Shown here piece by piece: positions 1 through 64,000 of a stretch of 64,000 bases of DNA (position 1 is its first letter; each line of letters begins with the position of its first letter). Origin of the DNA: Macrostomum lignano (lineage: Eukaryota); contig NIVC01000020.1 in assembly GCA_002269645.1 (NCBI GenBank), forward strand, positions 310,001 through 374,000. Reading direction: 5' to 3'. The notes beneath the pieces are model-generated. The model was not told where the DNA came from and made no database searches. It saw only the letters and a list, made by a program, of their open reading frames with translations. The position numbers were made by a program, and so were the translations under genes.

Positions 1-2
1 AT

Positions 3-1000
3 TCTGAAGTCCACTGTTACACTGACGGCTCTATGAGGCATGGTCTTTCAGGCTTCGGAGCTTGCGTCTTCTTCAAGGGAGAAGTGGTGTGGAGCTACTC
101 CCAGCACACTGGGCCCAACTCCAGTGTTTTTCAGAGCGAGGTGCTTGCCATCAGCTCCTGCGGGCAGAGCTGCGCCGAAGGCAGCTTAGCGGTCGGAAAT
201 TTATTTTTCACTCTGACAGCCAAGCAGCCCTTCGGGCCCTCTGCCGCTGCACCACCAGCTCCAGGTCCGTCCTGGACTGCAACACCCAGCTCAACGGGCT
301 TGCACTAGGCAACCAGGTGGAGCTCAGATGGATCCCGGGCCACGCTGGTTTCCTCGGCAACGAGCGCGCTGATCTGCTGGCCAAGGCTGGCTCCGCCGGC
401 GCGCTGCTGGGGCCGGGAGCCCCCATCCCCGCCTCGGTGATCAACTCCCGCGTTAAGCGCTGGACTGATTCCGAGCATCTCCGCAGGTGGCACGACACCC
501 AGAATTGCAGGCAATCCCGTGCTGCCGTCCCCTGTCCCTCTCCTCTCCTGCGTAGAGCCCTCCTCAGGCTCAACCGCAGAGACCTCAGAGCAGTCAGCAT
601 GGCCCTCTCCGGGCATGGCTGCTTCTCTCGCCACCGCTTCCTTCAGGGCCAAGTACCCGAGGAGCGGTGCCCCTTCTGCCGCTCAGGCAGTGAAAACGCC
701 GAGAATTTTATCTGCCACTGCCCGGTCTTCACCAGGGCCAGGCTCACTCACCTCGGGCCAAACCCGGTTCTCTCCGACGTTTGCAGGCCCGAGAGCATCC
801 CGCTGCTCGCCCGGTACCTCAGGGACCCGGGACGAGCTGAGTTCTTCCCCACCGCCGGTGAGGAGGACCGCGCTGCAGGCGAGACCAAAGGAAGTCATTG
901 GTCGCCAGGGGCTAGCGGAATGGGCGGTCTCCTCCGCCTCCTCGCTGCATCCGCCGGACGCCCTGCATCTGAAAAAGCCAAAAAGACGCCTCGGTCCTGA
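3..1000 (+). mobile_element. 3' end of non-LTR retrotransposon ORF2 (RNase H plus C-terminal Cys/His knuckle; R1/LOA/Tad/I-type), frameshifted
   Basis: Frame from nt 3 reads VHCYTDGS...VFQSEVLAI. After a frameshift near 160-190, ORF 62-1000 reads FIFHSDSQAAL...WIPGHAGFLGNERADLLAK (RNase H D/E/D/D motifs), then CPFC-x7-N-x4-C, a knuckle with His replaced by Asn. Confidence 0.85.
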
Positions 1001-1759
1001 GACAAAAGTTTAAAAATACCCATCCCCATCCTCATCCCCACCCCCACACACAGCCTGTCAGGACAAACTTTCGTCCCGCTCCAGCAATGCTCCAACGATG
1101 CTCCAGCAATGCTCCAGCGCTCAGGTACCGTGAAGTCCCAGGGGTAAAAGAGGCAGTCAAGATTCCCATTCCGACCCTCCGCTAATGCAGAGCCCCCTGC
1201 CTACGCCAAGCCGGCGAGGCTCTCAGCCGAAATGAGGAGCAGCATGGGTTGCAGACTGCAGTATGGAAGACTGGTGCGCTGAGCCATGGAGAACCAGAGC
1301 AGAGCTTGGAGTGGCAACTCCTTTTCGATTCCCCATTTGCCCCACATTTTACTAAAGATCTCATAAGTTTGAAATGGTTGGACTCGTTATTACAGACTTT
1401 GGTCTTTTTGGAATTGTCCTGCAGTTTTTGAGCAAACCTGCAGCGTATTCTAAGCAGTAGGCTAGGAACAAATGCCGACAGGAGTTTTGAAGAAAACTAT
1501 ATTTTCATGTTTTAGGAAAGAGAAAGAGGAGATGAGGGATGAGAGATGAGACGATAGGAGAGAAGAGAGCTGAGAAGAGACAAACTTTGAGCGGGCCGGA
1601 TTGCTATTGTGAAGCTTCAAAGCACCCGAGAGAGCTGACCCGAATAGAGAGGCTTCTTCAAATCCTGGTCCAACCAAACCGAAGTGATGGGATCTTTTGT
1701 TAAATGAAGTTTTTGACTCGCATCTAGAGACGTGTTGCACGTGTTCGTCATGTCAGAAG

Positions 1760-2620
1760 TCAGCGCCGCCGTCCATTTCTTCAGCGTGCTCTTCAAAGCT
1801 GCCATTCAGCTGGATGAGCTTCTCACAGCGATGCAGCAGTTTTTTATTACCCCTCCCAAAAACTCCAAGGCAGCGCACAGATAGATTCGTTGGCCGCCGC
1901 AATGACCTCACGGTGGTAAAGAAGCGACCTCGCAGGCTTCTTCATCCTCCAAACGAATGAAAATCAGCGATGGTGAGGTCTGGTGAATGAGATGGGTGAC
2001 TAAGCAGCCGAAAGCCGAGCCCTTGCACTTTTCTTGTGGTGGCCGAGGCAGCGTGAAGGCGAGACTTGTCGCACAAGATGCAGGGCTTGCCGCATGATGC
2101 GGTGCTTCCTGAGGCCACAACTCGATCTTGCACGTAGGCGGCATTGATGGTGGCCTTTTCTGCCAGGTAGTCGGCCATCAGAACCCCGAAGGCGTCAAAC
2201 CACACAGTGCACCTGGTGTTGCATGTCCATGCAGACTTCATTGGCTTTGTGTACGGCTGACGGCCCCTGGGCCCCCACTGCATGGGCTGCTGTTTGGTTA
2301 TTGGTTAATTAAACATTGTCAGTGGTTTCATCCATGCTGATTAGAAGTCGTTTAAGCTGCTGCCTGACCTTCAAGTTCTCCGTGGCACAACTGAATTCGC
2401 TGCCTTTTGTTGTCCGGGGTCAAATTGTCCGGGCACCCACTTGGCGCAGACTCTTGACCTGTTTATCTCCTTGAGAATGCGACTTGCAGAAGCAATGGAG
2501 ATGCCACAGACCTCCTCGACTTCACGCACTGTGACACTGACAGATTTGCTACAAAAACGCGTCCTAAAAGGCAGTATTCTACAGCCCAATAAAATGTCAC
2601 CCTACGGTGGCCTCATGTTA
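1760..2620 (-). mobile_element. Degenerate mariner (DD34D) transposase remnant
   Basis: Fragments across frames: GISIASASRIL...VCAKWVPGQF (WVPHEL-like), WFDAFGV..YLAEKATINAAY, DKSRLH...HPSHSPDLTIAD (34-residue D-D spacing) and KLLHRCEKLIQLNGSFEE. Frameshifted. Confidence 0.85.
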
Positions 2621-2871
2621 TTATGCTCTCGATCGGGAAAGCTGTTTTATCGCATCGTAGATTTTGTACTTTATCCACGTGGGGGTGGCGACCCCGCACC
2701 CTCCAGCGCCAGTCCCAGTCCTTCCCTTCAGTCGCAGTACCGCAGAATTTCCGCACGCTAACGTAAGACGCGATCGCGTAGAAAACTCAACTATAAAAAC
2801 TCTTTTCCAATGAATGGAACAGAGGAATTCGCGCTCGACTGGCTGAGCACGGCAACCTGAAAGTCCAGCAT

Positions 2872-3318
2872 CCCTGCGCTGCAGCAGCTTGGCTCACTGC
2901 TCATTAACATAATCGCAATGCTGCAGCAGCTGGGCTCACTGCTCATTAACATAACCGCAATGCTGCAGCAGCTGGGCTCACTGCTCATTAACATAACCGC
3001 AATGCTGCAGCAGCTGGGCTCACTGCTCATTAACATAACCGCAATGCTGCAGCAGCTGGGCTCACTGCTCATTAACATAACCGCAATGCTGCAGCAGCTG
3101 GGCTCACTGCTCATTAACATAACCGCAATGCTGCAGCAGCTGGGCTCACTGCTCATTAACATAACCGCAATGCTGCAGCAGCTGGGCTCACTGCTCATTA
3201 ACATAACCGCAATGCTGCAGCAGCTGGGCTCACTGCTCATTAACATAACCGCAATGCTGCAGCAGCTGGGCTCACTGCTCATTAACATAACCGCAATGCT
3301 GCAGCAGCTGGGCTCAGG
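2872..3318. repeat. 42-bp minisatellite, about 10.5 copies
   Basis: Unit ATGCTGCAGCAGCTGGGCTCACTGCTCATTAACATAACCGCA, near-identical copies. Confidence 0.95.
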
Positions 3319-3968
3319 GCAAGCCGGCTATTGAAGCACCTGGTAAAATTGGCTGAGTTCGAGAAAATGCAGCTGCCCATTCATTGATTTTGTTAGAAAT
3401 AACCGGAAATCGCACAGGTGAATAAGGAGGAGCCCCCACCAGCCTGATGCCAGAATTCAAGCCTCGTGTGCTCGTATCTGTGATCTGTAAAACTTTGTAC
3501 TCTAAGACGTGTAGTCGTACATCTTTGTGCAAACTGAAGAACAGCAACTGAAAATTGGGATTTTGGCAGGAGCTGTGGCTTGAATCATTCAACTCCAAAG
3601 CTCTGCTCGAAGTCTCCATGGCTGAGCTGGCGGGGTGGGGCTGCCAGCGACTCAGCTGGCATCGATCCAGCCGCCACCGGTATCGGCTCGGGTTGGCAAA
3701 TTCATCCCCTGTCCTCCCATTGTTCTTCCTCACCGCGAGTTGGGAAGAAATTCCCCTCTCTCTCCTCCTTGGCTGGTGTTGCGGCGAGAGGCTGTTGCTG
3801 GGGGGCGGAGGCTGGGCGGGAGCGATGGCGAGTGAAAGCAAAACCCCAGCTGCCCGGGACTTGGCTGCGGGTCCGAGAGAGGCTGCTGGAAAAGGCGGTC
3901 GAAGAGGCGAAGCAGAAGCTGATTCTTCTGAAGCTGATTGACCCGAGTCACCGAGCTTCACTCAGGCC

Positions 3969-6900
3969 ATGGACTCCACCTCGAGAGCGGCGTCCTTGGT
4001 GACGCTGGTGCCGGAGATGGACGAGGAAGAGGAGCGCCAGCTGCTGAAGACCTTCGCCGACTCGCAGCTGGTCGTGATTGACGACGTCGAAGGATACGAG
4101 ACGATTGGCCTGCCTGGGGGTGAGAAACTGTAGTCCGCCCTCTGCTATCCGCCCTGTGCTATCCGCCCTCTGCTATCCGCCCTCTGCTATCCGCCCTGTG
4201 CTATCCGCCCTCCGCTATCCGCCCTGTGCTATCCGCCCTGTGCTATCCGCCCTCTGTTATCCGCCCTCTGCTATCCGCCCTCTGTTATCCGCCCTCTGCT
4301 ATCCGCCCTCTGCTATCCGCCCTCTGCTATCCGCCCTCTGCTATCCGCCCTCTGCTATCCGCCCTCTGCTATCCGCCCTCTGCTATCCGCCCTGTGCTAT
4401 CCGCCCTCCGCTATCCGCCCTGTGCTATCCGCCCTGTGCTATCCGCCCTGTGCTATCCGCCCTGTGCTATCCGCCCTGTGCTATTCGCCCTGTGCTATCC
4501 GCCCTCTGCTATCCGCCCTCTGCTATCCGCCCTGTGCTATCCGCCCTCCGCTATCCGCCCTGTGCTATCCGCCCTGTGCTATCCGCCCTGTGCTATCCGC
4601 CCTGGGCTATTCGCCCTGTGCTATCCGCCCTGTGCTATCCGCCCTGTGCTGTCCGCCCTGGGCTATTCGCCCTGTGCTATCTGACACACTGTGCTATCAA
4701 TGCGTCAGATGCCAGTCAGATGCCAGTAAGATGCCAGTCAGATGTCAGTCAGATGCCAGTAAGATGCCAGTCAGATGCCAGTCAGATGCCAGTCAGATGC
4801 CAGTCAGATGCCAGTCAGATGCCAGTCAGATGCCAGTCAGATGCCAGTCAGATGCCAGTCAGATGCCAGTCAGATGTCAGTCAGATGCCAGTAAGATGCC
4901 AGTCAGATGTCAGTCAGATGCCAGTAAGATGCCAGTCAGATGTCAGTCAGATGCCAGTCAGATGCCAGTCAAATGCTAGTCAGATGTCAGTCATTTGCCA
5001 GTCAGATGCCAGTCAGATGCCAGTCAGATGCCAGTCAGATGCCAGTCAGATGCCAGTCAGATGCCAGTCGCATGCCAGTCCGCCGCCGCTAACCATTGCA
5101 GAGCTGTCACACCAGCCGGCGCCAAAGCAGGAGGCCTACAGATTCGACCCGGACGCGGGAATCAAGACCTTCCAGCAGTGAGTGGCGCCTCTCACAGATG
5201 CTGTTGAGTCCTGGGGAGATTTGGCAGATTGAATTTGTTTGCACAGCCCCCGCCCGCGAGTTCCGGGATGAGAAGCCCCCCCCAGGAGCAGCAAATTCAG
5301 AGCAATTAATTGTGGCACGCAGGTGAGAGCCGCGCCGGCTTCCCTACCGCAGCTGCGTCGCCCGTGTTTTTCTCCGAAAATGTTTGGCCAGTTTGATCAA
5401 CTTGGTGGAGTTTCGCCTAGAGAGCACCGGTGAAATTTCCATGCAAACTGAATTCTGCCACCCAGGAGGAAAACTGGCAATTTTTTGGGCTTGGGATCTG
5501 GGAATTCAATCCTGGAGTCTGGGGCAGGCGGGGACGGACTGGCTGGGACAGGCGGAGACGGACTGGCTTGGACAGGCGGGGACGGACTGGCTGGGACAGG
5601 CGGGGACGGACTGGCTGGGACAGGCGGGGACGGACTGGCTGGGACAGGCGGGGACGGACTGGCTGGGACAGGCGGGGACGGACTGGCTGGGACAGGCGGG
5701 GACGGACTGGCTGGGACAGGCGGGGACGGACTGGCTGGGACAGGCGGGGACGGACTGGCTGGGACAGGCGGGGACGGACTGGCTGGGACAGGCGGGGACG
5801 GACTGGCTGGGACAGGCGGGGACGGACTGGCTTGGACAGGCGGGGACGGACTGGCTGGGACAGGCGGGGACGGACTGGCTGGGACAGGCGGGGACGGACT
5901 GGCTGGGACAGGCGGGGACGGACTGGCTGACCCTCGCTCCCATTTCCGCAGGCTGCCGAAAGTGACAGAGGCGATGGCACGCGACATTCTGCTGCAGGCG
6001 GCAGCTGAGCAGTGCTGCCGAGGCCGGGACTTCATCAAGGATCTGCCGATCACCAAGGTTGAGAACACCTTGGCCTGGCACGTGAGTCTCACCCAACTGA
6101 GCTGAGTTTCTCCAACTGAACCTCCCCCCCCCCAGATTCCCCCGAATCAAACGCTGGTCGTCTCCCTCGAACTCCGCAGTACGACTTGGAGTCCTTCCTG
6201 GAGGCCCGCTACACCTGCTGGACCTATAAGCCCTTCACCGGCCAGGAGGAGGTTGACAGCAGGGACTCCGGCCACGTCCCCGGGCCCTGGGATGTCGAGC
6301 TGAAGCCCTCCGACATGTTCGAGGACGAGGACAGAGAGGGCATCGTGCCGCACACCGACACAGTCAAGGTGAGGGGATAAGTCTCTAAATCCCACTCTGC
6401 CCAACATCCACTCTACCCGACACCCACTCTACCCAACACCCACTCTACCCAACACCCACTCTACCCAACACCCACTCTACCCAACACCCACTCTACCCAT
6501 CACCCACTCTACTAAACACCCACTCTACCCAACACCCACTCTACCCAACACCCACTCTACCCAACACCCACTCTACCCAACACCCACTCTACCCAACACC
6601 CACTCTACACAACACCCACTCTACCCAACATCCACTCTACACAACACCCACTCTACCCAACATCCACTCTACCCAACACCCACTCTACCCAACACCCACT
6701 CTACCCAACACCCACTCTACCCAACACCCACTCTACCCAACACCCACTCTACCCAACATCCACTCTACCCAACACCCACTCTACCCGACACCCACTCTAC
6801 CCTACACCCACTCTACCCAACACCCACTCTACCCAACACCCACTCTACCCAACACCCACTCTACCCAACACCCACTCTACTAAACACCCACTCTACCCAA

Positions 6901-9900
6901 CACCCACTCTGCCCAACACCCACTCTACCCAACACCCACTCTACCCAACACCCACTCTACCCAACACCCACTCTACTAAACACCCACTCTACCCAACACC
7001 CACTCTGCCCAACACCCACTCTTCCTCAAAACCCATTCTATTTAACTTTTTTATTTAAACGAAGACTCGCGAACCCTCCCCCGCCCGACCACCCGCCAGC
7101 CCTGCCACCACTGCAAGCAGCGCGGCCAGATCAGCTGCAACCGCTGCAAGGGGCGCCGGCAGGTTAAGTGCGGCGAGTGCAGCGGCCAGGGGCACAAAAC
7201 GGCCGCGTACGGAGCGGTGGCCAGGCGGGCCGCCTGTTCAGCCTGCGATGGCCAGGGCAGGAAAAAGTGAGCGAATTTCTGCAATGCCATCCACTCAGGA
7301 CTCCACTCTGCCATCCACTCAGGACTCCACTCTGCCATCCACTCCGGACTCCACTCTGCCATCCACTCCGGACTCCACTCTGCCATCCACTCCGGACTCC
7401 ACTCTGCCATCCACTCCGGACTCCACTCTGCCATCCACTCCGGACTCCACTCTGCCATCCACTCCGGACTCCACTCTGCCATCCACTCCGGACTCCACTC
7501 TGCCATCCACTCCGGACTCCACTCTGCCATCCACTCCGGACTCCACTCTGCCATCCACTCCGGACTCCACTCTGCCATCCACTCCGGACTCCACTCTGCC
7601 ATCCACTCCGGACTCCACTCTGCCATCCACTCCGGACTCCACTCTGCCATCCACTCCGGACTCCACTCTGCCATCCACTCCGGACTCCACTCTGCCATCC
7701 ACTCCGGACTCCACTCTGCCATCCACTCCGGACTCCACTCTGCCATCCACTCCGGACTCCACTCTGCCATCCACTCCGGACTCCACTCTGCCATCCACTC
7801 CGGACTCCACTCTGCCATCCACTCCGGACTCCACTCTGCCATCCACTCCGGACTCCACTCTGCCATCCACTCCGGACTCCACTCTGCCATCCACTCCGGA
7901 CTCCACTCTGCCATCCGCTTCGGACTCTACTCTGCCATCCACTCCGGACTCCACTCAAAATAATTTCCAATCCTGCACACATAATGCAACAGACCTAAAG
8001 CAGATTTGGCCATAGAAAAATCAATCCTGCACACATAATGCAACAGACCTAAAGCAGATTTGGCCATAGAAAAATCAATCCTGCACACATAATGCAACAG
8101 ACCTAAAGCAGATTTGGCCATAGAAAAATCAATCCTGCACACATAATGCAACAGACCTAAAGCAGATTTGGCCATAGAAAAATCAATCCTGCACACATAA
8201 TGCAACAGACCTAAAGCAGATTGGCCATAGAAAAATCAATTCTGCAGGCATAATCAAATAAGAGTGCAATTTTCCCCACCCAATGTGACACAAAGGACAA
8301 GCTGGCACTGAAAATAGGCCTCTTGTTTAGCACTTTAATGCTGCGCCAAATTCGATAAAGGAAAAGTGAGACTGACAGGTCTGGGCAGCTGACCCTTCTC
8401 AGATATTTTCAATGCCTCACGGCCTCGCAGCCTCAGCCATGAATGGCGGGGAACTCAAAATGACAGAATTGGGAAACAAATGCTGAGCCAAGGTGTGAAA
8501 ATCTGCATTATTAAAAACTGCGTTGTTGCCAGAGGCAGCTAGATAATCTGCTCGCAGATTTTGAGACCGGCGTTCAATGTACTTTTGGAGAAAGACCTAG
8601 AGGAGGAGGCGTTGCCGGAGATGGGGCCGGTTGTCATGGCAACGCTACATGCGAGTCTCCGATTTCGCAGCAATTAACTGAGTTTTCTGGGACCCGCACT
8701 ACTGGGGAGACGCATTCCAGGAAACGGGAATCACGAAGTCAAGGCGGTGAGAAATTTGGCGGGACGATCCCGCCGGGGCAGCTGAGCCTCCCCCCCCCCC
8801 GGCACCGGAAGTGCAGCTGGAGGCAGCAGGTGAATTGGGAGGCTGTCGGGCTAGAAGGCGGCGTCCTAATTAGATTTCTGCCTCCGCCCGTGCACCCGAG
8901 TGACCGACTTTTCCTAGAAAGTCGCAGGGTGGCAAATGGCGGCTCTGATCCAGTGCCATTCACTCCCACTCTCACCCAGTGCCATTCACTCCCACTCTCA
9001 CCCAGTGCCATTCACTCCAACTCTCACCCAGTGCCATTCACTCCCACTCTAACCCAGTGCCAGTCACTCTCACTCTCACCCAGTGTCAGTCACTCTCACT
9101 CTCACCCAGTGTCAGTCACTCCCACTCTCACCCAGTGCCAGTCACTCTCACTCTCACCCAGTGTCAGTCACTCTCACTCTCACCCAGTGTCAGTCACTCT
9201 CACTCTCATCCAGTGCCTTTCACTCCAACCCTCACCCAGTGCCATTCACTCCCACTCTCACCCAGTGCCAGTCACTCTCACTCTCACCCAGTGTCAGTCA
9301 CTCTCACTCTCACCCAGTGTCAGTCACTCCCACTCTCACCCAGTGCCAGTCACTCTCACTCTCACCCAGTGTCAGTCACTCTCACTCTCACCCAGTGTCA
9401 GTCACTCTCACTCTCACCCAGTGTCAGTCACTCTCACTCTCACCCAGTGTCAGTCACTCTCACTCTCACCCAGTGTCAGTCACTCTCACTCTCACCCAGT
9501 GCCATTCACACTCACTCTCACCCAGTGCCAGTCACTCTCGCTCTCATCCAGTGTCATTCACCCTCGCTCTCATCCAGTGTCAGTCACTCCCACTCTCCCC
9601 CAGTGTCATTCACACTCACTCTCACACAGTGTCATTCACACTCACTCTCACCCAGTGTCAGTCACTCTCACTCTCACCCAGTGTCAGTCACTATCACTCT
9701 CACCCAGTGCCATTCACTCCCACTCTCACCCAGTGCCAGTCACTCCCACTCTCACCCAGTGCCAGTCACTCCCACTCTCACCCAGTGCCATTCACTCCCA
9801 CTCTCACCCAGTGTCATTCACACTCACTCTCACCCAGTGTCATTCACACTCACTCTCACCCAGTGTCATTCACACTCACTCTTCCTCAGTGCCAGTCACC

Positions 9901-11300
9901 CTCGTCTCATTCCCGCTCGCTCAGGTGTTCGGGCTGTCGCGGCTCCGGAGAAATCGAGTGCCCGACCTGCCTTGGCCATAAGCAGCTGCTGTTCTCCATC
10001 AAGGTGAAGTGCGAGTGGCGCAAGCGGCAGGTGGACTTCATCGAGGAGAAAACCGACATGCCGGATGAGCTCGTGCGGGACGTGTCCGGAACAGTACTCT
10101 TTGCTGAAGAGGATGACAGCGTGAGCTGCCCTTACTCACTCACTCACTCACTCACTCACTCACTCACTCACTCACTCACTCACTCACTCACTCACTCACT
10201 CACTCACTCACTCACTCACTCCCACACTCACTCACTCACTCACTCACTCCCACACTCACTCATTCACTCACTCACTCACTCACTCACTCACTCACTCACT
10301 CACTCACTCACTCACTCACTCACTCACTCACTCACTCACTCACTCACTCACTCACTCACTCACTTACTCACTCACTCCCATACTCACTCACTCACTCACT
10401 CACTCACTCACTCACTCACTCACTCACTCACTCACTCACTCACTCCCACACTCACTCACTCACTCACTCACTCCCACACTCACTCATTCACTCACTCACT
10501 CACTCACTCACTCACCCACTCACTCACTCACTCACTTACTCACTCACTCACTCACTTACTCACTCACTCACTCACTCACTCACTTACTCACTCACTCACT
10601 CACTCACTCACTCACTTACTCACTCACTCACTCACTCACTCGCTCACTCACTCACTCACTCACTCACTCACTCACTCACTCACTTACTCACTCACTCACT
10701 CACTCACTCACTCACTCACTCACTCACTCACTCACTCACTCACTCACTCACTCACTCACTCACTCACTCACTCACTCGCTCACTCATGAACTCATGACTC
10801 ATGAACTCATGAACTCACTAATGACTCATGAACTCATGAACTCACTCATGACTCATGAACTCATGAACTCACTCATGACTCATGAACTCATGAACTCACT
10901 CATGACTCATGAACTCATGAACTCACTCATGACTCATGAACTCATGAACTCACTCATGACTCATGAACTCATGAACTCACTCATGACTCATGACTCATGA
11001 ACTCACTCATGACTCATGAACTCATGAACTCAATTCTTCATTCAGGTGTCGCCAATCCTGAATTTTCCCTACGCGCCGGTGAACGAGGCCTCTGCCAGGC
11101 TGGTGGCGGAGCAGGACAAGGCTGTGAAGGGGCAGCGGGTGATCAGGCAGCGCCACCGGCTCCGCGGAGTGCCCGTAGCCGAGTGCCACTTCCAGCAGCA
11201 CTCGGGCGGCTCCGGCGTGTTTTTCGTTTACGGCTTCGAGAACCGGCTGTACATTGAGCAGTTTCCACGGGCCGGTAGCTGCTGCTGCTCGCTGCTCTGA
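3969..11300 (+). CDS. SSUH2: SSUH2-like protein, 7 exons (3969-4119, 5102-5177, 5952-6081, 6180-6368, 7100-7266, 9925-10120, 11046-11300), about 387 aa
   Basis: All introns GT-AG, and phases join in frame (1164 nt). Motifs match SSUH2: [23 protein letters not shown]...VPHTDTVK, DnaJ-like CxxCxGxG repeats, [22 protein letters not shown]-terminal CCCSLL (CaaX-like). Confidence 0.88.
4134..4682. repeat. 14-bp minisatellite in SSUH2 intron 1
   Basis: Unit CTATCCGCCCT(C/G)TG. Confidence 0.95.
4700..5080. repeat. 11-bp minisatellite in SSUH2 intron 1
   Basis: Unit GATGCCAGTCA. Confidence 0.95.
5523..5930. repeat. 24-bp G-rich minisatellite in SSUH2 intron 2, about 17 copies
   Basis: Unit GGGACAGGCGGGGACGGACTGGCT. 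Confidence 0.95.
6400..7022. repeat. 16-bp minisatellite in SSUH2 intron 4
   Basis: Unit CACCCACTCTACCCAA. Confidence 0.95.
7285..7955. repeat. 24-bp minisatellite in SSUH2 intron 5, about 28 copies
   Basis: Unit CTCTGCCATCCACTCCGGACTCCA. Confidence 0.95.
7963..8245. repeat. 54-bp minisatellite in SSUH2 intron 5, about 5 copies
   Basis: Unit AATCAATCCTGCACACATAATGCAACAGACCTAAAGCAGATTTGGCCATAGAAA. Confidence 0.93.
8630..8643. promoter_or_regulatory. RFX X-box motif
   Basis: GTTGTCATGGCAAC matches the palindromic X-box consensus GTTNYCATGGYAAC. Function untested. Confidence 0.5.
8950..9905. repeat. Degenerate ~26-bp minisatellite in SSUH2 intron 5
   Basis: Unit CTCACCCAGTG(T/C)CA(G/T)TCACTC(T/C)CACT. 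Confidence 0.9.
10133..11035. repeat. (CACT)n microsatellite (10133-10785) followed by a 27-bp derived repeat (10786-11030) in SSUH2 intron 6
   Basis: Pure CACT array, then unit ATGACTCATGAACTCATGAACTCACTC. Confidence 0.95.
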
Positions 11301-11908
11301 CTGGCAATCGTGTACAAGGAGCGTGATGAGTGTGAATGACTGGCGTTGTGAATCGTGTACAAGGAGCGTGATGAGTGTGAATGACTGGCGTTGTGAATCG
11401 TGTACAAGGAGCGTGATGAGTGTGAATGACTGGCGTTGTGAATCGTGTACAAGGAGCGTGATGAGTGTGAATGACTGTCGTTGTGAATCGTGTACAAGGA
11501 GCGTGATGAGTGTGAATGACTGGGTGGTGAATCGTGTACAAGGAGCGTGATGAGTGTGAATGACTGGCGTTGTGAATCGTGTACAAGGAGCGTGATGAGT
11601 GTGAATTACTGGCGTTGTGAATCGTGTACAAGGAGCGTGATGAGTGTGAATGACTGGCGTTGTGAATCGTGTACAAGGAGCGTGATGAGTGTGAATGACT
11701 GGCGTTGTGAATCGTGTACAAGGAGCGTGATGAGTGTGAATGACTGGCGTTGTGAATCGTGTGCCAGGAGCGTGGTGAGTGTGAATGACTGCGGTTGTGA
11801 ATCGTGTACCAGGAGCGTGATCAGTGTGAATGACTGCGGTTGTGAATCGTGTACCAGGAGCGTGACAAGCGTGAATGACTGGGTGGTGAATCGTGTACAA
11901 GGAGCGTG
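11298..11908. repeat. 45-bp minisatellite starting at the SSUH2 stop codon, about 13 copies
   Basis: Unit GACTGGCGTTGTGAATCGTGTACAAGGAGCGTGATGAGTGTGAAT. Confidence 0.95.
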
Positions 11909-12274
11909 ATTTGCAAGAGCATATAAATAAGGGAGTAGAAGTTCAAAAACGTAATCCACCCACAGCTGATCCAGCAATATAAACTTATCAAAACCTGGCC
12001 AAAACTCCCAAGCTGTCAATATTTAAAGCTTATTTGACCTGTTCTCCTTCATTGGGCAAATACAACTCAGAAAAGGAACTCCTTGGTTGATATCAGCACA
12101 GAATTTTGTGTTTCTTACTTTGCATGCCTTCTGTGCAGTTTAACTAAACAGCTCTGACCTCACAGAGGGGCCCTCACTGATCCTTCCAATGGAAATCAAA
12201 TATTTGATGGGTGGTGACAGCTAAAATTATAAGAAATATAAATGGGATCATTGTGTTCATTGCTATTTTCGCGA

Positions 12275-13345
12275 TTGTTGGGATTATTGAGACTTTTGGG
12301 ATCATTGGGACTGTTGGGATTATTGGGACTGTTGGGATTATTGAGACTGTTGGGATCATTGGGACTGTTGGGATCATTGGGACTGTTGGGATCATTGGGA
12401 CTGTTGGGATTATTGGGACTGTTGGGATTATTGAGACTGTTGGGATCATTGGGACTGTTGGGATCATTGGGACCGTTGGGATCATTGGGACTGTTTGGGT
12501 TATTGGGATTGTTGGGATTATTGGGACTGTTTGCGTTATTGGGACTGTTGGGATTATTGGGACTGTTGGGATCATTAGGACTGTTTGGGTTATTGGGACT
12601 GTTGGGATTATTGGGACTGTTGGGATTATTGGGACTGTTGGGATTATTGAGACTGTTGGGATCATTGGGACTGTTGGGATCATTGGGACTGTTGGGATCA
12701 TTGGGACTGTTGGGATTATTGGGACTGTTGGGATTATTGAGACTGTTGGGATCATTGGGACTGTTGGGATCATTGGGACTGTTGGGATCATTGGGACTGT
12801 TGGGATCATTGGGACTGTTTGGGTTATTGGGACTGTTGGGATTATTGGGATTGTTGGGATTATTGGGACTGTTTGGGTTATTGGGACTGTTGGGATTATT
12901 GGGACTGTTGGGATCATTGGGACTGTTTGGGTTATTGGGACTGTTGGGATTATTGGGACTGTTGGGATTATTGGGACTGTTGGGATTACTGGGACTGTTG
13001 GGATTATTGGGACTGTTGGGATTATTGGGACTGTTTGGGTTATTGGGACTGTTGGGATTATTGGGACTGTTGGGATTATTGGGACTGTTGGGATTATTGG
13101 GACTGTTGGGATTATTGGGACTGTTGGGATCATTGGGACTGTTTGGGTTATTGGGACTGTTGGGATTATTGGGACTGTTGGGATTATTGGGACTGTTTGG
13201 GTTATTGGGACTGTTGGGATTATTGGGACTGTTTGGGTTATTGGGACTGTTGGGATTATTGGGACTGTTGGGATTATTGGGACTGTTGGTATTATTGGGA
13301 TCATTGAGACTGTTGGGATCATTGGGACTATTGGGATCATTGGGA
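12275..13345. repeat. 9-bp-period G-tract satellite (GGGACTGTT / GGGATTATT / GGGATCATT variants)
   Basis: GGG recurs every 9 nt for about 1.05 kb. Confidence 0.95.
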
Positions 13346-13461
13346 ATATTGTTTTATCATATCACAGAGCGTCAGCCAATCATTTCGTGAATTTATCGAG
13401 CTGTTATTATAAATTTAACAGCTTCGTTCACGATTTGAAAGTTGAGAAGATTTTAACGTTT

Positions 13462-13865
13462 CTGAGAGACCCCATCGCCAATGGCGGCAAAGTTTCCGAG
13501 AGACCTCATCGCCAATGGCGGCAAAGTTTCTGAGAGACCCCATCGCCAATGGTGGCAAAGTTTCCGAGAGACCCCATCGCCAATGGCGGCAAAGTTTCCG
13601 AGAGACCCCAACGCCAATGGCGGCAAAGTTACCGAGAGACCCCATCGCCAATGGCGGCAAAGTTTCTGAGAGACCCCATCGCCAATGGTGGCAAAGTTTC
13701 CGAGAGACCCCATCGCCAATGGCGGCAAAGTTTCCGAGAGACCCCATCGCCAATGGCGGCAAAGTTTCCGAGAGACCCCATCGCCAATGGCGGCAAAGTT
13801 TCTGAGAGACCCCATCGCCAATGGCGGCAAAGTTTCTGAGAGACCCCATCGCCAATGGCGGCAAA
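13462..13865. repeat. 34-bp minisatellite, about 12 copies
   Basis: Unit GAGAGACCCCATCGCCAATGGCGGCAAAGTTTCC. Confidence 0.95.
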
Positions 13866-14318
13866 GCAAAGAGGCGGAAGAGGCGCAGAAATTTTGCGAA
13901 TGTCGAATAAACTCGTCTGCGGGTTGCGCGAAATTCGATTTTTTATTCCGCACTTTTGCGAGGCCAAAGGAGGGTGCATGTTGACCGGAGACAGGGAGAG
14001 GCTCGCGGATATTTGACTATTAGGGAGTTCTGGACAGCAAAGATCGCTATTAAATGCACATTCATGCAACCAGTTTGCATGAACATCACAAAGTAGACGA
14101 CATTAATATGCAAAATGAAATACAGTTAGCAGAAGAACGCGATCAATATTATTTGCAAAAAGTTGAACTGCAGAGAAAACAAGACTTTCTAAGACACAAG
14201 TCGGATCAAATTAAAGCAAGCAGTGGCTGGGCGATCACCAATGGACTGACAAGAAAACACAGTGCAGCAAAATGTGGGTTAGTTGAGGACAATGTGAACT
14301 CAAAACTCGGACACCAGC

Positions 14319-15089
14319 TCACACGTAGCCGTGAAGGAAGGGGCAGTCCGTGCCCTTCATGCAGAATCCCGAGTGCCAGAACTTGCAGGTGGTCAGCTGC
14401 TGCTGGTGGCTGAACGGGCAGTCGCGGCGCCACAGCCTGCAGATGCCGGCCACCTGGTAGCGGCAGTAGTGGTTGCGGACGCCCAGGCCCGGGCTCTGCA
14501 CCGGGTAGCTGCGCTCGGCCGCGCGGCTGCGCAGCCCCGCCTCCACCGCCGCCACGCTCGGCGCCTCCGTTGGCAGCCGCGGCGGCTGGCGCTGCAGGCC
14601 GCCGAATTCGTTCTTGAGCGCCTTGACGCGGCGCAGCCAGTCCGTCAGGCTGTAGGCCTCGCCGTCCGGAGCCACGAAGCAGCAGACGCTGCCGCTTGAC
14701 TTGGCCGCCTTCTGCTGCTGGAGGCTGCCGCGGCGACCTTGCGAGAGGCCAACAAAGGTGCGGCACTTGTCGGCGGCGTTGCACTCCTCGTGCGGCAGCT
14801 GCTTCGGTTTCTTCGTCAGCTGTGGAGACGATGGTGGAGGCGGCGGAGGCGGAGGAGGCGGCTTCTGGAGCTCCTGACAGCATGCGGGGTCGAAGTGGCC
14901 GCTGCTGTCGCCGCTGCTGTTGTTGTTGCGGTCGGCCAGGGGGCGGCGCTTCACGCTGACCAGGACGGAGACCTCCTCGCTCAGCTCGCTGTGCAGGCTG
15001 GCGTTCGGGCTGGCGGCGTCGTCCGATTGGCTGCCGGGCGGCGCTGCGGGGCGCACCCGCTGGATCAGGCTGGCTGGCGGCTGCTCCAT
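14319..15089 (-). CDS. Tandem C3H1 (CCCH) zinc-finger protein, about 256 aa, apparently single exon
   Basis: ORF from ATG at 15089 ends CRYQVAGICRLWRRDCPFSH...CKFWHSGFCMKGTDCPFLHGYV* (C-x7-C-x6-C-x3-H and C-x7-C-x5-C-x3-H). GC-rich codons. Candidate AATAAA on - strand at 13942-13947. A splice near the last codons cannot be excluded. Confidence 0.8.
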   Translation of the reverse strand: MEQPPASLIQRVRPAAPPGSQSDDAASPNASLHSELSEEVSVLVSVKRRPLADRNNNSSGDSSGHFDPACCQELQKPPPPPPPPPPSSPQLTKKPKQLPHEECNAADKCRTFVGLSQGRRGSLQQQKAAKSSGSVCCFVAPDGEAYSLTDWLRRVKALKNEFGGLQRQPPRLPTEAPSVAAVEAGLRSRAAERSYPVQSPGLGVRNHYCRYQVAGICRLWRRDCPFSHQQQLTTCKFWHSGFCMKGTDCPFLHGYV

Positions 15090-15130
15090 GGCTGGGCTGG
15101 GCTGCTCGCTGCCTGCCCCACCCGCTCGCA

Positions 15131-15171
15131 TTTATAGAGCTGGCCCGCCTCCCTGCGCCTAGCCCCGCCCC
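15131..15171 (-). promoter_or_regulatory. TATA box (TATAAA, 15131-15136) and GC box (GGGGCGGGGC, 15162-15171) upstream of the CCCH gene
   Basis: Canonical motifs 42 and about 75 nt upstream of the ATG on the - strand. Confidence 0.55.
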
Positions 15172-15781
15172 CAACTGTACATTGCCAGACTGTACATTCA
15201 GAGAGATGTACATTAGGCGTGCCGTATGGTCTAGCAAATTTCAACACAGTTTTTCTACCCCAGAGTCAAACAGGTGGGTGCTGAGTTCCAGATCTATTAG
15301 CAATATTGCAGCGCCAGAGTTGTGAATGGCATCCATGCCAAGCTGCCTATGCTAAACTATTGTGCAGGCCTCTGAAGTTAAGCAGCTAAGCTTCTACTTC
15401 AACTGTGCGAGTTGATGGCGGCGTGAGCGAGACTGTGGGGGTGCGCGCTATTTCTGATTAGAAAAAGAATAAGAATCGGCGCCCGTGACTCAGCGCAGTG
15501 TTGAAAAGCATTAGCAATGCTGCGGTAGCTAGCGAGCGCTATGAACACGTCAATATACAGGAAAAGCAACTTTTATTAGAGCCAACTAAAAATGGGTTAA
15601 GCCGAGGAATTCAAGCGGAGAGTCGGCGGCGGACCGCCAACTCAAATTACGGGGCTGTGCATTTTTCTTTCGATTTACTTTTGTAATACAGCGGCTGAGC
15701 GCCACAATTGAAAAATGGGGAGTGCAAGTGAAATAATATGCGCGAATCGATGGTCTGCCGCCCATCAAACAAAATCCTGCG

Positions 15782-18700
15782 TCAGCGCTGCTGGTCAAGG
15801 AAGCTGAGCATCTCGTCAATTCGCGCCTTCAGGCTGAAGACCAGCTTCTTGTCCGCGCTGCTGCTGGTCACGGAGAAATTGCCCGTGATGGCGTTGCTCT
15901 GCGAGTGCGGGATTGAATAGTCTGCATTATGCTACTAGCAGTAGCAGCATGCAATACCCACCAAATTTTCATTTATCTGCACTACTCAGCAACAGTCAGA
16001 AGTGGGGGGGACATCACAAACCCGAAATATCACAAACCCGAAATATCACAAACCCGAATTATCACAAACCCGAAATATCACAAACCCGAAATATCACAAA
16101 CCCGAAATATCACAAACCCAAATTATCACAAACCCGAAATATCACAAACTCGAAGTATCACAAACTCGAAGTATCACAAACCCGAAATATCACAAACCCG
16201 AAATATCACAAACCCGAAATATCACAAACCCGAAATATCACAAACCCAAATTATCACAAACCCGAAATATCACAAACTCGAAGTATCACAAACCCGAAAT
16301 ATCACAAGCGGTCACAGTCAGCATGCTGTTGCAGTTCAATTGGAACACAAGCGGCCGCAGTCAGCATGCTGTTGCAGTTCAATTGGAACACAAGCGGTCA
16401 CAGTCAGCATGCTGTTGCAGTTCAATTGGAACACAAGCGGCCGCAGTCAGCATGCTGTTGCAGTTCAATTGGAACACAAGCGGTCACAGTCAGCATGCTG
16501 TTGCAGTTCAATTGGAACACAAGCGGTCACAGTCAGCATGCTGTTGCAGTTCAATTGGAACACAAGCGGCCGCAGTCAGCATGCTGTTGCAGTTCAATTG
16601 GAACACAAGCGGCCGCAGTCAGCATGCTGTTGCAGTTCAATTGGAACACAAGCGGTCACAGTCAGCATGCTGTTGCAGTTCAATTTGAACACAAGCGGTC
16701 ACAGTCAGCATGCTGTTGCAGTTCAATTGGAACACAAGCGGCCGCAGTCAGCATGCTGTTGCAGTTCAATTGGAACACAAGCGGTCACAGTCAGCATGCT
16801 GTTGCAGTTCAATTGGAACACAAGCGGCCGCAGTCAGCATGCTGTTGCAGTTCAATTGGAACACAAGCGGTCACAGTCAGCATGCTGTTGCAGTTCAATT
16901 GGAACACAAGCGGTCACAGTCAGCATGCTGTTGCAGTTCAATTGGAACACAAGCGGCCGCAGTCAGCATGCTGTTGCAGTTCAATTGGAACACAAGCGGC
17001 CGCAGTCAGCATGCTGTTGCAGTTCAATTGGAACACAAGCGGCCGCAGTCAGCATGCTGTTGCAGTTCAATTGGAGCACAAGCGGCCGCAGTCAGCATGC
17101 TGTTGCAGTTCAATTGGAACACAAGCGGTCACAGTCAGCATGCTGTTGCAGTTCAATTGGAACACAAGCAGCCGCAGTCAGCATGCTGTTGCAGTTCAAT
17201 TGGAACACAAGCGGCCGCAGTCAGCATGCTGTTGCAGTTCAATTGGAACACAAGCGGCCGCAGTCAGCATGCTGTTGCAGTTCAATTGGAACACAAGCGG
17301 CCGCAGTCAGCATGCTGTTGCAGTTCAATTGGAACACAAGCAGCCGCAGTCAGCATGCTGTTGCAGTTCAATTGGAACACAAGCGGCCGCAGTCAGCATT
17401 GCAGTTCAATTCATCAAAGCACTGCTCCAATCTGATCGCGGCGCCCGGCCACTCACCGAGGTGTCTCCCAGCGGCACGATGTTAGCCGAGGCCGGCACTT
17501 CGCGCTCATGCCGACCACCGTCTGCGCCGCTGTCAGCAGTCCGCTGCTGCTCCGCCGGAGCTCTGGCTCCGAGATCCGGGTCGCCGTCAAAGTCTGCCAT
17601 CGAGCCTCTGTAGGAATCCGCCACTGAGTCTCTGCCCATCTCCACGCCGATGTTCTTGCCGCTAACCAGGGACTTGCTGGACAGTCTGTTCGGCTTCTCT
17701 CCGGATTCCTCGAGCTGGACATCCGCATCCGGGTTCTGTCCCAGGCCGGACTGGCGGGCCGACACTCGGCCAGGCTGGCTTAAGTCTATCAGCGTGCCGT
17801 CCGAGTTGAAATCTGAATATCGGCTTGAAATTTTCCCTTTTTCGCCGTCTGCCGGTTCTGTCCGCGGCCTGCCCGAGTCGTCACTCTCTGTCTGACGCGA
17901 CCTTTTCTCCAAGCCCCTTTGGGCCGCCTTGCCGCCTGATGCTGATGGCTCTGATGGCGCTTCTTCTGACCCCGACGGCGCTCCACCCCTACCACCGCGG
18001 CGGTCGGAGGCGGCCGCACCAGCGACCCGGCTCCCCGCATTGCCAGCATCGGCCTCACTTTCCGAGTCTGTCGTGGGCCTCGACTTTTTACCCCCCGGAG
18101 TTTCCGTCACGCTGCCCAGAGCGGTCGCCGCCCGCTGGCTGCTCTCCGCCCAGTCGGAGGTGCCGCGCCCACTGTCCTCCATGTCCGCCGTGGAAGTTGC
18201 GGCTATTGAGACGCCGGTTTTCTGCGGAGCGAGGGCGGCTGCCACTGGCTGCTGGGTTGGTGTCGTGCTGGCGTCATCAGAGAGTCCAGCCTTGTCGACT
18301 GAGTCCGCCTGCGGAAGGCCACGTCCTTTTGGCGCTGCGCTCTTTGCATTTTCATCTTCGTCTGATTTGTCAGCTCCGGCATTCGCCTTCGGACCGTCCG
18401 CTTCAGTTGGAGCTCCCTTCTTTCTGGCCGGAGCTCTGTCCCTCCCTGCCGGAGCCCGGCCTCTTGACTTTGCCGCATTTTTTTCTCTCATTCTAGCGGC
18501 CTCAGCCGCCGCTGCCTCTTTTCCGCCGGCTTCAAAGCCCAGCTGCATCGGGCTGAGCAGATGCCGGTCCATCACCAGCTGGCAGTCACTCAGGATGGGC
18601 GCCTGGTCGTTTAGGATGATCCTGCCGTCCGTCATGTCCAGCCGGACATCCTTCAGCACAAAGAAGTCCGCGATGGATTTGGCGCCCAAGTCTTTGGCTG

Positions 18701-20717
18701 TCTGAGCGTCGAGCAGCACCCGGCCGGTCAGGTAGGGGGGCGGACTGCCCAGGTTCATCTTCCTGGCCAGTTGCAGGAAGAGGTGAAGTAGTTTTGAGGA
18801 GTAAAAAAATGAAATTCACGTTCGGTTTGCGGTGATGCGCAACGCCATCGCATATTTTCGCCCAATTTGTCTCACCTGATCTCTTCAGCGGTTTCGGCGC
18901 TGAACAGCGGAACGCCACGGTCGATCAGCACCTTCTTGCCCTGCAGGATCATGCTGCCCTGGATGAAGTACAGCCCGTTCTGGTCAAGAATGCAAGTAGC
19001 TTCCGTCAGCATCTGCACGCGGTCTTTTAACTCCTCTTTCTTTGGGGCGGGCAGCTGCGGGCTGCGGGCTGCAGGATCCCCCGAAAGCCAGGCCAGCGGT
19101 TGCTTTTGGTCACCGAGGCAGACGGAGCCGCCCTTCAGCAGGGGTGTCAGGTCGTCGAGAAGCAGCGTGCCGTTCGTGTAGAGGATGTCGCGCGCCTCGC
19201 CCACCCTGTTCGCCTCCTGGCCCACGGTGGCCGGGCTGATGAAAACCAGCGAGTCGCTCACTCGAACCTCCTCGTTGGTGTCCTCCGGCAGCTGCATGCG
19301 CACATCCTGCAGCCAGACTGTGCCATCGCGGATGCTCAGGCCGGTGTTCTGCACCGAGAAGCGGCCGCCCTGAACAAACAGACGCGGAGGCTCCGGCCTC
19401 TCCGGTGCCGGGATGCCGCACAGGGAGCCCAGAGGCAGCTCCGAGATGTTTATCACTTGGCCGTCTGCATGCAGCACCGCGTCCTCCAGCAGAGGCGCGT
19501 TGCCGGTGTACACCGTGCTTCCCAGGCTGTACAGGGTGGCGCCGTTCATCAGCATGTGGCTGCAGTCAGAGGCGTCCTTGTACACCGGCTTGCCCGTGAT
19601 GGTCACGTGGTCGGCATTCGAGCCCACAATCTGGCCGTTGATAATTCGGTGCCACGTGCGGCCGACGTGCAGAAGACCTCTGAGTATGGCGATGCAGTTG
19701 TCCTTCAGCACACAGCGGCCGTTCACCAAAACCACCTGGGAGACAGGTTTGAGTTGCGGATGCAGTTCTGTGCCAAACTCAATATCATATTAGCTTCTCC
19801 GCGGGTGGTTGGTTCAGACCTACGAGCGTATTTTAAAATTGACTTGAGCAATCTTGATCCCGCTGAGCCACTGACGGCAATGCAAAGCGGCCTTAAGCGG
19901 ATGGGGTTTAGACAACAAGTTTTCTACGCTGCCTCACCTGATTGAGCTCTCCGCCTTCGCCCTTGACTTCCAGGCCGGTCTGATTGGCTGCGCGGCTCCG
20001 CTCAGCCTCAATGGCCGCGAGTTTGTCGTAGCTCGGCAGGAGCTGCTTCGCCTGGTCCAAATCGATGCTCTCGACCTGTGGTCGCCCTCGGGCGGCCGAC
20101 TTCATGGGGACAACATCGGCGGCAAAGCGGATCTGCGGATCCTGCATGATCGGCTTGTGGCCGTCGAGCAGCTCCGAGTTGCCATAGTACAGGTTGCGTT
20201 GGCTGTCCCTGGCCGCCAGGGACTCCAGGCCTTTCCGGTCCAATGATTTGCCTGTCAGAGTCGGCAGCCCAACGGAAGGCTGCGCCTCCAGCTGCGACTT
20301 GGCCTGGAAGTACGGCACCCCATCGCGCACGATCACGTCCTCGCCCTGCAGAACCAGCTCGCCATCCGTCAGCAGCAGCTCGTTGTTCTCGTGCTTCGCC
20401 GACTTAACTCGAGCTACTAGAGTCCTTTCATTCGGCTCCTTCGCCTCGCTGCCGCCTGTCGCTGCCTTGGCAGCACTTGGTGCCGCGTCAGAGGCGGGCG
20501 CTGCGTCCTTGACGACCCGCTTCTTCAGCAGGGTCGGGGCTGCTGGCCGGACGTCTCCCTGCCGGTCTGAGCAGACGATGTCCCACAGCAGGGAGTCAGG
20601 CTGGCAGTCACACTGGATGTGCACCTGGTTCTTCACCACACCGGGATGCCTCTGGTGCGTGACTGACACGCGGCCGCTCTGTGCGAGGCTCCAGGAGAAC
20701 CGCTTGTCCGGGTTCAT
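15782..20717 (-). CDS. Uncharacterised ~1020-aa protein, 4 exons (20717-19938, 19735-18876, 18762-17457, 15898-15782)
   Basis: Long GC-rich ORFs bounded by GT-AG sites join in frame (3063 nt). Beta-rich repeated N-terminal half, low-complexity Ser/Ala/Gly/Asp C-terminal half, ends LKARIDEMLSFLDQQR*. No family recognised. Further 5' exons are possible. Confidence 0.72.
16013..17400. repeat. 16-bp (16013-16308) then 43-bp (16305-17400, about 25 copies) minisatellites filling the last intron of the orphan gene
   Basis: Units TCACAAACCCGAAATA and CACAAGCGG(C/T)C(G/A)CAGTCAGCATGCTGTTGCAGTTCAATTGGAA. Confidence 0.95.
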
Positions 20718-20921
20718 GCTGTAAATTGAGTGGCTACCTGCCGCACGCAGCGCTGAACTGCTAGAGACAATTTCAGCTGTGTATGTTGCTATTAAATTCC
20801 ACTCTAACTCAGGGGTTCAAGACAGAGGATCTTGCTGGGCAGGCGGGAAGCTCCCTAGTCTATGGCCAATCCATCTACTGATTTGCATGCAACTATCATC
20901 TTATTACCAAAAGCTTTATAT

Positions 20922-21149
20922 TACACCTTTTCACGTTCAATTTTGAACAAAGTCCAGTTCTAAAAAAACTAGCGGAAATTCAATTCAGACAATTCAGACT
21001 GGGGCAACAAACCCCAGTTCAAAACATTCTGCTACGGAAGCGAGGTTTAGCCATAGACAAAATTGTCCCCAGTCTGAATTGTCTGAATTGAATTTCCGCT
21101 AGTTTTTTTAGAACTGGACTTTGTTCAAAATTGAACGTGAAAAGGTGTA
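20922..21149. mobile_element. MITE with ~83-bp terminal inverted repeats, TA-flanked (Tc1/mariner-type)
   Basis: 20922-21004 (TACACCTTTTCACGTTCAATTTTGAAC...GACTGGGG) is the reverse complement of 21067-21149, with a 62-bp spacer. Confidence 0.85.
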
Positions 21150-21638
21150 CCAAAAGCAACAAGAGTTGCTTGTTGACGGGAGGGTGCCCAATTGCGGTGG
21201 TAGGTTATGGAACTGTAACTAAAACCGAACTCAGAACTATAAGGCTCATAACTATAGCTATAGTACCTTGTAGAGTGTAAAAAGAGCGTTGTACTATGTC
21301 ACTCTCTTGTGTCCACTGCTCAGTGTACATTCAGCTGTACGCTACGTTTCACAGCTGAAGGCAGTTTCATGGATTTTCCATGGAATGTCTGGCGGGATTG
21401 CCGCAGGATTGCCACGGGATTTCAGCATTTTAATTTTTAGCATATAGGATGCATAATACGATTTCAACGTGCATAAACTACACTTGATGAAGCTTTTTGA
21501 AAAAGCACGGTAACTCCGATAATCGCCGTGGACTTATTGGCTGTTCTGTCTGATCCAACTGTTCAGAAGTCAAGCGAGGTAAGAGTTTCATTTAATATTA
21601 GTTTTTGTAACTAAAACAGGTTTTCGATTGAGTATTTC

Positions 21639-21838
21639 TTAATTGAGTGTGTTACACGCTCAAGTTTGCGGAGACACGGGACTGTCACATCCTTACAGCG
21701 AGTGTTGATTTGAAAGTAAAATTCAGATAAAGTTGCTCGCTTGGCAAGTAAGATGATTTACTTTCAAATCAACACTCGCTATAAGGATGTGACAGTCCCG
21801 TGTCTCCGCAAACTTGAGCGTGTAACACACTCAATTAA
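21639..21838. mobile_element. 200-bp foldback/MITE with ~82-bp arms and TTAA at both ends
   Basis: 21639-21720 and 21757-21838 are reverse complements with one mismatch seen; 36-bp loop. Confidence 0.8.
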
Positions 21839-22484
21839 TAAAACAGTTTTTTTTGCTTTTGAATTTGTGTTCATAAAAAATCAACTAATCAAGTCCAATT
21901 GTAAAGGCTTAGTTTCAACAGAATTAATGACTTGAAAACTATTTTTATTGAAACCGGTTCAAATAGGCAAATAGTGAATCTGTGTTCAGCTTACAATACC
22001 ATTCCAAAGCCTAAATTTCCCAATCTTGTGCTCCAAGCACTAGAATCCTCCAAGCTCCAAGCACTGTAGCGCCTGCGCCAGACTGTGAACATGCTATAAG
22101 GAACTATGAATATTTTCTAAAAATAGCTTTAGCTGCTGGCTCTCCCATGGAAAACCCGTCTGCAGTGTACAGCTTTTTAGGCTATTCCAAGGCAATGCCG
22201 TGGAATATACTGGGCACTGCCATGGGGTTTCCACACCGTCCAACTTCTAAATTTGTTTCAAAACCTATCTGCTCTTTCAGGCTGAACGAGAACTGAGCAG
22301 TCTACTGCTTCGTGCATTTGAGGAAGAGACTGGCATCTCTTTGCTCGTATCCTTTTGCAAGCGATTTGCCAGGAGCCATATTATCAGGTATGCAGGAAAA
22401 AAGGTGAAAAATACGTATCGAAAAAATACTTTTGCTTTTAGTAGATATGAACATTGATTCTCATATTATTTTATGCTTCATCAG

Positions 22485-24543
22485 ATGCCTGTGGTAGAGA
22501 TTCTGACTCAGCCGGTTGAGCACCACCGTCCCCGCTACGAGTCGGAGATCTCAACTAACAAGATTGGCGGCCTGCTGCTTGGCCGCGGCTCAACCGGAAA
22601 GGACAACAGAGCCTTCATCAAGCTGAAGATCAGTGGAATCGACCCAGCAGTGCACTGCAGGCTGCAGTTGTTTGTGTGCGTGGCCAGTCAGAATGGAGAG
22701 CTGCATCCGTACTACCTGCACGGAGACGGCTGCACAGATGGCTGCTTCTTCTGGGTGAAGCAAGTCGACTATCGGACCCCGAGCGAAATTGAAATACAGT
22801 AATGCACAAATTAATTGTTAGACAAGAGTATCTTAGAAGCTCGGGTGTATTGATCACGTCAGTTTTTTCAGGTTTTTTTCACAGATTCAACGAGAACATC
22901 GCAGACAAGATCGAGAAGTTAAAATCTTCAAGCGCAGCAGTTACTGTACCAGTGGGAGAGGCCACTAGAATTTAAAGGTACCGCAGATTCACAGCAGAAC
23001 AGAACGAAACGTTCATGATAGAGATGCTCGTTGTATTGCTTCCAGCTGCTCCCTGAGGTTTCAGGAGAATCTGTCCTGTCATAGTTTTTAGGACACTTCA
23101 TGGCTATGCTTTGCACGTTTACAATTTTACGGCTGTGCCCTGCGCTTATTCTATAACTGCTGCAAGGCTATTGCGCAAGTATAGCAAAAAGATGACTGAC
23201 GCACTGGAACCGTCCGATCTTTCAGGTTCGAAAGGCTGGCTGTTATCCGTTGCAAGACGTCTTCTGATGCCATTCAGGAGGCACTGAAAAAGCGCGAGGA
23301 ACAGGTTCAGGGCTGTCTTCTCCCCAACGGTGAGTTCTTACGCTCGTAATAATTGGATAATAACTTCGTCCGGTACTTTACCTTGAATTCTCGAACGTGA
23401 ATTGCTCATCCAGGTCTGAACCAGCCGGCTCAGAAGTACAACGGCAGAAATTTGGGCTCGATTCGTCTGGTTTTCCAGCTCAGCTTCTCTGACAATGGCT
23501 ACTGCCACTACCTGCAGCCAATATTCAGTGATGTGATCGCCGATATCAGTACGTACGTTTTCATCTCTAAAATTTCTTCAGTTTCTTTTCACACTCTTTA
23601 GTGATGTAGTGACACTCTTTAGTGACACTCTTTAGTGATGCAGTTGGATCATTTTCATTGGCTAGTTTTGGGCAGAAAGTCCAAACAAATAGTACGAATT
23701 ATTTTGTTCTTTTGAGCCTCCGTTTCTCATTCTCTTGCTTGAGTTTCTGCTTCATCGAGCCCTACCGAGAGCCTTCTGGACAGTTTCAAGAAAATAATGA
23801 ATTAGCCGTCACTACTGTAGTACTGTACTACTCATAGCTTCTATCAAGATTTGACGTCAGTAACTCATCTTTAAATTTCCAGAAGAAGTCAGGGTCATTT
23901 ACCCGGAGTCACTGAACCCTCAGGAAATTGCGCCAAATGGAGGCGAAATCGCCATCTATTGCACAAATTGTAATGGCGCAGCTTTTGTTATTAGAGATAC
24001 GAATTTGTTGATTGAATCGTGCTTTCTAAAGACGAGCCAAACTTTATAAATTGTTTCAGCACAAATGCCTATTAAAGAGGAAATTCGAGTGGTATTCGAG
24101 CTCAGTGTTGAGAGCAGTGAGACAACTGTGCGCGTTTCTGGCTGTGTCAAAAAAGTGATGAAGGTAAAACCTGCCTGCACTTTATACTGACAGACAATAG
24201 AGGCTTTTGATGCGCCAGGTAACTTGACAAAAATCTGCGTACCTTGCAGCACCTCATCATCGTCACTGTGCCAGACGTTCAGATGTTCGTGAAGACCGAG
24301 CGGACGAAGGCCAAAGTGCTCGTCGAACAGAACTTGCCCAAAACCGAGGACTCAACAAATTCGGCGCTTACTATCGCGTTCCTTCCTGGAGCACAGGCTG
24401 TAAGCAACTCGCAGTTTCGAAATTTTGACTTTTTGATCCAAATGAGCTCCAATGACGGAAAATAAATCTTCTGCTTCAATTAACAGGCCAGGACAGCTCG
24501 GAAGCGACCCGCTACTGCCTCGCTTGTGCAGGAAAAGACTTGA
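22485..24543 (+). CDS. Rel-homology-domain protein type 1 (RHD-N + IPT + basic NLS), 7 exons (22485-22798, 23226-23329, 23414-23548, 23883-23969, 24060-24163, 24250-24399, 24487-24543), about 316 aa
   Basis: Exons join in frame (951 nt). EILTQPVEHHRPRYESE, HPYYLHGDGCTDG, FERLAVIRC, NLGSIRLVFQL...LQPIFSDVIAD, GGEIAIYC, LIIVTVP and terminal ARKRP align in order with recalled RelA/p50 motifs (EIIEQPKQRGMRFRYKCE, HPHELVGKDCRDG, FQNLGIQC, DLNAVRLCFQ...PVLSHPIFD, GGDEIFLLC, AIVFRTP, KRKR). Confidence 0.85.
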
Positions 24544-25093
24544 CCTTCATGCCCCTGGCCGCGAATTGAATGCGAGCGCGAATCACTCGAAGTTCACGTC
24601 GGTGGCAGTCTGCGTTTTTTCAGCAGACAGCAATTTTCGAGTCAGGAGACTCAGACTTTCGAATTACATTCCAAAGGATCTTCTTTGTGCTAATGGAATT
24701 TATTTCCTGAGATGACTTAAAGAAACACAACAACACTTACTCATAAAAATCTTATAGATATGGATCTTAAATCTAAAAGAAATTGAGTAGAGAAGAGCAG
24801 AAATCTTTCTTTTATTTAGGCTCAATGAAATTTACTTTTTTAAATTAATATATAGTTATAAAAAAGGAATATTTTTAATTTTTTGTCTATTTTTTTTATA
24901 ACAACAGCAGGCAAAAGACACATTTGTTCGTCTCTGTATCCATAGTTTAAATGTAGCCTTTATCCATAGTGTCCCATCACACTGCATAGAGACATCCTAG
25001 AACAATTTAACGAGGATAGACACAGACTATTGCCAGAACATGGTAATGTGATCAAATGCGTTCTGTACCTGTGTAAATGTTTCAGCAACTCAA

Positions 25094-27186
25094 ATGCCCG
25101 AAGCGACTCCCAAGCTGTCTCTGTCCATCGCTCATCAGCCGACGAAAATCCATCGATTTCGCTACCTGAAGGAGGTCAGCGATGGCCGCATGGGCAGTGT
25201 TCTGCGCAGCCGCGCTCCTGGAGGCAAGACTCCAGTTGCAGTGACTGCGACTGTCCAATCTGTGAGCCCCGACTGCAAGCTGAAGCTGGTCGGCTGCACC
25301 GTATTCGAGGACCTGATGACGCACCCGTTCTACCTGACTGGGGACGACTGTCGGAACGGCGTGTTCGAGAAGGAGCTGAGCAGCAAATCCGGGCTATCCG
25401 AGCAGGAAGTGAAGTGAGTCTCAGTCTTTATCGCAGTCTAGCTTATCTGAGGAGTGTCCACTTTTTCCTTCTCGGAAGAAGTCGAGCATGGGTCAGTTTT
25501 GGAAGTGTGGAGAGGTAAGACTTTTTGCGAATTCCGTTCTCCTGTTGCGGGCTCTGTAATTCTGGGCTTATGCTGGCCCACACAGCATAAAAAGTGAGCT
25601 AAAAGTGCAAGTAAGACCATAAAGACATTAGGAAACAAAGTATTAGAAAGAGCTGAAGAATCTCCTGTTGCACCTACTACCTGATCGATGCATTCTGCTT
25701 CTACTCAGGCTGGAGAAGGTCGGCATCGTGTGCACTCCGAAAAAGCAGAGGAAGTCGAAAGGCAAGCCGAGCGGAGCCTCTGAGAATGGAGTTCCAGCAC
25801 ATATCGGCATGCAGAATGCAACCGCACAAGAAGATAACTTTTACATGGAAAGAATTCAAAAGTACAACTTTTTAAAAAGTAAGTCATGATTTGATAGACC
25901 TTCAAAACGCTGAATTTGTCTTTTCAAGAAGGCAAGCTTTCATTCATCCGCAGAGCCACCAAGGCCGAATCCATTCCAAGGCAAAGACGTCAACAAACTC
26001 AGACTGGCCTTCCAAGTGTTTTATCAGCTGCCGGGCTCAAGCGACTGGCTCGCTGCGGACTGCAGACCTGTGTACACCGAAGTCATTGGAGATGCCAGTG
26101 AGTGCTCTTTCCCTTTAACTTTGCAAGAGTGATTTGCAATCAGGTAGATGACCTGAGGGACTGCTTGACTTAGAACAAGAGCTTTTTCATTCCAGAGATC
26201 TTCTCCAAGATGGAAATCGAGTACATCATTCCGGACTCGGTGTCGCGTCCCGACCAGGACGTGTGGCTTTACACGAAGGGCGACCTGCCAGGTATGCAGC
26301 TTTGGACTACCGAATGATGCTTTTTAAATGCCGGAATGCAAATAAACCAGATCACAATTGCAGTTCAGAACGTTTCCGAATTAACTGTACGGCTGGAGCA
26401 TGAATCAGAGCCGCTGACTATCGAGCTGCAACCGAATGAGTTGAAGAAGGTAAAGTCTCAGAGTGCATGTGTAAACTGATGCAGAAATGCGCTGCATAGG
26501 ACTGAGAATTGTCGAAGTGTATAGCGTTTGTTAGAACCGATAGCTCGTACACAGTTGAATAATGCAATCTCAGTCAGAGCTGAGTTACCTATTCATGTTT
26601 ACTGTAAAAGAGGGGCTAAAGAGATGCACGCGCTGTACGATTGCAGCCCCTCAAATCACTGTTTGCAACCCAAATTAGCTTGTTTATCATCCCGATAACT
26701 TTTTGTCCCGGTTATGTTTTGTCCCGGAAAATCAGTAGTATTAAATGACTTGAGAAAAACCTGGGTCATTTTGCCAGTTCGTGCATTCATGTCTCTAAAG
26801 CGTGTTCCTAATTCCTTTACAGCACCTGGTAGTGTTCAACTTCGAGCAGCTGACCTTGACAAACGCTGTTTCCAGCTCATTTTCTGTGACTCTCGTGGAC
26901 AAGAAGAATGATGACTCGAGCGAGCCGGTGAAACTGGAGCTGATCAATTTGTCAAATGATCCGTCAGGTAAACCGTTTGGTTACTAAATTTAATGCTGTA
27001 AATCCTTTAACAATACTTTTATTATCCATGATGATTTCAGTCTCTGACCCTAAAAGTAAAAAAGCCAGGCGTGAAGAGAAGCCAACTACTCCACAAGATC
27101 CCATGGATGAGCTTCTTGGCACTTTTCTGGATGGTAATGGAGACCTACAGGAGCTGCCGGAGCTTTACGTGGAGCCTCGTGCGTAG
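25094..27186 (+). CDS. Rel-homology-domain protein type 2, copy 1; 7 exons (25094-25413, 25709-25878, 25954-26097, 26196-26291, 26364-26449, 26823-26967, 27041-27186), about 368 aa
   Basis: In frame (1107 nt). QPTKIHRFRYLKE, HPFYLTGDDCRNGVFEKEL (RelA HPHELVGKDCRDGFYEAEL), LEKVGIVCTPKK, NPFQGKDVNKLRLAFQV...PVYTEVIGD, HLVVFNF...SSEPVKLEL, NLS KSKKARR, acidic tail DPMDELLGTFLD. Confidence 0.88.
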
Positions 27187-29749
27187 AACTGACCCTATCA
27201 TAAAGACCAAGAGTCGAGTGGAAAAAATGACCAAGAATTTCCAACTATTATTATTGTCCTACTCATCATCAACACTCTAATTTGAATTTTCCGTTTGCAA
27301 CAGCAAGTGTCCGCTTTGAACTTTTTGAGTCAGAAATTGTAACATAAATTCAGTCGCCTCGAGTTGGTTCTCCCTTCCATTTGTTGAGTTTCATTATTTT
27401 ATCATCAGTATTTGCCGTATCGCAATATATCAAAAATATTACAAACAGCTAATCACATTTTGCAAAAGCGAAGTCATAATAATGCCACCTTCTTCGTAAC
27501 GCGTTCAAGGACACTGATATGCCAGAATTCTTCATTTAAGTTCTTAATATTGAGAGCTTACTAACTTGAAATTTTGTTGTTTGCAACAGTTTATTTATTT
27601 CATTTTTTAAGTTGAAATATAGTCTCATAATTCCCAGAGCAAATTGCTTCGCTTTTGAATGCACATCCCGAGAGTAGACGCACAAGTAATGTACGCTAAT
27701 ATTCTAGCTCCATGTTCTGACGGCTTTTCCATGGTTTTTCCACTTCATTTTGTTCTCTCAATGTCTGTGTACGTATAGTTTTGCGTGCATTACACTGTAC
27801 TCTCATTGTACAGCCTACTCTGTCGTTTGCGGAGTTCCTTATTTTCCTTTTAAAAGCGGCCAGACTGCTGCTGCATTATTGCAGTTTTGTCGCTGTTTTC
27901 GTCAAAAAAGTACTGTTTCGAAAGTAAGTGTTTTTTTAACGATTTTGTCTTTAAATTTAAATTGAAACCTAATTTCTTTCAGCTTGATCATTCATTCTAT
28001 GTTCTATTAGCGTTGGGCAAAGCTTTTAAACGTAAAAAAGTTCAAGCAGTGCTAATATAATACATATGATTCGGCGTATGAGAAATGTTCTCATTCCCAA
28101 ATTTTCACGACTCACAATTACCCCCAACTTCACAATCACAAAACTTTGCATCCAAAAGTTGCATATATTCGCTTTTTCATAAATTGCTTCTTCCAGAACT
28201 TTTGAATTGCTTGGTTGCGTGGTCAAGGTTGTGTCTGTGAGCAAATTAAATTGCCTGCTTTTCAAGCTTTTAATGAAACTTTTATGTCTCTTCATGGAGT
28301 TAGTGGGCTTTGAAGTGTTTTGTTGGCCTTTCTGCCAAGCGTTGGCCGGAGACAGCGTTCATCTACATTTTTTAATTTTTTAGCTCAATATAGCTAGCCT
28401 CCAAATTAGTTTTCAGAAACTGGCACACGCTTACTGTATCACCGTTAAGTTAAAGGGCAAAAATAAAACTGCTAGCTCACAGTTGGTGCGCATAAAGTGC
28501 AACGGTTTTCAGGACACTCGCTATATCCATAAATCGTTTGCTGATTTTCAGAGGGAAGCGAAACACCTCAAAATGTATATTCTTCATATTTCAGTCCCAA
28601 ATACTATCCCAAATTGAGGTTGTGAAAGCGTGTGCACAATGTGAAGATTGAGACTCTTGTATAGATTAGGGATTGGGAAAAACTTGGGAGAGAGTTAAAT
28701 AAAGGGTTGTGAAATATGAGGATTGTGGAGTTTAAAGTTAATGAAATATGGCGACTGCCAAGTTTAGTGCATACATATTTCAAGCACGCACCGAATATGC
28801 CGCAGTGATTGATGCGTCCTGTGTGTATTCTGTGATGGATAAGACGCTTCACTTGTATGAGTAGCCACCCCAGAACTCTCAGGTTATCTTGGGCTACAGG
28901 CTTCATCAAAGAACTGTCCTTTTTGATTTGCAGTGAACTGAAGGAGTCTCTTGGGTAGCAATGCTGGCAACTCTCGAATAAATTAACTTCTAAGGGTCGA
29001 TTTTGCACTGATGCACGGATGAGAATACATTTTCTGAAGAATATTTTGACTGCTCATTAAGCAAGCGATTAAGCAACAAATAAAGCATTATCAAGTTACG
29101 AGTAGATTATCAAGTAAGCCGTATTGGTGGAACATCCGTATGGAATTAAAAAGCTGCTGTGGAGCAAAGCGTACATGTACTGGGTCACAGCTCGTGCGGC
29201 ATTTCTGTGTCCAAGATGACTGCCAATCTACAGTGGGGTTACAAGGCTGGATTAAAATAAGGCATTAACAACAAGGCGTATCCCGGCTCATAATGGTTTA
29301 AGTTGTAAGAAGTCGTTTAGAGGGACGTAATAATCGAACGTGTGCGCATAGTGCAGCCATTTTTCTGAGCAAAAAATGACTTTTGAGGTTCCGCATGCGC
29401 TATTGTGACTTATAGTTTCGAAAACTTTATTGACTGAAACTGCTGACCTGTTCATTCACAAATTATGGTTTGCGAACAAAGCTTTGAGCGGCAATAAAAA
29501 CCTGTTGATTCCGGAGAGTTCTTCTGATCACTCTACCTCTCTCCTCACTCTTCTTGGTCCAGCTCCCCGGTTCTCCTACTCGTAGCTTTGTTTTCTCTTC
29601 TAAAATAGAATGTTTAGCAAACAATGAAAACTAAGAGGTTTAAATTCTGAGATTGTAATCGCTTTGAGTATCTAATAAGTTGCTCATTCTGAACCAACTG
29701 ATTGCACTGCTCTTGCAGAACTGTATAGTTTCTGATTTTTAATCTGCTA

Positions 29750-29965
29750 TGGGTTGTGGCATAGTGGTCAGTTCGAGCGTCAGACTCACGACCGAGCTGT
29801 CGAGGGTTTGATTGAGACCCACTCAAAACAGTTTGTGTTTTTGAGCAAGACCACTTAACTCTGCATTGCTTCGGTGCACCCAGCAATAAAATGTTTGCTA
29901 GAATTAGCCGGGGTTATTAAGGATGTCTGTGGCGACCCTCCTGACAGCTGCACAACAACTGCTTC
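29750..29965 (+). mobile_element. tRNA-derived SINE (A/B boxes plus CORE-like segment), copy in unit A
   Basis: A box TGGCATAGTGG (29757-29767), degenerate B box GGGTTTGATT (29804-29813), then GTGTTTTTGAGCAAGACCACTTAACTC...GCACCCAGC, which resembles SINE core domains. Confidence 0.65.
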
Positions 29966-30001
29966 CCCACGCCTTGCCATATTTTTATCCAGCAAACGCA
30001 A

Positions 30002-32128
30002 ATGTCTGAACCGGCTCCCAAGCTGTCTCTGTCCATCGCTGATCAGCATCAGCCGACGAAAATCCATCGATTTCGCTACCTGAAGGAGGTCAGCGATGGC
30101 CGCATGGGCAGTGTTCTGCGCAGCCGCGCTCCTGGAGGCAAGACTCCAGTTGCAGTGACTGCGAATGTCCAATCTGTGAGCGCCGGCTGCAAGCTGAAGC
30201 TGGTCGGCTGCACCGTATTCGAGGACCTGGCGACGCACCCGTTCTACCTGGCTGGGGACGACTGTCGGAACGGCGTGTTCGAGAAGGAGCTGAGCAGCGA
30301 ATCCGGGCCATCCGAGCAGGAAGTGAGGTGAGTCTCAGTCCCTATCCCAGTCTAGCCTATCTGTCCGCTTTTTCCGCTGTTTCCTTCTCGGAAGTAGCCG
30401 AGCATGGGTCAGTTTTAGAAGTGAGGAGAGGTAAGAGTTTTGTGAATTCCGTTCTCTTATTGCAAACGCTGTAGTTCTGAGTTTATGCTGGACCACAATA
30501 TACAAAAAGTGAGCTAAAAATGCAAGTAGGAGCATACAGGCATTAGAAAAACAAAGTATTGGAAAGAGCTTGAGATATTGTGAGATCTCCTGTTGCACCT
30601 ACTACCTGATCGATGCATTCTGCTTCTACTCAGGCTGGAGATGGTCGGCATCGTGTGCACTCCAAAAAAGCAGAGGAGGTCGAAAGGCAAGCCGAGCGGA
30701 GCCTCTGAGAATGGAGTTCCAGCACATATCGGCATGCAGAATGGAACCGCACAAGAAGATAACTTTTACATGGAAAGAATTCAAGAGTACAACTTTTTAA
30801 AAAGTAAGTCGTGATTTGATAGACCTTCAAATCGCTGAATTTGTCTTTTCAAGAAGGCAAGCTTTCATTCATCCGCAGAGGAACCAAAACAGAATCCATT
30901 CCAAGGCAAAGACATCAACAAACTCAGACTGGCCTTCCAAGTGTTTTATCAGCTGCCGGGCTCAAGCGACTGGCTCGCTGCGGACTGCAGTCCTGTGTAC
31001 ACCGAAGTCATTGGAGATGCCAGTGAGCGAACTTTCCCTTTAACTTTGCAAGAGTGATTTGCAATCAGGTGGATGACCTGAGAGACTGCTTGACTTAGAA
31101 CAAGAGCTTTTTCATTCCAGAGATCTTCTCTAAGATGGAAATCGAGTACATCATTCCGGACTCGGTGTCGCGTCCCGACCAGGACGTGTGGCTTTACACG
31201 AAGGACGATCTGCCAGGTATGCAGCTTTTATTTGGATTACCAAGTTGTGCTTTTTTAAATGCCGGAATGCAAATAAATCAGATCACAATTGCAGTTCAGA
31301 CCGTTTCCGAATTAACTGTGCGGCTGGAGCATGAATCAGAGCCGCTGACTATCGAGCTGCAGCCGAAGGAGTTGAAGAAGGTAAAGTCTCAGAGTTCATG
31401 TGTAAACTGATGAAGCAATACACGGCATAGGATGTGAAGGGAAGAAGTCAGTAGTAGCGTTTGTTGAAACCAATAGGTCGTACACATTTGAATGATGCAA
31501 TCTCAGTCAGAGTTGTCAGTTGAGTGAGCAGCAAAGTTACCTATTGCATGTGTACTGTAAAAGAGGGGTTGAAGTGACACACGGGCTGTAAGATTGCAGA
31601 CTGTCAAATCACTGCTTGCAATCCAACTTACAGCTCGTCGAAATCCCGATAACCTTTTATCCCGGTCATGTTTTTCAGAAGCTGCTGAAGATTAGTAGTA
31701 TAAAATTACTGAGAAAACCTTCGTCAGTCGTGCGTTCCTGTCTCTAAAGCGTGTTTCTAATACCTTTGCAGCACCTGGTAGTGTTCAACTTCGAGCAGCC
31801 AATCTTGACAAACACTGTTTCCGGCTCATTTTCTGTGACTCTCGTGGACAAGAAGAATGATGACTCGAGCGAGCCGGTGAAACTCGAGCTGATCAATTTG
31901 TCAAATTATCCGTCAGGTAACCCGTTTGATTGCTAATTTTAATGCTGCAAGGCCTTTAACTGTATATTTTATTATCCATGATGATTTTCAGGCTTCGACC
32001 CTGCAAGAAAGAAGGCTAGACGTGATGAGAAGCCAACTGTTTCTCAAGATCCCATGGATGAGCTTCTTGGCATTTTTCTGGATGGTAATGGAGGTGACCT
32101 GCAGGAGCTGCCGGAGCTTTACGTTTAG
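30002..32128 (+). CDS. Rel-homology-domain protein type 2, copy 2 (7 exons; GAG>TAG change trims the last 4 residues)
   Basis: All seven exons checked with intact GT-AG and frame. Starts MSEPAPKLSLSIADQHQPTKIHRFRYLKE, ends QELPELYV*. Confidence 0.85.
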
Positions 32129-33371
32129 CCTCGTGCTTAGAACTGACCCTATCATAAAGACCAAGGGTTTGGAATCGAGTGGAAAAGACTTTTCAACTTA
32201 TATTTTTATCACACTCTTGCTCTAATTTAACTCTAATTTAATTTTTCTATATTCACGTTCGTTCTGAATTTTCTGAACCTCGAGCTGGCTTTGCAATGCA
32301 ACGCTGAGTTCTACTGGTTGAAGATTTTGTTTTGCTGGTACAAGTGCAGATACTAAGCCCTATATTTTTTATGAGAAACCCTTGATCCTTCTGTTTACAT
32401 TTATCAGCAACAGCTAATCCCATTTTGAAAGTGTAGAGCCATAATTCCACCTGCTTTTGGAGCGCGGCAAGCACACTGATATGCTTACATTTTTTAAGAT
32501 AGGTCTTCATTACGAGCATACTGAATTGAAATTCAAAGCGTCAAATATCGTCGTATGTAGCCAAGAGAGGTGAAGAAGGTACGCTCGTAGTCTCCAAGTT
32601 TGTCTGGGGTTATCGGATATACCGGGGCATGTATACTTTTAATAAAATTGTGCCTTTTCGTGCCCCAACAAGGTGATGCTCTCTACTTGAATCACAGCTA
32701 CTCGTTGGCTTCCGCTGCTAGGACTGGACCTCGAGGACCTCGAAGAACCTTGTATTTGCTCTTACAGGAATATAATACAGTTTTAATGCATATGCGTTCA
32801 ATTTACCTACTAGAATAGATAGCTCCCGATTCAACGGTTTTTCCGCGGATTTTCCAGTTCTTCTGAACACGTTTTCAAAAAGTAAATTGCTCTCTGCATT
32901 GAGGGAAATTGTCTTCAATGTTCATTTTTAATATCCAGAAACCTTATCGGTGCACTCCACGCAATGTTTTTATCAATTTATTAATCTTGGATGTATTCTC
33001 AAATAAAAGGATTTTTTTCAAAACAAGAAGTGTTTGAAAAATGATTTCAAGCAACTTAGACATTTGTCTGAAACTCCACTCCGAGTGCACAAAGTGAATC
33101 GAACGTTTTTTTTTGACGAACTGCACCTGTGTATTGTGCGATTATTGTTATCAAAATAATTGGTCGTTAAGTTAGTTCATTTGCTAACCATTAGAATCGG
33201 TAGGAATATATTACAAAAGTTATTGGGAGAAATTAAGTTCATAATGTTTTAGTACACACTGAAATTTATTAGCAGATCAGAAGTCTGGATCTGTTGAATC
33301 TGTTGGCTCCTGAGCCAAGCAAAGTTGGAGTGCAGCAGCCGGTCCGGTCACCGCCTGCTGCGCACTGCAGC

Positions 33372-34825
33372 CTAGGCCAGCTCCCTGGCGTTCACGGTGA
33401 TGCGACCGAACGACTGTCCGAAGCGGCGACGGTGGCCTGCGAAAGTCAAAGGTGGGACAAGTTGGCGCTGTTTTGCCGTGCTCAGAAGCTTTTCGCATGC
33501 AGAATCCCAGTGCAGAATCCCAGTACAGAATCCCAGTACAGAATCCCAGTGCAGTATCCCAGTACAGAATCCCAGTACAGAATCCCAGTGCAGTATCCCA
33601 GTACAGAATCCCAGTACAGAATCCCAGTGCAGTATCCCAGTACAGAATCCCAGTACAGAATCCCAGTGCAGTATCCCAGTACAGAATCCCAGTACAGAAT
33701 CCCAGTGCAGTATCCCAGTACAGAATCCCAGTACAGAATCCCAGTGCAGTATCCCAGTACAGAATCCCAGTACAGAATCCCAGTACAGAATCCCAGTGCA
33801 GTATCCCAGTACAGAATCCCAGTACAGAATCCCAGTGCAGTATCCCAGTACAGATTCCCAGTACCGATTCTCAGTACAGAATTCCAGTACAGAATTCCAG
33901 TACAGAATTCCAGTACAGAATCCCAGAGCAGAATCCCAGTACAGAATCCCAGAATAGAATCTCAGAACAGAATCCCAGAGCAGATCCCTGGACGTAGCAA
34001 TCGAGTACAAGCTACGAGCTACATCATCTCTGTTTTGAGATCCCAAACTGCTTGAGCAAGTGTAGGTAGATCAGCAAGCAGATTTCCGGTCTACAGAATT
34101 ACTTGAAAAAATTTGATTATCAGAGACAAATATGCTTAGTGCACATCTTATACTAAAATGTAAGTGTAGTCAGCGCTGTAAAAGTACCGTTAAGGAGACC
34201 AATTCAAGTAGTTCAGAGATTTTAGGGAATTAGTAGCCAACCAACTTCTAATAAATTGTGGCCCATTTTGAGCGCCTTCTGCAGAAATGAGTCCGCCTGC
34301 TCACCTGGGATGTGTCCGTAATAGTTCGGCAGGAGCCCCTCGCACTTGCGGTAGATGACCCCCTCGCCACGCATTCCCCGCAGGCGCCCCCGCCCTGCCT
34401 GGCCCGCCGCCTTTTCCTCGCCGACAGCCTCAGCGTCCGAGGCCTCAAGCCCGGCCAGCGCAGCCGCGTGCAGCCGCCTGGCCCGGTCGAAGTCCTCCAG
34501 AGCGTCGTGTGTGAGCACCGGGTAGGTGCCACCCAGGCGTTGCCGCAGGCGGGGCACGAAGCCGGAGTAGCCGGACATGAAGTAGCGCTGCTCGCTGTCC
34601 CGGTCCATCAGGTAGGGAGAGTATCCGGGGTAATAGTAGCGCCCGGACGGCGGCTCGTCCAGAAACTTCGGGTGCACCGAGATGGCCGTTTTGGCCTGCC
34701 AAGCGAAATTGAATTCCTGTGACTAATGTGTTCTGCATGCGTGCGTTTGAGTAGGTTTTGCTAATCAGATTGCCACACTTCGTCAAAAGTGGACCTACCT
34801 CTTTTCTAGCTGGGAACACTGTGGT
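33372..34825 (-). pseudogene. 5'-truncated duplicate of the FAM166/CIMIP2-like gene (exons 34825-34799, 34695-34305, 33436-33372)
   Basis: Near-identical to exons 3-5 of the full gene at 45827-48888. Exons 1-2 lie outside the duplicated unit. Confidence 0.8.
33500..33985. repeat. 13-bp minisatellite (39-bp higher order) in the FAM166-like last intron, unit A
   Basis: Units CCCAGTACAGAAT and CCCAGTGCAGTAT. Confidence 0.92.
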
Positions 34826-34829
34826 CTGA

Positions 34830-35500
34830 AATGAATAGAAGAGCTGAGGTTAAATATCTGCTCAAATCACTGAAATGAACAGAGCAGCTGAGGCTGAATG
34901 TCTGCTCAAGTCACTAAAATGAACAGAGCAGCTGAGGCTGAATGTCTGCTCAAGTCACTAAAATGAACAGAGCAGCTGAGGTTGAATGTCTGCTCAAGTC
35001 GCTAAAATGAACAGAGCAGCTGAGGCTGAATGTCTCCTGCTCAAGTCGCTAAAATGAACAGAGCAGCTGAGGCTAAATGTCTGCTCAAGTCGCTAAAATG
35101 AACAGAGCAGCTGAGGCTAAATGTCTCCTGCTCAAGTCGCTAAAATGAACAGAGCAGCTGAGGCTAAATGTCACCTGCTCAAGTCGCTAAAATGAACAGA
35201 GCAGCTGAGGCTGAATGTCTGCTCAAGTCACTAAAATGAACAGAGCAGCTGAGGCTGAATGTCTGCTCAAGTCACTAAAATGAACAGAGCAGCTGAGGTT
35301 GAATGTCTGCTCAAGTCACTAAAATGAACAGAGCAGCTGAGGTTGAATGTCTGCTCAAGTCACTAAAATGAACAGAGCAGCTGAGGCTAAATGTCTGCTC
35401 AAGTCGCTAAAATGAACAGAGCAGCTGAGGCTGAATGTCTGCTCAAGTCGCTAAAATGAACAGAGCAGCTGAGGCTAAATGTCAGCTCAAGTCACTATTA
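34830..35500. repeat. 44-bp minisatellite, about 15 copies, at the duplication junction
   Basis: Unit GTCTGCTCAAGTCACTAAAATGAACAGAGCAGCTGAGGCTGAAT. Confidence 0.93.
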
Positions 35501-35503
35501 CAA

Positions 35504-36797
35504 TGCAAGACGTCTTCTGATGCCATTCAGGAGGCACTGAAAAAGCGCGAGGAACAGGTTCAGGGCTGTCTTCTCCCCAACGGTGAGTTCTTACGCTCGT
35601 AATAATTGGATAATAACTTCGTCCGGTACTTTACCTTGAATTCTCGAACGTGAATTGCTCATCCAGGTCTGAACCAGCCGGCTCAGAAGTACAACGGCAG
35701 AAATTTGGGCTCGATTCGTCTGGTTTTCCAGCTCAGCTTCTCTGACAATGGCTACTGCCACTACCTGCAGCCAATATTCAGTGATGTGATCGCCGATATC
35801 AGTACGTACGTTTTCATCTCTAAAATTTCTTCAGTTTCTTTTCACACTCTTTAGTGATGTAGTGACACTCTTTAGTGACACTCTTTAGTGATGCAGTTGG
35901 ATCATTTTCATTGGCTAGTTTTGGGCAGAAAGTCCAAACAAATAGTACGAATTATTTTGTTCTTTTGAGCCTCCGTTTCTCATTCTCTTGCTTGAGTTTC
36001 TGCTTCATCGAGCCCTACCGAGAGCCTTCTGGACAGTTTCAAGAAAATAATGAATTAGCCGTCACTACTGTAGTACTGTACTACTCATAGCTTCTATCAA
36101 GATTTGACGTCAGTAACTCATCTTTAAATTTCCAGAAGAAGTCAGGGTCATTTACCCGGAGTCACTGAACCCTCAGGAAATTGCGCCAAATGGAGGCGAA
36201 ATCGCCATCTATTGCACAAATTGTAATGGCGCAGCTTTTGTTATTAGAGATATAAATTTGTTGATTGAATCGTGCTTTCTAAAGACGAGCCAAACATTTA
36301 TAAATTATTTCAGCACAAATGCCTATTAAAGAGGAAATTCGAGTGGTATTCGAGCTCAGTGTTGAGAGCAGTGAGACAACTGTGCGCGTTTCTGGCTGTG
36401 TCAAAAAAGTGATGAAGGTAAAACCTGCCTGCACTTTATACTGACAGACAATAGAGGCTTTTGATGCGCCAGGTAACTTGACAAAAATCTGCGTACCTTG
36501 CAGCACCTCATCATCGTCACTGTGCCAGACGTTCAGATGTACGTGAATACCGAGCGGACGAAGGCCAAAGTGCTCGTCGAACAGAACTTGCCCAAAACCG
36601 AGGACTCAACAAATTCGGCGCTTACTATCGCGTTCCTTCCTGGAGCACAGGTTGTAAGCAACTCGCAGTTTCGAAATTTTGACTTTTTGATCCAAATGAG
36701 CTCCAATGACGGAAAATAAATCTTCTGCTTCAATTAACAGGCCAGGACGGCTCGGAAGCGACCCGCTACTGCCTCGCTTGTGCAGGAAAAGACTTGA
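35504..36797 (+). pseudogene. 5'-truncated duplicate of the type-1 Rel gene (starts within exon 2; exons 3-7 intact)
   Basis: Near-identical to 23251-24543 but lacks exon 1 (DNA-recognition loop) and the exon 2 acceptor. Confidence 0.85.
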
Positions 36798-37352
36798 CCT
36801 TCATGCCCCTGGCCGCGAATTGAATGCGAGCGCGAATCACTCGAAGTTCACGTCGGTGGCAGTCTGCGTTTTTTCAGCAGACAGCAATTTTCGAGTCAGG
36901 AGACTCAGACTTTCGAATTACATTCCAAAGGATCTTCTTTGTGCTAATGGAATTTATTTCCTGAGATGACTTAAAGAAACACAACCACACTTACTCATAA
37001 AAATCTTATAGATATAGATCTTAAATCTAAAAGGAATTGAGTAGAGAAGAGCAGAAATTTTTCTTTTATTTAGGCTCAATGAAATTTACTTTTTTAAATT
37101 AATATATAGTTATAAAAAAGGATTATTTTTCATTATTTGTCTATTTTTTATTTTTATAACAACAGCAGGCAAAAGACACATTTGTTCGTCTCTGAATCCA
37201 TAGTTTAAATGTAGCCTTTATCCATAGTGTCCTATCATACTGCATAGAGACATCCTAGAACAATTTACGAGGATAGACACAGATTATTGCCAGAACATGG
37301 TAATGTGATCAAATGCGTTCTGTACCTGTGTAAATGTGTTTCAGCAACTCAA

Positions 37353-39294
37353 ATGTCTGAAGTGGCTCCCAAGCTGTCTCTGTCCATCGCTCATCAGCCG
37401 ACGAAAATCCATCGATTTCGCTACCTGAAGGAGGTCAGTGATGGCCGCATGGGCAGTGTTCTGCGCAGCCGCGCTCCTGGAGGCAAGACTCCAGTTGCAG
37501 TGACTGCGACTGTCCAATCTGTGAGCGCCGGCTACAAGCTGAAGCTGGTCGGCTGCACCATATTCGAGGACCTGATGACGCACCCGTTCTACCTGACTGG
37601 GGACGACTGTCGGAACGGCGTGTTCGAGAAGGAGCTGAGCAGCGAATCCGGGCCATCCGAGCAGGAAGTGAAGTGAGTCTCAGTCTTTATCGCAGTCTAG
37701 TTTATCTGAAAAGTGTCCACTTTTTCCTTCTCGAAAGAAGTCGAGCATGGGTCAGTTTTAGAAGTGTGGAGAGGCAAGACTTTTTGCGAATTCCGTTCTC
37801 CTGTTGCGGGCTCTGGGCTTATGCTGGCCCACACAGCATAAAAAGTGAGCTAAATGTGCAAGTATGAACATAAAGACATTAGGAAACAAAGTATTAGAAA
37901 GAGCTGAAGGATCTCCTGTTGCACCTACTACCTGATTGATGCATTCTGCTTCTACTCAGGCTGGAGAAGGTCGGCATCGTGTGCACTCCGAAAAAGCAGA
38001 GGAAGTCGAAAGGCAAGCCGAGCGGAGCCTCTGAGAATGGAGTTCCAGCACATATCGGCATGCAGAATGGAACCACACAAGAAGATAACTTTTACATGGA
38101 AAGAATTCAAAAGTACAACTTTTTTGGAAGTAAGTCGTGATTTGATAGACCTTCAAAACGCTGAATTTGTCTTTTCAAGAAGGCAAGTTCTCATTCATCC
38201 GCAGAGAAACCAAAACAGAATCCATTCCAAGGCAAAGACATCAACAAACTCAGACTGGCTTTCCAAGTGTTTTATCAGCTGCCGGGCTCAAGCGACTGGC
38301 TCGCTGCGGACTGCAGTCCTGTGTATACCGAAGTCATTGGAGATGCCAGTGAGTGCTCTTTCCCTTTAACTTTGCAAGAGTGATTTGCAATCAGGTAGAG
38401 GACCTGAGAGACTGCTTGACTTAGAACAAGAGCTTTTTCATTCCAGAGATCTTCTCCAAGATGGAAATCGAGTACATCATTCCGGACTCGGTGTCGCGTC
38501 CCGACCAGGACGTGTGGCTTTACACGAAGGACGATCTGCCAGGTATGCAGCTTTTATTTGGAGTTTTTTGAATGCCTGAATGCAAATAAATCGAGCCTTA
38601 ATTGCAGCTCAGAGCGTTGTCGAATTAACTGTGCGGCTGGAGCAAAAATCAGAGCCGTTTATGATTATCGAGCTGCAACCGAAGGAGTTGAAGAAGGTAA
38701 AGTCTCAGAGTTCATGTGTAAACTGATGCAGAAATACACTGCATAATTACGCAATCTCAGTCAGGGCTGAGTGATCAGCATAGTTACCTATTCAAAAGCA
38801 CTGTAATAGAAGGTGGAAGGTATGTTTTTCGGAGGCAACGGAAGCTTATTTAATGTCGATCAGAAAAAGTTTCGTCACTTTGTCAGTTTGTGCGTTCATT
38901 CCTCTAAATGTTCCTAATGCCTTTACAGCACCTGGTAGTGTTCAACTTCGAGCAGCTGATCTTGACAAACGCTGTTTCCGGCTCATTTTCTGTGACTCTC
39001 GTGGACAAGAAGAATGATGACTCGAGCGAGCCGGTGAAACTGGAGCTGATTAATTTGTCAAATGATCCGTCAGGTAAACCGTTTGGTTACTAAATTTAAT
39101 GCTGTAAATCCTTTAACAATACTTTTTATTATCCATGATGATTTTCAGGCTCTGACCCTGCAAATAAGAAGGCCAGACGTGATGAGAAGCCAACTGTTCC
39201 ACAAGATCCTATGGAGGAGCTCCTTGGCACTTTTCTGGATCATAATGTTGACATGCAGGATCTGTCGGAGGTTTACGTGGAGCCTTGTGCTTAG
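37353..39294 (+). CDS. Rel-homology-domain protein type 2, copy 3 (7 exons)
   Basis: Starts MSEVAPKLSLSIAHQPTKIHRFRYLKE, ends SEVYVEPCA*. Splice sites and frame intact. Exon 5 variant AQSVVEL...QKSEPFMII. Confidence 0.85.
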
Positions 39295-40702
39295 AACTGA
39301 CCAAGGGTTTGGAATTGAGTGGAAAAGACTTTCATCTTTCATTTTTTCACACTCTTGCTCTAATTTAACTCTAATTTAATTTTTCTGCTTTCACGGTTGG
39401 CCGTTCGTTCTGAATTTTCTGAGCCTCAAGTTGGCTTTGCAATGCGACGTTGCGTTCTACTTGTTGAAGATTTTGGTTCGCTGGTACAAGTACACATGCT
39501 GAGCTCGTAATCTTTCATGAGAAACCCTTCCCTTTGTTTAATTAATTCTTTTATCATAAGCGAGAGCTAATCAATATTGGAAATGTACAGCCATAATTTC
39601 AACTGCTACGGAACGTGAACAAGCAACTGATAAGCCAGCATTCTGAAATTTTTAGCTCTTCATTATTCTAACTTGAAATTTAAAGCGTTCAATTTCGTGG
39701 TTTGCTACGGCTTATTTCATCTTTTAATTTCAAATTATATTGAGTCACGATTCCCTGAAAACTGTTTCGCTTTTGAATGAAAGCACACCCGAGAGTACAC
39801 ACACAAGAAATGTGCGCTAATAGCTCCATGTTCTGACGGCTTTTCCATGGTTTTTCCACTTCATTTTGTTCTCTTTATGTGTGTGCATTTAGTTTTGCGT
39901 GCATACACTGTACTCTCATTGTACAGCTTGCTCTGGCAAGTGCTTGCGGAGTTCCTTTTTTCCTTACTCGTAAAAAGCGGCCAGACTGCAACTTCTGCAT
40001 TGTGCATTGCAGTTTGGTCCTCCTGTCGTCTTAAAATTACTGCTTCAAGAGTAAGTGTTTTTTTCGATTGTTGTCTTTTAATTAAAATCGAAACCCAATT
40101 TCTTCCAGCTTAATCATTCATTCTATGCATTATTAGTGTTGGGTAAAACGTTTAAACGTACAAATGAAATGTTCTCATTCACTACGAGCGTAGTTTTCAC
40201 GACCCACAATTGCTCTCAACTTTACAATCCCAAAACTATGCATCCCTATTTTGCATATGTTCGCTTTTTCATAAATTGCTTCTTCCAGAAATTTCGAATA
40301 GCTTAGTTGCGTGTGAAAGCTTTGTCTATTGAGCAAATTAAATGCCTGTTATTTTCTTTCAGGCTTTCAAATTTTTTGACTCTTCATAGAGGTTTTGGGC
40401 CGGCTTTACAGTGTTTTGTTGGCTTTTCTGCCAAGCGTTGCCGGACGCATCGACAATTTTCCATTTTTGAGCTCAATAGCTATAAACTTCTAATTAGTTT
40501 TCCGAGACCAAATTTTCGGAGTGAAACTGGGACATATTTACTGTACAACAGTCAAGTTGGCAGAACTGCTCGCTCACAGTAAGCCCATGAAGCTTTTTGG
40601 CCGACCCGCTACATCCATAATTTGTTTTCTCATCTTCAATGGGAAGCGAAGCACCCCTAAATTTTTCGTTCTTCATATTTCAGTCCCAAATAATATCCCA
40701 AA

Positions 40703-41512
40703 AGCTTGGTTGTGAAAGTGTGTGCGCAATGTGAATGTTGAGACTCTTGTAGTTTAGGGATCGTAAAAAAGCTTGGTTGTGAAAGTGTGTGCGCAATGTG
40801 AATGTTGAGACTCTTGTAGTTTAGGGATCGTAAAAAAGCTTGGTTGTGAAAGTGTGTGCGCAATGTGAATGTTGAGACTCTTGTAGTTCAGGGATCGTAA
40901 AAAAGCTTGGTTGTGAAAGTGTGTGCGCAATGTGAATGTTGAGACTCTTGTAGTTTAGGGATCGTAAAAAAGCTTGGTTGTGAAAGTGTGTGCGCAATGT
41001 GAATGTTGAGACTCTTGTAGTTTAGGGATCGTAAAAAAGCTTGGTTGTGAAAGTGTGTGCGCAATGTGAATGTTGAGACTCTTGTAGTTCAGGGATTGTA
41101 AAAAAGCTTGGTTGTGAAAGTGTGTGCGCAATGTGAATGTTGAGACTCTTGTAGTTTAGGGATCGTAAAAAAGCTTGGTTGTGAAAGTGTGTGCGCAATG
41201 TGAATGTTGAGACTCTTGTAGTTTAGGGATCGTAAAAAAGCTTGGTTGTGAAAGTGTGTGCGCAATGTGAATGTTGAGACTCTTGTAGTTTAGGGATCGT
41301 AAAAAAGCTTGGTTGTGAAAGTGTGTGCGCAATGTGAATGTTGAGACTCTTGTAGTTTAGGGATCGTAAAAAAGCTTGGTTGTGAAAGTGTGTGCGCAAT
41401 GTGAATGTTGAGACTCTTGTAGTTTAGGGATCGTAAAAAAGCTTGGTTGTGAAAGTGTGTGCGCAATGTGAATGTTGAGACTCTTGTAGTTTAGGGATTG
41501 TAAAAAAGCTTA
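40703..41512. repeat. 67-bp minisatellite, about 12 copies
   Basis: Unit AAGCTTGGTTGTGAAAGTGTGTGCGCAATGTGAATGTTGAGACTCTTGTAGTTTAGGGATCGTAAAA. Confidence 0.95.
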
Positions 41513-42384
41513 GGAGAAAGTTAAAATGAGGGGTTGTGAAATATGAGGATTGTAAAGTTTGAAGTTTATGAAATATGGGGAATGTCTGTCAAATTTAGTG
41601 CATAAATATACAGAATGCATCCCATTTATAGTGCTTCAAGCACGCACCGAATATGCCGCAGTGATTGATGCGTCCTGTGTGTATTCTGTGATGGATAAGA
41701 CGCTTCACTTGTATGAGTAGCTTCCCCAGAAATCTCAGGTTATTTGGGGCTACAGGCTTCATCAAAGAACTGTCCTTTTTTATTCACAGTGAACTGAAGG
41801 AGTCTCTTGGGTAGCAATGCTGGCAAATCTCGAATATTAACTTCTAAGGGTCGACTTTGCACTGATGCACGCATGAAAATACTTTCTTTGAAGAACATTT
41901 TGACATTATCATACCAGATTATCAAGTAAGCCGTATCGGTGGAAAATCCGTATGGAATTAAAAGCTGCCGTGGAGCAACGCGTACATGTACTGGTCACAG
42001 CTCTCGCGGCATTTCTGTGTCCAAGATGACAGCCAATCTGCAGTGGTTTACAAGGCTTGATTAAAATAAGGCATTAACTACAATGCGTATCTCGGCTCAT
42101 AATGGGTTAAGTTGTAAGAAGTCGATTACAGGGCCTAATCAAGCGTGCGCATGGTGCAGCCGTTTTTCTGAGCAAAAAATGACTTTTGAGGCTCATCATG
42201 CGTTGCTATGGCTCAGGCTCGAAATTTTATTGACTGAAACTGCAGACCTGTTCATTCACAAATATAGTTTGTGAACAAAGCTTTGAGCCATAATGAAAAC
42301 CTGTCAATTGCGGGGAGTTCTGCTACACATTCTTGAACCAAACGATTAGTACAATCGTTTGCTCGGGCAAATTTTGATCTGCTA

Positions 42385-42600
42385 TGGGTTGTACTTGTAG
42401 CTTAGTGGTCAGTTCGAGCGTCGGACTCACGATCAAACTGTCGAGGGTTCGATTCTCAACCCACTCGGAACAATTTGTGTTTTTGAGCAAGACCACTCAA
42501 CTCTACATTGTGCACCCAGCTATAAAATGGTTACCAGAATTAGCCGGGGTTATTGAGGATGTGTGTGGCGACCCCCAGGGAGCCTTCAGATGCTCTGCAC
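42385..42600 (+). mobile_element. tRNA-derived SINE, copy in unit B
   Basis: A box TAGCTTAGTGG (42398-42408), B box GGTTCGATTC (42446-42455), same CORE-like body as 29750-29965. Confidence 0.7.
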
Positions 42601-42641
42601 AACAGCTGCTTCTCCACGCCTTGCCACATTTTATCCAGCTA

Positions 42642-44600
42642 ATGGAAATGGCTGAACCGGCTCCCAAGCTGTCTCTGTCCATCGCTGATCAGCATCAGCC
42701 GACGAAAATCCATCGATTTCGCTACCTGAAGGAGGTCAGTGATGGCCGCATGGGCAGTGTTCTGCAAAGCCGCACTGCTGGAGGCAATAGACAAGTTACA
42801 GTGACTGCGAATGTCCAATCTGTGAGCGCCGGCTGCAAGCTGAAGCTGGTCGGCTGCACCGTATTCGAGGACCTGATGACGCACCCGTTCTACCTGACTG
42901 GGGACGACTGTCGGAGCGGCGTGTTCGAGAAGGAGCTGAGAAGCGAATCCGAGCAGGAAGTGAGGTGAGTCTCAGTCTTTATCGCAGTCTACGCTCGTAG
43001 CTTATCTGAGGAATGTCCACTTTTTCCTTCTCGGAAGAAGTCGAGCATGGGTCAGTTTTGGAAGTGTGGAGAGGCGTTTTGCGAATTCCGTTATCCTTTT
43101 GCGGGCTCTGGGCTTATGCTGGCCCACACAGCATAAAAAGTGAGCTAAAAGTGCAAGTATGACCATAAAGACATTAGGAAACAAAGTATTAGAAAGAGCT
43201 GAAAGATCTCCTGTTGCACCTACTACCTGATCGATGCATTCTGCTTCTACTCAGGCTGGAGAAGGTCGGCATCGTGTGCACTCCGAAAAAGCCGAGGAAG
43301 TCGAAAGGCAAGCCGAGCGGAGCCTCTGAGAATGGAGTTCCAGCACATATCGGCATGCAGAATGCAACCGCACAAGAAGATAACTTTTACGGGGAAAGAA
43401 TTCAAAAGTACAACTTTTTTGGAAGTAAGTCGTGATTTGATAGACCTTAAAAACGCTGAATTCGTCTTTTCAAGAAGGCAAGTTTTCATTCATCCGCAGA
43501 GCCACCAAGGTCGAATCCATTCCAAGGCAAAGACATCAACAAACTCAGACTGGCCTTCCAAGTGTTTTATCAGCTGCCGGGCTCAAGCGATTGGCTTGCT
43601 GCGGACTGCAGACCTGTGTACACCGAAGTCATTGGAGATGCCAGTGAGTGCTCTTTCCCTTTAACTTTGCGTTAGGTATTTGCAATCAGGTAGATGACCT
43701 GAGAGACTGCTTGACTTAGAACAAGAGCTTTTTCATTCCAGAGATCTTCTCCAAGATGGAAATCGAGTTTATCATTCCGGACTCGGTGTGGCGTCCCGAC
43801 CAGGACGTGTGGCTTTACACGAAGGACGATCTGCCAGGTATGCAGCTTTTATTTGGAGTACCAAATTATGCTTTTTTGAATGCCTGAATGCAAATAAATC
43901 GAGCCTTAATTGCAGCTCAGAGCGTTGTCGAATTAACTGTGCGGCTGGAGCAGAAATCAGAGCCGTTTATGATTATCGAGCTGCAGCCGAAGGAGTTGAA
44001 GAAGGTAAAGTCTCAGAGTTCATGTGTAAACTGATGCAGAAATACACTGCATAATAACCCAATCTCAGGCAGGGCTGAGTGATCAGCATAGTTACCTATT
44101 CAAAAGCACTGTAATAGAAGGTGGAAGGTATGTTTTTCGGAGGCAACGGAAGCTTATTTAATGTCGATCAGAAAAAGTTTGGTCATTTTGTCAGTTTGTG
44201 CGTTCATGCCTCTAAATGTTCCTAATACCTTTGCAGCACCTGGTAGTGTTCAACTTCGAGCAGCCGATCTTGACAAACGCTGTTTCCGGCTCATTTTCTG
44301 TGACTCTCGTTGATAAGAGGAATGATGACTCGAGCGAGCCGGTGAAACTGGAGCTGATCAATTTGTCCAATGATCCGTCAGGTGAACCGTTTGGTTACTA
44401 AATTTAATGGCGCAAATCCTTTCGCATTTTTTTTATTTTCCATTGTGATTTCAGGCTCTGACCCTGTAAAAAAGAAGGCCAGGTGTGATGAGAAGCCAGC
44501 TGTTCAACAAGATTCCTTGGATGAGCTCGTTGGCACTTTTGTGGATGATAATGGGTACCTGGAGGATCTGTCGCAGCTTTACGTGGAGCCTCGTGCTTAG
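42642..44600 (+). CDS. Rel-homology-domain protein type 2, copy 4 (7 exons)
   Basis: Starts MEMAEPAPKLSLSIADQHQPTKIHRFRYLKE, ends SQLYVEPRA*. Splice sites and frame intact. Confidence 0.85.
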
Positions 44601-45826
44601 AACTGACCAAGGGTTTGGAATTGAGTGGAAAAGACTTTCATATTTCATTTTTTCACACTCTTGCTCTAATTTAACTCAAATTTCATTTTTCTGCTTTCAC
44701 GGTTGGCCGTTCGTTCTGAATTTTCTGAGCCTCAAGTTGGCTTTGCAATGCGACGTTGCGTTCTACTTGTTGAAGATTTTGGTTCGCTGGTACAAGTACA
44801 AATAAAAGCTCTATATATTCCTATGAGAAACCCTTATTCCCTCTGTTTAGTTTTATCAGCAACAGCTAATCCCAGTTTGAAAGTGTAGAGCCATAATTCC
44901 ACCTGCTTTGGATCGCGACAAAGCACACTGATAAACTTACATATTTAAGGTCTTCATTACGAGCATACTGAATTAAAATTCAAAGCGTCAAATATCGTCG
45001 TATGTATCCAAAAGAGGTGAAGAAGGTACTCTCGTAGTCTCCAAGTTTGTCTGGGGTTATCGGATTTACCGGTGCATGTATACTTTTAATAAAATTGTGC
45101 CTTTTCGTGCCCCAACAAGGTGATGCTCTCTACTTGAATCACAGCTACTCGTTGGCTTCCGCTGCTAGGACTGGACCTCAAGGACCTCGAATAACCTTGT
45201 ATTTGCTCGTACAGTAACATAATTAATACAGTTTTAATGCATATGAGTACAATTAACCTACTAGAATAGATAGCTCCCGATTCAACGGTTTTTTCCGCGG
45301 ATTTTTCAGTTCTTCTTAACACGTTTTCGAAAAGTAAATTGCTCTCTGCATTGAGGGAAATTGTCTTCAATGTTCATTTTTAATATCCAGAAACCTTATC
45401 GGTGCACTCCACGCAATTTTTTTATCAATTTATTAATCTTGGATGCATTCTCAAATAAAATGATTTTTTTCAAAACAAGATGTGTTTGAAAAATGATTTC
45501 AAACAACTTAGACATTTGTCTGAAACTCCACTCCGAGTGCACAAAGTGAATCGAACGTTTTTTTTGACGAACTGCACCTGTGTATTGTGCGATTATTGTT
45601 ATCAAAATAATTGGTCGTTAAGTTAGTTAATTTGCTAACCATTAGAATCGGTAGGAATATATTACAAAAGTTATTGGGAGAAATTAAATTCATAATGTTT
45701 TAGTACACACAAAAGTTTATTAGCTAATCAGAAGTCTGGCTCTGTTCAGTCTGTTGGCTCCTGAAGCATGCAAAGTTGGAGTGGAGCAGCCGGTCCGGTC
45801 ACCGCGCGCCTGCTGCGCACTGCAGC

Positions 45827-48800
45827 CTAGGCCAGCTCCCTGGCGTTCACGGTGATGCCACCGAACGACTGTCCGAAGCGGCGACGGTGGCCTGCGAAAG
45901 TCAAAGGTGGGACAAGTTGGCGCTGTTTTGCCGTGCTCAGAAGCTTTTCGCATGCAGAATCCCAGTGCAGTATCCCAGTACAGAATCCCAGTACAGATTC
46001 TCAGTACCGATTCTCAGTACAGAATTCCAGTACAGAATCCCAGTACAGAATCCCAGTACAGAATCCCAGTACAGATTCCCAGTACCGATTCTCAGTACAG
46101 AATTCCAGTACAGAATTCCAGTACAGAATTCCAGTACAGAATTCCAGTACAGAATTCCAGTACAGAATCCCAGTACAGAATCCCAGTACAGAATCCCAGT
46201 ACAGATTCCCAGTACCGATTCTCAGTACAGAATCCCAGTACAGAATCCCAGTACAGATTCCCAGTACCGATTCTCAGTACAGAATTCCAGTACAGAATTC
46301 CAGTACAGAATTCCATTACAGAATCCCAGAGCAGAATCCCAGTACAGTATCCCAGAGCAGATCCCTGGACGTAGCAATCGTGTACAAGACAATAATAAAA
46401 AATAGAAAAGGACTATATACAAAGTACGAGCTCCATCATCTCTGTTTTGAGATCCCAAACTGCTTGAGCAAGTGTAGGTAGATCAGCAAGCAGATTTCCA
46501 GGTCTACAGAATTACTTGAAAAAATTTGATTATCAGAGACAAATATGCTTAGTGCACATACTAAAATGTAAGTGTAGTCAGCGCTGTAAAAGTACCGTTA
46601 AGGAGACCAATTCTTGTAGTTCAGAGATTTTAGGGAATTAGTAGCCAACCAACTTCTAATAAATTGTGGCCTATTTTGAGCGCCTTCTGCAGAAATGAGT
46701 CCGCCTGCTCACCTGGGATGTGTCCGTAATAGTTCGGCAGGAGCCCCTCGCACTTGCGGTAGATGACCCCCTCGCCACGCCTTCCCCGCAGGCACCCCCG
46801 CCCTGCCTGGCCCGCCGCCTTTTCCTCGCCGACAGCGTCCGAGGCCTCAAGCCCGGCCAGCGCAGCCGCGTGCAGCCGCCTGGCCCGGTCGAAGTCCTCC
46901 AGAGCGTCGTGTGTGAGCACCGGGTAGGTGCCACCCAGGCGTTGCCGCAGGCGGGGCACGAAGCCGGAGTAGCCGGACATGAAGTAGCGCTGCTCGCTGT
47001 CCCGGTCCATCAGGTAGGGAGAGTATCCGGGGTAATAGTAGCGCCCGGACGGCGGCTCGTCCAGAAACTTCGGGTGCACCGAGATGGCCGTTTTGGCCTG
47101 CCAAGCGAAATTGAATACCTGAGACTAAACTGTTCTGCATGCATGTATTTAAACTAGGTTTTGCTAATCAGATTGCCACACTTCGTCAAAAGTGGACCTA
47201 CCTCTTTTCTAGCTGGGAACACTGTGGTCTGAAATGAATAGAAGAGCTGAGGCTGAATGTCTGCTCAAATCACTAAAATGAACAGAGCAGCTGAGGCTAA
47301 ATGTCTGCTCAAGTCACTGAAATGAACAGAGCAGCTGAGGCTGAATGTCTGCTCAAATCACTAAAATGAACAGAGCAGTTGAGGCTGAATGTCTGCTCAA
47401 ATCACTGAAATGAACAGAGCAGCTGAGGCTAAATGTCAGCTCAAGTCACTATTGCAATTAAGATTTCCATGTCTCCAAAAAACTTGCCTCCGAGAAGCAG
47501 AGCTTCGAGTTGCCGCCCACTGTCTGCTGGGCGCGCAGGCGGATCAGCTCGTTGTTGAGGCCGGCCGCCTGCTGAGGGCTCGCTTCAGAGGCTGCCAGAG
47601 ATTGGTTCAAAAAAGGGCTTGACGGCTGAGTAGAACAGACTCAGAGATAGACTATTACCACTCCAAGCCACCTGGCATAATTTAGTAACTGCGGCATTGA
47701 GCACTGCAGCGATGAGAGAACAATTAAGGGATTAAGGCGAGTCTCAAGCTTGACGGGGTCGTCATTAATTCTGTCCGCTCGCCCCGCTGCACAGAAGCTT
47801 GTTAGCAGTTTGGCAAAATGGTATAATGATAAAATTTTCTATTGTTTGAAGCTGTCTGTGAGTAGGGGTTAGATGAAGGGCATTTATAGCTGCAGAGTGC
47901 GAGTACTCGGTCCCTAGGGAGCCACGAAAGCGTAATATAATAGTAAGTAAAACACACGCTTCTATTTTGAGTAGCTTACATGCGCCTTTGTTGCATATGC
48001 TTTTTTACCTCCCAAATCTCAGTGGTGTTTTATCCAGAGAGTGAAAGTTTTGTCCGAAATTTTTCTTGGAAATGATCACGGTCATGGGTCACGGTTTGAT
48101 GACCTTCACATGTACTGTTAAGCCTTAGAAATGAGACAATAAGATTTAATTGGTGAAAATCTAGGGTAAAAACTAGCAACAATAATAAAAACCATTTGAT
48201 GAACTTGTGCAAGTATCAACCTTCAGTGGCTAACCATGGACAACTGAAAAACCATTTGATGAACTTGTGCAAGTATCAACCTTCAGTGGCTAACCATGGA
48301 CAACTGAAAAACCATTTGATGAACTTGTGCAAGTATCAACCTTCAGTGGCTAGCCATGGACAACTGAAAAACCATTTGATGAACTTGTGCAAGTATCAAC
48401 CTTCAGTGGCTAGCCATGGACAACTGAAAAACCATTTGATGAACTTGTGCAAGTATCAACCTTCAGTGGCTAGCCATGGACAACTGAAAAACCATTTGAT
48501 GAACTTGTGCAAGTATCAACCTTCAGTGGCTAGCCATGGACAACTGAAAAGTTCCTTAATGTAAGTTCATCCTGTAGCCAACAGATTGTCACACGTTGAA
48601 AACCAGCTTTCGCGTACTTGAATTTCTTGAAGAAATCCCAGTTGATGCTAACAGGCACGCTGGAGTATGGTTCGAAATCTACATTAATTGATTGATTAAA
48701 GTGCACTGCTATGCCCGCAGACTACTCAGCCAGTGAATGCTTGGCAAACAGATACGAGTAGCTGATGGCTCACGCTTGATCGGCGGCAGTCGCACCGGCT

Positions 48801-48888
48801 CCTGCGGTGACTTCTTCATGCGGGTCGACACGTTGAACCGCCTGGCCGCCGTCGAGTCGCCGTGAAATGTGTGCGCTCGACTCAACAT
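45827..48888 (-). CDS. FAM166B: FAM166/CIMIP2-like ciliary microtubule inner protein, 5 exons (48888-48774, 47591-47488, 47228-47202, 47097-46713, 45891-45827), about 231 aa
   Basis: In frame (696 nt). MDRDSEQRYFMSGYSGFVP...YPVLTHDALEDF and GLLPNYYGHIPGHRRRFGQSFG match recalled FAM166B repeats (FFMSGFTGYVP...FPVLTNQAL; GLLPNYGGYVPGYKFQFGHTFG). N-terminal RLPPI. Intron 2 has a GC donor. The paralog assignment (B versus A/C) is uncertain. Confidence 0.8.
45955..46365. repeat. 13-bp minisatellite in the FAM166-like last intron, unit B
   Basis: CCCAGTACAGAAT variants; a different variant order from 33500-33985. Confidence 0.9.
47232..47450. repeat. 44-bp minisatellite, about 5 copies, in FAM166-like intron 2
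   Basis: Same unit as 34830-35500. Confidence 0.9.
48187..48549. repeat. 60-bp minisatellite, 6 copies, in FAM166-like intron 1
   Basis: Unit AACCATTTGATGAACTTGTGCAAGTATCAACCTTCAGTGGCTA(A/G)CCATGGACAACTGAAA. Confidence 0.95.
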
Positions 48889-51800
48889 GTTGGAACTCGC
48901 TTAGTAGAACAGCTGCGGAATAGCGGAGCAGTGGTTCACCGAAAACTGACGTCAATTGCTTGTCTTTTATTTTACACTGTATTATTGCAGCCAGTGCACG
49001 GCGAGACTGCGCCTGGATTGGGTGTTGCGCAGTAATACACGCGGCGACACACTTATCGTCTTAACTCAGAGACGCACTAAAAAACGAGACGACTGGACGC
49101 TCAGGCTTAAGGCTTAGGCCCGGTGCACCGTTAACCTGAGCAGGGGCAATAAACAGCAAAGCAACATTCGTGGGTAGGAGACGCAATCCAGCCAGTCTAA
49201 GAGAGCTTGAGCAGGTTGTCAGGCTGGCCTCGAATTTGAGTAGCTGCCACTGTAGACTCCTGACAAGATAAATTGCTTCTCAAGCCCTCCGTCTGGCTTC
49301 GGCTGTAGAAGAGGGGTGGCTATTATATTTTTTATGCTAAGTTGTCTGCGATTTGTCTTCTGGAGCTTATAAAGCCTGAGACAGATTCCTTTTAGAAGAA
49401 GAGTTGTTTATAAAGAAGAGTTACTGCCAAATTTAATAATTGTCTTTATTTTGTCACCGGTGTTGGTTGCTGCTGCGGGCATCACTGGAAGCTTCGTGTG
49501 TCTGTTACATGTATATTACATGCCTGACTTCTAAGGTACATTAAACATCACAGCTGTGTCTTCTCCACAAGGTCTGCCATGCATTTTTTTTTCTGCTTCC
49601 AAAGCCTCTATAACGTTATGCACAATAGTGCGGTAAATTGTCAAACTATGAAAACTGTGACACGACTGGCATTATTAAATCTATCAGCTTATCAACTCAA
49701 AGAAGACGGCGAAATGAAATGGCAAAGACTGTAAAAATGACACAACTATACACAATGTGCACTACAAACTTCTGACTTTTGAATCAGACTATGGGCGAGA
49801 TAAGATTTATGCGTCTGAGAGGTTTTATCAGCCTGTTCCAAGCAATAACACCTGTCTGTTACCTGTCTGTTACCTGTCTGTCTGTTACCTGTTTATAATT
49901 ACATGGAATTTAATAGAAGTGACCCCTAACCAACTTTTAGATTTTGACCTGAGCACATACATAGCTACATATTAAAGTACGCGACTATTCTTAGTGTTGG
50001 TGATGTTATCCAGATGGATAAAAAATTATTGTATTGCTACACTAACTGCATATCACAGGCACAGCCATGCAATGCTGAAAACTCTTGCTATGTGAAGGAC
50101 CACTATGGGGCTATGAGTTTTTTAATTATTTTGATTCAGAAAGCACCTTGAAGAAAGTCCTCATAATTATCTGATCGGCTCGGCTTCGACTCGACAATTA
50201 AGATCGAGCGAACCTTGGGCTTTTGCCCGGATCGCGTGCGCTGCAGGACAGAAGCTCAGTTTGCTCTCGCTTGTACAAGGTGTCAATTGGTCAGCTCGCT
50301 GCCAGGGATGCAATGCGCGTTTAACGTAGCGTCCCTGAGAGCTAGCTCGATCGTACATCTAGTAGGTCCCTGCGTTTGTACTGCAGCAGGGCGTGGTCTC
50401 CACACACTAGATTTGTTTTCACGGATTTGTATACAGCACTACAGGTTTCTCAGATAATCTTTTCAGATCCACCAGAACACTGGAATCTGGATGTACGTGT
50501 ACATTCATACAGAAGTACATGTACTCTTAACAAAAGTTCACGCATACATGTATATGACTCACTTAAAGCATCGTATGCAGACCCTGATCTTTCTTCAGTG
50601 CAGCTGACAGCACCAGGGTCTAAAGCACAGTAGGATCCACAGTATTCCGTCATGTGATTTACCATCCGTCTAAAATTCTGAATGAATTCAAGCACCGGCT
50701 GTTAATTGCGATATTTCCAGGTGCAGTTCTCTAAGAATACACGTATGTAAAGCTACCAGACCAACTGCATGAATCTTGATGTCAACCGAGCCAAAGAAAA
50801 AATCTATATGAATCGAATCAATTCAAGGAATTCTGTTACACATACTCGTCTGGCCGATGCAAAATCTAACTAGCTTTTGTTCATCGCATTCATTCCGCTT
50901 ACATTTCCTAGAAAGTAGTAGTCTTAACAGGAAACTAGCCTATTCGTACCGTCGTACGTCGTACGTCTGTTATGTTAGTGTAAGTTATTAAGTACTGACG
51001 TACTGTAATGTCTCTAGGGTATGGTACTGGCTTTAGTATTTTACACCACTTCTTAGTTATACAAAATATCAAGCATAGAATGTAAGGCCTATTGCCCTGT
51101 TATTTGCTTTTAAAGCCAAGCCAAGACATATAGAAATTAGTTCCTAGGACCTAGCCCTGGCCTAGCCCTAGTCATTTTGTAATTCATCACCCCACCTTTT
51201 ATAGGTCACTTCGTCATCTTAATTAATTTAGCATTCACCAACTGAAGAATTTCAAAATTTTCTAGTTTATTTATGCTATATTTATTGCTATATCATGTCC
51301 TTTTTTATAAAACATTATTGGCATTAGCCTATCTACCATGGGTGCTGGTGCTGGTAAACTTGTCAACTTTTTATTTGTCAACTAGTAAATTCATCAAATT
51401 TACTCCACTTCTGCCATATGTAGAGTCAAACTAATAAAATTATTGATGTTCAATTATATCAAAACACTGGCAAAGTCAAGCTACAATAATGTAAAGGATG
51501 AAACTTCAGCAACAATGTTTATAATATATATATATATACGTAAATGATATAAAAAAGTATATTTATTTATATTAAATGCATATATGTTTCTCACTCTACT
51601 GAATTTTATATATATATATATAAATCAATTTTTATTGTATTTTTATTGATATTTTTTATTAATATACCTCTTTTTTAATTGTATTTCATTAGGCTACCAC
51701 AAATTGCCTCTATGCTTCATTATACTGAGTTGACGAGTTTACCCGGAATTTATGCACCCAATTAGTAAACTTGTCAACTCAGTTGACAAATAGAAATTTG

Positions 51801-53399
51801 ATTGATGAATTTACCTGGATCCTACCATTTCATAGATTTTTATTACAAAGTGAGAATCCAGATAATAGCCTAGAAAATATTTATTCTAAGAAATATTTGT
51901 TTATATTATACTTTAATAAAGTCTTTACAAGACTATCTTTTTTACTTATAGTCATAATTTTCTTATATGATAAAAGAATATAAAAACTTTACTAGGCTTA
52001 GCAAGCTAGAAATTCACTTTTCTTAGAAAGGTATATAGAAATTGGTTAAGGCCATGTAATATATTATAATGCATTTATTCTTTATCTAAAGCAAAAATTA
52101 TTTGAAATTTAGTTATGACCATATCATACACAGTCTATTTAGGCCTAGGGGCCTACTAAAGTTAAATTTACTAAAAAATATATTCTTAGCTTTTTAGGCC
52201 TTGCTTTAGCCAAGGCCTATATTTGTATGTCTTATTTTGAGAAAATAAAGTTGGATAGAATCCTAAGGTATACATGCCCAACACCTGTCCAACCCATCCA
52301 AACCAAACAGGTAAAATGGCTGTTGGCCAAGGTAAGTCACAAAATTGAAAATGAAAAAAATGAAAAATTGGGGGAAAAAGAAAAGGAGGAAGAGAAAAAG
52401 AAAAGAAAGGAAGGAGAAAAGAGAAAGGAAAAGAAAAGAAATAAAAAGAAAGAAAATAAAAGAGAAAAAGGCAAGAAAGTCATGCAAAATGAAAATTAAG
52501 TTACAATTAAAGGAACTAAGTTGCAATCAGGAGAAAGTAAGTTGCAAACCATATTGCAGAAGGTTTTCTGTGTATGCCGGACACATTTTTATTGAATTTT
52601 CAATTGTACGCCAACAGATTTTAAATGTACGCCAACTTAAAAAATGGTAAAAAATCAACAAATATTTAAATTTAAATTTAAACTGCAAAAAAATTGATAA
52701 CAACATGACGATTGTCGTGACAATTCCGGTAATTAAAATGATTGGTAAAGGAGAAAATAGTAGCAGAAAAAATAGTTTTTGAAATAACTTAATACAGAAA
52801 AAGCACAAAAAAATTCTTTATATTAATTTCTATGCCAGTCGCCATATACCACACTATACGCCACACTGTACACAGCCAAGAAATGTATGCTGGTGTACAC
52901 CAGAATTTTCCGGCGTACACCCCACCATCCGCAAAATGGGTTGCAAATCTGGACAAAACTAAGTCGCACTAGATGGGTGAAATTTTGAGGTTAGGCATAT
53001 ATGTCCTAAGGAAATCAATTGGCATGTTTGCAGAAACTAAAAGCCTATTTTTACCATTTAGGGAATAACAAAAAACTGAAAGTTAGGTTAGGCATCATTA
53101 GGCTTATTCAAATACTATGGTTGTCTGAAAAGTCATGAGAATGTGTCAATCAAGCAAGAAAGCAGCAAGCTATTGATGTGGCACATAAAATTTCAATAAT
53201 AAACTCATATATGTCTATGGTGAGAATTATTGTTATTTTAGTAGCAAAATTGGGGACAGAGGCAAGCTTAGTATAAAGTGCTCAATAGCAAATGCAAGGC
53301 AGTGATCAAGCTTGAAAATTTTGACAGTTGAGTTTTTCAAAATGGAAGACTTCCAGGCCTATGCCTATGTTAGATACTATCCTATAATCTCTACTATCA

Positions 53400-54380
53400 G
53401 CTATCATGATGAGCTACTCAAAGTTTATAAAGATGCTGCACCAGCCTAGTCAATGGTCTATAGATGGTATTTTAAAGTTCTATGACAAAGCATTTCCCTT
53501 GGTCTCAGCTCCTTGGACTGGCCAGCCACGGTCAACAAGGACAGCAGAACTGATTAAAACCTACCAAGCTCTTGTTGAAAAGGATCCAAAAATAGTGTCT
53601 AAAACCTTGCTGAATTTTTGGAAGTTGGAAAAACAATAGTGCACAAAATTTTGACTGAGGATTTGAACCTTTAAAATGTTTCTACGGTCTGGGTTCCACA
53701 TACTCAATCCAAAGAGAACAAGACTGCTTGCATCAATTGTGTATAACAAATTTGCAGGCTTTTTTACAAGGGCATGGAAAACTTTTGTGATAAGTATGTG
53801 GTGAAAGATAAGATGTAGGTGTACCTGAACAATACTGGCACAAAGAAAAACAATAGGTGCTGGCTTGGCCAAGGGGACCATCAACCCCAGGTTGTCAGGC
53901 ACTCAGTCGACAATGCAAAGACAATGCTTCTGGTTGCTTTTACTCTTAACAAGCGCTTCTCTATTGAATCCACAGCCCCAAAGCAAACTGTTGATGCAAA
54001 TGGCATAGTTGAGTTCATTTAGCACATGGGAGACCTATGGCGTACTCTCAGGTCAAGGCCAATTCATCTTTTGGATGTTATTTAGCAGTGGGACAATGCG
54101 CAACCTGATGTGGCTCATTCTGTGCAGCAGTACATAGAGTCCCATGGAGTTCAGCTGGTGTTTCAGAGTCCTTACAGCCTAGACTTCAATTTGTGGGACC
54201 ATTTTTTTCAGTTGGATAAAGACTGATTTTTCTAGGCCAGTGTTCAGTGACCACAATGAAGTTTGAGAAGCTGCATTACAATGGGTAAGAGGCCTTGATG
54301 AAGATTGCTTGAAAAGAACATTCACAACTTTCTGGACAGCCAGATAAGAAAAGGACAGATTATTAGAAAACCTAATGTGC
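53400..54380 (+). mobile_element. Degenerate mariner (DD34D) transposase remnant
   Basis: IVHKILTEDLNL*NVSTVWVPH, WLGQGDHQPQVVR...KTMLLVAF...TVDAN, QWDNAQPDVAH...QSPYSLDFNLWD (34-residue spacing); stops and frameshifts. Confidence 0.85.
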
Positions 54381-54960
54381 AACATAAGCCAAATAAGAAA
54401 AAAAGGATGAGAAAAAAGTAAAAAAATACAATCTTAAGCAAATAGACTTTGCCAACTTTTGCTTTTGCTAGGCCTAGTAGACAACTTTAAGCTTAGGGTT
54501 AACATTTTTGGGCCTAAAACATTAAAGTAATTCTGTTTTATGCTTGTAAGCCAAGGTAGATAGACTTGTAAAATCAGGCAGTTACATATGCAATCCTTTG
54601 TATTTTTAATATTCAGAAAACAGAAAAGGTTTTTTATTTCCATTTAAATTTCCTTTTGAAGCTCCAAATAATTAATTGATTTCACCATACCTAAAATACC
54701 GCATAGGGAGATATGCTACTAATAGATACTACTAACAATAGCATAGCTTCAGTTTAGTTGTAGTGTCTGTGGATGTTTGCCTTTTTAAATAGGCAGTCTA
54801 TATATGCTCGTACTAGCTAGCAACTTGTATACTTCTATCATATTAGAAAATTAACTCCTACTACAACATAATTTGCTAAAAGTACATTCTTTGGCTCCCA
54901 GCCTCCCATGCGAGCGCAGTGCAAGTCAAGCTGTTTGAATGCATGCAGCACTCTGCCATC

Positions 54961-56386
54961 ATGCTGCTTCAACGCAGCTTGCTCCCATTGCTGCCTGTGC
55001 TGCTGCTGCTGGCTGGCCAAGTCCCGCTTGCTGCTGCCCGTGGCGGCATGCGGGTGGACATCGACGAGGAGACCTGGCCGGAGGTGCTGACTGGCGGCCG
55101 CTGGTTCATCAAATTCTACGCGCCCTGGTGCGACGCCTGCCGCAGCCTGGCGCCCACCTGGCAGAACCTGGCGGCCAGTGAGGACCTTCCGCGGGATGTC
55201 AGCATCGCCCAGGTGGACGTCACCAGGAACGAGGCCCTGGCTGGCATGTTCCTGGTCACCGGCTTGCCTTCTCTGTACGTGCTGCACGATGGCCAGTTCT
55301 GGCAGCACAGCGGCGACCGGTCACTGCCTGCGCTGCTGCGCTACATCCAGCAGGTGACTGCCGCTGTGTGGGGCTGTGAGCGCGACTGCTCGGCTGCTCA
55401 TGGGGTATGGGATCGCGGCCTGGGCTCGAGGTGTAATGGATCATTGGGTAAACTCGAAGTTGTCCAGAGATGGAATCATGATGAGGATGGACTCTAATCT
55501 GGATAAGATAAGATCATGATGAGGATGGACTCTAATCTGGATAAGATAAGATCATGATGAGGATAGACTCAAATCTGCGACGAGATGGGATCATGATGAG
55601 GATGGACTCAAATCTGGATAAGATGGAATCATGATGAGGGTGGACTCAAATCTGGATAAGATGGAATCATGATGAGGATAGACTCAAATCTGCGACGAGA
55701 TGGGATCATGATGAGGATGGACTCAAATCTGGATAAGATGGAATCATGATGAGGATAGAGTCAAATCTGCGACGAGATGGGATCATGATGAATGTGGACT
55801 CAAATCTGGGACGAGATGAGATGATTTTGAGGATGGACTCAAATTTGGATGAGGTGGGATCATGATGAGGGTGGACTCAAATCTGGGATGAGATGGGAAC
55901 ACTGACTCAGCAAACGATTCTACTATGAGTAAGCAGTTGCGGCTAATACTTACCACCCGAACTCAGGCCGAGTACGCCCGCCTGCCGCCGCTGCCGTGGT
56001 ACCGGGTGCCCACAGCGCTGCACATGCGCTGTCTCGGCCGCCTCATTCAGGCCGCCGTCCGCCTGAAGAAGCTGCACACTCACCTGGTGGAGGAGCGCGG
56101 CCTGCCCTCCCCGCTGGCCTATCTGGTGCTGGCGCTGGCTACCCTGGTCTCCGGCTTGGTGGCCGGCCTCGTCCTCGTCTGCCTGTGCGACCTGTTGAGC
56201 GCCAGGCGGCGACACCGGCAGCAGGAGGCGGCTGCAGTTCCCGGCGACGCGAAAGGCGACTCGGCGAAGGTGGACAAGCCGGATGAGGCCAGCGGCGAGG
56301 ACTCGGACGAGCTGGCCGAGAGCCCCCGTCCGGCCACTTCCGGTCAGCAAGTGCGGAAACGCGGTGTCAGGAAGGAGACGTCCTGA
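54961..56386 (+). CDS. TMX1: Thioredoxin-related transmembrane protein (TMX1/TMX4-like), 2 exons (54961-55353, 55967-56386), about 270 aa
   Basis: Signal peptide; WFIKFYAPWCDAC; IAQVDVT..EALAGMFLVTGLPSLY..HDGQF; GLPSPLAYLVLALATLVSGLVAGLVLVCLCD transmembrane segment; acidic tail with RKR. In frame (813 nt). Confidence 0.88.
55469..55900. repeat. 38-bp minisatellite in the TMX intron
   Basis: Unit GATGGAATCATGATGAGGATGGACTCAAATCTGGATAA and variants. Confidence 0.9.
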
Positions 56387-56929
56387 GCTGCTGCGGTGCC
56401 AGCGTCTGCTTGGTGACATTGAAAGTTGCTCTCAGTGACTCCAGTGCCGGCTCAGGCTGCTGATTTTGCAAGCTCCAGTCCCGGCATTTCCCCTGTTGTC
56501 AGTCAGTCAGCCTGCTTGCTGCAATTACCAGGTGCTTTAAATAAGTTCATTGCTTGTCGAGTCAGTATAGATCGCCTTGGGAGTTCCTCTTCAGCAGCGA
56601 AAAAATTTTCACGCCAAATAAACAAATTGAATAATTGCCAAACCTGCTCTGTCGGTGCGATATTGCAAATTTTGCGATTGATTGCGCAATTCTTCTATTT
56701 CATTTCTGTGATTCGCACACTGCCTGCTGCAGTGTGGGTCGTCACCCAACAGGTTGGGATGCTTGATAAAGTTTATGAAGAAATGTTTTGAGAAGGCATG
56801 TTTCTTTCAGTTCCGTCCTTCAACTGGTTTTACGTTTCGAATTGGGCACTCGAAATGGTCATTGCCGATAGGATTTTTTAGCTTTAGAAGGATTACAGTT
56901 TTGCAACCAATGTGTTCTGTGCCCGTCTG

Positions 56930-57540
56930 CCACTATCAACTGGCTTTGATCTGTGACAGTGCGGTGTGCCAGCAACGACAGAGATGTCTGCCACTTTCAA
57001 CTGGCTTTGATCTGTGACAGTGCGGTGTGCCAGCAACGACAGAGATGTCTGCCACTATCAACTGGCTTTGATCTGTGACAGTGCGGTGTGCCAGCAACGA
57101 CAGAGATGTCTGCCAATTTCAACTGGCTTTGACCTGTGACAGTGCGGTGTGCCAGCAACAACAGAGATGTCTGCCACTTTCAACTGGCTTTGATCTGTGA
57201 CAGTGCGGTGTGCCAGCAACAACAGAGATGTCTGCCAATTTCAACTGGCTTTGATCTGTGACAGTGCGGTGTGCCAGCAACAACAGAGATGTCTGCCAAT
57301 TTCAACTGGCTTTGATCTGTGACAGTGCGGTGTGCCAGCAACAACAGAGATGTCTGCCAATTTCAACTGGCTTTGATCTGTGACAGTGCGGTGTGCCAGC
57401 AACGACAGAGATGTCTGCCAATTTCAACTGGCTTTGATCTGTGACAGTGCGGTGTCCCAGCAACAACAGAGATGTCTGCCAATTTCAACTGGCTTTGATC
57501 TGTGACAGTGCGGTGTGCCAGCAACGACAGAGATGTCTGC
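56930..57540. repeat. 61-bp minisatellite, about 10 copies, with a further diverged copy at 58179-58230
   Basis: Unit CAACTGGCTTTGATCTGTGACAGTGCGGTGTGCCAGCAACGACAGAGATGTCTGCCA(C/A)TTT. Confidence 0.93.
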
Positions 57541-58174
57541 TCATCAATATAAATCAATCATATCAGAGATGCGCCCTAAAAACAAAGTCAACTCTATAAC
57601 AATAACGAGGTCCTCCAGGAAAGGGCGTCTTCTAGAAATAACGGAATCGGAGTCGTGTGCCCCTATCGGTTACTCTAGGGTATCAAAATTAATCAATCAA
57701 TAATCCTCTAAGTTTGTCGGAATCGGTCCGCAGATCCTATCCAATCCCTTAGGAATAGGGAGGCCTCAAATTCAATAGACTCAGTAAAATCAACTGATCA
57801 GTAACGGCCGGCAATAAAACCGCTCTCAATAATCAAATAACGAAGACTCAAACAAAGGCTCACTAATTAGTTTACTTCTCCCTCAGAGATATAGCCTCGC
57901 TTAGCTGCTTCGGCAAGCTCAAGATCTTTGGAGGCTGTTCTGAGTCTGAGATCTCAGCTAGGATTTTGGCTTGTATTTATTGGCAAGTTTTTCGACATAC
58001 GACATACGTATTAATAGTAACATGATTTCTCTTTTGCTGTAAATAGTAAGACGATTCATCTTTCATCATAAGTAGTAACATGATACATCTTGCTATAGCA
58101 TGCTTCATAGTTTCGCTGCGCATGTTTGCATTACTCTACTTACAGTAGCATTTTATGAATAATGATACTCTACA
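57538..58174. mobile_element. Probable solo LTR (637 bp) inserted in the 61-bp array
   Basis: Starts TG and ends CA, flanked by TGTC on both sides (57534-57537, 58175-58178). The array resumes after it. Contains AATAAA motifs. Confidence 0.5.
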
Positions 58175-58815
58175 TGTCACTTTCAAGTGGCTTTGATCCG
58201 TGACAGTGCGGTGTGCCAGCAGCAACACAGGTCCAATTCAAAGCGAATCCTCACTTGCAATCTACGTTTCAGGTGCTAGGTTGCTACGTCTCTTTAGAGT
58301 TCTTAACTGGTGATTGAAGACGGCAATCACTTTACTGGAACTAAAGTACTGGAAAGGAAGAGATGCGAACGGAGAAGCCAGCTTGCCAAAGTTGTCCGGC
58401 TCAATGGCTTTGTATTTACACGACTAATCGAATTTAAATGGAAATTCGGATCGCATCAGCAGGCAGCTAATTAGGGATTTTGAAATTCCATACCGGGGTT
58501 TTCATTACTCGATCTCGCCAATTCTGCGCTGCGTTGACAGCGGATGGAGATCTGCGTCAAAGTATCTGCCAATTCTTCAAATTGGCACTCATTTCTTGAA
58601 ACGGGAAGCTGGGCTGCTGCGATGCGGAGGCGGCTTTCGCGATCGAACCAGTGTGAGATTGGCCTGAAGCATCAAATTTACCGCCAGCCCCAGCCGTGGT
58701 TCCGATTTCAATTTGCCGAATTGCTTCGATAAAAGGATTGAAATTCTGCTTTGGAAAACCATCGGTGGAGCCTTACACGCCTATAGTCCCTACCAGATCA
58801 TTTATTCGCTGGAAC

Positions 58816-59380
58816 ATGCATTGCCGGCGCCTTCTCACCGTTCTGCTCGTGTCGGTGGCTCTGGCATGCTCTGCGGCAACTCAGGGTGCGTCTGGCGTTT
58901 GTACTTGACGTACTGCTTGATAGCGGCTCTCGAGGCAGTTGAGACCAGCCTCCCAGATCCTCAGGCTTGGCCAGCCTCCCAGATCTTCAGGCTTGGCCAG
59001 ACCCAGATCCTTAGTCTTGATCCCCCTCTCAGATCCTCAGCCTTTGGCCCTACCAGATCTTCAGGCTCAGGTAAAATGTTTTTTTGCTGCTCAAAAGAGA
59101 AATCGCTCAACCCACAGAAGACAGCTATTTTGTGAGGGTCAGCGAGTCCGAGCTGCAGTTTATTTGCGGCATCTGCCAGGAGTGCCGCCTGTGCAGGCAG
59201 CTGCCCGGAAGGCCGTTTGATGAGGCGCTGCCCTTCCACAAGTTCGAAATCCACGTGGTGGACATGGACCCGAATCCAGTGAATCGGAGCAAACGAATTG
59301 TCGACCTGACCAAGCCGGCCAGGTACCACTGCGGCAAGTGCCCCACCTGCTACTGCTACTACAGGGCCTGGAGGAAATAG
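58816..59380 (+). CDS. Small secreted cysteine-rich propeptide, 2 exons (58816-58885, 59118-59380), about 110 aa
   Basis: Hydrophobic signal peptide MHCRRLLTVLLVSVALACSAATQG; phase-1 GT-AG intron; mature part with CGICQECRLC, furin-type RSKR and CGKCPTCYC; GC-rich codons; in frame (333 nt). Confidence 0.75.
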
Positions 59381-59869
59381 GGGCCACGAGTCGCCAAGTC
59401 AGCTTGATTTAACAAATCAATCGACAAACTCTCGCGATAACTTACTCAAGTGACAGTCGTTACAATTTCGGATTGCCAGTTGTCAGGTTGCATGTACTAT
59501 AGTATGGGCCTGCCTGAGTTTACAGTGCTGTATGAAAATTGAATTCCAATACATTGACATCAACTTCACTTGGAGTAGCAATAAAGACGGTGAAAGAATT
59601 AAAAGAAGGCAAGGCGATGTCCTGCGAGAGTTACAAGCGTATTATTGAATAAATGTCAAGATGTTATCTCCCCTTATACTAAAACTGACGCGATGTTTGT
59701 CTGTCTGTCTGTATGTAGTAAGTGAACTCCTACAATTCTGCCAAGTCAGCGTTGAAACTTATATGGGAAAACTGCAAATTTTCCGAAGCAGGCCTGCTTT
59801 TTCAGTTGCACGGACAGGATTTCTGCTTCGCGGAGAGGATCTTGATGGATTTGGCATCTTCAATCAGTC

Positions 59870-61140
59870 AGAGAAGAGAGTAAAGAGAAGAATGAAAAGA
59901 GAAGAGAGATGAGATGATAGAAAACAGAGTAGAAATGAGTGGAGAGATTAGACATGACAGATGGGAGAGAAGAGGGGAGTAAGGCGGGAACGAAGGAGAG
60001 AGAAGAGAAGAGAGAGAGGAGAGAGAAGAGAGAGGAGAAGGGAGAGAGAATAAAGATCAGAAAAAATGTGAGAGTTATGAGAAATAAGCAGTAAGGAGAA
60101 AGAAGAGGGTTAAAGATAAGAGTGCAGAGAGGAGAGATGAGAGATGCAATGAGAAAAGAGAGTGAGAAAATAGGAGAGAAGAGATTAGAGAATAGAGAAG
60201 GTAGAAAATGAGAGGAGAGAAGAGAGAATAGAAAGGATAGAAAAGAGAGAAGAGAGGAGATAAGAGATGGTAGAAAGGAAGGAAGAAAGATGGAGATAAG
60301 AAAGGAAAGGGTGAGAGCATATAGGAGATATGAAAAATAGGAGCAGAGAGGAGAGAGAAAAAGAAAAGATAGAGGTTAGAGGAGAGAGATAAGAGAGTAA
60401 AGACATGAGAGAGTAAATGAGAGATGAGAGAGGAGAGAAGAGGGGAGAGATAAGAAAGAAGAGAGGAGACAGGAGACAGAAGTGAAGAGGAGAGATACAT
60501 GTATGAGAGGAGAGACAAGAGACAGGAGAGGGTACAGACGAAAGACGAGGGAGAAGAGGTAAATAAGGGTGTAGAGATGAGATGAGAGAGAGGAGAGAGA
60601 AGCGAGAGGAGAAGAGAGAGGAGAGAGGAGAGAAATGGAAGATCAGAGATGAGAGAGTTAAGAGACGAAAGTAGTGAGGAGAGGAGAGATGAGAGATGCG
60701 ATGAGAAAAGAGATGAGTGAGAACATAAGAGAAAAGTGATAAATAAGGGAGTAGGGGTAGAGATAAAATGAGAGAGAATTTTAATAGATTTTTGTTTCGT
60801 GGAGAGGAGCTCAATCGATTCGCCACCTTCAGTCAGTCAGATAAGATCGATTAGAGAGAAGTGAACAGAGAAGAGAGGAGAGATGGTAGAAAAGAGAATA
60901 GATATGGGAGAGGTGGGATTACAGATGCGATGAGAAAATAGATGAGCGAGAAAAGAAGAGACAGAAGAGATTACAGAGAAGAGAAGAGAGGGGGAGAAGA
61001 TGAGAGGAGAAAGGAGAAAAATGAGAGCGCAGGACGCAGAGTTGGGAGATGAGAGATGATACATAAGACAGTAGAGATGAGAGTGGACAGATGAGAGACT
61101 AGAGATGAGATAGCAAAGAGGAGAGAGGAGACAGAAGACT
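59870..61140. repeat. Degenerate GA-rich polypurine tract
   Basis: Almost entirely G/A on the + strand with scattered T. Confidence 0.9.
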
Positions 61141-61337
61141 CTGAGTCTAGACAATGGCAGTCAGTTTTTGCAAACATGGAAAACAAGATATGATATTTGA
61201 AAGGCCTTACAGAGTATTTGGAGACGATTTGGAAGATGGGGTTTAAGTCATGGGATTTCAGCTGATGGATTTCAGGGAATGGAATTCCGGTGATGGGATT
61301 TCTTCCCCTATCTCCTCCGGAGGAGGAGTTCCACTCG

Positions 61338-61930
61338 TCTACCTATAAAAATCAAAACTCTGTCTGTCTGTCTGTGTGTGGACAATTTTGATCGCTATGG
61401 ACTCCCAAACCGCTCAACCAAATTACACCAAACTTTACACCCACCCTAAACTTACTACGGAGAATGTCTTAGGCTACCTTTTAATTTCCTAGACTCAAGT
61501 CTTCCTACCTAAAAGTACAAAAAACTGCTCAAAATGCGCAATTTTTTCACTAAATCCTCCATAGCGCCGCTCCACTTCTACCGATTCTCTTTAAATTTGA
61601 CACAGGCAATTTTCAACTATTTTGACACAATCGTGTAAAATTTCAAATCTCAAAGTTAATCCTGAGCGGTGCTGTGCACTTTTAAAGTTAGGCTGTTTTT
61701 TTCAGCGTAGCAACCACCCCAACCTCCGCCCGCCTGCCTCTCTTTCCCGATCTGGGCCCAGATGTGTAAAAGGGTTTCAAAATTGACTAACTTTCAGCTG
61801 CCATAAGTTTGCTCCACGTAAAGCGATTGACTTCAAACTTGACACAGTTCTTCATTGACTCATTCTCTATCTAAATGTAAAGTTTCAACTCTGTAACTCA
61901 ACCGAAAAAGAAACTGTAAGCATGTGAAGT
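61338..61930 (+). mobile_element. Possible non-autonomous Helitron-like element (similar 5' motif also at 59667-59720)
   Basis: Begins TC-TACCTATAAAA followed by (GTCT)n and AAACCGCTCAACC...CCAAACTTT, the layout of HINE/DINE-1-like 5' ends. No 3' hairpin-CTRR was identified. Confidence 0.35.
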
Positions 61931-62544
61931 TTGTCTGCTTTTTCTGTTGTTTGTGCCACTCACTCACTCATTCCCCCAGAGCCAGACGAAGAGTCAGGCG
62001 ATAGGACTGAATGTACATAGCAAATGTACAGTGTTTTGGAATAACTTTATTTATAGCCTTCTCTGCACCCCGCGAGTGGAGAGGCGTAGAGAGGAGAGAC
62101 AGTTTAGCGAGAGATTCAAACCACTGTCCTCTGTATAGACACAAGTCTGCAGCAGTTTAACAGTGGATGGCAATTGGCAATTGGCAAATCGAGGGAATCC
62201 ACTATCCAGCATGGTTTGTAAAAGCGAAAGATTTATGAAAAGGCGATGCGATGCAATGCAATACAACCCTACTAAATTGGGCACACCATGGAAATTTTAG
62301 GTTTCTTTTAAAGGTACTGTGTAAATATTAAATGGCCTCCTAAGAAATGCGTATTTCCTTGGTTGTTAGACTGATGCAGACTGCAGTGGAGCTGAAGATA
62401 CAAAAATTCCTTTCAGGGCTGCAAATTGGCAAGAAAGATGACGTGATCAAAGCATGAGAACAACCATGAGAGTACTACGTCCCACAAACTGGCTTTCCAA
62501 GCAGGGATGGGCAGACTTTTACCTCAAAGGCCAGATAAAGAATC

Positions 62545-63215
62545 CAGCTCATAGCTGAGGGGCAGATGAAAGTGGAAAGAAGAAGGAATAGACGATTCGA
62601 AGAGAGGAGAGGCGACAGAGGGGATAAAAGAAAAGATAAAAGATAATAGGAGAGATGAGGGGGTGAGGACGATGAGAGAGAGGGGGAGAAGAGGGGAGAG
62701 AGGAAAAGCGAGAGGAGAGAGTAGAGATGAGAGAGCAGAGAGCTGCAGATGAGAGGAGAGAGGAGACAGCAGAGAGGAGAGCAGAGAGGAAACAGGTGAA
62801 AGAAGAGATGAGAGAGTAAAGGGAAGAGAGAAGAGATAAAGATACATCTCTACATCTCTAAGGTTGTAGAGATGAGAGAGGTTGAAGGAGAGATGAGAAA
62901 TGAGAGATGAGAGATAACGGAGAGAGGAGAGTGGAGTGAGAGAAGAGAGGGAGACAGAGTATAGAAAAGGGAAGAGAAGAGAAAAGAAGAAAGGAGAAAG
63001 GAAAGTAAGGAGTCAAAAGAGGGGAAAGAAAAGAGTACAGAGGAGAGAGGTGAGAGAACATATAAGACAGAGATGCCAGATTAAAGAGGGGGATGAGAGA
63101 GCAGAGACGAGAGTGAACAGATAAAAGATGGGAGAGTAGAGAGAACAGAGGAGAGGAAAGAGGAGAATGGAGAGGGGAGAGAGTAGAGAGAGGAGGAGAG
63201 ATAAGAGAGAAAGAC

Positions 63216-63311
<96 letters not shown>

Positions 63312-63390
63312 TAAGAGAGAAAGACAGAGAAGAGAGAGAGAGAGAGAGGGAGAGAGAGAGAGAGAGGGAGAGAGAGAGAGAGAGAGGAGG
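62545..63390. repeat. GA-rich polypurine tract ending in (GA)n
   Basis: Degenerate GA sequence grading into near-pure GA repeats at 63220-63385. Confidence 0.9.
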
Positions 63391-64000
63391 GCGCCTCCAA
63401 TCTCGGGCACTGACACGGTAGAAAGTCAGAAAGGACTGAAAAAAGTCAATTTAAATTGAGTAGCCGATATTTCGAAATTAAATTTCTTCGTCAGGGCTGT
63501 AAGCGAGTGAAGTTTATTTGGCGCGAATTGCCGTCAAAATATAAAGGCGATATCGCCAGGGAGAGACGATCGATAAATTGATGTGCTCAAGCACTTAAAA
63601 CAGTGCGCATGGTCAGTACATTAAAACGAGTCCGAGACTATGAGAAAAGCGGGGGTGGCTAAAACTGTACAATTGGGCCTAGACGACCTTTAAGTGTAGA
63701 ATAAAAATTGCAAAAATAAATGGCGAAATAAATAGGTAAGGTAAATAAAAATAATTATTAAATGCTCAGAGCAAAAATGCAGGTGCACCGTACACAGTGT
63801 CAGAAAAATGAATAAAAAGCAGAAAATAAATAATCTGAATAAATCGAAATAAAGTCAATGAAAAAATCACAGAGGGGAAAATAGCAGTAAAGGAGCCTTT
63901 GTACAGCTGATCTCAATTGGCAGAAGCTGGTTCGAGCTGGCTGTGGCAGAGTAGATCCCGAAGGCTCCTCCCTTTAGTGAAGGCCGGCAGTACAGGGGCA

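What the first reader, a model, noticed from the sequence alone, without database searches (positions are those of the whole stretch)
22485..44600. Expanded tandem cluster of highly divergent NF-kB/Rel-like transcription factor genes in two subfamilies
Seen: five complete 7-exon genes (one type 1, four type 2) and one truncated type-1 copy, all on the + strand. Each encodes RHD-N + IPT + basic NLS, and no ankyrin, death or other domain follows. The ORF track fragments them, so automated annotation would likely miss them. Established: most invertebrates have only a few Rel/NFAT genes, and canonical NF-kB is commonly described as missing in studied flatworms (recalled, not checked here). Inference: a lineage-specific, diversifying Rel-like family, possibly an immune or stress regulatory module.
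Basis: partly seen in the sequence, partly recalled or inferred. Interest (0 to 1): 0.9.

Follow-up and report, generated by a model that had tools for sequence, protein, structure and literature searches.

The report
Tandem Rel-like transcription factor genes, flatworm
This stretch of the Macrostomum lignano (free-living flatworm) genome really does carry five intact and one truncated copy of very divergent Rel/NF-kB-type transcription factor genes, part of a larger flatworm-specific expansion that sits in the databases only as 'hypothetical' or 'RHD domain-containing' proteins and has not been studied.

Summary
Window 22485-44600 holds six + strand genes. T1A, T2A, T2B, T2C and T2D are complete, each with 7 exons and all GT-AG introns. 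T1B lacks exon 1 and part of exon 2. The window is Macrostomum lignano contig NIVC01000020.1.

T2 proteins pass Pfam RHD_DNA_bind (41.6-45.7 bits, cutoff 27). T1 is borderline on its own but clearly homologous to T2. A family profile hits RelB, c-Rel and p65 structures (E 1e-18 to 1e-15) across both RHD subdomains. p50 is weaker (about 1e-10) and NFAT is not matched (0.3). The C-terminal domain alone matches Rel dimerisation domains only by profile-profile comparison (94%). No ankyrin or death domain follows.

- Annotation did not miss the genes. Four transcript-based GenBank models exist, but T2B is unannotated and T2C/T2D are merged into a chimera.
- The "cluster" is a three-gene unit (T1-T2-T2, with a neighbouring CIMIP2-like gene) duplicated once in tandem.
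- The genome holds many more subfamilies, which form one clade (95/100 bootstrap).
- Diversifying selection is not shown (dN/dS 0.5-1.0).
- Immune function is untested.

Verdict: a real, uncharacterised, lineage-specific Rel-like family, and a new member of a known kind.

The parts
22485..24543 (+). T1A: complete type-1 Rel-like gene, 7 exons (22485-22798, 23226-23329, 23414-23548, 23883-23969, 24060-24163, 24250-24399, 24487-24543), 316 aa. Architecture is RHD-N + IPT + RKRP basic cluster, with no acidic tail.
   Evidence: Hand-built model with all GT-AG introns. Identical to PAA93791.1 BOX15_Mlig011617g1 / UniProt A0A267H663 'RHD domain-containing protein'. Exon 1 scores 27.3 bits on PF00554. 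36-41% identical to PF00554-positive paralogs.
25094..27186 (+). T2A: complete type-2 Rel-like gene, 7 exons (25094-25413, 25709-25878, 25954-26097, 26196-26291, 26364-26449, 26823-26967, 27041-27186), 368 aa. Architecture is RHD-N + IPT + KKARR + acidic/hydrophobic tail.
   Evidence: 100% identical to BOX15_Mlig011617g2. PF00554 41.6 bits, covering positions 1-168 of 169.
30002..32128 (+). T2B: type-2 gene, 7 exons, 367 aa. A TAG lies 3 codons before the usual stop at 32140. Not annotated in GenBank. Intron 4 (31217-31294, 78 nt) is in frame and free of stops.
   Evidence: no gene is called at L001 14915-17053.
34829..35497 (.). 44-bp x 15 minisatellite at the junction between duplication unit 1 and unit 2. 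T1B homology starts 7 nt downstream. A shorter copy of the same repeat (47232-47451) ends unit 2.
35504..36797 (+). T1B: 5'-truncated type-1 copy lacking exon 1 and about the first 25 nt of exon 2, so it lacks the DNA-recognition loop. Exons 3-7 are intact.
   Evidence: Annotated as the 206-aa partial protein PAA93793.1 BOX15_Mlig013462g1.
37353..39294 (+). T2C: complete type-2 gene, 7 exons, 369 aa.
   Evidence: Exons 1-3 appear in the chimeric GenBank model PAA93794.1.
42648..44600 (+). T2D: complete type-2 gene, 7 exons, 368 aa.
   Evidence: PF00554 45.7 bits. Exons 4-7 appear in PAA93794.1.
23251..47451 (+). Two tandem copies of a unit of about 12.3 kb: [T1 - T2 - T2 - CIMIP2B-like gene on the minus strand - 44-bp minisatellite]. 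Unit 1 runs to 35497 and unit 2 runs 35504-47451.
   Evidence: Self-alignments 23251-26498 vs 35504-38745 (96.5%) and 31720-35051 vs 44187-47451 (89.9%). The homeologous contig NIVC01001367.1 has only one unit.
34225..34677 (-). Exon of the neighbouring CIMIP2B-like (ciliary microtubule inner protein) gene that is duplicated together with the Rel-like genes. Second copy at 46630-47079.
   Evidence: PF10629 23.8 bits. The same neighbour is present in L002.

Best explanation
The locus is a tandemly duplicated block of Rel-homology-domain transcription factor genes in Macrostomum lignano. These genes belong to a fast-evolving Rel/Dorsal-like family so far seen only in this species.

Shown here:
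- The gene structures, their transcript-based annotation and RHD homology across both subdomains.
- Conservation of the recognition-loop residues R-x-R-Y-x-x-E, with the redox cysteine replaced by K (T2) or S (T1).
- Absence of ANK, GRR and death domains.
- Monophyly of the M. lignano family in a rough tree.
- Origin of the six-gene array by one tandem duplication of a T1-T2-T2 unit, with its junction at a minisatellite.

Inferred:
- The proteins dimerise through the IPT domain and bind kappaB-like DNA half-sites.
- Nuclear entry runs through the basic cluster.
- The family falls into two architectural classes. T1 and the 'type 3' paralogs stop right after the NLS and have no activation region. 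T2 and its relatives carry a conserved acidic-hydrophobic C-terminal motif (DELLGTFLD in T2, DDDLLGFLYD in another subfamily) that probably acts as a transactivation motif.
- T1 and T2 neighbours share a transcriptional-unit name, so they are probably co-transcribed and separated by SL trans-splicing. This makes them plausible heterodimer partners, functionally analogous to p50/p65.

The upstream signal cannot be a canonical TLR, because M. lignano has none. The biological role (immunity, stress or development) is unknown.

The confidence of 0.8 applies to the identity and origin of the genes. The heterodimer and co-transcription steps taken alone are nearer 0.3-0.5.
For: Gene models and identity to GenBank proteins:
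-.
- The annotation is RNA-seq based (PMC5730564).

RHD homology:
- Pfam PF00554 scores 41.6 and 45.7 bits for T2.
- The family profile against PDB sequences gives RelB 1.2e-18, c-Rel 2.8e-16, p65 2.4e-15, p50 about 3e-10 and NFATc1 0.3. The alignment spans profile positions 7-291 of 320 and chain residues 15-284.
- The AF2 model is of low confidence, yet its top 30 Foldseek PDB hits are all Rel/NF-kB chains, with E down to 8e-10.
- The IPT-only profile against 128 canonical Rel dimerisation domains gives hhalign probability 94.1%, E=1.3e-7 and a score of 44. Sixty column-shuffled controls scored 10.8 +/- 1.9, maximum 18.4.

Lineage-specific family:
-.
- Of the 133 best non-Mlig relatives, only 3 carry ANK motifs and none is NFAT-type.

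Other points:
- NLS and tail classes.
- Tandem duplication and the single-unit homeolog.
- AG acceptors lie 0-10 nt upstream of each ATG.
- Dissimilar neighbouring genes share a TU prefix: Mlig011617 g1/g2, Mlig013462 g1/g2, Mlig033322 g1-g3.
- Signs of constraint: intact 7-exon ORFs in five copies, in-frame-only coding indels, and exon divergence of 5-7% against intron divergence of 9-16% for most pairs.
Against: - Pfam RHD_dimer is not detected in any copy.
- The IPT-only profile finds nothing in PDB by profile-sequence search.
- Full-length T1A gets no Pfam hit.
- Both AF2 models are poor (pLDDT 47). The T1B model's Foldseek hits are not significant (best E=5.5e-3) and are mixed with other Ig-like folds.
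- dN/dS is high: 0.6-1.0 overall, and above 1 in RHD-N on small counts. Some copies may therefore be drifting.
- Co-transcription is inferred from a naming convention, not from reads.
- DNA binding, dimerisation, nuclear import and transactivation are all untested.
- The NJ tree is simple, and its alignment regions were cut with a family HMM, so long-branch attraction could inflate the support for monophyly.
Confidence: 0.8

Rival explanations
1. Most copies are redundant duplicates decaying toward pseudogenes in a recently polyploid, repeat-rich genome. Under this view the array has no function beyond that of one or two founder genes.
For: - dN/dS is 0.6-1.0 among T2 copies and 0.5-0.8 against the homeolog.
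- T1B has lost its DNA-recognition half.
- T2B has a premature stop.
- The homeologous T1 in L002 carries frameshifting indels and is annotated as only 140 aa.
Against: - Five copies keep seven exons, all splice sites and open frames despite 59-82 coding differences per pair.
- Every coding indel is a multiple of 3.
- Exons are about half as diverged as introns for most pairs.
- Transcript-based models exist for four of the genes.
- T2B's stop removes only 3 residues.
Confidence: 0.15
2. The second unit (35504-47451) is an assembly artefact: a homeolog or haplotype wrongly joined in tandem at the minisatellite. The true locus would then have only T1-T2-T2.
For: - The homeologous contig has a single unit.
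- The junction lies exactly at a 44-bp minisatellite.
- Identity between the two units (87-96.5%) is in the same range as identity between homeologs (about 94%).
- The genome is a hidden polyploid with a redundant assembly (PMC5730564; PMC10468722 abstract).
Against: - The array lies inside a 1.55-Mb long-read contig.
- Identity between the units is mosaic: 96.5% over T1/T2 5' parts, about 90% elsewhere, and T2C-T2D introns only 5% diverged. This looks like gene conversion between true neighbours.
- Unit 2 has its own 67-bp x 12 minisatellite insertion.
- A GenBank transcript model joins T2C and T2D exons.
Confidence: 0.1
3. The genes are NFAT/NFAT5-type or class I NF-kB (p105/Relish)-type factors rather than Rel/Dorsal-type.
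For: - The T2 loop 'HRFRYLKEVSDGRMGSV' loosely recalls, from memory, the NFAT5 'RYL.EGSRGSV' region.
- The Cys-to-Ser change in the loop (RFRYESE) also occurs in a few ANK-bearing relatives.
Against: - NFATc1 scores E=0.3 against 1e-18 to 1e-15 for RelB, c-Rel and p65. p50 is about 8 orders of magnitude weaker than Rel.
- No NFAT-type loop is found among the best 150 relatives, and only 3 of 133 have ANK motifs.
- None of the proteins has ANK, GRR or death domains.
Confidence: 0.04

Closest known systems
Class II Rel proteins (vertebrate RelB, c-Rel, RelA/p65; insect Dorsal/Dif; Anopheles Gambif1)
   Same: - Two-domain Rel homology region followed directly by a basic NLS, with no ANK repeats.
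- These are the best profile matches (RelB 70 bits, c-Rel 62, p65 59; Dorsal and RelB are the top non-Mlig hits).
- The conserved motifs R-F-R-Y-x-x-E, HP..L.G.DC..G, (L/V)(G/A)(I/V).C, and RL.FQ are all present.
- T2 has a short acidic/hydrophobic C-terminus where Rel proteins carry transactivation domains.
   Different: - Only about 17-30% identity.
- The redox-sensitive loop cysteine is replaced (K in T2, S in T1).
- The dimerisation domain is too divergent for Pfam RHD_dimer.
- The proteins are much shorter (316-369 aa, against about 550-970).
- T1 has no C-terminal region at all.
- T2 has an insert of about 40 residues in RHD-N.
- The family is expanded to many subfamilies in tandem clusters.
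RHD-only NF-kB of cnidarians (e.g. Nematostella Nv-NF-kB; reviewed in PMC13042239)
   Same: A naturally truncated protein consisting of little more than the RHD, without an ANK inhibitory domain.
   Different: - Cnidarian proteins are NF-kB (p50-like) orthologs, some with a glycine-rich region. They are usually single-copy.
- The M. lignano proteins score far better against Rel than against p50, lack a GRR and are multi-copy.
Seven divergent RHD transcription factors of the planarian Schmidtea mediterranea (PMC13563047)
   Same: Flatworm RHD genes on long branches with low similarity to immune NF-kB. The setting is the same: no clear NF-kB or TLR pathway.
   Different: - A relationship to the M. 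lignano family could not be tested here, because no Schmidtea sequences were reachable with the remaining tools.
- No Schmidtea-like close relative appeared among the 17 strong hits.
- A tandem T1-T2-T2 arrangement is not described for Schmidtea.

Membership tests
Rel homology domain (Rel/NF-kB/NFAT) superfamily | N-terminal RHD DNA-binding domain (Pfam PF00554) above the gathering score | tested here: met
   - T2A scores 41.6 bits and T2D 45.7 bits against a cutoff of 27, covering positions 1-168 of 169.
- T1A is only borderline: exon 1 alone scores 27.3 bits and the full-length protein gives no hit.
- T1A is nevertheless 36-41% identical to PF00554-positive paralogs and matches T2A at E=4e-21.
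Rel homology domain (Rel/NF-kB/NFAT) superfamily | DNA-recognition loop R-x-R-Y-x-x-E. The base-contacting roles of Arg, Arg, Tyr and Glu in p65/p50 are recalled from the crystallographic literature. | tested here: met
   The loop reads HRFRYLKE in T2, HRPRYESE in T1 and YRFRYESE in type 3. It aligns to RFRYKCE of c-Rel and RelB. The Cys is replaced by K or S.
Rel homology domain (Rel/NF-kB/NFAT) superfamily | C-terminal Ig-like (IPT) dimerisation domain: Pfam PF16179 hit | tested here: not met
   No RHD_dimer hit at E<=10 for T1A, T2A or T2D. The IPT-only profile finds nothing in PDB sequences.
Rel homology domain (Rel/NF-kB/NFAT) superfamily | C-terminal Ig-like (IPT) dimerisation domain: remote homology or fold | tested here: met
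   - hhalign of the IPT-only family profile against 128 canonical Rel dimerisation domains gives probability 94.1%, E=1.3e-7, 96 aligned columns and a score of 44. Shuffled controls reach at most 18.4.
- The full-length profile alignment runs through the dimerisation domain of RelB, c-Rel and p65.
- Foldseek alignments of the T2A model span 330-350 columns of Rel chains.
- The T1B model gives only weak enrichment for RHD-C folds.
Rel homology domain (Rel/NF-kB/NFAT) superfamily | Dimerisation and sequence-specific binding to kappaB-type DNA | not testable with these tools
   Needs recombinant protein assays.
Class I NF-kB (p105/p100/Relish) | C-terminal ankyrin-repeat inhibitory domain, with or without a glycine-rich region or death domain | tested here: not met
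   - The proteins end 10-45 residues after the NLS, with no ANK or death-domain Pfam hit.
- The transcript-based models stop at the same codons.
- p50 structures score about 1e-10, against 1e-18 for RelB.
Class II Rel/Dorsal | RHD closest to Rel/Dorsal, no ANK, and a C-terminal transactivation region | tested here: inconclusive
   - Closest similarity to Rel/Dorsal is met.
- T2 has a conserved acidic-hydrophobic tail shared with other subfamilies, but its activity is untested.
- T1 has no tail.
- In the NJ tree the family forms its own long-branched clade rather than nesting within sampled Rel groups.
NFAT / NFAT5 | NFAT-type RHD (R-A-H-Y-E-T-E-G loop) with best similarity to NFAT structures | tested here: not met
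   NFATc1 scores E=0.3 over 27 residues only. There is no NFAT-type loop among the 150 best relatives.

The most novel reading that the evidence does not exclude
Macrostomum, and perhaps flatworms more widely, replaced the lost canonical TLR-to-NF-kB axis with a private, rapidly evolving Rel-like system. This system would be built from two architectural classes: activation-domain-less 'T1/type 3' subunits and tail-bearing 'T2-clade' subunits. They are encoded as neighbours, co-transcribed in operon-like units resolved by SL trans-splicing, and would act as combinatorial heterodimers. Elevated dN/dS in the DNA-binding domain would then reflect diversifying selection on target or pathogen interactions. 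N-terminally truncated copies such as T1B would act as natural dominant-negative dimer partners.
Probability: 0.15. Interest if true: 0.7.

Novelty: new member of a known kind. Interest (0 to 1): 0.45.

Why it matters
Flatworms are usually described as lacking TLRs and clear NF-kB. The transcription factors downstream of their conserved immune kinases (for example TBK1 in planarians, PMC13563047) are unknown.

This work gives M. lignano a documented, transcript-supported family of Rel-like genes, with exact gene models for one cluster. The family has about 7-11 subfamilies arranged in tandem clusters. M. lignano is transgenic-capable and amenable to RNAi, so these genes are concrete candidates to test.

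The work also corrects the public annotation. One gene is missing, one model is chimeric, and several family members carry wrong UniProt names.

It is not a new kind of molecule. Automatic pipelines had already flagged the proteins as RHD-containing.

Tried and rejected
2. Spliced window proteins could not be submitted to the representative search or to AlphaFold. I used the identical or near-identical database proteins instead, so T1A itself was never modelled.
3. The third homolog search, using the alignment, returned only M. lignano proteins already known and added nothing.
4. Both AF2 models have pLDDT of about 47, because only 10-12 closely related sequences were available. The T2A model still retrieves only Rel/NF-kB chains. 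The T1B model gives non-significant, mixed Ig-fold hits. I treat the structures as weak support only.
5. The IPT-only profile against PDB sequences gave no hit. Homology appeared only with profile-profile comparison.
7. I first read the '.gN' gene suffix as position within one transcript. The paper shows that the prefix marks clusters of transcriptional units at 95% identity or more. Co-transcription is therefore inferred only because dissimilar neighbouring genes share a prefix.
8. Literature searches found no paper on Macrostomum RHD genes. Peiris et al. 2014 was not held, and no supplements were held for the 2026 planarian paper.
9. NFAT-like and p105-like classifications were considered and rejected.

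Full report
**Source of the window**

The spliced type-2 protein is 100% identical to GenBank 'hypothetical protein BOX15_Mlig011617g2' of Macrostomum lignano. The encoding contig is NIVC01000020.1 (1.55 Mb) of assembly GCA_002269645.1. From the locus coordinates, window position 1 corresponds to about contig position 310001. The region is repeat-rich and full of minisatellites.

**Checking the observation**

Six-frame ORF lists show short, recurring + strand ORFs whose translations look like pieces of a Rel homology domain. I aligned the four type-2 copies at DNA level and read the frames. This gave unambiguous gene models with seven exons each, all GT-AG introns and identical intron phases.

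| Gene | CDS coordinates | Length | Note |
|---|---|---|---|
| T1A | 22485-24543 | 316 aa | complete |
| T2A | 25094-27186 | 368 aa | complete |
| T2B | 30002-32128 | 367 aa | TAG three codons before the usual stop |
| T2C | 37353-39294 | 369 aa | complete |
| T2D | 42648-44600 | 368 aa | complete |
| T1B | about 35504-36797 | partial | begins mid-exon 2, directly after a 44-bp x 15 minisatellite; exons 3-7 almost identical to T1A |

tblastn finds no other copies in the window. The models are independently validated. T2A and T1A are identical to GenBank proteins. That annotation was built from RNA-seq, trans-splicing and poly(A) data rather than ab initio (PMC5730564).

**Domain content: the N-terminal domain**

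- T2A and T2D pass Pfam RHD_DNA_bind over the full model, at 41.6 and 45.7 bits against a cutoff of 27.
- T1A is marginal. Exon 1 alone scores 27.3 bits, and the full-length protein gives no hit.
- T1A nevertheless aligns to T2A over about 300 residues (23% identity, E=4e-21). It is also 36-41% identical to further M. lignano paralogs that do carry PF00554.
- A profile of 12 family members searched against all PDB sequences hits RelB (1.2e-18), c-Rel (2.8e-16), p65 (2.4e-15), p50/p105 (about 3e-10) and Anopheles Gambif1 (3e-10). NFATc1 reaches only E=0.3. The alignments run through both RHD subdomains.
- The recognition loop R-x-R-Y-x-x-E is kept, with the loop cysteine replaced by K or S. The motifs HP..L.G.DC..G, (V/L)(G/A)(I/V).C and RL.FQ are also kept.

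**Domain content: the C-terminal domain**

The C-terminal domain is much weaker evidence.

- Pfam RHD_dimer is not detected.
- An IPT-only profile finds nothing in PDB.
- Profile-profile comparison against 128 canonical Rel dimerisation domains gives 94.1% probability and E=1.3e-7 over 96 columns. The score is 44, against at most 18.4 in 60 column-shuffled controls.
- AlphaFold models are poor (pLDDT 47) because only 10-12 related sequences could be supplied.
- The T2A model still retrieves exclusively Rel/NF-kB chains as its top 30 PDB matches, with E down to 8e-10.
- The T1B model gives only non-significant enrichment for RHD-C folds.

A basic cluster follows the IPT domain in every subfamily (KKARR, RKRP, KRARP, KRKRP), and nothing resembling ANK, GRR or death domains follows. 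The IPT domain rests on remote-homology evidence, and the NLS rests on inspection only.

**How the cluster arose**

Self-comparison shows 23251-26498 matching 35504-38745 at 96.5%, and 31720-35051 matching 44187-47451 at 89.9%. A second contig, NIVC01001367.1 (locus L002), is collinear with the window at about 94% from 20279 to 35497. It then jumps to 47229.

L002 carries one unit: T1, T2, T2, then a CIMIP2B-like gene on the minus strand. The window carries this unit twice, about 12.3 kb per copy. The junction is at the 44-bp minisatellite, and it cut off the 5' end of the second T1.

Identity between the units is mosaic. T2C and T2D share very similar introns (5% divergence) and 3' halves, which suggests gene conversion between neighbours. 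The 'expanded cluster' is thus a three-gene block duplicated once.

**Family context**

An exhaustive HMM search of 1.84 billion representative proteins found 346 relatives at E<=1e-3. Seventeen of them score at least 131 bits. After those comes a gap down to 88 bits.

All the strong hits I looked up are M. lignano proteins. The next tier is insect Dorsal and vertebrate RelB. Of the 133 best non-Mlig hits, only 3 have ANK motifs and none has an NFAT-type loop.

The M. lignano sequences fall into about 29 distinct proteins at 95% identity, 11 groups at 60% and 7 groups at 45%. These counts include redundancy from polyploidy and from two annotation versions. Other subfamilies also sit in tandem:

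- Two type-3 genes lie side by side in L003.
- PAA90847, PAA90849, PAA90850 and PAA90851 lie on one contig.

A simple NJ tree places ten subfamily representatives in one clade with 95/100 bootstrap support against 37 diverse Rel/Dorsal/NF-kB proteins. T1 groups with the 'type 3' genes and T2 with the remaining subfamilies. The caveats are long branches, a distance method, and regions cut with a family HMM.

**Two architectural classes**

T1 and the type-3 proteins end just after the NLS. T2 and its clade carry a short acidic-hydrophobic C-terminal motif, which recurs in subfamilies less than 45% identical:

- DELLGTFLD (T2)
- DDDLLGFLYD
- EEDFMAFL
- DLSDLLTSF

This is the basis for proposing an activation-less class and an activating class, functionally like p50 and p65.

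Every gene has an AG acceptor 0-10 nt upstream of its ATG. Neighbouring genes that are not similar to each other share a transcriptional-unit prefix:

- Mlig011617 g1/g2 correspond to T1A/T2A.
- Mlig013462 g1/g2 correspond to T1B and the T2C/D model.
- Mlig033322 g1-g3 are in L002.

The prefix is assigned per transcriptional-unit cluster. Co-transcription with SL trans-splicing is therefore likely, but it is inferred rather than read from data.

**Selection**

- Among T2 copies, dN/dS is 0.6-1.0. In RHD-N it is 1.2-2.2, but on only 3-6 synonymous differences.
- Against the homeolog, dN/dS is 0.52 for T1, 0.78 for T2A and 0.68 for T2B.
- Exons are less diverged than introns for most pairs (5-7% against 9-16%).
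- All coding indels are in frame.

Together this indicates weak constraint with fast protein evolution. 'Diversifying selection' is possible but not demonstrated.

**Annotation and literature**

The claim that annotation would miss the genes does not hold. However, T2B has no GenBank model. PAA93794.1 joins T2C exons 1-3 to T2D exons 4-7. Several family members carry misleading UniProt names: 'DnaJ_C domain-containing', 'Inositol-pentakisphosphate 2-kinase' and 'Arrestin_C domain-containing'.

No paper in the searchable library discusses Macrostomum RHD genes. The relevant context is:

- Platyhelminthes lack p50/p105 (PMC11432056).
- M. lignano lacks TLRs (PMC8609888).
- Schmidtea has seven highly divergent RHD factors on long branches, and knock-down of one of them was lethal (PMC13563047).

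Divergent flatworm RHD genes are therefore already on record in outline. This family and its organisation are not.

**Verdict**

The finding is real and correctly identified as Rel-like. It is a new, uncharacterised member, or set of members, of a known family. It is of moderate interest as a candidate output layer for flatworm immune or stress signalling. Function, DNA binding, dimer partners and mode of selection remain to be tested.

Noticed in passing
window 37353-44600 (GenBank PAA93794.1 = P0002): The deposited gene model BOX15_Mlig013462g2 is a chimera. Residues 1-220 equal T2C (exons 1-3) and the last 160 residues equal T2D (exons 4-7). This implies a 5.4-kb 'intron' that skips the rest of T2C. 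It is either a read-through or hybrid transcript, or a multi-mapping artefact.
   Followed up: yes
window 30002-32140: T2B is an intact 7-exon gene with no GenBank gene model. Its 78-nt intron 4 (31217-31294) is in frame and free of stops, so intron retention would add 26 residues inside the IPT domain.
   Followed up: partly
window 35435-35602: An ATG inside the last minisatellite units opens an ORF (MSAQVAKMNRAAEAKCQLKSLLQ...) that reads straight into the truncated T1B exon 2. UniProt A0A1I8GJG7 (P0005) uses it. T1B could therefore make a protein that lacks the DNA-recognition half of RHD-N while keeping IPT and the NLS.
   Followed up: partly
window 34225-34677 and 46630-47079, minus strand: A CIMIP2B/FAM166-like (ciliary microtubule inner protein, PF10629) gene is duplicated together with the Rel-like unit. 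The same neighbour is present at the homeologous locus L002.
   Followed up: partly
window 40700-41511: A 67-bp x 12 minisatellite (99% identical units) lies between T2C and T2D. It has no counterpart between T2A and T2B. Its minus strand gives a ladder of overlapping 58-aa ORFs that are not genes.
   Followed up: partly
window 2800-17400: There is a very dense run of minisatellite arrays, with periods from about 14 to 90 bp and identities of 85-99%. GC is 50-62% and strand composition skew is strong (GC skew -0.53 at 6-8 kb, +0.35 at 12-14 kb). These arrays produce many long spurious ORFs in all frames.
   Followed up: no
window 62-1000 (+): An RNase H domain fragment (PF00075, 31 bits), probably the tail of a retrotransposon pol gene that runs off the window start.
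   Followed up: partly
window 14319-15131 (-) and 15782-20804 (-): A CCCH zinc-finger exon (weak zf_CCCH_4 hit), followed by a 1049-aa multi-exon gene with no Pfam domain. The latter has a 1020-aa counterpart next to the homeologous cluster in L002, so it is the conserved upstream neighbour of the Rel-like unit.
   Followed up: partly
window 54919-55497 (+): An exon encoding a thioredoxin domain with a WCDAC active-site motif (PF00085, 63.7 bits). It looks like a TMX/PDI-type membrane thioredoxin gene.
   Followed up: no
Database records P0005, P0164-P0166, P0178: Several UniProt entries that cluster at 90% identity or more with this RHD family carry unrelated automatic names: 'DnaJ_C domain-containing', 'Inositol-pentakisphosphate 2-kinase' and 'Arrestin_C domain-containing'. 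These probably come from fused or mis-split models in the older assembly.
   Followed up: no
L002 2208-3168 (NIVC01001367.1): The homeologous T1 copy has exon indels that are not multiples of three (1 deleted and 13 inserted bases relative to T1A) and is annotated as only 140 aa. One homeolog of T1 may be decaying while both T2 homeologs stay open.
   Followed up: partly
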